The notes beneath the pieces are model-generated. The model was not told where the DNA came from. It searched no databases and saw only the letters and a program-made list of their open reading frames with translations. The translations under genes and the position numbers were made by a program. A stretch of 30,086 nucleotides of DNA from Paraphysomonas bandaiensis (lineage: Eukaryota; Protista; Chrysophyceae), in the NCBI GenBank assembly GCA_965644295.1, contig CBFFRP010000507.1:1-30086 (forward strand), read 5' to 3'. Below are positions 1-30,086 of this stretch, piece by piece (position 1 is the first letter of the stretch; every line of letters begins with the position of its first letter).

Positions 1-15
1 TGGATTGGTTTTTAT

Positions 16-2273
16 ATGTGTGTTGAAACGACGAAAGGATATAAATGGGCATCCTTGGTCAAGGAACATACTTCAGGATCTTTGCTGGCAGCAGTGGTGT
101 CAATACGTGCATTTTTAAAGGGTTATGGTCATGAAGTTAGAGTACTTCGTCTAGATGCGGGTATTGTGGAAAAGGCAGAGACTTTGAGATTGAATTTAAA
201 TGAACTAGGAATTGTAGTAGAGCCGGCAGCCCCGGAAGCACAGTTTCAAGATCCAGCGGAAAGATCAATGCAGACAGTAGAAAAAGGAGTGGCGGCGGTT
301 CTTGTACATCAGTTTCATTTGGGAAATAAGATGTGGCCGACTGCACTTCTTGCGTTTCTCATGGCGTCAAATTGTTGTCCTAATAAGTTGAGTGGAGAAT
401 ATTCTCCGTATTATTGGGTAACTGGTAAGCATCCGGATATTATGAGGTGGTTTAAGTTTTATTGGGGACAGCCAGTGGTGTCAGTGGTATTACGTCAACA
501 GCAGTCTAAATTTACTTTTGCACCGCATGCTGAGTATGGATTCGCCGTAGGATCAACATGTTGTGCGAATGGAGCAACATTGGTGTATATACCAGCTCGG
601 GGGAGTAGAAAATTTTATGTGCGTAGAGATGTGCGAGCGGTAAAGTTGGGATTAGAGGATAGAGTGAGATCCATGAAGGAGATCCAAGAAATGAATCCTA
701 CGATTTCTGAGGATGGTACAATAAATTTTCCGTCAATAAAAGCGGCATCTCAGGACTATGTTGAGTTGTGTGCGGCACCATGGCATCCTAGTCATGAAAT
801 GTTGGACAATGATGCTATTTTGGCTAAAGACCTTGACAGTATGGAAGCGATTTGTAGTGATAAAGTTTCAGGAGTTCAGGAGGGTGTTCAGGAGAGGACG
901 GACAGACACGATCAGGAGGGTGTGGAAGAGCGTTTGGGTTGGTCTAGTACAGCAGGGGATAATGTATTACTGGACTACGATGGAGTACTTGCGAAAAAGC
1001 CAGCGGAGCAACCTTCGACACGTGTTTCTCCTGAATTATGTACGGGTAAGGAGGTGTATCGCAAACGTGGAAGACCACGAAAGGATGCAGAGCATGTTGT
1101 GTTACACGACTCAAATTTGGATGAGTTGTGTATGGCTAAGCGGCTACGTGGAGAGAGACAGCCTGTTCAGCGATATACACCGGTAGTGACGACTGCACAA
1201 CGAAAGCCGAGAGATAGCTCGAGGGATCCGACATTGAATGAGGCTATTAACGGTCTCGAGTGGGATAAGGTGTGGAAACCAGCATGTGAAAAGGAATTGT
1301 CAACTTTAGCAGAGAGAGAAACTGGAGAGCAAGTATTGGCGGAAGATATTCCTCATGGGGCTCCGATTTATCCGACGAAGTTTGTTTTGCATAAGAAAGA
1401 GGATGCTATGGGAAATATGCAGGAAGCAAAAAAGCACGCTTGGTTGTTATCGGAAATTGGATTCAAGGTGTATTCCAGAGTTTATTTGCTCCAACGTCGC
1501 ATGAAAAGTTGTTGAAACTCTTGTTTGCTATAGCTATTATATGTTTAGTTTAATTGTCGTCGGTATCGACATAAAAGGGGCGTTTCTGTATCCAGAGATG
1601 TCTGAGCCCCAGTGTATATTCAGCTTCCATCTCAAATTACAGATAATATTTCAGTGTTTTGGAAACTAAAAAAGACGTTATATGGACTGCCGGAGAGTCC
1701 TTCAGCATTTTATAATGATGTATCAGGGTTTTTACTGCGGTATGGATATACTCGAACGGCAGCGGATCCGTGTATGTTCTATAAACGAAGGGGTTCGAAA
1801 TTAATTATGATGGTGGTGCATGTGGATGATTTTGCAGTGGCAAGTACGGATCAGGAGTTAATTGATGATCTGTTGCGAACGCTAAGGGTGAGATATGCGT
1901 TGAAGGTATCAGAATCTCTTGAGACTTTCCTGGGAATTCACATCGAACATTTGCCGGATGGAACTATGTGTCTGACGCAACCTAAACAGATTGATGAGCT
2001 GGTGAAGGAGTATGGACTTCAGAAGCTGAAATATGCAAATGTGCCTATGTCGTCAAAATTTTCGGATGAAGATCAAGATGACTCACCGCGCTGTGATTAT
2101 ACTCGGTATATGAGGTTGCTCTAGGGAAGTTATTGTTTATTATTAAAACTCGACCAGACATTGCATATGCGGTGAATCGACTGGCTACACGTGCTCAGTG
2201 GTGTACGGAGAAGGATTTTCAGGCTCTGCTTCGTGTTGTAAGTTACCTGGGGGGAACACGAGAAATGGGCATA
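16..2273 (+). pseudogene. pol: Ty1/copia pol fragment (integrase, RT), frameshifted, RNase H missing
   Basis: Integrase core (LRLDAG..PEAQFQDPAERSMQT), then RT motifs PTLNEA, KARLVVIG (frameshift in the A-run ~1430), IDIKGAFLY, LKKTLYGL, DPCMF, VHVDD, FLGIHI, and TRPDIAYAVNRL after another frameshift ~2120. Integrase-before-RT order indicates copia. Ends abruptly at TREMGI. Confidence 0.92.
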
Positions 2274-2889
2274 TAGTCACTTTGCTTACGCATATACTGC
2301 ATCAAGTTTTCTAGAGTGAGCTCTGTCTTTGCATCGGCTTCTGCAGGCTCCATGACTCTTAAAACAGTTCAAAGGGCTCAATAACACAATAAATGTATAA
2401 TATATTGTTCTTATCAACAGAGTAATATTACTGTAGTTGTTCTTAAGAACAACGTATGCTCAAGCAAAACAGAAACTGATCTATAACGTTTTAAAAAAGA
2501 TTTTAAGTGCACGCCAGCGGGCTGCTACACTGTTAAGCTCACCAGCGGGTGATGCTCCTCAACTCAAACGCAAACCGCGAAAGAATTTATATAAATCGTT
2601 ATTTAAAACGTGTAATAGAAAAGTGAGTAACATGCTATACAACTCTACAGTAACACACACATACAACATCATGTTCAGCATTTCACTTCAGCACACAACA
2701 CACCAGATCAGAAGTATTTTATCCGGTACGTATGTACAGCCTCAACACTCCGTGTATACACTGAAAGAGTAGAAACTGAATATGTAACTGAAAACTGAAA
2801 ATACAAAAACACTCTGTACGTGTTAGAGAGTACAACAGAAGAGTAACATATAATACTACTACCAACGCAGAAAATACCAGTGCTGGTGG
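2274..2889 (-). mobile_element. 5' fragment of a gypsy element related to family B (B'): LTR 2432-~2889, palindrome 2421-2432, gag start at 2353
   Basis: 2432-2880 aligns by eye with the B LTR (shared gtgcacgccagcgggctgctacactgttaag, catcatgttcagcatttcactt, ctctgtacgtgttagagagtacaacagaagagtaacata). The minus strand then reads GTAATATTACT and, from 2353, MEPAEADAKTELTLENLMQYMRKQ before hitting the copia. The outer LTR terminus is lost in the junction. Confidence 0.8.
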
Positions 2890-2955
2890 ATGCAGACATC
2901 GCCAAGAGGTATCCCCGCATAGTTGAATAGCATAACAGAGAGGGGGAGGGGGCAG
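2880..2955 (+). pseudogene. Last pol codons plus PPT of an upstream family A copy
   Basis: Matches 9362-9439 (VLVDADIAKRYPRIVE*, then purine tract and CAG) with two synonymous changes and a 2-nt indel. Confidence 0.9.
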
Positions 2956-3784
2956 TGTAACGCCGAGGCGTCAAACTAATCACATACCACAAAAGACCAG
3001 TGAGGTTAATATGCTACAAGGGGGGCTCTAGTGGACTGTGTGTGTATGTACAGTCTGCATCTTATCTTCGGATGAAGACACACTTCACTCTCGGATTACA
3101 AGTGCCGCTGTTTTTGCTGTATGGGCAATGGAGAGATCTGATTGGTGTACTCGGGTTATACTGTTTTGTATACTGTATGGAATACAGGCTGTATTGTCTA
3201 TATGTATATGCTGTATAACGGTGCTGGAATACGGACTGTACTTGGTGGTGATGTGTTTGCAGAGTGTGTTGTGTGACACGAGGTACATAAGTACGCAATG
3301 ATGCAGTTATAGGTACATGTAGGGACTATCACTATACAGCTGCTGTATTATGTATTACTGCTGAACGCTGATTGGCTAGTCACTGCATTTTTGGTCTGTG
3401 GCTGTTGAGTTGGTTTAAGGCTCTTCCTATAGGCCTCTACGTGAATCTTCCAGAAGGTGGATATCTCCACAAAATTGGCGAAATGTTGCTGAATTTTCTG
3501 CAGAATATTGTTCTTTGTTCTCTGCTGTGTTTCTAGATAGTTCATAGAATGTAAATGGTTCTGTATGAGTTGTTTGTGTTCTATGTGCTGTCATTATTAT
3601 GTTACTAGCCTTGCCTATTAACACGTTTGAGGAGGTGTCTTCAGATAAGTGCTTGAGGGTGCTCAGGCAGTTGCAGGGCATAGTAATAAGCATATTTATC
3701 TCTACATTAGCTATTTTCTTGTTACATTCGCACATTCATTTCATATACATAGCTGCACCCGGTGTGATACCCCGGGTTTGGTCA
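2956..3784 (+). repeat. Family A LTR (upstream copy)
   Basis: Direct repeat of 9440-10268 with about six transitions seen by eye; TG...CA termini. Identity runs 2 nt (AA) further, so the right end is ambiguous by 2 nt. Confidence 0.92.
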
Positions 3785-3798
3785 AAGTAAATTTACTT
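3785..3798 (+). promoter_or_regulatory. Palindrome AAGTAAATTTACTT at the primer-binding-site position (A)
   Basis: Perfect 14-nt palindrome directly after the LTR CA; no TGG-type tRNA PBS. Function is inferred. Confidence 0.7.
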
Positions 3799-3883
3799 CC
3801 GAAAGCAGCGAACAAATCTGCAGATTTAGAATTTGCATTAAAAGAACATTCATTATTATAATAATTTAGCATTGAATAACGAC

Positions 3884-5431
3884 ATGGAATCTGCCAACTT
3901 GGAGGATATACTACGAACGATCATGCAACAATTGCAACAGCAACAGCAGGATACGCATGAAATAAGGCAAGACATTCAAGAAATGAAACTGAGTATGCCT
4001 AGAAAACTTGAGCAAGTTGACCAGCGAGTGGATGCGTTGATAGAGGAAAAGCAAAAGAGCGATCAGAAAGTGGAGACTGTGCTGGAAAACATCAATGCCA
4101 GGCTGGAAACTATGGAAACCAGAACTGCTATCCTGGAAGGGGAGAAAGAATTAACGGAGCAGCAGGACAGGGCAATTACCCACCCGAGCGCATCTAGAGA
4201 ACGCAAGACTATTTTCATGAAAGAGGTTGAGGAGACTACACATCTGGCGGAGAGAAGGCAAGTAGTTGTGCAAATGCCTACTCCCTCTCATTCGCATATA
4301 TTCCTAAATTCAATGGACCTGGCGGACTATGCTCAATTTGTGACCAAGTGGTTTGACTGGCAGGTCAAGTATGGGGTGAGACTAGAGCCGGCCCTCATTG
4401 TTTCCCAAAGCATCCGAAATCTACTAATTTTCAATAATGACATGACGGAATCTCAGTTTCAAGAACTCTCACCTGAACAATTTTGCAAGTTGATGGCGAA
4501 AGAAACTCAAGTACTGTCCAAGCTCGAGTTTTCCAACACATTGAGGCATGCCCTAAGAGACATCAAAAGGTTAAACTGGGAAAGAGTTAGACCGAATACT
4601 CACGAGAGGTTCTTCCAAGGCATTCTGAGGCGTAGAGACATATACTTAAGGACCTTCAGGATTATTATGGAGAACAATAGCCAGTATTGCCCAGACCTGG
4701 AAGGCAAAGACTTCGGTTTAGCACAAATATTTCTAAATTTGATTGATGATACTTACAACAAAACTGTCTTGGCCGAAATACCCAAGGTCAAGGCAGGAAA
4801 CTACTCCAAAGTTGAAGAGTTCCTGGAAGCTTATGTTAAGAAGGCTAAGGAGCACTATGACACGTCGAAGCGTATTAGACTGGTGCCATACAGTGGTGAG
4901 GACTATAGCATGAAAAGTCATGACATGCGCAAGAACAAGCCTTACTCTTCACAGGAAGACAAGTACAAAGGACATGAGACAAAAACGTACCCGATGACCA
5001 GTGGGGAAGCTAAGCCTTTGCACCAGATAAATGACTTCAGTGATGATGAAGATCAGGAGCCACGGGAATCCAGAAATGCAGAGCCAGACTCAGATGACGA
5101 CTCTGACTATGAGGAAGACCCAAAGAGCACTGCAGAAGGTCATGACACGAATCAGCGCTACGAGGACAAAGTGGACCACCAGACAGCAAGAGATCAGGAC
5201 ACAGACTACAGAAGGCTACAAGCCATAGAGGCATCTGCTACTGGGTTGGGATGTGTCAATTTCGCCTTGTATGGGAAGTGCTTTCGAGGAGACCAGTGCA
5301 AATATGCTGGAAGTCACAATGAGAAGTGTGCAAAGGACTGCAGACAGTGGATGATGAAGAAGTTGGCGACGATGGAAAGAGATGGTCCGGGACCTCCTAA
5401 GATAATGAAGCGTGATCCAACGAAATCTTGA
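3884..5431 (+). CDS. gag: Gag (family A), N-terminal coiled coil and C-terminal CCCH zinc finger
   Basis: Long ORF between LTR and pol; first ATG at 3884; C-x8-C-x5-C-x5-H at 5252-5317; visibly homologous to the family C gag (e.g. CPDLEGKDFGLAQIF vs CPRIDDKEYGLIRLF). Confidence 0.88.
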   Translation: MESANLEDILRTIMQQLQQQQQDTHEIRQDIQEMKLSMPRKLEQVDQRVDALIEEKQKSDQKVETVLENINARLETMETRTAILEGEKELTEQQDRAITHPSASRERKTIFMKEVEETTHLAERRQVVVQMPTPSHSHIFLNSMDLADYAQFVTKWFDWQVKYGVRLEPALIVSQSIRNLLIFNNDMTESQFQELSPEQFCKLMAKETQVLSKLEFSNTLRHALRDIKRLNWERVRPNTHERFFQGILRRRDIYLRTFRIIMENNSQYCPDLEGKDFGLAQIFLNLIDDTYNKTVLAEIPKVKAGNYSKVEEFLEAYVKKAKEHYDTSKRIRLVPYSGEDYSMKSHDMRKNKPYSSQEDKYKGHETKTYPMTSGEAKPLHQINDFSDDEDQEPRESRNAEPDSDDDSDYEEDPKSTAEGHDTNQRYEDKVDHQTARDQDTDYRRLQAIEASATGLGCVNFALYGKCFRGDQCKYAGSHNEKCAKDCRQWMMKKLATMERDGPGPPKIMKRDPTKS

Positions 5432-8400
5432 CTACTGCAGGGTCTTTCTGGGCCCTCTGTTGTCAGTGAAACAATAAGCTCACACAGCAGGAAGGCTTGC
5501 AGAAAGGCCCTGGAGCGAAGTTTCCTGCAGGCATGCGGCATAGGCAGGAGACTATGGACTGCCGCACACACTAAAGCGAGGATTGAAGTAGTAGATAGAA
5601 AGAATATGGAAATGAGAAGAGACGTAGAGACATCAGTACTGTTCGACACGGGAGCCCTCTGTTCGAACTACATCAGCATAAGGAAGTTTAGAGATATCGA
5701 GAAACACATGCATACTAAGGACATAATACACAAGAGAACAAAAGTCGGATTAGCAGACAATAAGACAGTGGCATGGAGTGACATCATGGTGAGACTTACC
5801 TTGAAGTTCGAGGATCGTGGTTCACCGAGCGCGGTTTCATGCAAATACTCTGGAGAATTTATTGTGTTGGACATGAAAGATAATGAGATCATAATTGGGT
5901 TACCTGCGATACTAGGGGACTTGTGGGACTTCTTTTGCTACAGTCTAAAAGGCAATGCAGAAAGAAAGATTAGAACGAGCGTGCCAGATGCGGAGGAGGA
6001 GATGTTGCAGTTCTTGGCATCCATGGATAACGTAGTGCATCCCTGGTCAAATAGTATGGAGGGAGAGCCACCTGAAGAAGAAATGTCTCCGTTGCCAGTA
6101 CAGTTTGGTGAGGTGATCAAGTTTTTGGGAAAAAGCAGAGAAGAAGCCATTCAGGAATTCAAGGATTTGATGCCCGAGCATATAGCTGAAGATTTTGACA
6201 AAGCAACACCTGTTCGAGAACTGTTACTAAATGAAGGTTTGAAAGTTTTTGTACCAGAGACATGGACTGGTATCAGAGGTGTTGAACCATTAAAACTCAC
6301 CTTCAAAGACACTTTACCTCAGCGACTCAAGCCTAAAGCCAGACCCATAAACCCAAGACTCTGGGAGGCAGCAGAAAAGGAATTTTTGAGACTGCGTGGA
6401 TACATGTACGAGAAGAGTAGATCACCATGGGCGTCTTGCTTGGTTGTTGCTCCCAAGGCTACGAAGCCATTCATCAGGTTCTGTGGTGATTACGTAGAGA
6501 TCAACAGGCATATTCACATCGGTAACTACACTATACCTAATATTAGGCACCAGTTGGATCGTATCATGGGGTACAAGGTATTTTTAGACATAGATCTCAC
6601 AAATGCCTTCCACCAAATCCCATTACATGAAGAGACGGCGGAGAAGCTATCCATTCAAACTCCTTGGGGTCAATATCAACCACGATTCATGCCTGAGGGA
6701 ATAGGTCCTGCTACTGGCGTTTTACAAGAGACTGTCAATGCATTGTTTTCAGACTTACCGTGGGCCATAGTGATATTCGACAACATTTTGCTTCTGGCGA
6801 CGGATTACCAAGAGGCATATGAGAGACTGAAAATCTTCATTGAGAGATGTATACAACACAACGTTATTCTCAAGTTTGCAAAGAGCTGGCTAGGTTTTGG
6901 AGAAGTCAAGTTCTTTGGCTATAGATGTAAGCACCAGAGCTTTGAGTTGACAGAGGATAGAAAGGCTGCATTACTTGAGATACCTTTTCCAGAATCCGGG
7001 AACAGATCCAAGAAAATCAGATCATTATTAGGATGTGGAGTTTTCTTTGCGCCTTTTGTGAAAAATTACAGTGAGAAAGTTAGACATTTGACAGATCTTA
7101 CGAAACCTGAATTCGACTGGACAGATGAGTCAAAGTGGGAGCACGACTATAGACAGGAATTCGAAGATTTCAAGAAGGATTTGCAAGAGGCATGTGCACT
7201 TCATTACCCAGATTACGAGCTGCCATGGGTGATAAGAACTGATGCGAGTGAGATAGGTGTTGGCGGAGTCCTCATTCAAATCAAGACACATGCAGACGGT
7301 TCAAAGGAGGAGCAAATTATAGCGCTGATCTCCAAAAGATTCTCTAAGCAAGCACAGAAGTGGGATACTATTGAGCAGGAGGGATTTGCAATCTACTATG
7401 TGGTCAAGAGACTGGCGTATTATCTAATCGGGAAGGAGTTTTTGTTGGAGACGGATCATAACAACCTGAGATGGATAGAAGCGTCAGAAGTACCCAAGAT
7501 TATACGATGGAGAATTTACCTGCAGTCATTTGTGTTTAAGGTGAGACATATCCCTGGAAAAGAAAATGTACTGGCCGATACACTCTCCAGACTCCATCTA
7601 TGTGTTGCTGAAGAGGACGAGCATGAAGATTGTCATACAGCGGAAGGGCTATGCCACCTGTGTAATGAAGATGACGAATTTGAGGAGGAGGAGTTGGAAT
7701 ATGAACAGCGCATGAGTACCTTATGCAATATGTTTGATGAGGAAGAGGTGCTAGGAGAGGAGATCAAACCCACTCCTAACCATTTGCAGCTCACACCAGC
7801 GGAGTGTTTAGATCAGGTTCACAATGCCCAAGTCGGACACTGGGGAGAGCGCGAGACCTGGAGGAGACTGAACAGGGATTTCCCTGGGCATGGCATATCC
7901 CAGCGACAAGTTAAGGACTATATAGACCGATGCGCAAATTGCCAGAAGTCCAGGAGGGAGATGAAAACTCGGCTGATCCCTGTGCAGAGACACTTGAAAC
8001 CTCCATCACACAGGACCGCAATTGGTATAGATGCATTAGCCATTACACCCCACGGCCGCAATGGAGAGACACACATTAACGTCATTGTGAATTTGTTTAC
8101 GGAGCTAGCGTTTTTGAACCCAGTGAAAGGATGCTCAGCAAAGACCCTGGCGGATTCAGTCTGGAAGTATTGGGCGAATTTCGGTTTTACTGACATGATC
8201 ATATCTGATTTGGGACCAGATTTAAATTCAGCGTTATTCAAGGAATTGACCGATCTGGTGGGAGTTCGGCATGTTTTCAGCATTGCGAACAAACATGTCA
8301 ATGGTTGCGAGCGGGTGAATAAGGAAGTGGGACGACACTTGCGAGCATTGGTATATGACACCAGAGAGAAGGATGTTTTTGACGACCCAACCTTCATCCC

Positions 8401-9412
8401 CAGTGTTCAAATTATTCTTAACACACACAGATCAGCAGAGACAAACTACACTCCATTTGAGCTGACTTTTGGGACACCAGACTCCGTGTATAGTGATCTC
8501 GCGAAGAAATTCGAGCGCGTCCCTGAGCATCTATACCTCCAGAAGATGCACGAGAACCTTCACCAGTTACGCAACGCATCTAGACAATACCAAGAGACTC
8601 TGATCAAGAAGAGAGTGGAGGGTCCTAACCAGAGGATGGGTCCCCAGAACAAATTCCAGAAAGGGGATCTGGTCTTGTACGACCCAGGAGTGAGACCGGT
8701 GCCGAAGCTGTCTACAAAACGCAAGGGACCTTTCGAGGTAGTTCACCAGTACAAGAATGACGTAGACTGCAGAAATGTATTAACAGGGGCTATTCACAAA
8801 TATTCTGTAACTGACCTAGAGTACTTTGTGGGTTCAAAGGAGGATGCCGTGGAAGCTGCCATCCGAGATCAAGAGCAATTCAGAGTCAAGGTGATTCATG
8901 GGTACAAGGGAGATTCCAACCACCGTACTAGCATGACATTCATTGTGGAGTATGCAGATGGGGACATACTGGAAGTACCATGGAGTAGAGATCTATTCGA
9001 TTGTCAGGCATATGAAGATTTCTGTAAATCTAGGAAGTACTTACATCACCTCATCCTGGATCAGAATCAGGTCACTCCTTTCAAGACTCAGCTCAGGAGG
9101 GCAGACGTCACAGCAGTGCAAGTAGGTGATAGAGTGTATGTGGATCTTCGTTTCTTTGGGGATCAGTGGTATCAGAGCTTGGACCTTCCAGACTTTTCTA
9201 CAAAATCGTATGTGGTGGTCTTCGAATATACACATTGGTACCACAGGACATCTAAAAAGAAGATTAGTGCTCGTTTTCTGCTTAATGGTGCTACTTACGC
9301 CCTCGATAATTATCTTGTGTTTGCGTGGGGCTCCGTCAAGACCTTCGATGAGACCTACATGGTGCTCGTGGATGCAGACATCGCCAAGAGGTATCCCCGC
9401 ATTGTTGAATAG
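5432..9412 (+). CDS. pol: Pol (family A): protease, RT, RNase H, integrase, chromodomain-like, extra C-terminal domain; in frame with gag
   Basis: LFDTGA protease; RFCGDY, DIDLTNAFHQ, MPEG, IFDN (RT); TDAS, EQE, TDH, ADTLSR (RNase H); HHCC, D..D..E, GPF (integrase). The frame is open from the gag TGA onward. Confidence 0.95.
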   Translation, partial: LLQGLSGPSVVSETISSHSRKACRKALERSFLQACGIGRRLWTAAHTKARIEVVDRKNMEMRRDVETSVLFDTGALCSNYISIRKFRDIEKHMHTKDIIHKRTKVGLADNKTVAWSDIMVRLTLKFEDRGSPSAVSCKYSGEFIVLDMKDNEIIIGLPAILGDLWDFFCYSLKGNAERKIRTSVPDAEEEMLQFLASMDNVVHPWSNSMEGEPPEEEMSPLPVQFGEVIKFLGKSREEAIQEFKDLMPEHIAEDFDKATPVRELLLNEGLKVFVPETWTGIRGVEPLKLTFKDTLPQRLKPKARPINPRLWEAAEKEFLRLRGYMYEKSRSPWASCLVVAPKATKPFIRFCGDYVEINRHIHIGNYTIPNIRHQLDRIMGYKVFLDIDLTNAFHQIPLHEETAEKLSIQTPWGQYQPRFMPEGIGPATGVLQETVNALFSDLPWAIVIFDNILLLATDYQEAYERLKIFIERCIQHNVILKFAKSWLGFGEVKFFGYRCKHQSFELTEDRKAALLEIPFPESGNRSKKIRSLLGCGVFFAPFVKNYSEKVRHLTDLTKPEFDWTDESKWEHDYRQEFEDFKKDLQEACALHYPDYELPWVIRTDASEIGVGGVLIQIKTHADGSKEEQIIALISKRFSKQAQKWDTIEQEGFAIYYVVKRLAYYLIGKEFLLETDHNNLRWIEASEVPKIIRWRIYLQSFVFKVRHIPGKENVLADTLSRLHLCVAEEDEHEDCHTAEGLCHLCNEDDEFEEEELEYEQRMSTLCNMFDEEEVLGEEIKPTPNHLQLTPAECLDQVHNAQVGHWGERETWRRLNRDFPGHGISQRQVKDYIDRCANCQKSRREMKTRLIPVQRHLKPPSHRTAIGIDALAITPHGRNGETHINVIVNLFTELAFLNPVKGCSAKTLADSVWKYWANFGFTDMIISDLGPDLNSALFKELTDLVGVRHVFSIANKHVNGCERVNKEVGRHLRALVYDTREKDVFDDPTFIPSVQIILNTHRSAETNYTPFELTFGTPDSVYSDLAKKFERVPEHLYLQKMHENLHQLRNASRQYQETLIKKRVEGPNQRMGPQNKFQKGDLVLYDPGVRPVPKLSTKRKGPFEVVHQYKNDVDCRNVLTGAIHKYSVTDLEYFVGSKEDAVEAAIRDQEQFRVKVIHGYKGDSNHRTSMTFIVEYADGDILEVPWSRDLFDCQAYEDFCKSRKYLHHLILDQNQVTPFKTQLRRADVTAVQVGDRVYVDLRFFGDQWYQSLDLPDFSTKSYVVVFEYTHWYHRTSKKKISARFLLNGATYALDNYLVFAWGSVKTFDETYMVLVDADIAKRYPRIVE

Positions 9413-9418
9413 CATAAC

Positions 9419-9436
9419 AGAAAGAGGGGGAGGGGG
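9419..9436 (+). promoter_or_regulatory. Polypurine tract (A)
   Basis: AGAAAGAGGGGGAGGGGG then CAG immediately before the 3' LTR. Confidence 0.9.
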
Positions 9437-9439
9437 CAG

Positions 9440-10268
9440 TGTAACGCCGAGGCGTCAAACTAATCACATACCACAAAAGACCAGTGAGGTTAATATGCTA
9501 CAAGGGGGGCTCTAGTGGATTGTGTGTGTATGTACAGCCTGCATCTTATCTTCGGATGAAGACACACTTCACTCTCGGATTACAAGTGCCGCTGTTTTTG
9601 CTGTATGGGCAATGGAGAGATCTGATTGGTGTACTCGGGTTATACTGTTTTGTATACTGTATGGAATACAGGCTGTATTGTCTATATGTATATGCTGTAT
9701 AACGGTGCTGGAATACGGACTGTACTTGGTGGTGATGTGTTTGCAGAGTGTGTTGTGTGACACGAGGTACATAAGTACGCAATGATGCAGTTATAGGTAC
9801 ATGTAGGGACTATCATTATACAGCTGCTGTATTATGTATTACTGCTGAACGCTGATTGGCTAGTCACTGCATTTTTGGTCTGTGGCTGTTGAGTTGGTTT
9901 AAGGCTCTTCTTATAGGCCTCTACGTGAATCTTCCAGAAGGTGAATATCTCCACAAAATTGGCGAAATGTTGCTGAATTTTCTGCAGAATATTGTTCTTT
10001 GTTCTCTGCTGTGTTTCTAGATAGTTCATAGAATGTAAATGGTTCTGTATGAGTTGTTTGTGTTCTATGTGCTGTCATTATTATGTTACTAGCCTTGCCT
10101 ATTAACACGTTTGAGGAGGTGTCTTCAAATAAGTGCTTGAGGGTGCTCAGGCAGTTGCAGGGCATAGTAATAAGCATATTTATCTCTACATTAGCTATTT
10201 TCTTGTTACATTCGCACATTCATTTCATATACATAGCTGCACCCGGTGTGATACCCCGGGTTTGGTCA
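9440..10268 (+). repeat. Family A 3' LTR
   Basis: Direct repeat of 2956-3784; abuts the broken copia RT. Confidence 0.92.
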
Positions 10269-12902
10269 AACTGGAGCAAACGTGGACTGCTCCTCCTCCG
10301 TTTTTTCTTGTAGATTCCCTAATGCAGTCAGCCGCGCCTTATACTTGACTACATTCACCAGAAGGTCTCTCTTCACCGTGTGAACATACTTTGCCCGCAC
10401 CAACTTCACTCCCCGTGGAGTCCGCACAATCTTTAAGACACGTCTCTTCAGTAGTGAGGTCTTCTCCACCTTCCGAGCTTCTCGCCACTTCATGTACTGT
10501 GGAGATCTCTCCGCTTCAGCATATGATTCTGGTATCTTAAAGTCATCATGTTTCAACTCTGCATGTTTCAAGTTAACAGTGTATGCATCTGGCACCTCAA
10601 CCATATTTATTTCTCCTAATACTGATGCGTTCGCCAACCTACGCTGTAGCCGTTTCCGCCGTACACGACCATCACCATCTAGTTCAATAGGTCGTCTAGT
10701 AGATATATACGAACCCATACCTTGCTCATCCTGAGCCCGCAAATCTTGCGGTGTGGGAGGAGCCCCGCTCGCATCCCCAGACCCACGGTCTGTCGAGGTC
10801 TGCAACCTCACGACTGTCTGTTGACAGGTTGGGTCAGGACTCTCCTGGAACCCTCCAGGTCTTCCCTGGTCCAGCTCCCTGGCTGGCGTAGTACTCAGGG
10901 CGTCCCCCTTTCCTATGTACCCGGTATTCCCGGGGGTTTCTGCAGTCATACGCACTACGTCTTGGACGTGTATAGGCACCCGGTGCTCTATATGCTCACG
11001 ACCTGCAGTAACAAGTGAACGGTATGCTACAATCACACCCTTACGTTCTACAATCAACTCTTGTTGTCTTATACAGAAGTCCGTCCTCATCATCAATATG
11101 ATACGTTCCTTCTAAGCTGGCATAGTCGGATGCAAGCTTGGGTCTAGCGGCCTCCCGCACTCGAAGAGCATCAATCTCTGCAAAATACTTCTCTGATCGT
11201 GATGGCGTTGATTCATCAGTCAATATATGGACTGTAGTCACCACCTTGTTTGATTCAGGAAGATATACATGGTATCCTACCTTCTTCTCATCAGAGTAAC
11301 CCATTAAATATCCAACTAGAGCCTTATCCTCCCAGTCCTTTTGTCGATCTGCCTTCGGTGAAAGAACATAAGTTCGACACCCCCATACCCTAAGATATCT
11401 CAAATTTGGAGGCTCACCCGTTAGAAACTCTATAGGAGACATATACCCTTTATCTGTTTTCGTTGGCAATCGAATCAAAATATATCTGGCTGCCATGTAT
11501 GCATCCAGCCAAAATTGTGGTGGCAGTCCAGATTGGATTAACATTGCAAGGGTCATCTCTCCAGCAGTTCTGAACTTCCTTTCCTCTATGGCATTCATCT
11601 CCGGAGAGTCTGTTGAGCTCCATGTATGTTTATAGCACTCCTGTGACCTAAGATACTGACGCAGCTCCTGTGACCTAAGATACTGACGCAGCTCTTCACT
11701 GATTAATTCTCCTGCACCATCTGCATGGTAATGCTCCATCTTGAGCTTGTACCTTTTAACATCTCCTCTAAACAGCTCTTTGAAGACTTCTAATACCGCT
11801 TCCCCAGTTCTGTTGACTAGACCCGTCGCCCAGAACATTTTGCTTGCATGATGCGTTATTTTCAACACATACCTCTCTCCTCCTCTAGCAGGACAATTTA
11901 AAAACACAGCTATATCTGCTGAAAAATTCGGTCTAACGGAATTCTCGTCCTTCGTTCGGAAGCTGACTCGGGTTATTTTAGACCTGGCACACACATCACA
12001 CAAACACTGATTTTTGTGTACCTTGGCAGTAAGGTGTTTTCGTTTCAACCCCGTGCCCATGATGAGCATCCTCTTATGTGCCTCCACTAAGACATGTTTG
12101 TTGAAGTGACCTGCTCTCCGATGCAGCAATTCCAGCTCGTCCTCACCAGTCCTATCATCTTCATCAGAGAAATCTGCTGGTTCTCCACGCCGTATATTCT
12201 CTACTGTTAGAAGCTTTTTATCTGGTTTCCTTCGATTCTTCGCTATCTCTCCTCTTCGTTTCCTCGCCGTTGGAAAGTCAGAGGCAAGATGCTCCATGGA
12301 CTTGCAATTCCTACATCCTGTATACTCTGCACTTCCAGGACGCTGACCAGTTATATCTCCATCCTTCTTCCTCTGCTTCCTCCTGCACTGTTCAGTTGAA
12401 TGGCTATGAGGAATTCCTTCTTTTTCCTGCAATATCTACAATTGCCCTTCTTACGCTTATCCCGTTCTGTTCGAGACCGTTTGCTCTTTTCAATGAAATT
12501 CAGCTCCTCCACCTTCTTGCGTTTCCGCTCTAACGCAATCCTTCCAGGAATGGTATCATCATACCGTTCTATCTTCCTTGATAATGTTGCATAATCAACA
12601 TCATCCGGCATCAAGTACAAAGCAACATTCAAAGGAGCATATTCTTCATTCAACAGACCTTCTCGTAACCGTGTTATATTTGAGAGCTCCGATATGTCCT
12701 GCTGCTGCTCCTGTAGCTCTTTCAGCAGTATTTCAAACCGTATTATATAGTCCTTCGCAGTCTCCTCCGGACGCATACGGAAAGAGCCATACTGAGTCAA
12801 CAGCTCACTGATCTTGTTTTGCTTCCCTCCAGCAAAGCACTTCTTCAACTCATCAATCATAATATGCGCCTTAAACCTGTTGCTTCCTCTTCCATCAGCA
12901 CA
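10269..12902 (-). pseudogene. Truncated Ty1/copia gag-pol (partial gag, zinc knuckles, GAG-pre-integrase, integrase, start of RT)
   Basis: ORFs 12351-12860, 11041-12432 and 10266-11096 join through frameshifts: FRMRPEETAKDYIIRF (gag), CRNCKSMEH, LLHRRAGH..CDVC, HADGAGE..PEMNAIEER, LRVWGC, PESYAEA..KYKARLTALG..STFAPV. Cut by LTR A; no LTR and no recognisable protease. Confidence 0.9.
11638..11694. repeat. 27-bp tandem duplication inside the copia integrase
   Basis: ctcctgtgacctaagatactgacgcag x2, duplicating ELRQYLRSQ in frame. Confidence 0.9.
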
Positions 12903-12953
12903 TCAGAGTAGGAATGTTATCAATCGATATCTGTTTTTATATCTCTTCAACAG

Positions 12954-13160
12954 AGCTTTGTCATTATATCTATCGTCGTGGCGATATTCACTGCTCCTAT
13001 TAACCTGCTGTGAGTACTTAATAATTATAATGTCGTCGTTGTGTGACTGTTACTTGTTTTAGCGTTGATTTCTTATTTATCGAAGTTCTATCGGCACCAA
13101 CAGCGAATGCTTTGAATGTGCGATCCGCAGATGAAACTGTGTTGAGAAACGCAATTCGCA
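12954..13160 (+). pseudogene. Two host exons with a 53-nt GT-AG intron (13010-13062), hydrophobic membrane segment
   Basis: Acceptor tctcttcaacag ends at 12953; donor gtgagt at 13010; acceptor ttgttttag ends at 13062. The spliced frame reads SFVIISIVVAIFTAPINLLVDFLFIEVLSAPTANAL and stops at ~13177. Confidence 0.6.
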
Positions 13161-14127
13161 TTGGTAACGAAATTTAAGTTTGCAGCCTCTGAATGGAGTG
13201 ACGACGACATCCCATTATCTTATGAATTTGCCTATATAGAGACACACATTAGTAAAGTTGTTCACGGGCGATCAGAGTATTCCTTTGCAACGTCATTGCT
13301 TCCTCCAGGTAGACCGAATGATGACTTATTGCTGTGTCAAGTGCGAGTGTTTGATGTGCTCAATGCATATAGCTCTGAATCAGTGTCGTTAATAGTTAAC
13401 GACCCCCAGATGACATCGTCGGCTCTATTGCGCACGATGGGGCATCTGATAAGCTCCAGTGATGGTAATATTGATGCTCAGAAGGAGACTTTATCTGTTG
13501 TGAGTTCCGTGCTGAACCGTAGGAATTGCTCCAGTGCTCCTCGGTGCTCAAATTTTAATCGAAATGGCTGCAGTGCTGTTGCAAATACTTGCGGGAATTG
13601 CTTACTGGGATATTTCGGTACTGATGGTGACGATAATTCAATGTGCCACCACCTGAGCAGTCTTGCTGTTTTTGTACCATCAAGGTTACCTTCTTTGTGT
13701 ATGTCCGACTTCGACTGTGCCCCATGGGAATTTTGCTACGAAAATTCGATGAATGGGTTTCCGGTGTGCAATATAAAGCTGAAGGAATGTAAGGGTGGGT
13801 GTTCTGGTCACGGCATCTGCTTTTTTAGAGATCGCAATACCAGGTTAGAAATAAATGCATGCTTTATGAGCGACTATACTTGTGAGGCTGTTTGCATATG
13901 CGAAAGCGGGTTTACAGGGAGTAATTGTGGCATGCACTACGAAGATTTTCTTGTTAAGCGGAATATTCGCAGTCAACTTGCATTCCTTTTGTACAATATT
14001 TCAAGGGTTGATGATGATTCAGCGGATAATATTGCATCGTGGGAATCATCATTGTCTTCAATCACCCAAAACGTCCAAGAAATTTCTGTAGACATGGCTC
14101 GTGTAACGCTGAGTGTGGTGTCCTCTA
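13161..14127 (+). pseudogene. Host gene fragment: REJ/PKD-like segment plus Cys-rich EGF-like repeats, cut by LTR B
   Basis: TKFKFAASEWSDDDIPLSYEFAY resembles REJ-domain motifs; CSGHGIC...CICESGFTGSNC is EGF-like. No ATG start; the stop comes from the LTR. Confidence 0.65.
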
Positions 14128-14583
14128 TGTGATGTTTCTGAGAACTAGAAACACGTGAAAGACAAAAAGCTCTTACTAAAAACGTTTTAACAGATTTAGA
14201 GTGCACGCCAGCGGGCTGCTACACTGTTAAGTCTACCAGCGGGTAGAACTCCTCCACACAAACGCAAACCGCGAATGAGCTTAATTGAATCGTTATTAAA
14301 ACGTTATATAGAAAAGAATGAGTAACACAGCTATACATCTCTACAGTGTAACACACACATACACATACATCATGTTCAGCATTTCACTTCAACACACAAC
14401 ACACCCGATTAGAAGTATTTTATCCGGTATGCATGTACAGCTTCAACACTCTGAGAGTAGAAACTGAAAATAAAACTGAAAACTGAAAATACTAACACAC
14501 TCTGTACGTGTTAGAGAGTACAACAGAAGAGTAACATATCATACTACTAATAACGCAGTATAAGTAACCAGTACTGCGTGACA
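14128..14583 (-). repeat. Family B 3' LTR
   Basis: Direct repeat of 20469-20924, TG...CA termini. Confidence 0.95.
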
Positions 14584-14586
14584 CTA

Positions 14587-14601
14587 CCCTCTTTTCCCCC
14601 C
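14587..14601 (-). promoter_or_regulatory. Polypurine tract (B)
   Basis: Minus strand GGGGGGAAAAGAGGG then TAG immediately before the LTR TG. Confidence 0.9.
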
Positions 14602-14814
14602 AGCTGAAGAAATTAGATTGTGAATACAGATACTGTGATTCATGTATGCAAATACTTAAATCGGCCATACTAGATAGCGTCATTCTAAGTATAAACAAAC
14701 AAAATCAGATTCAAACATATTAGATTGAAAATAAACTAGGTAGACAAGGTAGTATTGTAATATAAATAAAAGAATATTATAAATATGATTTCAAAATAGA
14801 AGAATAAAACCTGT

Positions 14815-17800
14815 TTACAAGAGTATATCAGGAAATCTCTTGCAAAACTCCGCATCGACCAACACCATAATAGAAGAGTCAAATGTAGTAACTCGACCGT
14901 AGCAATGAACGTCATAGGCACTCCATTCATATGTAGACCGAAACAAAGGGCAATATAGATCAATACGCAATTTACGACGACCCGCCCACCGTACATAGTT
15001 ACACTCCACAACATAAATAGTCGTATAACAATTCGGTAAGTCTAGTGTATCATAAAAATCGGCACCCCAAGCACGCAAATCTACATAAATAGTTTGACCA
15101 GGAGACACTCCCTCAATAGGAATACGTTTCATACGAGTACGTTCAGCTTTAGCCATGGTAGCAGTAAATAGTAACGGAAAAAGATATGGTCGTTGTTCAC
15201 AGTATAATTGGAAATGTGAAGTAGAGGAAATATCTAGGGACCATGGTATCCACAACAAAGAACCATCCTCAAACTGTACTTGAAAATCCATTGTAGTACG
15301 CACTTCAGGATCTCCTCTATGAGCAACGATAGAACGCACTGTATGTTGGTTGAAATCAATTTGGGCTACACGATATGCATCTTCAAGTGTTCCAAAAAAC
15401 GGTTTAAGCCATGACATGTGCAATACCACTTCAAAACGCATGACAATATGAACACATGTAACATCAGCTTTATAAGTTGACACCACTTCATAAGGTCCCT
15501 TAAAACGAGGATATAACTTCGTAGGCTTGTGGCGCTTTGGATTTAATTGGAATAATACAAGTTGGCCCGGTTGATATTGGGTTAAGCTCTCAACTGGCGT
15601 CTTAGATTTACGCTTGTTTTGTATCTTACGCTGAACCTCATTTGCAATTTCACGAATCGTCTCAAGATGTTCATTAAACTTGGCAATATACTCCATAGCG
15701 CTACTCACATTAACATTATCCGTTAATTTAAAGTATGGCATAGCAGCAGTACCAAATGTAAACTCAAATGGCGACAAACCAGTCTCACTGCTAACTTCAT
15801 CATTAAGAATGAACTGAATCAGTAAGTAACATTCTGGATCTCCCCATACATCCTGTAAACGTTCATCATGCACCAATGCACTTAGAAACCTTAGCGTCTC
15901 TTGATGAGTTCTCTCAACCATATTTGATTCATGTCGATCTACTAAAGACATTCGAAAACGCACACCAAACCATTTCAAAAGCAATTGTACAACCTCTGCT
16001 GTAATATTAGATCCAGGATCTGATATCATAACTTCTGATATTCCATATGTAACAAAATAACTGAACAATGCACGTGCGACTCCAACCGCTTTGTAATCCT
16101 TAGCTGGATAAAGACCGATTAAACGAGAAGGCATCTGTTTGACAACATGTATGCAGCAATGTCCATACTTGTCCGGCGGTGAAACTGTAAGCGTATCAAA
16201 ACCTACAAATTGACGACAATGCTCTGAGTCAAGTGCTCTAATCGGCGCTTGTAATGAAGTACTCATACCCGCATTCAGTTTCTGGCATATTGGACAACGA
16301 TCAATCAAATCTTGAATAACTTCCGTAGTTATTGTATGTCCAGGAAATACTTTAGACAATTTCAACCATGTCCTCTTAGTACCATGATGCCCCATACGAC
16401 CGTTATGAACCAAATCAAACGCTTCCTTAACTGATTTAGGCCGTAAATTTTGACTCGCTAGTTCTTCCAGAGCTGCTATGATCTCTGAAGAAAATACAGC
16501 ACAACATGCTATATCATCTGATTCAGAACTCCATTCTCCTATACAATTTAATTCAATCAGTTGATCCTCCGGTAGCAAATCTGTATTCTCAAATATAACA
16601 ATTTCCCCATATATTAGACTCTCCTCAGGAAAACAGTCTATACTTATGGACAACAACATAACATGAGCCACAGCCGATTCCTGATCTTTACGAGATAACC
16701 AATCAGCAAATCTGTTTAACTTTCCCTTGAAATGAAGCAAGTCGAAATTGAAATTCTGTATAAACATCCGCATGCGTACTATTCTGTCAACAACCGAAAC
16801 TTCCATCCATTTAAGATTGGCGTGATCCGTCATGATCGTGAACTTTTTACCTCTCAAATAATACGACAAAGCATATACACAAAAGAATATTCCAAAACAC
16901 TCCTTGTCAATAGTGGACCACTTCAATGTTGGTTCCGAAAATTTCTTCGACACCATTGCAATTACTTGATAGAATTCTTGACCATTGGCGTCAATAAAAA
17001 TTTGTAACAACACACCTCCACATGCATAAAACGAAGCATCTGTCATCAAGATCCATCTTAAAGAGTAGTCGGGATGATACAGAGTAAGAGATTTTAAAAT
17101 CGCCTCTTTAAATCTACTAAATTCCTCCCTGTAATTTACTTTCCAACAGTTTTCATTCCAGTCAAAATTCTTCTTCGTCATGTCATGTAACTTATGAGTA
17201 AGGTCACTATATAACGGAATAAAAGGTTTAAAATATATTGCCGCTCCAAGAAATCTCTGCATTTGTTTCGTCTTGTTTTTCCCTTCTGGAAATTCAATTG
17301 CAGTTACTGATAATTTTCGGGCCTCAGTTAATTGGTAAGTGTTGTCCTTACAAAGATAGCCGAAAAATTCCACTGATGAATAGCCAAATTTGCTTTTCGA
17401 CAATTTCAACACGACGTTATAATAAGTACATTTTTTAATAACTTTCTTGAACTTCTCAATAGCATCCTGATAGTCATGCGCTAACACCAGTAAGTTGTCA
17501 AATATCACTACCATCCACTCTGAGAATTCATTGAAAATATCAGACACTACATGCATCAAAACTCCACTTGCCGGAGAAACTCCCTCTGGCATAAACTTTG
17601 GTTCGAACTGGCCCCATGGAGTTTGAACTGACAACAGTGCTGAAACTGATTCATGAAGTCTAATCCCATGGAAAGCATTACAAATATCCAAATCAATGAA
17701 CACCTTATACCCAGCTGCTTTATGTAATTCTTTTATAACATCTGGTATGGGATAATGCGGACTTTCAATCTCTAAATTAACACGCCTGTAATCACCACAT

Positions 17801-18777
17801 ATTCGAATAAAAGGTTTCGTAGCCTTGGGTGCTACTACAATTGGAGATGCATAAGGACTCGTACTGGGACGATAAAAGTATCCGCACATCCTATTGAACT
17901 CCTCCTTCGTACGTTCATATAACATAGGTGGTATCCTTCTCATATTCTTGGGTTTAATTCTATCAGGAATAGTACTTTTCACCTTTAATTTTAACTCAGG
18001 AACATGCTGAATTCCAGTCCACTCTCTAGGAACAAAAACATCAACTGCATCCTCTCTCAAAACTCTCAATATATCAGTTTGTTGAGCGAAATCAGGATGT
18101 ACTTTTGATTCTAGTTCACTAAAATATTTCTCCCTAGCCTCATTCACTGACTGTTCCAAAAAAGTCACTAAACTTCCAAAACTACATGGTTCAGGAATCA
18201 TATCATCTTCCTCTGACTGTTCTGGAATTGGATTCTCCCATGGATTACAGACTGGTCCTGACGACATATATCTCCTAAGTTCGTCAATGTCATCCCCAAT
18301 ATTGGCAAGAACTTCTATTTCACTTAAATTAACAGATTGTTCAACACTCAGTGATGCTTTCTTAATCATATTCATAAATAGTTCGGAAAAATGCTCACAG
18401 ATTGCCGGTAATCCTATAATAATGTCCTTTGCCAAACCGTCCAAAACATACAGTGAAAGTTGTGCTTTGTAGGTCTTACCATCATCTTCGAAAGCAATTG
18501 TAACAGGAATATACCCTTGTAGTTCAATCTGATGTCCGTCTGCTACTTTGACCCTCAATTTTTTATGTACCATATCCTTTAACAATTTGTCCCCACACTT
18601 CTTAACAAAATTTGATGAAATAAAATTATCCGAAGATGATCCGGAATCAAATAAAACCATTTCCACATTAATCTTATCACCACAGTTATTTATTATCATT
18701 CCTTGCCTATGTACAGCATTACGAAATCTGCTGGAAGTATCATTGTAATTTCGCATAGCTGCTATCACTGATTGTGC
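14815..18777 (-). CDS. pol: Pol (family B): protease, RT, RNase H, integrase, chromodomain-like, extra C-terminal domain; in frame with gag
   Basis: LFDSGS; RICGDY, DLDICNAFHG, MPEG, IFDN; TDAS, TDH, ADWLSR; HNGRMGH..CPIC, D..D..E, GPY. Confidence 0.95.
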   Translation of the reverse strand, partial: AQSVIAAMRNYNDTSSRFRNAVHRQGMIINNCGDKINVEMVLFDSGSSSDNFISSNFVKKCGDKLLKDMVHKKLRVKVADGHQIELQGYIPVTIAFEDDGKTYKAQLSLYVLDGLAKDIIIGLPAICEHFSELFMNMIKKASLSVEQSVNLSEIEVLANIGDDIDELRRYMSSGPVCNPWENPIPEQSEEDDMIPEPCSFGSLVTFLEQSVNEAREKYFSELESKVHPDFAQQTDILRVLREDAVDVFVPREWTGIQHVPELKLKVKSTIPDRIKPKNMRRIPPMLYERTKEEFNRMCGYFYRPSTSPYASPIVVAPKATKPFIRICGDYRRVNLEIESPHYPIPDVIKELHKAAGYKVFIDLDICNAFHGIRLHESVSALLSVQTPWGQFEPKFMPEGVSPASGVLMHVVSDIFNEFSEWMVVIFDNLLVLAHDYQDAIEKFKKVIKKCTYYNVVLKLSKSKFGYSSVEFFGYLCKDNTYQLTEARKLSVTAIEFPEGKNKTKQMQRFLGAAIYFKPFIPLYSDLTHKLHDMTKKNFDWNENCWKVNYREEFSRFKEAILKSLTLYHPDYSLRWILMTDASFYACGGVLLQIFIDANGQEFYQVIAMVSKKFSEPTLKWSTIDKECFGIFFCVYALSYYLRGKKFTIMTDHANLKWMEVSVVDRIVRMRMFIQNFNFDLLHFKGKLNRFADWLSRKDQESAVAHVMLLSISIDCFPEESLIYGEIVIFENTDLLPEDQLIELNCIGEWSSESDDIACCAVFSSEIIAALEELASQNLRPKSVKEAFDLVHNGRMGHHGTKRTWLKLSKVFPGHTITTEVIQDLIDRCPICQKLNAGMSTSLQAPIRALDSEHCRQFVGFDTLTVSPPDKYGHCCIHVVKQMPSRLIGLYPAKDYKAVGVARALFSYFVTYGISEVMISDPGSNITAEVVQLLLKWFGVRFRMSLVDRHESNMVERTHQETLRFLSALVHDERLQDVWGDPECYLLIQFILNDEVSSETGLSPFEFTFGTAAMPYFKLTDNVNVSSAMEYIAKFNEHLETIREIANEVQRKIQNKRKSKTPVESLTQYQPGQLVLFQLNPKRHKPTKLYPRFKGPYEVVSTYKADVTCVHIVMRFEVVLHMSWLKPFFGTLEDAYRVAQIDFNQHTVRSIVAHRGDPEVRTTMDFQVQFEDGSLLWIPWSLDISSTSHFQLYCEQRPYLFPLLFTATMAKAERTRMKRIPIEGVSPGQTIYVDLRAWGADFYDTLDLPNCYTTIYVVECNYVRWAGRRKLRIDLYCPLFRSTYEWSAYDVHCYGRVTTFDSSIMVLVDAEFCKRFPDILL

Positions 18778-20400
18778 TCAAAGGTCATCCAAAGGATTGT
18801 CATCTCCTTGTTGATCCTCTTCAATATCAAGTTGATCTCTGGTAAGGATACGTACATCTCCAGGACGCTTAACATCACCTGGATTCCTTTTTAATTGCCC
18901 TGGGTTACCACCAAAACGGCGTTGAGGAGGCGTTGTTAGACTTGGCCTTGGCATTACCACCATACCCATTTTCGTGTTCATGACTTTCAAAGCATCAATG
19001 AGAATAGCCTTATCATGAGAAAATTTACATGATTTGTCTTTGCAACCTCCCTCTTGCATCATTTCTCTAAAACATGGAGCAGATTTCTGTGCTTCAACAG
19101 TTGCCAGCAAATCCTCTTCATGTTTTAGTACGCATAACTCATCATCAATAATTTCCTCCTCGTCACAATACTCATTTACGTCATCAACATGTTTGAGTTC
19201 CTTAACTTTCTTATTATCCTTATCACTCGAAAACTTAAATCGACTCTTAAACTGATTATACTTCTCATGTAATTCTCGAGTAATTTTCCAGATTTTAAAA
19301 AACTCAGACAAAAACAGTTGCACAGAAGTAAAGTTTTCTGTCCTCAAAAGTCTTCTGAAAGTATCACGCATGCAATAAGGAATCAAACTAAACCATTCAG
19401 CTAAAGAACCACCTCTCTTAGTTGTAATCAGAGGAATACTATCTCTCAGGTCATTCTGCTTGGCTGCTTCCTCTAGAAACTCATACCTCTGTAAGAACTT
19501 AGTTTCCAGAATACAAAGATCCTCGTCAACCTTACGAAAATTCTCCAACTTTTCCATTGAGACTTTATACGACTCACATGACGAAGCTAACATTTTGTTG
19601 AATTGCATCACATCAAATGGCCTAAAATGACGTCTTGCTGCCGCAATAAGATCCGTAATACTGGCATCATTACATTCAATCTGACTAGGATACACATTGG
19701 GTTTAATTTCCTTAAGAGTATGCCTAATCAACTCCTTAGCCCTTCCATCCAACAACGCATAAACTGATGGTATAGGTCTATTACGATTCATTTTCTCAAA
19801 CTCCGCAATTTTCTCCAAAAACACCAAGAAACCATCAAGAGTAATTACTGACAGCTTTATACCATACTTCTTTGGATCCTTTTCTGCTGCTACTGTAACC
19901 TCACTTGAACCGTTTCTCTCAATTTCCTGTAAAGCTTCTTGCAATGTAAGACGCTGATGTGTACCCACTGGCCGCTCATCTTCTGATTTAAGAGCCAATG
20001 TCGCATTCATAACACCTTCACGCACAGCATTCTCAATACGTGTCTGCAACAAATCAGGGTCTATATACTGCTGCTCACGCTGTTCAATTGCTGTAACTAC
20101 AGGCTCTAGTCCAACAACTTCATTACCATTTGATTTCGACTCTTCGAATGGTATTTCTGAGAACTGATCAGCTTGTACGATTTCTGAATTTGCTCTCGAT
20201 GACCTTCCAGACCTCCTCTGTCGAAGCTCCTCGAGACTCTGTTGAACATACTGATTGAACACCTGTTGCTCGTGATAACGTTGCTCATTACGTTGTTCAC
20301 GTTGCTCATTACGTTGTTCTATATTATCCAAACGCTGAAACAGTTGCTGGATATACAGTGGAATCCGCTCCTCCTCAGCTCCATCATCTGTTCCCTCCAT
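18778..20400 (-). CDS. gag: Gag (family B) with CCCH zinc finger
   Basis: Position upstream of pol; first ATG at 20400; C-x9-C-x4-C-x3-H at 19074-19015; EQRN repeats in an N-terminal coiled coil. Confidence 0.87.
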   Translation of the reverse strand: MEGTDDGAEEERIPLYIQQLFQRLDNIEQRNEQREQRNEQRYHEQQVFNQYVQQSLEELRQRRSGRSSRANSEIVQADQFSEIPFEESKSNGNEVVGLEPVVTAIEQREQQYIDPDLLQTRIENAVREGVMNATLALKSEDERPVGTHQRLTLQEALQEIERNGSSEVTVAAEKDPKKYGIKLSVITLDGFLVFLEKIAEFEKMNRNRPIPSVYALLDGRAKELIRHTLKEIKPNVYPSQIECNDASITDLIAAARRHFRPFDVMQFNKMLASSCESYKVSMEKLENFRKVDEDLCILETKFLQRYEFLEEAAKQNDLRDSIPLITTKRGGSLAEWFSLIPYCMRDTFRRLLRTENFTSVQLFLSEFFKIWKITRELHEKYNQFKSRFKFSSDKDNKKVKELKHVDDVNEYCDEEEIIDDELCVLKHEEDLLATVEAQKSAPCFREMMQEGGCKDKSCKFSHDKAILIDALKVMNTKMGMVVMPRPSLTTPPQRRFGGNPGQLKRNPGDVKRPGDVRILTRDQLDIEEDQQGDDNPLDDL

Positions 20401-20457
20401 AACACTCAAAATGAATTAAACTCAACAATATTCAATGTTTACTGTTCTTCTACTCAG

Positions 20458-20469
20458 AGTAATATTACT
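20458..20469 (-). promoter_or_regulatory. Palindrome AGTAATATTACT at the primer-binding-site position (B)
   Basis: Perfect 12-nt palindrome overlapping the last LTR base; an identical copy lies at 2421-2432 in B'. Function is inferred. Confidence 0.7.
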
Positions 20470-20924
20470 GTGATGTTTCTGAGAACTAGAAACACGTGAA
20501 AGACAAAAAGCTCTTACTAAAAACGTTTTAACAGATTTAGAGTGCACGCCAGCGGGCTGCTACACTGTTAAGTCTACCAGCGGGTAGAACTCCTCCACAC
20601 AAACGCAAACCGCGAATGAGCTTAATTGAATCGTTATTAAAACGTTATATAGAAAAGAATGAGTAACACAGCTATACATCTCTACAGTGTAACACACACA
20701 TACACATACATCATGTTCAGCATTTCACTTCAACACACAACACACCCGATTAGAAGTATTTTATCCGGTATGCATGTACAGCTTCAACACTCTGAGAGTA
20801 GAAACTGAAAATAAAACTGAAAACTGAAAATACTAACACACTCTGTACGTGTTAGAGAGTACAACAGAAGAGTAACATATCATACTACTAATAACGCAGT
20901 ATAAGTAACCAGTACTGCGTGACA
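20469..20924 (-). repeat. Family B 5' LTR
   Basis: Direct repeat of 14128-14583. Confidence 0.95.
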
Positions 20925-21638
20925 CTTCGGTCGATGTGAAACCTGCTGCAAATTTATATCAAAGTTATGTGGGCCCGTATTCCTGTATAGCAGTTGCAGT
21001 ATATACTTCCATATACATACATACATGTATTACCCATACTACCCTATAGGGGGGCAAGTACATGTGACCATCATAAGAGGGAAGTCGCTATTGTTCACTT
21101 GAGGTGCACGAGTGTTTATGCAAGGCTTATTGGGGTTCGATTGCAAATGTGGTGTGCGTACTATACGTACTATACGTACTGTATTTATGTATTTCCTGGA
21201 TTATGGGGTTTTCGGTCTCTGGTAGGGTATAGATACGTAGTATACGGTGTACTCTCGGCATATGCTGGTGAGTCACTCCCTATCAGGTTGCTGTGTATTT
21301 TTCAGTTTTGATTGAAGAGTTACGCAACCTGTGGTGGTGTGATGACACCACGTGTGTTGTACCATGTTAGGAGTGTGTGTGTGCATATATGCTTCTATGG
21401 TGTTTATCACTTGTTTTAAGTTAGACCAAAGCTTGGTGCTAGTGATCTTGGGTGCCGGCGGTATACCATTGCGCGGTGGCTCTTTGCGGGAGTCACTAAC
21501 TAAGTTTAGGTCTAGACTTAGAAAAGTGTTTTAATAATAATACCGTTATTACTGTTCTTTGTTGGTTCAGTGTAGGTGTTATTGTAGTTTTATTGTTTAC
21601 GAGCCAACACCCTGGTTATCAAACCGGGTGTTGTTATA
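20925..21638 (+). repeat. Family C LTR, 5'-truncated (solo or 3' LTR)
   Basis: Aligns to 24024-24739 with scattered substitutions and small indels; ends GTTGTTATA; not followed by the palindrome. Confidence 0.9.
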
Positions 21639-21800
21639 TAGAAGAGAATGAACAAAAGAATAACAAAGAGAAGCTTAAACAAATGAAGGCTGTAGAACTA
21701 GATGATGATGATATAGATGATTTAATGAAAATGATATAAAATATATTGAATAATAAAAATGGTTAAAAAAATAAAAATATATTATATATATATATAATAT

Positions 21801-22043
21801 ATGAGTATGAAATATAGAGTTGTTCAAATTGATGGAGACAATAATTTAATCAAAGAATATAAAACATTGAAAGAAGTTGCAAAAGACTTAGATATAGAGT
21901 TACACTTAGTAAGAAAGAATAACAAGATAACTGAAGGACGAATGGAAAGTAAGAGACCTCATCACATATACAGAGACTTTTTTAATAATACTAAAATATA
22001 CAACATAAAGAAGGAAGTTAAAAAAATACAATCTAAAAATTAG
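21801..22043 (+). CDS. Small NUMOD1/IENR1-like helix-turn-helix DNA-binding protein
   Basis: VVQIDGDNNLIKEYKTLKEVAKDLDI resembles the NUMOD1 pattern; ATG start with the shared upstream motif. Confidence 0.6.
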   Translation: MSMKYRVVQIDGDNNLIKEYKTLKEVAKDLDIELHLVRKNNKITEGRMESKRPHHIYRDFFNNTKIYNIKKEVKKIQSKN

Positions 22044-22106
22044 ATGACAAAATATACAAAATAAATAAAAAGGTTTAAAAATATATAATGTATATATATA
22101 TATTAT

Positions 22107-22445
22107 ATGAGTAAGAATTTTGATACAAAGAAAATTGAAAAGAAGAATAAGAAAGGATTCGTATTACAATCAACGACACAATTTACACCAAAAAAGAATC
22201 AAAAGATAAGTATAGATGAAATAAACAAGTTCTACAAGGCAATAGCGAAGAAGTATAAGAAAAATAACTTTATAATTCGTGCTATGGGTATAGATGGTAT
22301 GAAGACGTTAAAATCACAGGATTTTATAGAAGACGATTTAAAATGGATGATGATTAATTATTATCGTTCATATGGTATTGAAGCTAAGACAGTTGAAGAA
22401 AAATTCAGTGATTATTTTTATTTTGAAATTACAATATTATATTAA
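22107..22445 (+). CDS. Hypothetical basic protein, 112 aa
   Basis: Open frame in very AT-rich DNA, ATG with the shared upstream motif; no family recognised. Confidence 0.6.
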   Translation: MSKNFDTKKIEKKNKKGFVLQSTTQFTPKKNQKISIDEINKFYKAIAKKYKKNNFIIRAMGIDGMKTLKSQDFIEDDLKWMMINYYRSYGIEAKTVEEKFSDYFYFEITILY

Positions 22446-22516
22446 AATATATAAAATATATAAAATATATAAAATAAATAAAATGGTTTAAAATATAAAA
22501 TGTACATGTATTATAT

Positions 22517-23733
22517 ATGAGTAAGAACTATAAAGTATATTACTATTATTATGATATGAATGAAGCTGTATATATGACTGATGAAGATGACGAAGTAAGA
22601 AGATGTGATTTACAAGAGATATTTCACGAAAAGAGTCATCAGTTTAGTATGTTACAAGGATATGATAACACAGAGTCAGACTTGAAAAGGTTTAAAAAAG
22701 ATTTTAATATATTGTGTGATGCATTAAAGAAAGTTTCAATCAAAACAAAGAGTAGTAAGTATTTTTCAATCAAGTATAAGAAGTATTTCAATCATAATGA
22801 CGCCGTATTATACAATTGGAAGGCATACCACAAGGCAGAGACATTAAAGAAGTTTGAGAGAGTATCAAAGACAGAATTTTACATAATGGAGCGTTGTTAC
22901 AATTCAGGATTGATAACATTAAACTTAGATTACAAAGAAAAACCCGTGATGTGTTATAGTAGAGACTTTAGTAGTTATTATAGCAATCTCTTAATCAATA
23001 TAAAGATACCATATAGAGAAGGTAAAGTATATAATTTAGATAGTGTTGAATATGGAAAATTGAAATATGGAATATATAGAGTTGAAATAAACTATACAAA
23101 CAATCAATTCACAAACGTATTTAACTTTTCACAAGATAATCATTATACCTCAACATTATTAAACTCAGTGTATAAATATAAAGATTACTTCGGCTTAACA
23201 TTCAAATTACTGAAAGTAGATGATGAATATGACTATAACGCTTTAATATGGGACTATGATGACTTAATGGATGGTGATAAACTATTCGGTGAATGGTTGA
23301 AAGATATGTTAAGTGTCAAAGAGAAGTTACCAAAGAACAAGTTAGTAAAACATCTCATCTCAACAATAGGAGGAACACTGGCAAGCTTTAAGAACTTATA
23401 TTTTGATGACTTTGATGACTTAGACTTAACAAGAATAAACAGCACTGTTGATAGTGAATACAAACTAAGGAAGATTACAAACTCAGGAACATATAAATGT
23501 GTGAAAAGCGATGAAGCTTATAAGTATAACTTTGCAAGGATAAAGCCGTTTCTAGTGTCATTAGGAAGGAAGAAGATGTTTGAATTAGTAATGAAAAACA
23601 ACTTAATCGACAAATTAGTAGCAATTCACACAGACAGATTAACATTAATTGAGGACTTTAATTTTTCAATAAAGAATAAGTATTATCCAACTCCAGAAGA
23701 GAAATCAAGTGGAAAAATAATATTTTATAATGC
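22517..23733 (+). CDS. Divergent family B DNA polymerase-like protein, C-terminus interrupted by LTR C
   Basis: Motifs in PolB order: RDFSSYYSNLL (A-like), KHLISTIGGTL (B-like), IHTDRL (C-like). The ORF continues to 23791 only through LTR sequence. Confidence 0.65.
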
Positions 23734-24739
23734 TGTGACCACGTGGCATTTCCCATGCCCTATCTACGTGGCTATAGTATCACGCTATTGAGTCACATGC
23801 ATGGTTACATTGACTTTTAGGACCCTATGTTGGTTTAAGACCCTATATCAGGACCCTATATATTGCTTTAGGACCTTCATTGTGTTCAGGATACATATTA
23901 TGCAACACCATTTGGACATTGGTAATGTACCACAGTGTACCTACATATTGAGCCAACGTTCGGGTATGATGTCCAATTTTTATCTGCTGCTGATGATGTA
24001 CGACTATGATCTGCTGCTGGTGACTTCGGTCGATGTGAAACCTGCTGCAAATTTATATCAAAGTTATGTGGGCCCGTATTCCTGTGTAGCAGTTGCAGTA
24101 TATACTTCCATATACATACATACATGTATTACCCGTACTACCCTATAGGGGGGCAAATACATGTGACCATCACAGGAGAGAAGTCGCTATTATACACTTG
24201 AGGTGCACGAGTGTTCATGCAAGGCTTATTGGGGTTGGATTGCAATGTGGTATGCGTACTATACGTACTATATGTACCGTATTTATGTATTTCCTGGATT
24301 ATGGGGTTTTCAGTCTCTGGTAGGGTATAGATACGTAGTATACGGTGTACTCTCGGCATATGCTGGTGAGTCACTCCCTATCAGGTTGCTGTGTATTTTT
24401 CAGTTTTGATTGAAGAGTTACACAACCTGTGGTGGTGTGATGACACCACGTGTGTTGTACCATGTTAGGAGTGTGTGTGTGTGCATATATGCTTCTATGG
24501 TGTTTATCACTTGTTTTAAGTTAGACCAAAGCTTGGTGCTAGTGATCTTGGGTGCCAGCGGTATACCATTGCGCGGTGACTCTTCGCGGGAGTCACTAAC
24601 TGAGTTTAGGTCTAAACTTGGAAAAAAGTGTTTTAATAATAATACCGTTATTACTGTGCTTGTTGGTTCAGTGTAGGTGTTGTTGTAGTTTTATTGTTTA
24701 CGAGCCAACACCCTGGTTATCAAACCGGGTGTTGTTATA
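23734..24739 (+). repeat. Family C 5' LTR (~1006 bp, TG...TA)
   Basis: The right end is defined by the repeat with 20925-21638. The left end is inferred from TGTGAC at the compositional break. Confidence 0.8.
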
Positions 24740-24752
24740 GTAAATATTTACT
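24739..24752 (+). promoter_or_regulatory. Palindrome AGTAAATATTTACT at the primer-binding-site position (C)
   Basis: Perfect 14-nt palindrome overlapping the last LTR base. Function is inferred. Confidence 0.7.
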
Positions 24753-25279
24753 TTACTGCTCGTACAGAAATTTCTGTCTTTGCGCTGTTGTTTCACACTC
24801 TTATAAGAAACTAACTGCGACACGCTTCTTTGGGCTTGATTCTTTGGGCTTGATTCTTTGGGCTTGTTGTCTGTTGCCTTCGGTTGCCTGTGGTTGTTGG
24901 TTGTCTGTTGCTCTCTGGGTGTGAGTTGTCAGTAGTTGTTCTCTAGGCTCTTTGTTCAGTGGTGATTGTTTGATACACAGTGTGGTGACTGAGGAAATTC
25001 GGTTCTTTTCGAAGTCAATCGACCGTGGATACCGCCTGTGTGTTAACTGTTGTCACTTGTACAAATCCGACGGGTTCAACGGGTTTGAGTGTTGAGTGTT
25101 GAGTGTTGAGTTTTTGGATTCTTACGCAGGGTTGTCTTTGGGATTTGTCTTGTGGTGTCTTGGTGTGTTGTTGAGTTCTGGGTCAGTGGTTCTAGGAGTT
25201 GCCAGGGTTGCTTGTCTCAGTGTGTTAGGGAAAAGTTTGGTGGATATAGTCTTTGAGGCGGAAGTCCTTCTCATTAACC

Positions 25280-27088
25280 ATGTCTACTCCGACTGGTAAA
25301 ACGAGGAGAGGCGGCAAGAAAACTCCTGGGAAAGATCAGGAAGCCGCTGGTAGTGGTGAAACCAAACAAGACGCTGCTGGAGGTGTGCAGGATGTTGTTC
25401 AGGAGTCTTCTGCTCCAAACATCAATCCAAACCAGGAGATTTTGGATACAGTTCGTGCCATGTCTCAGTCTTTTACAGAGGTGGCTACTGCAGTGTCTAA
25501 CCTCAGCAGCAGGATGCAAATATTGGAGAATAGAGTACAAAATGTTGAGGATGGTGAGAGCAGTCAGTCTCAGGCTTCTGTGGGCTCACATCAGCGGCAA
25601 AAGGTTACCAAGCGCACGTCGAAACACAAACGTCAGCCGAGGTATTCCACTCTGGAAAACATGGCTAAGTTTCGCATTATTCCTCAGGAGGAAGATAGCA
25701 ACAAGGAGGACGATGGTTCGAATCCCGATGTTGATGGTGATGGTGTTAATGATGTGCCTACCCTCATGGATAACATCTTTAAGGGCAAGAAAGCGGGCAA
25801 GTTATTCAGGGATTTGAAGAAAAGTTCTGAGGTGGCTAGTGCCAAAACAGTTACCATAACTAGAGAGGAAAGGAGGTGTCATGTTCGCATCAATGACTTT
25901 AAGTTGGGTAAAGTGGCGAAAGCGATCAAAGACATCTTAGAGTTTCAAGAGCAAGAAGAAACTGAGGTGCGAATTCAAAAGGTACTTTCAACCAGTTTGA
26001 AGGCACATCTGCGGAATGTGTACAGCATCACACATGCGCAGCTGGCACAAATGGATGTTTCGGATTTGCTTCTCATTGTGGCTCAGGAGACCAAGGTGTT
26101 CAATTGCGTGGCATTTTATAATGAACTCAGAGATTCCTTGAAACATATCCAGATCATGGACTGGAAGTATGTAAATGCTGTGACTTTTGAGGCATTCTAT
26201 CATCAGCAATTGAACTTGATGCAGTCGTTCCAAACAATGTTGTCTATCATGTTGGTCTCAAACAAAACATGGTGTCCTCGTATCGATGACAAAGAGTACG
26301 GATTGATAAGACTCTTTAAGACTTTGAATGACGGGACCTATGTTAAGTATGTGTTGGGGTGCATGTCGACAAATAAATTTGACTCTATGAGCGAATTTTT
26401 CAAAGAGTATTCGGCTGTACTCTTGGATCATTATCAAGTAACCATCGCGTACCGACAGTTACCTATGGAGTCGACTACGATGTTTCAACAGAAGCACGAG
26501 GACTATCTTAAGAGGAGAAAGGAACTATTCTCTCAACAGTCCAACAAACCTTCGTTGAACAGTCGTGTTGATTCTAAACCAAGGGTTTCGCAAGTGTCAC
26601 ATCTAGATACTTACGATGAGTCTGGAGGAAACTATAACGATGAGTGGGATGATAATGATGGGTATGTACCCAATGATGATGATTTGTGGGATGCTCCGAG
26701 TGAGACTTGGCGGTCCAGTAATCTGGAGGTACATGACGATAAACAAGTCGCTATGATGACAGATGTGAAACCAATGTCGGGTAATGACGCAGCACTTGAT
26801 GGGGAGCGTCGTGTTAACTCTGATAGGTCTCTGTCAGCCATGCATAGTAGGCCAACTGGTGCTCAGAATAGTAAGACCGATAAGTATGGGTGTCTTAGGA
26901 AAATCATGTATGGCAAGTGCGACAAAACAGACTGTCCATATAATCATAATGCGAAATGTCTGTTGGATTCTGCGTCCGAAATGCGGGACAAGATCGATGC
27001 GTATCTTAAGTCTGCGGGAAGCTCGGAGCAGAGGGACAAACAACCGACCATCTTGAGGAGGGATCACTTCGGTGATTCCCGCCCTTGA
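25280..27088 (+). CDS. gag: Gag (family C) with CCCH zinc finger
   Basis: First ATG at 25280; C-x8-C-x4-C-x3-H at 26891-26947; similar to gag A. Confidence 0.88.
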   Translation: MSTPTGKTRRGGKKTPGKDQEAAGSGETKQDAAGGVQDVVQESSAPNINPNQEILDTVRAMSQSFTEVATAVSNLSSRMQILENRVQNVEDGESSQSQASVGSHQRQKVTKRTSKHKRQPRYSTLENMAKFRIIPQEEDSNKEDDGSNPDVDGDGVNDVPTLMDNIFKGKKAGKLFRDLKKSSEVASAKTVTITREERRCHVRINDFKLGKVAKAIKDILEFQEQEETEVRIQKVLSTSLKAHLRNVYSITHAQLAQMDVSDLLLIVAQETKVFNCVAFYNELRDSLKHIQIMDWKYVNAVTFEAFYHQQLNLMQSFQTMLSIMLVSNKTWCPRIDDKEYGLIRLFKTLNDGTYVKYVLGCMSTNKFDSMSEFFKEYSAVLLDHYQVTIAYRQLPMESTTMFQQKHEDYLKRRKELFSQQSNKPSLNSRVDSKPRVSQVSHLDTYDESGGNYNDEWDDNDGYVPNDDDLWDAPSETWRSSNLEVHDDKQVAMMTDVKPMSGNDAALDGERRVNSDRSLSAMHSRPTGAQNSKTDKYGCLRKIMYGKCDKTDCPYNHNAKCLLDSASEMRDKIDAYLKSAGSSEQRDKQPTILRRDHFGDSRP

Positions 27089-30086
27089 TGGTTCGGTGGA
27101 TGTGACGATACAGACAAGGAGGATTCCAATTCAAAGACTCGGGATGAGAATGATGAATGTTCAGTGCATTCTAATGATCTTAATGAGTTTGCGAATTCCT
27201 CCAATGTCTGTATCGGGGATCAGGCTAAGCTGTATGCCTGCTATCCTTCATCCAAGAGCTTCTCTTCAGCGCACACTATAGGAAGGATTACTTTAGATAG
27301 AAAATTTGGAATAGAGGAGTTAGTAAAAATATTGTGTGACACTGGAGCCCTCTCAGCCAATTATGTGTCGAGGGATTTGGTGGACAGATTGCGGAACAAA
27401 CTAGAACCGAGCCGTTTTTATAAAGCTAAACACCGTGTGGTATTGGCGGATAGTAGAACGGTGAAGGATCTCAATGAAGGAGTCAGATTAAATTTAGTGC
27501 TGACTGATCCGAAGAGTCATACCTATCAATATACGGGTGAATTCTTTGTGATTGATATGACGAGTAATGATATTATTTTGGGGTTGCCTGCGCTGACTGG
27601 AAAATTATATCCTTTCATGTGTGCTGTTATGCGTGAGGCACATGACACTCAAATCGAGGGTGTCTCCGATAATGAAAATTCGAATGTGTTGTCATCTCTG
27701 GCAGGGGACACGGTTGACTCTGATGACCGTGTGCACCCATGGTCAAGAGCGAGTGATGCTATTGCCCCAGAGGATGAGGAAACTGAGTTACCGGTTCAAT
27801 TCAAGGATGCGTTGACATTCTTAGGAAAGTCTAGGGAGGAAGCCCTCCAAGACTATCATGAGCAGATAGAGACTCATGTCAGCGATGAAATGAAAAGTGA
27901 AACTAAGATTATGGAATTGTTGTCAACGAAGGCTGAAAAAGTGTTTGTGCCTGACGAATGGAGCGGTGTGAGAGGTGTGGACCCTTTGTCTCTAAAATGG
28001 AAAAGCACTCTCCCGGATCGAATGAAACCAAAGGCTCGCCCGATCAATCCTAAGCTGTGGGAAGCTTCGGAAAAGGAGTTTCGGCGACTGTGTGGCTATT
28101 TCTACCGAAAGAGTCGTTCTCCTTGGGCTTCATGCCTAGTGGTTGCTCCCAAAGCCACTCCTCCATACATCCGTTTTTGTGGTGACTATGTGCAAATTAA
28201 CAAGCACATGGAAGTGGGAAATTATACGATCCCTAATGTTAAGCATGAGTTGGACAAGATTATCAACTTTCCGCTATACATGGATATAGATTTAACAAAT
28301 GCTTTTCATCAAATTCCATTAGATGATGAAACTTCTGAGCGCCTATCAATTCAGACGCCTTGGGGGCAATTTGCTCCTAATTTCATGCCAGAGGGTATTG
28401 CTCCGGCCACGGGTGTTTTACAGGAAACTGTGAGAGAAATATTCGATGATTTCTCTGAGTGGGCCATAGTCATTTTCGATAACATGCTTATATTGGCTAA
28501 TGATGCCAGGGATGCTTATGAGAAGTTCGAAAAGATCATTGACAGATGTATTGAAAGGAATGTGAAACTTAAGATGCCAAAAAGCTGGTTGGGGTTTAGA
28601 AAGGTGGATTTCTTTGGATATGTTTGCCGTCACAAGTCATATGAGGTTAATCCCGATAAGAAGGAGGCTCTCGGCAAGATTCCAATGCCTACTAACACCA
28701 AACAGGCCAGATCGTTGCTGGGTAAAGGGGTATTCTTTTCTAGTTTTACGCCTAGATACTCTGATTTAGTTGCTCACTTGACTGACATGACAAAGTCGAG
28801 TTTCAATTGGGATAAGTCCACATGGCGGCATGACTACGAGGCAGAGTATCGTCGTTTCATTGCCGGACTACAAGACGCTTGTGAGCTGTTTTATCCGGAT
28901 TATAATCTTGAGTGGACATTGCGTACTGACGCTAGTGAGTTGGGAATAGGTTCAGTGTTATTGCAAAAGAAAATATTAGAGGATGGGAGCATACAGTGGC
29001 AGCCTATAGCTTTCATTTCCAAAAAGTTTTCTGCCCAAGCTCAGAAGTGGTCAACTATAGAGCAAGAGGCATATGGAATTTTCTACAGTGTTAAACACTT
29101 GGCTTATTACTTAATAGGCAAGCAATTCACAATTGAGACCGACCATAACAATCTATTGTGGATGGAATCTTCGGATGTTCCAAAGATTACACGATGGAGG
29201 ATATTCTTGCAGTCTTTCAACTTCAGCATTCGTCATATATCTGGTGCCAAGAATTGGTTGGCGGACTGGTTATCTAGAGAGCATCAGGTTGCTATACTCT
29301 CTGGAATATTCCCAGAGGAGGAATATGATGACGCCTATTTCATGGGGGATGACTGTAATGAGTATGAGTACTTTAACTTTCTGGGTAACTTTATGAACCC
29401 GGATGATCGAGAGATTGAGGACCCTCCAACATCTCATGTATCACCGGAGACGGCGTTGCGTGAGGTTCATAACGCGCGAGTTGGACACATGGGGGGAAGG
29501 GCTACCTGGATACGCTTAAACAAAGAGTTCCCGGGTCATAATATTCCTTACAAGGTTGTTGAGGATTATATCTCTAAGTGCCCAAATTGTGTGAAAACGA
29601 GGTTGGCTATGAAGGAGGCTCTTATCCCGATCGTACGAAATCTCAAGCCCCCAAATGCTCGTAGCGCGATTGGTATAGATGCTGTTGAGATTACACCTCA
29701 CGGTGCAGAGGGATATACACATATCAACGTGGTGGTCAATCTTTTCACCAAGTTTGTGTACCTTGAACCTGTCAAAGGTGTGACGGCTCTTAATCTTGCA
29801 AATACTATATGGAAATACTGGAGTCATTACGGTCACACAGATCTAATAATCTCGGATCAAGGACCGGATTTGACTTCAGATTTGTTCAAACAGTTGACGG
29901 AGTACATGGGTGTTCGGCACACTTTTAGTATTGCCAATCGCCATGCAAATGGATGTGAAAGAATTATTGGAGAAGTAGTTCGACATCTACGTGCTCTGGT
30001 CTATGATTACAGTGAACGGGAGGAACGACAAGACATCTTTGAGGACCCTAGTTGGTTAGCAAGTGTTCAATATCTTCTAAATTCTG
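27089..30086 (+). CDS. pol: Pol (family C), partial; absent from the ORF track, apparently because it has no stop inside the window
   Basis: Manual translation in the gag frame gives LCDTGA, RFCGDY, DIDLTNAFHQ, MPEG, IFDN (28472-28483), TDAS, TDH, ADWLSR, HNARVGH..CPNC, ISDQG, NGCERII. Confidence 0.93.

Follow-up and report, generated by a model that had tools for sequence, protein, structure and literature searches.

A Ty3/gypsy clade with a palindrome at the primer site and an xxDN reverse transcriptase, represented by three elements of a nested transposon cluster

The LTR retrotransposons A, B and C found in the window (the whole stretch of DNA analysed, 30,086 nt) are members of a large, long-separated Ty3/gypsy clade. 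The clade has a probable non-tRNA primer site that has been kept as a palindrome through 15 variants. Our best explanation, to which we give about an even chance, is that a gypsy clade with a remodelled reverse transcriptase (RT) carries this palindrome where a tRNA site would be expected and is primed by two genomic RNAs that pair there. The clade is probably undescribed, as judged from the published descriptions of named lineages. A wider reading, in which it is an undescribed deep LTR lineage with hundreds of families in aquatic protists, is primed in trans by an RNA-RNA dimer and has moved a carboxylate from motif C to motif A of the RT, is tentative and in our judgement somewhat less than evenly probable.

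The three elements and their relatives

The window is a nested transposon cluster with a complete element A, a complete element B and an element C that runs into the window end. The features are:

2956-10270 (+), element A, complete
2956..3786 (+), A 5' LTR, TGTAAC...GGTCAAA, direct repeat of 9440-10270
about 3752-3782 (+), A U5 hairpin, within the 5' LTR
3785..3798 (+), A palindrome at the position of the tRNA primer-binding site, 14 nt, taking in the last LTR A
3884..5428 (+), A gag with C-terminal CCCH finger (PF25585 at E 3e-5, below cutoff)
5429..5520 (+), A junction, in-frame TGA-CTA followed by a stem-loop (-42.9 kcal/mol, z -5.6), putative signal for readthrough
5432..9412 (+), A pol (PR-RT-RH-IN), RT motif IFDN at 6773-6784
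8651..9409 (+), A integrase C-terminus, from AlphaFold models and fold searches
about 8651-8830 (+), A integrase SH3
about 8879-9037 (+), A chromodomain-like fold
9056-9409 (+), A third barrel, SH3/Tudor-like
9421..9439 (+), A polypurine tract (PPT) and CAG spacer, from sequence
9440..10270 (+), A 3' LTR, adjoining a copia remnant
14128-20924 (-), element B, complete
20469..20924 (-), B 5' LTR, TG...CA, identical to the B 3' LTR
20458..20469 (-), B palindrome at the primer site, 12 nt
18778..20400 (-), B gag with CCCH finger, in-frame TGA at 18778-18780
14815..18777 (-), B pol, IFDN RT, integrase C-terminus as in A
14584-14601 (-), B PPT and TAG spacer
14128-14583 (-), B 3' LTR
23734 to window end (+), element C
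23734..24739 (+), C 5' LTR, TGTGAC...TTATA, strong U5 hairpin (z -4.3)
24739..24752 (+), C palindrome at the primer site, 14 nt
25280..27088 (+), C gag with CCCH finger, in-frame TGA at 27086-27088
27089..30086 (+), C pol, incomplete at the window end, stop to protease Asp without Met
20925..21638 (+), 5'-truncated C LTR, interrupted by B
2421..2880 (-), B-like LTR (truncated, 82% to B), palindrome of 12 nt at 2421-2432

A second LTR copy independently fixes the LTR end in A, B and C, and the start of the C LTR agrees with two sister elements in which the LTR begins with TGTGAC right after the PPT. The two A LTRs differ at 6 of 831 positions; the identical B LTRs and the stop-free ORFs are signs of recent activity, and third codon positions hold 14 of the 18 pol differences among runs (hand count, among the differences listed). 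A first-pass annotation had described the LTRs of the three elements as without evident similarity and their gags as divergent. The LTRs indeed gave no alignment overall, but A and C share a weak 27-nt match in U5, and while the gags of A and B show no significant similarity (E 0.48), there is clear homology between those of A and C (23% over 429 aa, E 2e-26).

With the A RT and RNase H (RT-RH) as query, 749 proteins were found at E<=1e-20 among 3660 candidates, and an exhaustive RT search gave 328 representatives of 50% clusters at E<=1e-30 (10,855 at 1e-10). The motif counts below cover the best 150 of these 328, ordered by likeness to the A RT, which have identities of 41-72%, one outlier aside. 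The relatives come from marine metagenomes and coded organisms; none was found in viral contigs, and a search of the ESM Atlas with the RT returned generic RT clusters. We took 80 loci from 228 confirmed metagenome stretches; together with the three window elements these gave 70 with a stop-free RT-RH and 48 at 90% identity, and 52 canonical RTs fetched by an MPFG pattern gave an outgroup of 42 rows.

The suggestion that the elements form an old and diversified clade was borne out. In a quick RT-RH tree, which was repeated, all 48 ingroup rows form one branch (SH-aLRT 100) against the 42 canonical gypsy-type rows, on a stem of 2.46 substitutions per site, with A and C in one subclade and B distant. 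A second tree, drawn from a badnavirus-like root and containing 10 rows of the ingroup, placed the clade among rows without a detected chromodomain and apart from the chromodomain-bearing ones; constraining it with 13 unnamed rows taken as chromovirus-like was not rejected (p-AU 0.133). The order gag-PR-RT-RH-IN between direct LTRs with a PPT is that of Ty3/gypsy elements (Metaviridae), and Ty3 was the best PDB match (E 1e-74 over RT-RH-IN), with caulimovirid-type and retroviral matches lower. The canonical YxDD, a typical feature of Ty3/gypsy elements rather than a formal criterion, is absent, all 48 loci having xxDN.

We found no description of the clade in the literature searched, which did not extend to subscription papers and Repbase reports and for which IFDN was no main-text search term; a term search of the available text of PMC6317226, PMC2774666, PMC5348765, PMC6875170 and PMC13148404 likewise gave no matching description. 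It is rather unlikely, in our view, that the clade has already been catalogued, in Repbase or as an Ectocarpus or oomycete gypsy lineage with chromatin readers, with its motifs merely unremarked. Stramenopile gypsy elements with chromatin-reader tails outside the chromoviruses are indeed known from Ectocarpus and, in the case of Chronos, from oomycetes (PMC12477816, PMC5348765, both seen in part). The Ectocarpus genome has chromodomain gypsy lineages unrelated to chromoviruses and the Tudor-bearing Gypsy-10_Ec32, and some of its families have non-CA LTR ends (TG-TA/TG-AA termini), according to the available part of PMC12477816. By the same partial text, the Tudor element is a lineage separate from the chromodomain ones, and the Gypsy notes mention no CCCH finger, palindrome or readthrough. 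The dual RNase H reported for Chronos in the accessible part of PMC5348765, with the additional archaeal-type RNase H of Chronos/Archon, is absent here, and no informative name occurs among the 120 + 120 homologues listed, nearly all of which are metagenome or run assemblies. Annotation tools that lean on tRNA sites and YxDD would score this large group poorly.

The reverse transcriptase active site

The first-pass annotation had pointed out an IFDN RT, and VIFDN is present in all three elements. Among the best 150 representatives, xxDN occurs together with a motif B Glu (xPEG type) in 149, the sole exception being an unrelated 27% match. The Tyr of YxDD is replaced by Ile in 122 and by Leu in 19 of these 149, and the residue that follows is mostly aromatic. 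Because the representatives are ranked by likeness to A and the outgroup was picked by MPFG, contrasts in motif B are biased and intermediates may be unseen. In the parts covered, RNase H and integrase keep their catalytic residues, with an integrase D-to-E spacing of mostly 33-34, and a single RNase H with an intact D-E-D-D is followed by a short acidic linker to the integrase.

Another change lies in motif A, where the residue two before the catalytic Asp is acidic (Asp or Glu) in 144 of the 149 representatives and in 48/48 loci, compared with 0/42 outgroup rows. By the geometry of HIV RT this residue presumably adjoins the lost aspartate and could thus supply the missing carboxylate; in the mechanism that we propose, this extra acidic residue would take the part of the third carboxylate that was lost.

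Ty3 (PDB 7Q5B, 4OL8) is the best solved relative and has the same domain order, but it has YLDD and MPFG where IFDN and MPEG are found here, is tRNA-primed and has an integrase D-to-E spacing of 35. In Ty3 the equivalent change, D214N, was reported to leave polymerase activity intact and to abolish transposition (PMC5371799, available part). A whole clade thus thrives in spite of a change that stops transposition in Ty3, and its RT points to compensating residues and to the role of the third aspartate of YxDD. A natural Asn for the last Asp is also on record for the C. elegans elements Cer7-Cer12, for which the accessible text of PMC554778 gives a YVDN motif; they belong to another superfamily (BEL/Pao) and keep the Tyr.

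The palindrome and the priming of reverse transcription

A palindromic primer site had been noted in A, B and C, and a palindrome of 14, 12 and 14 nt, respectively, indeed abuts each 5' LTR, beginning exactly at the last LTR base; in the truncated B-like LTR it is the same 12-mer as in B. The palindrome search covered 48 loci whose gag is intact and preceded by 80 nt or more; it required a perfect palindrome, with the A of CA, TA or AA as its anchor, at most 700 nt from the gag ATG. Such a palindrome was found in 44 of the 48 (3.8 expected from shuffles), or 27/30 non-redundantly, and in 6/66 coding control windows. Its perfection is conditional on the search demanding a perfect match, and the misses amount to only 4/48, among them a truncated locus, a locus with the common 12-mer farther upstream and a locus with a 10-mer. 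The palindromes are 12-14 nt long (L078 being counted as a 12-mer starting at C) and fall into 15 variants with six 4-nt centres, every centre being self-complementary; the single most common 12-mer accounts for 14/44 sites. None of the 44 sites has the TGG start of a tRNA-primed primer-binding site. The LTR end at the palindrome, inferred in the relatives from CA/TA and nearness to gag without a second LTR, is CA in 32, TA in 10 and AA in 2; the A and C LTRs themselves have the non-canonical ends AA (3786) and TA (24739). No tRNA genes were found in the window or in 21 loci, and no Rfam match was found.

The first-pass annotation also held that the clade has a replication mechanism of its own. 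The part of this proposal that gained support is that the non-tRNA primer site stays palindromic through many changes and that a non-canonical RT site is fixed. In the mechanism that we favour, the palindromes of two co-packaged RNAs would pair into a 12-14-bp duplex, RNase H would cut one strand at the 3' edge of the palindrome, by analogy with Tf1 RNase H, and the freed 3' end would be extended into the U5-R of the partner RNA. As the primer would be copied back into the new primer-binding site, any mutation would be mirrored into the other half. Cleavage of an RNA duplex by Tf1 RNase H is the subject of a study cited by title in bioRxiv 2022.12.06.519325. Priming by an intermolecular duplex is favoured by this analogy, by a predicted duplex (-11 to -13 kcal/mol) that is far stabler than the hairpin (0 to -0.9) and by the result of a search of the A, B and C LTRs for a Tf1-type complement, which found none, the best candidates reaching 8/11, 8/11 and 10/13 Watson-Crick pairs.

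The same hairpin energy makes priming in cis, with the palindrome hairpin of one RNA cut and then extended, improbable. It would require a single RNA only and could be assisted by the neighbouring U5 stem, but the bases of a free hairpin loop would not need to be self-complementary and all six observed centres are, which counts for the duplex.

A self-complementary centre would suit any dimer role, so that the palindrome might instead be a dimerisation or packaging signal like the retroviral DIS/PAL, with priming from another source: a small RNA of the host, a degraded fragment or initiation de novo. A comparison with DIS was raised for the GalEa palindrome by Donnart et al. (PMC5445492, available part), and the unusual RT site would fit de novo priming by an altered RT. 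We nevertheless consider this alternative unlikely, since in all three elements the palindrome begins exactly at the final base of the LTR, the point at which a primer has to end, and no further candidate for a primer site was seen; known DIS palindromes, according to the same partial text, lie in a loop and occur in addition to the primer-binding site.

Even less probable, to the point that we give it very little weight, is that an internal or half tRNA (the anticodon arm) serves as the primer, a mode known from several Copia and fungal Helenus families. The mode is documented, and one very common 12-mer (14/44) is what a host-fixed primer would give, but 15 variants that are all perfect palindromes are hard to match to anticodon arms, and the available part of PMC10886601, which describes the mode, confines it to Copia.

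If priming by two paired genomic RNAs is true, it would add a third mode of initiation to the two known for LTR elements, tRNA priming and Tf1-type priming, and the natural paired palindrome variants make it directly testable. The closest parallel is that with the fungal GalEa elements (Ty1/copia), which, in the accessible sections of Donnart et al. (2017, PMC5445492), have a Conserved Hairpin Site and no tRNA primer-binding site, a palindrome that extends over the final A of the 5' LTR, a gag finger of three Cys and one His, and an RT motif without the Tyr (QTDD). They differ in their Copia order, in a 10-nt palindrome that pairs with a downstream CHSeq2 and in keeping DD, whereas here the palindrome is 12-14 nt long, stems where present are located upstream of it, in U5, and the RT motif reads xxDN. 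If the undescribed-lineage reading is true, this parallel (palindrome, three-Cys finger, lost YxDD Tyr) would be a convergent, functionally coupled syndrome. The Tf1/sushi chromoviruses (Tj1, Tosmo1-3, Tcry1) share tRNA-independent priming, a chromodomain after the integrase and, in some, an in-frame TGA-CT between gag and pol where others have a single ORF, but their primer is the 5' end of their own mRNA (pretzel), for which no such complement was found here (PMC4600332, bioRxiv 2022.12.06.519325, both seen in part). For single traits precedents are thus known from the partly available sources: the GalEa palindrome, Tj1 readthrough and the YVDN of Cer7-12.

A U5 hairpin shared by the three elements had been claimed as well; that of C clearly beats its shuffles (z -4.3), but those of A (-0.9) and B (-1.6) do not stand out. 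The 42 nt before the palindrome have a mean folding z of -1.5 and lie below -2 in 13/44 loci, and we conclude that the hairpin is real in some elements and not a strong clade trait. In A and B a PPT followed by CAG or TAG and by the TG of the LTR was present as claimed, and a purine tract with YAN spacer and TG was called in 13/28 loci (TAG in 10), many of the misses having a 3' region that is short or truncated. Since Tf1/sushi elements have similar spacers, this one is probably not atypical.

Gag-pol junction, integrase tail and surroundings

The in-frame TGA between gag and pol and the CCCH finger at the gag end, both noted in the first-pass annotation, are present in A, B and C. The finger was found in 42/43 cases, and the junction varies: 76 loci with a protease call have TGA in 45, TAG in 3, a fused frame in 21 and an unclear junction in 7, or non-redundantly 25 stop versus 18 fused. 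The stop is in frame and followed by C in 17/23 TGA cases, Met is absent between the stop and the protease Asp in 9/25, and the RNA after the stop folds with z<-2 in 14/24 compared with 0/18 fused junctions (p 2e-4, kinship uncorrected). The stop-bearing junctions look like ordinary programmed readthrough, independent of the primer site; in these elements Pol is predicted to arise from readthrough of UGA-C or UAG-G aided by the 3' stem-loop, and programmed readthrough at a gag-pol stop is described for Tj1/Tosmo (PMC4600332, bioRxiv 2022.12.06.519325, available parts). Reassignment of UGA was rejected, since the three stop-free pol ORFs hold 66 TGG and no TGA. A spliced sense pol mRNA was weakly rejected, there being no sense-strand joint across the A stop among those listed; contigs of both RNA-like runs bridge this stop, which is weak evidence because contig strand is not fixed.

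That all of these traits are functionally linked was not borne out. The RT site, CCCH finger, palindrome and integrase tail are near-fixed together, but the UGA junction changes state repeatedly across the tree, at least 6-8 times (8 changes needed, at least 6 forced by strong branches), and this junction, the U5 hairpin and the PPT spacer do not belong to any linked set. Nor was the stop linked to other traits, the palindrome being present in 13/14 fused and 14/16 stop-bearing families. For the near-fixed traits, a single origin gives no independent contrasts, so that their co-occurrence could reflect shared ancestry alone.

AlphaFold models of the A integrase tail (pLDDT 92 and 96.5) suggest three folds. 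The first corresponds to the SH3 domain PF24626, found in 25/35 members. The second matches cpSRP43 (3ui2_A) over model residues 77-129 (Z 5.8, rmsd 1.7, 48 aligned), a range that we take to be its chromodomain; Pfam Chromo had no match in the 35 members, the third cage position is not aromatic, and the chromodomain at the integrase C-terminus that marks chromoviruses is found here by predicted fold only. The third lies in the post-chromodomain extension that had been described, which is indeed common to A and B (about 120 aa); since it had no Foldseek match at E<=0.001 and a best Z of 5.9 to generic Tudor/MBT/KOW folds, it is assigned to the SH3/Tudor type only. The ESM Atlas held only matches under 0.8 for the extension, and its strict motif occurs in 95 of the 120 homologues listed (hand count). 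The SH3, chromodomain-like and Tudor-like tail might read chromatin and so target insertion; chromatin reading by the tail is a guess.

Minus-strand introns were found across the gag and pol of A, ten in number, of 47-91 nt and with GT..AG borders (4424-9298). They occur in the RNA-like runs X15 and X16, two being shared by both studies, and in neither X13 nor X2 among the four runs compared. We conclude from these introns that A is transcribed antisense and spliced, and this splicing is the sole RNA evidence seen (A being the element examined). A coding gene was rejected, as the longest frame stays at 162 aa after removal of the ten introns; the spliced antisense RNA may be a silencing RNA.

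Two broken Ty1/copia remnants lie at 1-2270 (+) and 10266-12902 (-), the second carrying A within its RT. The host exon at 13146-14127, with a REJ domain, Cys-rich EGF-like repeats and 16 homologues, is split by B. Gene content and the shortness of the introns would fit a chrysophyte-like protist as host, which is a guess. No target-site duplication of 4-5 bp was found in the window, where flanks are rearranged; the flanks of B at 14128 and 20924 are unmatched (host exon and C LTR) in spite of its identical LTRs, which may mean that two B copies have recombined or that the assembly is joined there. An AT-rich island (21639-23733, about 25-30% GC) is flanked by two C LTRs. The ORF at 22517-23788 had no match in Pfam, PHROG or PDB; by eye it has what we take to be motifs like those of family-B DNA polymerases and is possibly a Polinton-like or giant-virus relic. 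Just before the A 5' LTR, positions 2880-2955 are the final 76 nt of a further copy of A, with its pol end and PPT, joined at a short microhomology to the truncated B-like LTR, which we read as the remnant of a tandem array. Long terminal duplications with a period of 8.3-8.6 kb were also seen in the loci L050, L052, L060 and L076, which are tandem arrays or circularly collapsed elements.

Follow-up and report, generated by a model that had tools for sequence, protein, structure and literature searches.

Three gypsy families with palindromic 5' LTR ends

The window, a stretch of 30,086 nt of Paraphysomonas bandaiensis DNA that was analysed as a whole, holds three gypsy elements, A, B and C, and the truncated 5' end of a B relative, B'. 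Element A lies on the plus strand and consists of an 831-bp 5' LTR (TGTAAC...GTCAAA, 2956-3786), a gag with a weak CCCH zinc-finger match (3884-5431), a pol of the order PR-RT-RH-IN (5432-9412) and a 3' LTR (9440-10270) that differs from the 5' copy by six mismatches. The terminal TGA of gag stands in frame with pol, which would be reached by readthrough. Element B occupies the minus strand, its 456-bp 5' LTR (TGTCAC...CATCACA, 20469-20924) and 3' LTR (14128-14583) being identical and enclosing a gag (18778-20400) that likewise ends with a TGA in frame with pol (14815-18777). Both elements thus have two LTRs, with a polypurine tract ahead of the 3' LTR. Element C, on the plus strand, comprises a 5' LTR (23734-24739), a gag with the same in-frame terminal TGA (25280-27088) and a pol that runs past the window end (27089-30086). 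The end of this LTR is observed directly and its start is probably at TGTGACC, the start motif of the relatives L003 and L005. A second C-family LTR copy on the plus strand (20925-21638) has its 5' side cut off by B. B', on the minus strand, retains only an LTR truncated at its 5' end (2432-2879), a palindrome and a leader of about 150 nt, with no gag following, and is 81% like B over 2403-2870. Between B' and element A, the plus strand carries an A-family remnant, namely the end of pol and a polypurine tract (2880-2955), from which public contigs run on into pol. This remnant is likely a tandem or recombined copy, and A therefore lacks a target-site duplication. None was found at B either, both elements having rearranged flanks, and the 3' end of C lies beyond the window.

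The initial annotation described four perfect palindromes directly behind gypsy 5' LTRs, and all four are present, at 3785-3798 (A), 20458-20469 (B), 2421-2432 (B') and 24739-24752 (C). Each contains a shared core that begins at the last base of the 5' LTR, an A. In element A the core is the 12-mer AGTAAATTTACT (3786-3797, plus strand), which one extra flanking pair extends to 14 nt; B and B' both carry AGTAATATTACT on the minus strand, in B' again with the terminal A of the LTR as first base, and C carries the 14-mer AGTAAATATTTACT on the plus strand. The LTRs of A and C terminate in AA and TA, respectively, neither of them in CA. While the four sites stand, the independent families number three, not four, given the likeness of B' to B. 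As had also been proposed, the palindrome is confined to the 5' position: the second LTR copies of A (end 10270), B (end 14128, minus strand) and C (end 21638) match up to the terminal A and then diverge, and no palindrome follows any of them.

Because the window is rich in palindromes (17 of at least 12 nt against 8.7 expected, and 8 of at least 14 nt against 2.2 expected), a single palindrome means little here. The chance rate is about 3e-4 per centre, and we estimate at about 1e-9 the chance that in three families a palindrome falls, to within a few bases, on the end of the LTR. Three criteria that make no use of the palindrome set the LTR boundary. For A, B, C and the relative L021 it follows from a second LTR copy; perfect 7-bp terminal inverted repeats (TGTAGCG...CGCTACA) bound the LTR in L020, L023, L024 and L026; and public contigs with other insertion flanks diverge at 24737-24741 for C and at 3787 and 3790 for A. 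These public contigs list no variants inside the palindromes, which at the observed variant density is uninformative. Two RNA contigs (X16 and X17) do not include the leader just after the palindrome of A and are likewise uninformative. The public sequencing runs with matches were mostly marine.

A Ty3/gypsy clade with an xFDN reverse transcriptase

The order of the pol domains is that of Ty3, whose Gag-Pol was the best match (E 3.6e-95) and which also provided the closest solved structures of reverse transcriptase and integrase (7q5b, 4ol8). Ty3 differs in having a YLDD motif and in using tRNAiMet on a bipartite PBS, whereas the present elements have a gag stop codon in frame with pol and a reverse transcriptase in which YxDD is replaced by IFDN (A, B and C). 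The xFDN form recurred in 91 of 120 protein matches, the remaining 29 being unparsed by the search pattern, and in 74 of 87 loci, with 11 unparsed and 2 other matches. Since the Ty3 D214N mutant is described as retaining polymerase activity at lower processivity (PMC5371799), we consider xFDN a variant motif and see in it no sign of a dead enzyme. No Chromo family appeared among the Pfam families listed (25 of 29) for 34 pol proteins at E 0.5. One segment looks chromo-like when judged by eye, and the single-sequence model of the C-terminus was poor (pLDDT 34.5). The RT tree used below was built by a quick method, has good support for 19 of its 43 inner branches and leaves out L074, whose RT match was too short, and B', which has no pol. 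A scan of viral_contigs yielded one weak locus, which was not used.

The palindrome changes on both sides

The initial annotation had suggested checking whether palindromy and compensatory changes persist among family members. Of the metagenomic relatives, 45 have an intact start of gag, and 42 of these carry a palindrome of at least 12 nt in the 400 nt above gag, compared to 5.75 expected from dinucleotide shuffles, and the other three (L028, L077 with a 10-mer, and L043) are palindromic as well. At every site (49/49), the palindrome starts exactly at the last base of the LTR. Its length is 10, 12 or 14 nt and its centre varies freely, with symmetry retained. Fifteen different cores occur, derived through about 23 changes when placed on the RT tree; these changes are always two-sided and include the innermost pairs. 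In the 39 twelve-mers, the changes are distributed over pairs 2/11 (8), 3/10 (2), 5/8 (7) and 6/7 (9), and positions 1 and 4 hardly vary. One-sided or G-U states are absent from the 33 distinct rows, which were selected as perfect palindromes and are fully paired by construction; the next two mirror pairs outward of the core are mostly unpaired (17/33 and 25/33 distinct rows). The earlier claim that symmetry is kept despite sequence change is borne out by these data, and the compensated core changes exclude a single fixed external primer.

The outer limit of the palindrome is less regular. In 22 of 47 sites symmetry reaches 1-4 bases into U5, and the proposed cut at the 3' edge of the palindrome needs amending in this detail: placed exactly at the edge of the duplex, it would lie at varying distances from the LTR end. 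Weak cores tend to gain pairs in this way, with 15 of 17 AU-only cores extended as compared to 7 of 30 others, a link that comprises only three independent supported pairs on the tree (p 0.25).

Symmetry of this kind could also act at the DNA level, as a cruciform or as a site for a dimeric protein such as the integrase or a host factor. Strict Watson-Crick symmetry without G-U pairs resembles that of double-stranded DNA, and the near-fixed positions 1 and 4 fit as well. On the other hand, a protein site with a spacer should require neither the alternative lengths of 10, 12 and 14 nt nor a centre that is free yet symmetric, and the elements would be left without a primer site. We thus see a slim chance for this explanation and favour a function in the RNA.

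No other primer site was found

As the initial annotation had noted for the window, a TGG-type PBS is lacking: TGG is absent from the first 8 nt in all 49 sites. Seven sites have TGG at the last base of the palindrome, followed by variable sequence. Within the window, neither ARAGORN nor Rfam returned a tRNA or other RNA match. In the 30 nt downstream of the palindrome no conserved sequence was seen, the top letter reaching at most 0.53. That the palindrome stands in the place of the tRNA PBS is supported by these observations.

For LTR retrotransposons, three primer types have been described, the whole tRNA, the half tRNA and the 5' end of the transcript itself (PMC6317226). The third, Tf1-type pairing with a segment of the LTR, had been named as an alternative, and a Watson-Crick complement of at least 9 nt was found in none of 34 LTR regions (up to 1000 nt scanned; 716 nt for the LTR of C). 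The mean best complement was 5.7 nt, compared to 6.1 nt in shuffles. Self-priming by the transcript 5' end would then depend on a complement that was missed, being G-U-rich, bipartite or outside the scanned region. When G-U pairs are allowed, matches of 11-12 nt do emerge in a few LTRs (B', L015, L026, L029 and L060; counted without a shuffle control), and a stop codon in gag is likewise found in the self-primer Tj1 (PMC4600332). However, the G-U matches fall at scattered positions and symmetry is left unexplained, making this route very improbable.

Another explanation is priming by fragments of host tRNAs or by small RNAs of other kinds, with different primers across the clade. Half-tRNA priming exists, and the primer type is reported to shift within lineages (PMC6317226, PMC10886601). 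Against this, each of the 15 perfectly palindromic cores would need its own matching host RNA, TGG is missing throughout, and among plant elements half-tRNA priming is described only in copia (PMC6317226). We therefore regard host-derived primers as highly unlikely, too, and turn to pairing of the palindrome with itself.

Probable pairing between two RNAs

Folding predictions for 42 sites gave core dimer energies of -4.4 to -15.5 kcal/mol, as opposed to 0 to -0.9 kcal/mol for the hairpin, so that a duplex between two RNAs is predicted to be far more stable than the fold within one. Sixteen of the two-sided changes affect the inner two pairs (5/8 and 6/7), which a hairpin cannot form. Since the innermost pairs are compensated and the folding energies agree, pairing between two RNAs is favoured over a hairpin, in line with the proposed pairing of two genomic RNAs, and an intermolecular RNA duplex at the palindrome is well supported. 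Hairpins in U5, where the Tf1/Sushi group has a stem-loop next to the PBS, are visible at many sites, hardly stronger than in a control stretch (mean z -1.42 vs -1.08).

The same data bear on snap-back priming in cis, in which the RNA would be cut after the palindrome, fold at its end and prime on its own U5. Such a mechanism would share the position and the absence of other primers, and the outer four pairs could make a stem. Yet the hairpin energies are near zero and the sixteen inner changes fall in what would be the loop. Moreover, the cut body RNA would probably lack a site for the second strand transfer, making an uncut partner necessary anyway. We consider snap-back priming improbable, if marginally less so than a DNA-level role.

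A stronger case can be made for a palindrome that serves dimerisation or packaging only, comparable to the retroviral dimer initiation site (DIS) or the Ty1 PAL, with priming achieved otherwise, for example de novo at the U5 edge or by another RNA. All signs of an intermolecular duplex fit this reading equally, extension into U5 would cost it nothing, palindromes have been proposed to mediate Ty1 dimers (PMC4974528), and Ty3 reverse transcriptase is reported to prime de novo in vitro (PMC10415136). Both the DIS and PAL are short palindromes in the 5' leader able to pair two genomic RNAs (PMC4974528, PMC5445492). Yet they are additional to a tRNA PBS, the DIS being described as sitting in a loop (PMC5445492), whereas here the palindrome itself takes the place of the PBS and the search for further primer sites gave none. 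Nor would a mere dimer signal need to begin at the last base of the LTR, as all sites do. We judge a dimer-only function rather unlikely.

Possible dimer self-priming in trans

The Tf1 duplex measures 11 nt, similar in size to the palindromes described here, and the RNase H of the Tf1 reverse transcriptase cuts an RNA duplex. Two genomic RNAs likely pair through their palindromes, and by analogy we envisage that one strand is then cut close to where the duplex ends on its 3' side. The 5' fragment of the cut RNA could then prime minus-strand DNA on the U5 of its partner, and RNase H would strip the U5-R portion of the primer fragment, a portion that could fold back on the new DNA. Each dimer would use up one RNA as primer and keep the other as template. 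We give this mechanism an even chance. Counting against a primer role, extension into U5 gives the duplex edge no fixed register, a feature that suits a dimer signal equally.

Should plus-strand DNA synthesis copy the primer, one replication cycle would be enough to mirror a single mutation, and this would account for the two-sided changes and for length steps of 2 nt without intermediates. The notion that copying itself symmetrises the site is weakened by Ty1 and Ty3, for which the PBS is reported not to be inherited from the primer (PMC5371799).

Relation to known systems

A palindrome in the place of the PBS has already been published, without a mechanism, for fungal GalEa elements of the Ty1/copia type, a precedent that the initial annotation missed. 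These elements lack a PBS and carry the Conserved Hairpin Site CHSeq1 (Donnart et al. 2017, PMC5445492), a short site just after the 5' LTR that becomes palindromic once the final A of the LTR is counted, as is true of the gypsy sites here. Two main versions of CHSeq1 are described, differing at mirror positions; its authors suggest a PBS role, draw a comparison to Tf1 and the DIS and state that no described model fits, and as far as consulted the paper proposes no dimer priming (PMC5445492). Its additional file 4 contains the CHS variants and may bear on compensation already visible in GalEa (PMC5445492). GalEa differs by its copia domain order, by a site of 10 nt compared to 10-14 nt, and by a hairpin-forming downstream complement, CHSeq2, within 12-41 nt (PMC5445492). 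Such a partner is not conserved in our set, in which a complement of at least 7 nt within 80 nt downstream occurs in 3 of 45 sites.

Tf1, Tf2 and Tj1, of the Tf1-Sushi-Tcn1 group, resemble the present elements in being of gypsy type, dispensing with tRNA and cutting the primer from their own RNA (PMC4600332, PMC6317226). In contrast, the primer of Tf1 is the transcript 5' end, paired in cis, and its PBS is described as not palindromic (PMC5445492). The biv-TRIM elements of bivalves also lack a canonical PBS, and their inner domain contains inverted repeats or palindromes (PMC6934838), yet they are non-autonomous, and their authors did not fix position and mechanism (PMC6934838). In the literature that we could search, most subscription papers and Repbase reports lying outside its scope, neither dimer priming nor a gypsy element with a palindromic PBS was reported, and PMC10886601 does not mention a palindrome.

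The presence of a palindromic site throughout the clade and its many compensated changes suggest an additional priming route. Self-priming in the known manner of Tf1 exists (PMC4600332); dimer self-priming in trans, with a cut in one packaged genome at the palindromic duplex, would add a fourth mode of initiating reverse transcription in LTR elements, a proposal whose chances we see as evenly balanced. If correct, the route would be shared by an entire clade of xFDN gypsy elements from aquatic microbial eukaryotes, and the fungal GalEa copia elements may have acquired it independently. Dimerisation of the genome and priming would become a single step, freeing the element from host tRNA. For elements that current annotation lists without a PBS, the palindromic site also supplies a simple rule, and the unexplained GalEa site becomes directly testable. 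In A and B, the gag and pol frames are uninterrupted and the LTRs near-identical, so that it is feasible to assay the reverse transcriptase in vitro on short leader RNAs.

A clade-wide palindrome at the primer-binding position

The window is a nest of eukaryotic LTR retrotransposons, with long gag and pol frames in three gypsy families, A, B and C. Element A is bounded by LTRs at 2956-3786 and 9440-10270 (6 mismatches between them) and element B, on the minus strand, by identical LTRs of 456 bp each (20469-20924, 14128-14583). The 5' LTR of C ends at 24739, and its pol runs off the window; a second, truncated C LTR lies at 20925-21638, and B', a truncated relative of B, at 2421-2879 on the minus strand. 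As the initial annotation had described, four palindromes are present at the position directly following a 5' LTR, where a tRNA primer-binding site (PBS) usually lies, and are missing after the other LTR copies, which diverge directly past the last LTR base. The first base of each palindromic core is the last base of the LTR. Since the window is richer in palindromes of at least 12 nt than chance would have it (17 vs 8.7), the argument rests on position. Importantly, the LTR end is set independently of the palindrome by second LTR copies (A, B, C and the related locus L021), by perfect 7-bp terminal inverted repeats (L020, L023, L024, L026) and by the flanks of further insertions, seen in public contigs. 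In A (3814-3827) and C (24764-24777), the first palindrome is followed by a second, 11-17 nt away.

Among relatives, a pol search found 699 proteins at E 1e-40 or better, and locus scans contributed 80 of the 129 confirmed loci from metagenomes, together with 8 from genomes and a single viral one. A pol match was present in 87 loci, of which 45 had a closed gag frame and sequence above gag; left out were loci in which the gag frame was still open where the contig begins (24), gag not found (10) or the pol N-terminus missing (8). Within 400 nt above gag, 42 of the 45 loci carried a palindrome of at least 12 nt (5.75 expected) and 23 one of at least 14 nt (1.7 expected). The three counted as misses also have one: L028, whose start was miscalled, has a 14-mer, L077 has a 10-mer, and in L043, a circularly permuted contig, the common 12-mer sits at the opposite end. 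Adding L028, L062 and L043 by hand gave 49 sites, or 47 without duplicates (near-duplicate loci include L033/L034, L007/L035 and L045/L046). Some elements of the clade (L082-L088) lie in contigs binned to bacterial MAGs and are probably eukaryotic contamination.

Self-complementarity is maintained between two strands

Cores are 10, 12 or 14 nt long and comprise 15 distinct sequences, with about 23 changes on an RT tree of 47 rows, a quick tree in which 19 of 43 inner branches are well supported. The claim that self-complementarity is kept while the sequence changes was borne out among these relatives: in 33 distinct rows all core pairs are Watson-Crick and no change is one-sided, full pairing being given by construction because sites were chosen as perfect palindromes. 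Not given by construction are the palindrome's presence in all 45 loci, its start at the LTR end and its variation in sequence. The next two pairs outward are unpaired in 17 and 25 of the 33 rows. From the outside to the centre of 39 twelve-mers, mirror-pair changes numbered 0, 8, 2, 0, 7 and 9. A cis snap-back would also pair the arms of the palindrome, but a hairpin cannot form the innermost two pairs, and compensation there thus points to two strands. Folding energies agree, with -4.4 to -15.5 kcal/mol for core dimers vs 0 to -0.9 kcal/mol for hairpins. Moreover, symmetry extends outward in 15 of 17 AU-only cores vs 7 of 30 others, as if duplex strength were maintained; this link comprises 3 independent supported pairs only (p 0.25). 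According to these data, the palindrome is real, clade-wide and selected for self-complementarity between two strands.

Known primer routes and a proposed dimer self-priming model

Plant elements are reported to use three primer types (PMC6317226). Consistent with the initial annotation, TGG is missing from the first 8 nt after the 5' LTR at 49 of 49 sites, and no conserved sequence was found downstream of the palindrome. Host half-tRNAs or small RNAs could prime without a TGG-type PBS, but each of the 15 palindromic cores would need its own primer. Hidden Tf1-type pairing, in which the element's own 5' end would serve, finds G-U-containing matches of 11-12 nt in a few LTRs, counted without a shuffle control; a complement of at least 9 nt occurred in 0 of 34 upstream regions (each at least 300 nt, with up to 1000 nt scanned), and the best LTR match to the site averaged 5.7 vs 6.1 in shuffles. 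These two routes, cis snap-back and a site acting at the DNA level together take up what probability the two readings below leave.

We consider priming the best single explanation of the palindrome, unproven and with about even chances of being right. The palindrome of one genomic RNA would pair with that of a second, one RNA of the pair would be cut near the 3' end of the duplex, by analogy with Tf1, and the cut RNA would prime DNA on the U5 of its partner; we put this scheme at roughly one chance in two. As the cut RNA would stand in for the tRNA, later steps could proceed as in the usual replication cycle. The Tf1 primer is 11 nt long, and the Tf1 RT RNase H reportedly cleaves an RNA duplex, a precedent for the proposed cut. 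The main rival, a palindrome that serves dimerisation only while a primer of another kind is used, is possible but distinctly less probable; it shares the evidence for two-strand pairing. Several points count against dimer priming. Symmetry runs into U5 at 22 of 47 sites, so the duplex edge is not a fixed register. Furthermore, primer sequence is reported not to be inherited in Ty1 and Ty3 (PMC5371799), and the RT of Ty3 is reported to be capable of de novo priming in vitro (PMC10415136).

A palindromic site is already in print for copia, where it is left unexplained: fungal GalEa lacks a PBS and has a sequence that is palindromic once the final A of the LTR is counted, for which the authors suggest a PBS role; they liken it to Tf1 and DIS, and state that no model fits (PMC5445492). 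The gypsy elements share the palindrome including the final LTR A; unlike in GalEa, as described there, its downstream partner is missing, a complement of at least 7 nt occurring at 3 of 45 sites. The literature covered, an incomplete set, gave neither a palindromic site in gypsy elements nor a dimer-priming model. If the priming reading is true, the gypsy site would represent a variant of tRNA-independent priming.

Coding features and neighbouring sequence

In A, B and C, a single in-frame TGA ends gag ahead of pol (5429-5431, 18778-18780 and 27086-27088, respectively). Likewise, 18 gag-pol junctions in relative loci have a single in-frame stop (TGA in 14, TAG in 4, often TGA-CT), and many other relatives fuse gag and pol into one frame. 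We infer that the gag stop is passed by readthrough. Past the integrase, the C-terminus of A pol (8550-9412) has a segment that by eye seems chromo-like, then a further region of ~130 residues, also found in B, with no Pfam match among the families listed. The RT motif is IFDN in all three pol frames (5432-9412, 14815-18777, 27089-30086), and xFDN replaces YxDD across the clade (91 of 120 proteins among the matches listed, the remaining 29 not being parsed by the pattern used). The closest solved relative, by a profile built from 34 pol proteins, is Ty3, whose D214N mutant is reported to retain activity with lower processivity (PMC5371799).

Most of the public runs with element A are marine. 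Just past the A palindrome, 301 nt (3801-4103) are skipped in one DNA contig, possibly a deleted derivative retaining the palindromic site. In a subgroup (L011, L020-L026), a conserved TCTAGCTAGA accompanies a stem enclosing the site. Around the gypsy elements lie two broken copia elements (1-2274, 10266-12902; RVT_2, SH3 and gag matches) and a host REJ-domain gene with cysteine-rich repeats (13146-14132), cut short by the B 3' LTR. An AT-rich island (21640-23733; GC 0.25-0.35, repeated A-rich motifs), apparently interrupted by the C LTR and without a match in Pfam or PHROG, holds a 424-residue ORF that by eye resembles part of a B-family DNA polymerase.
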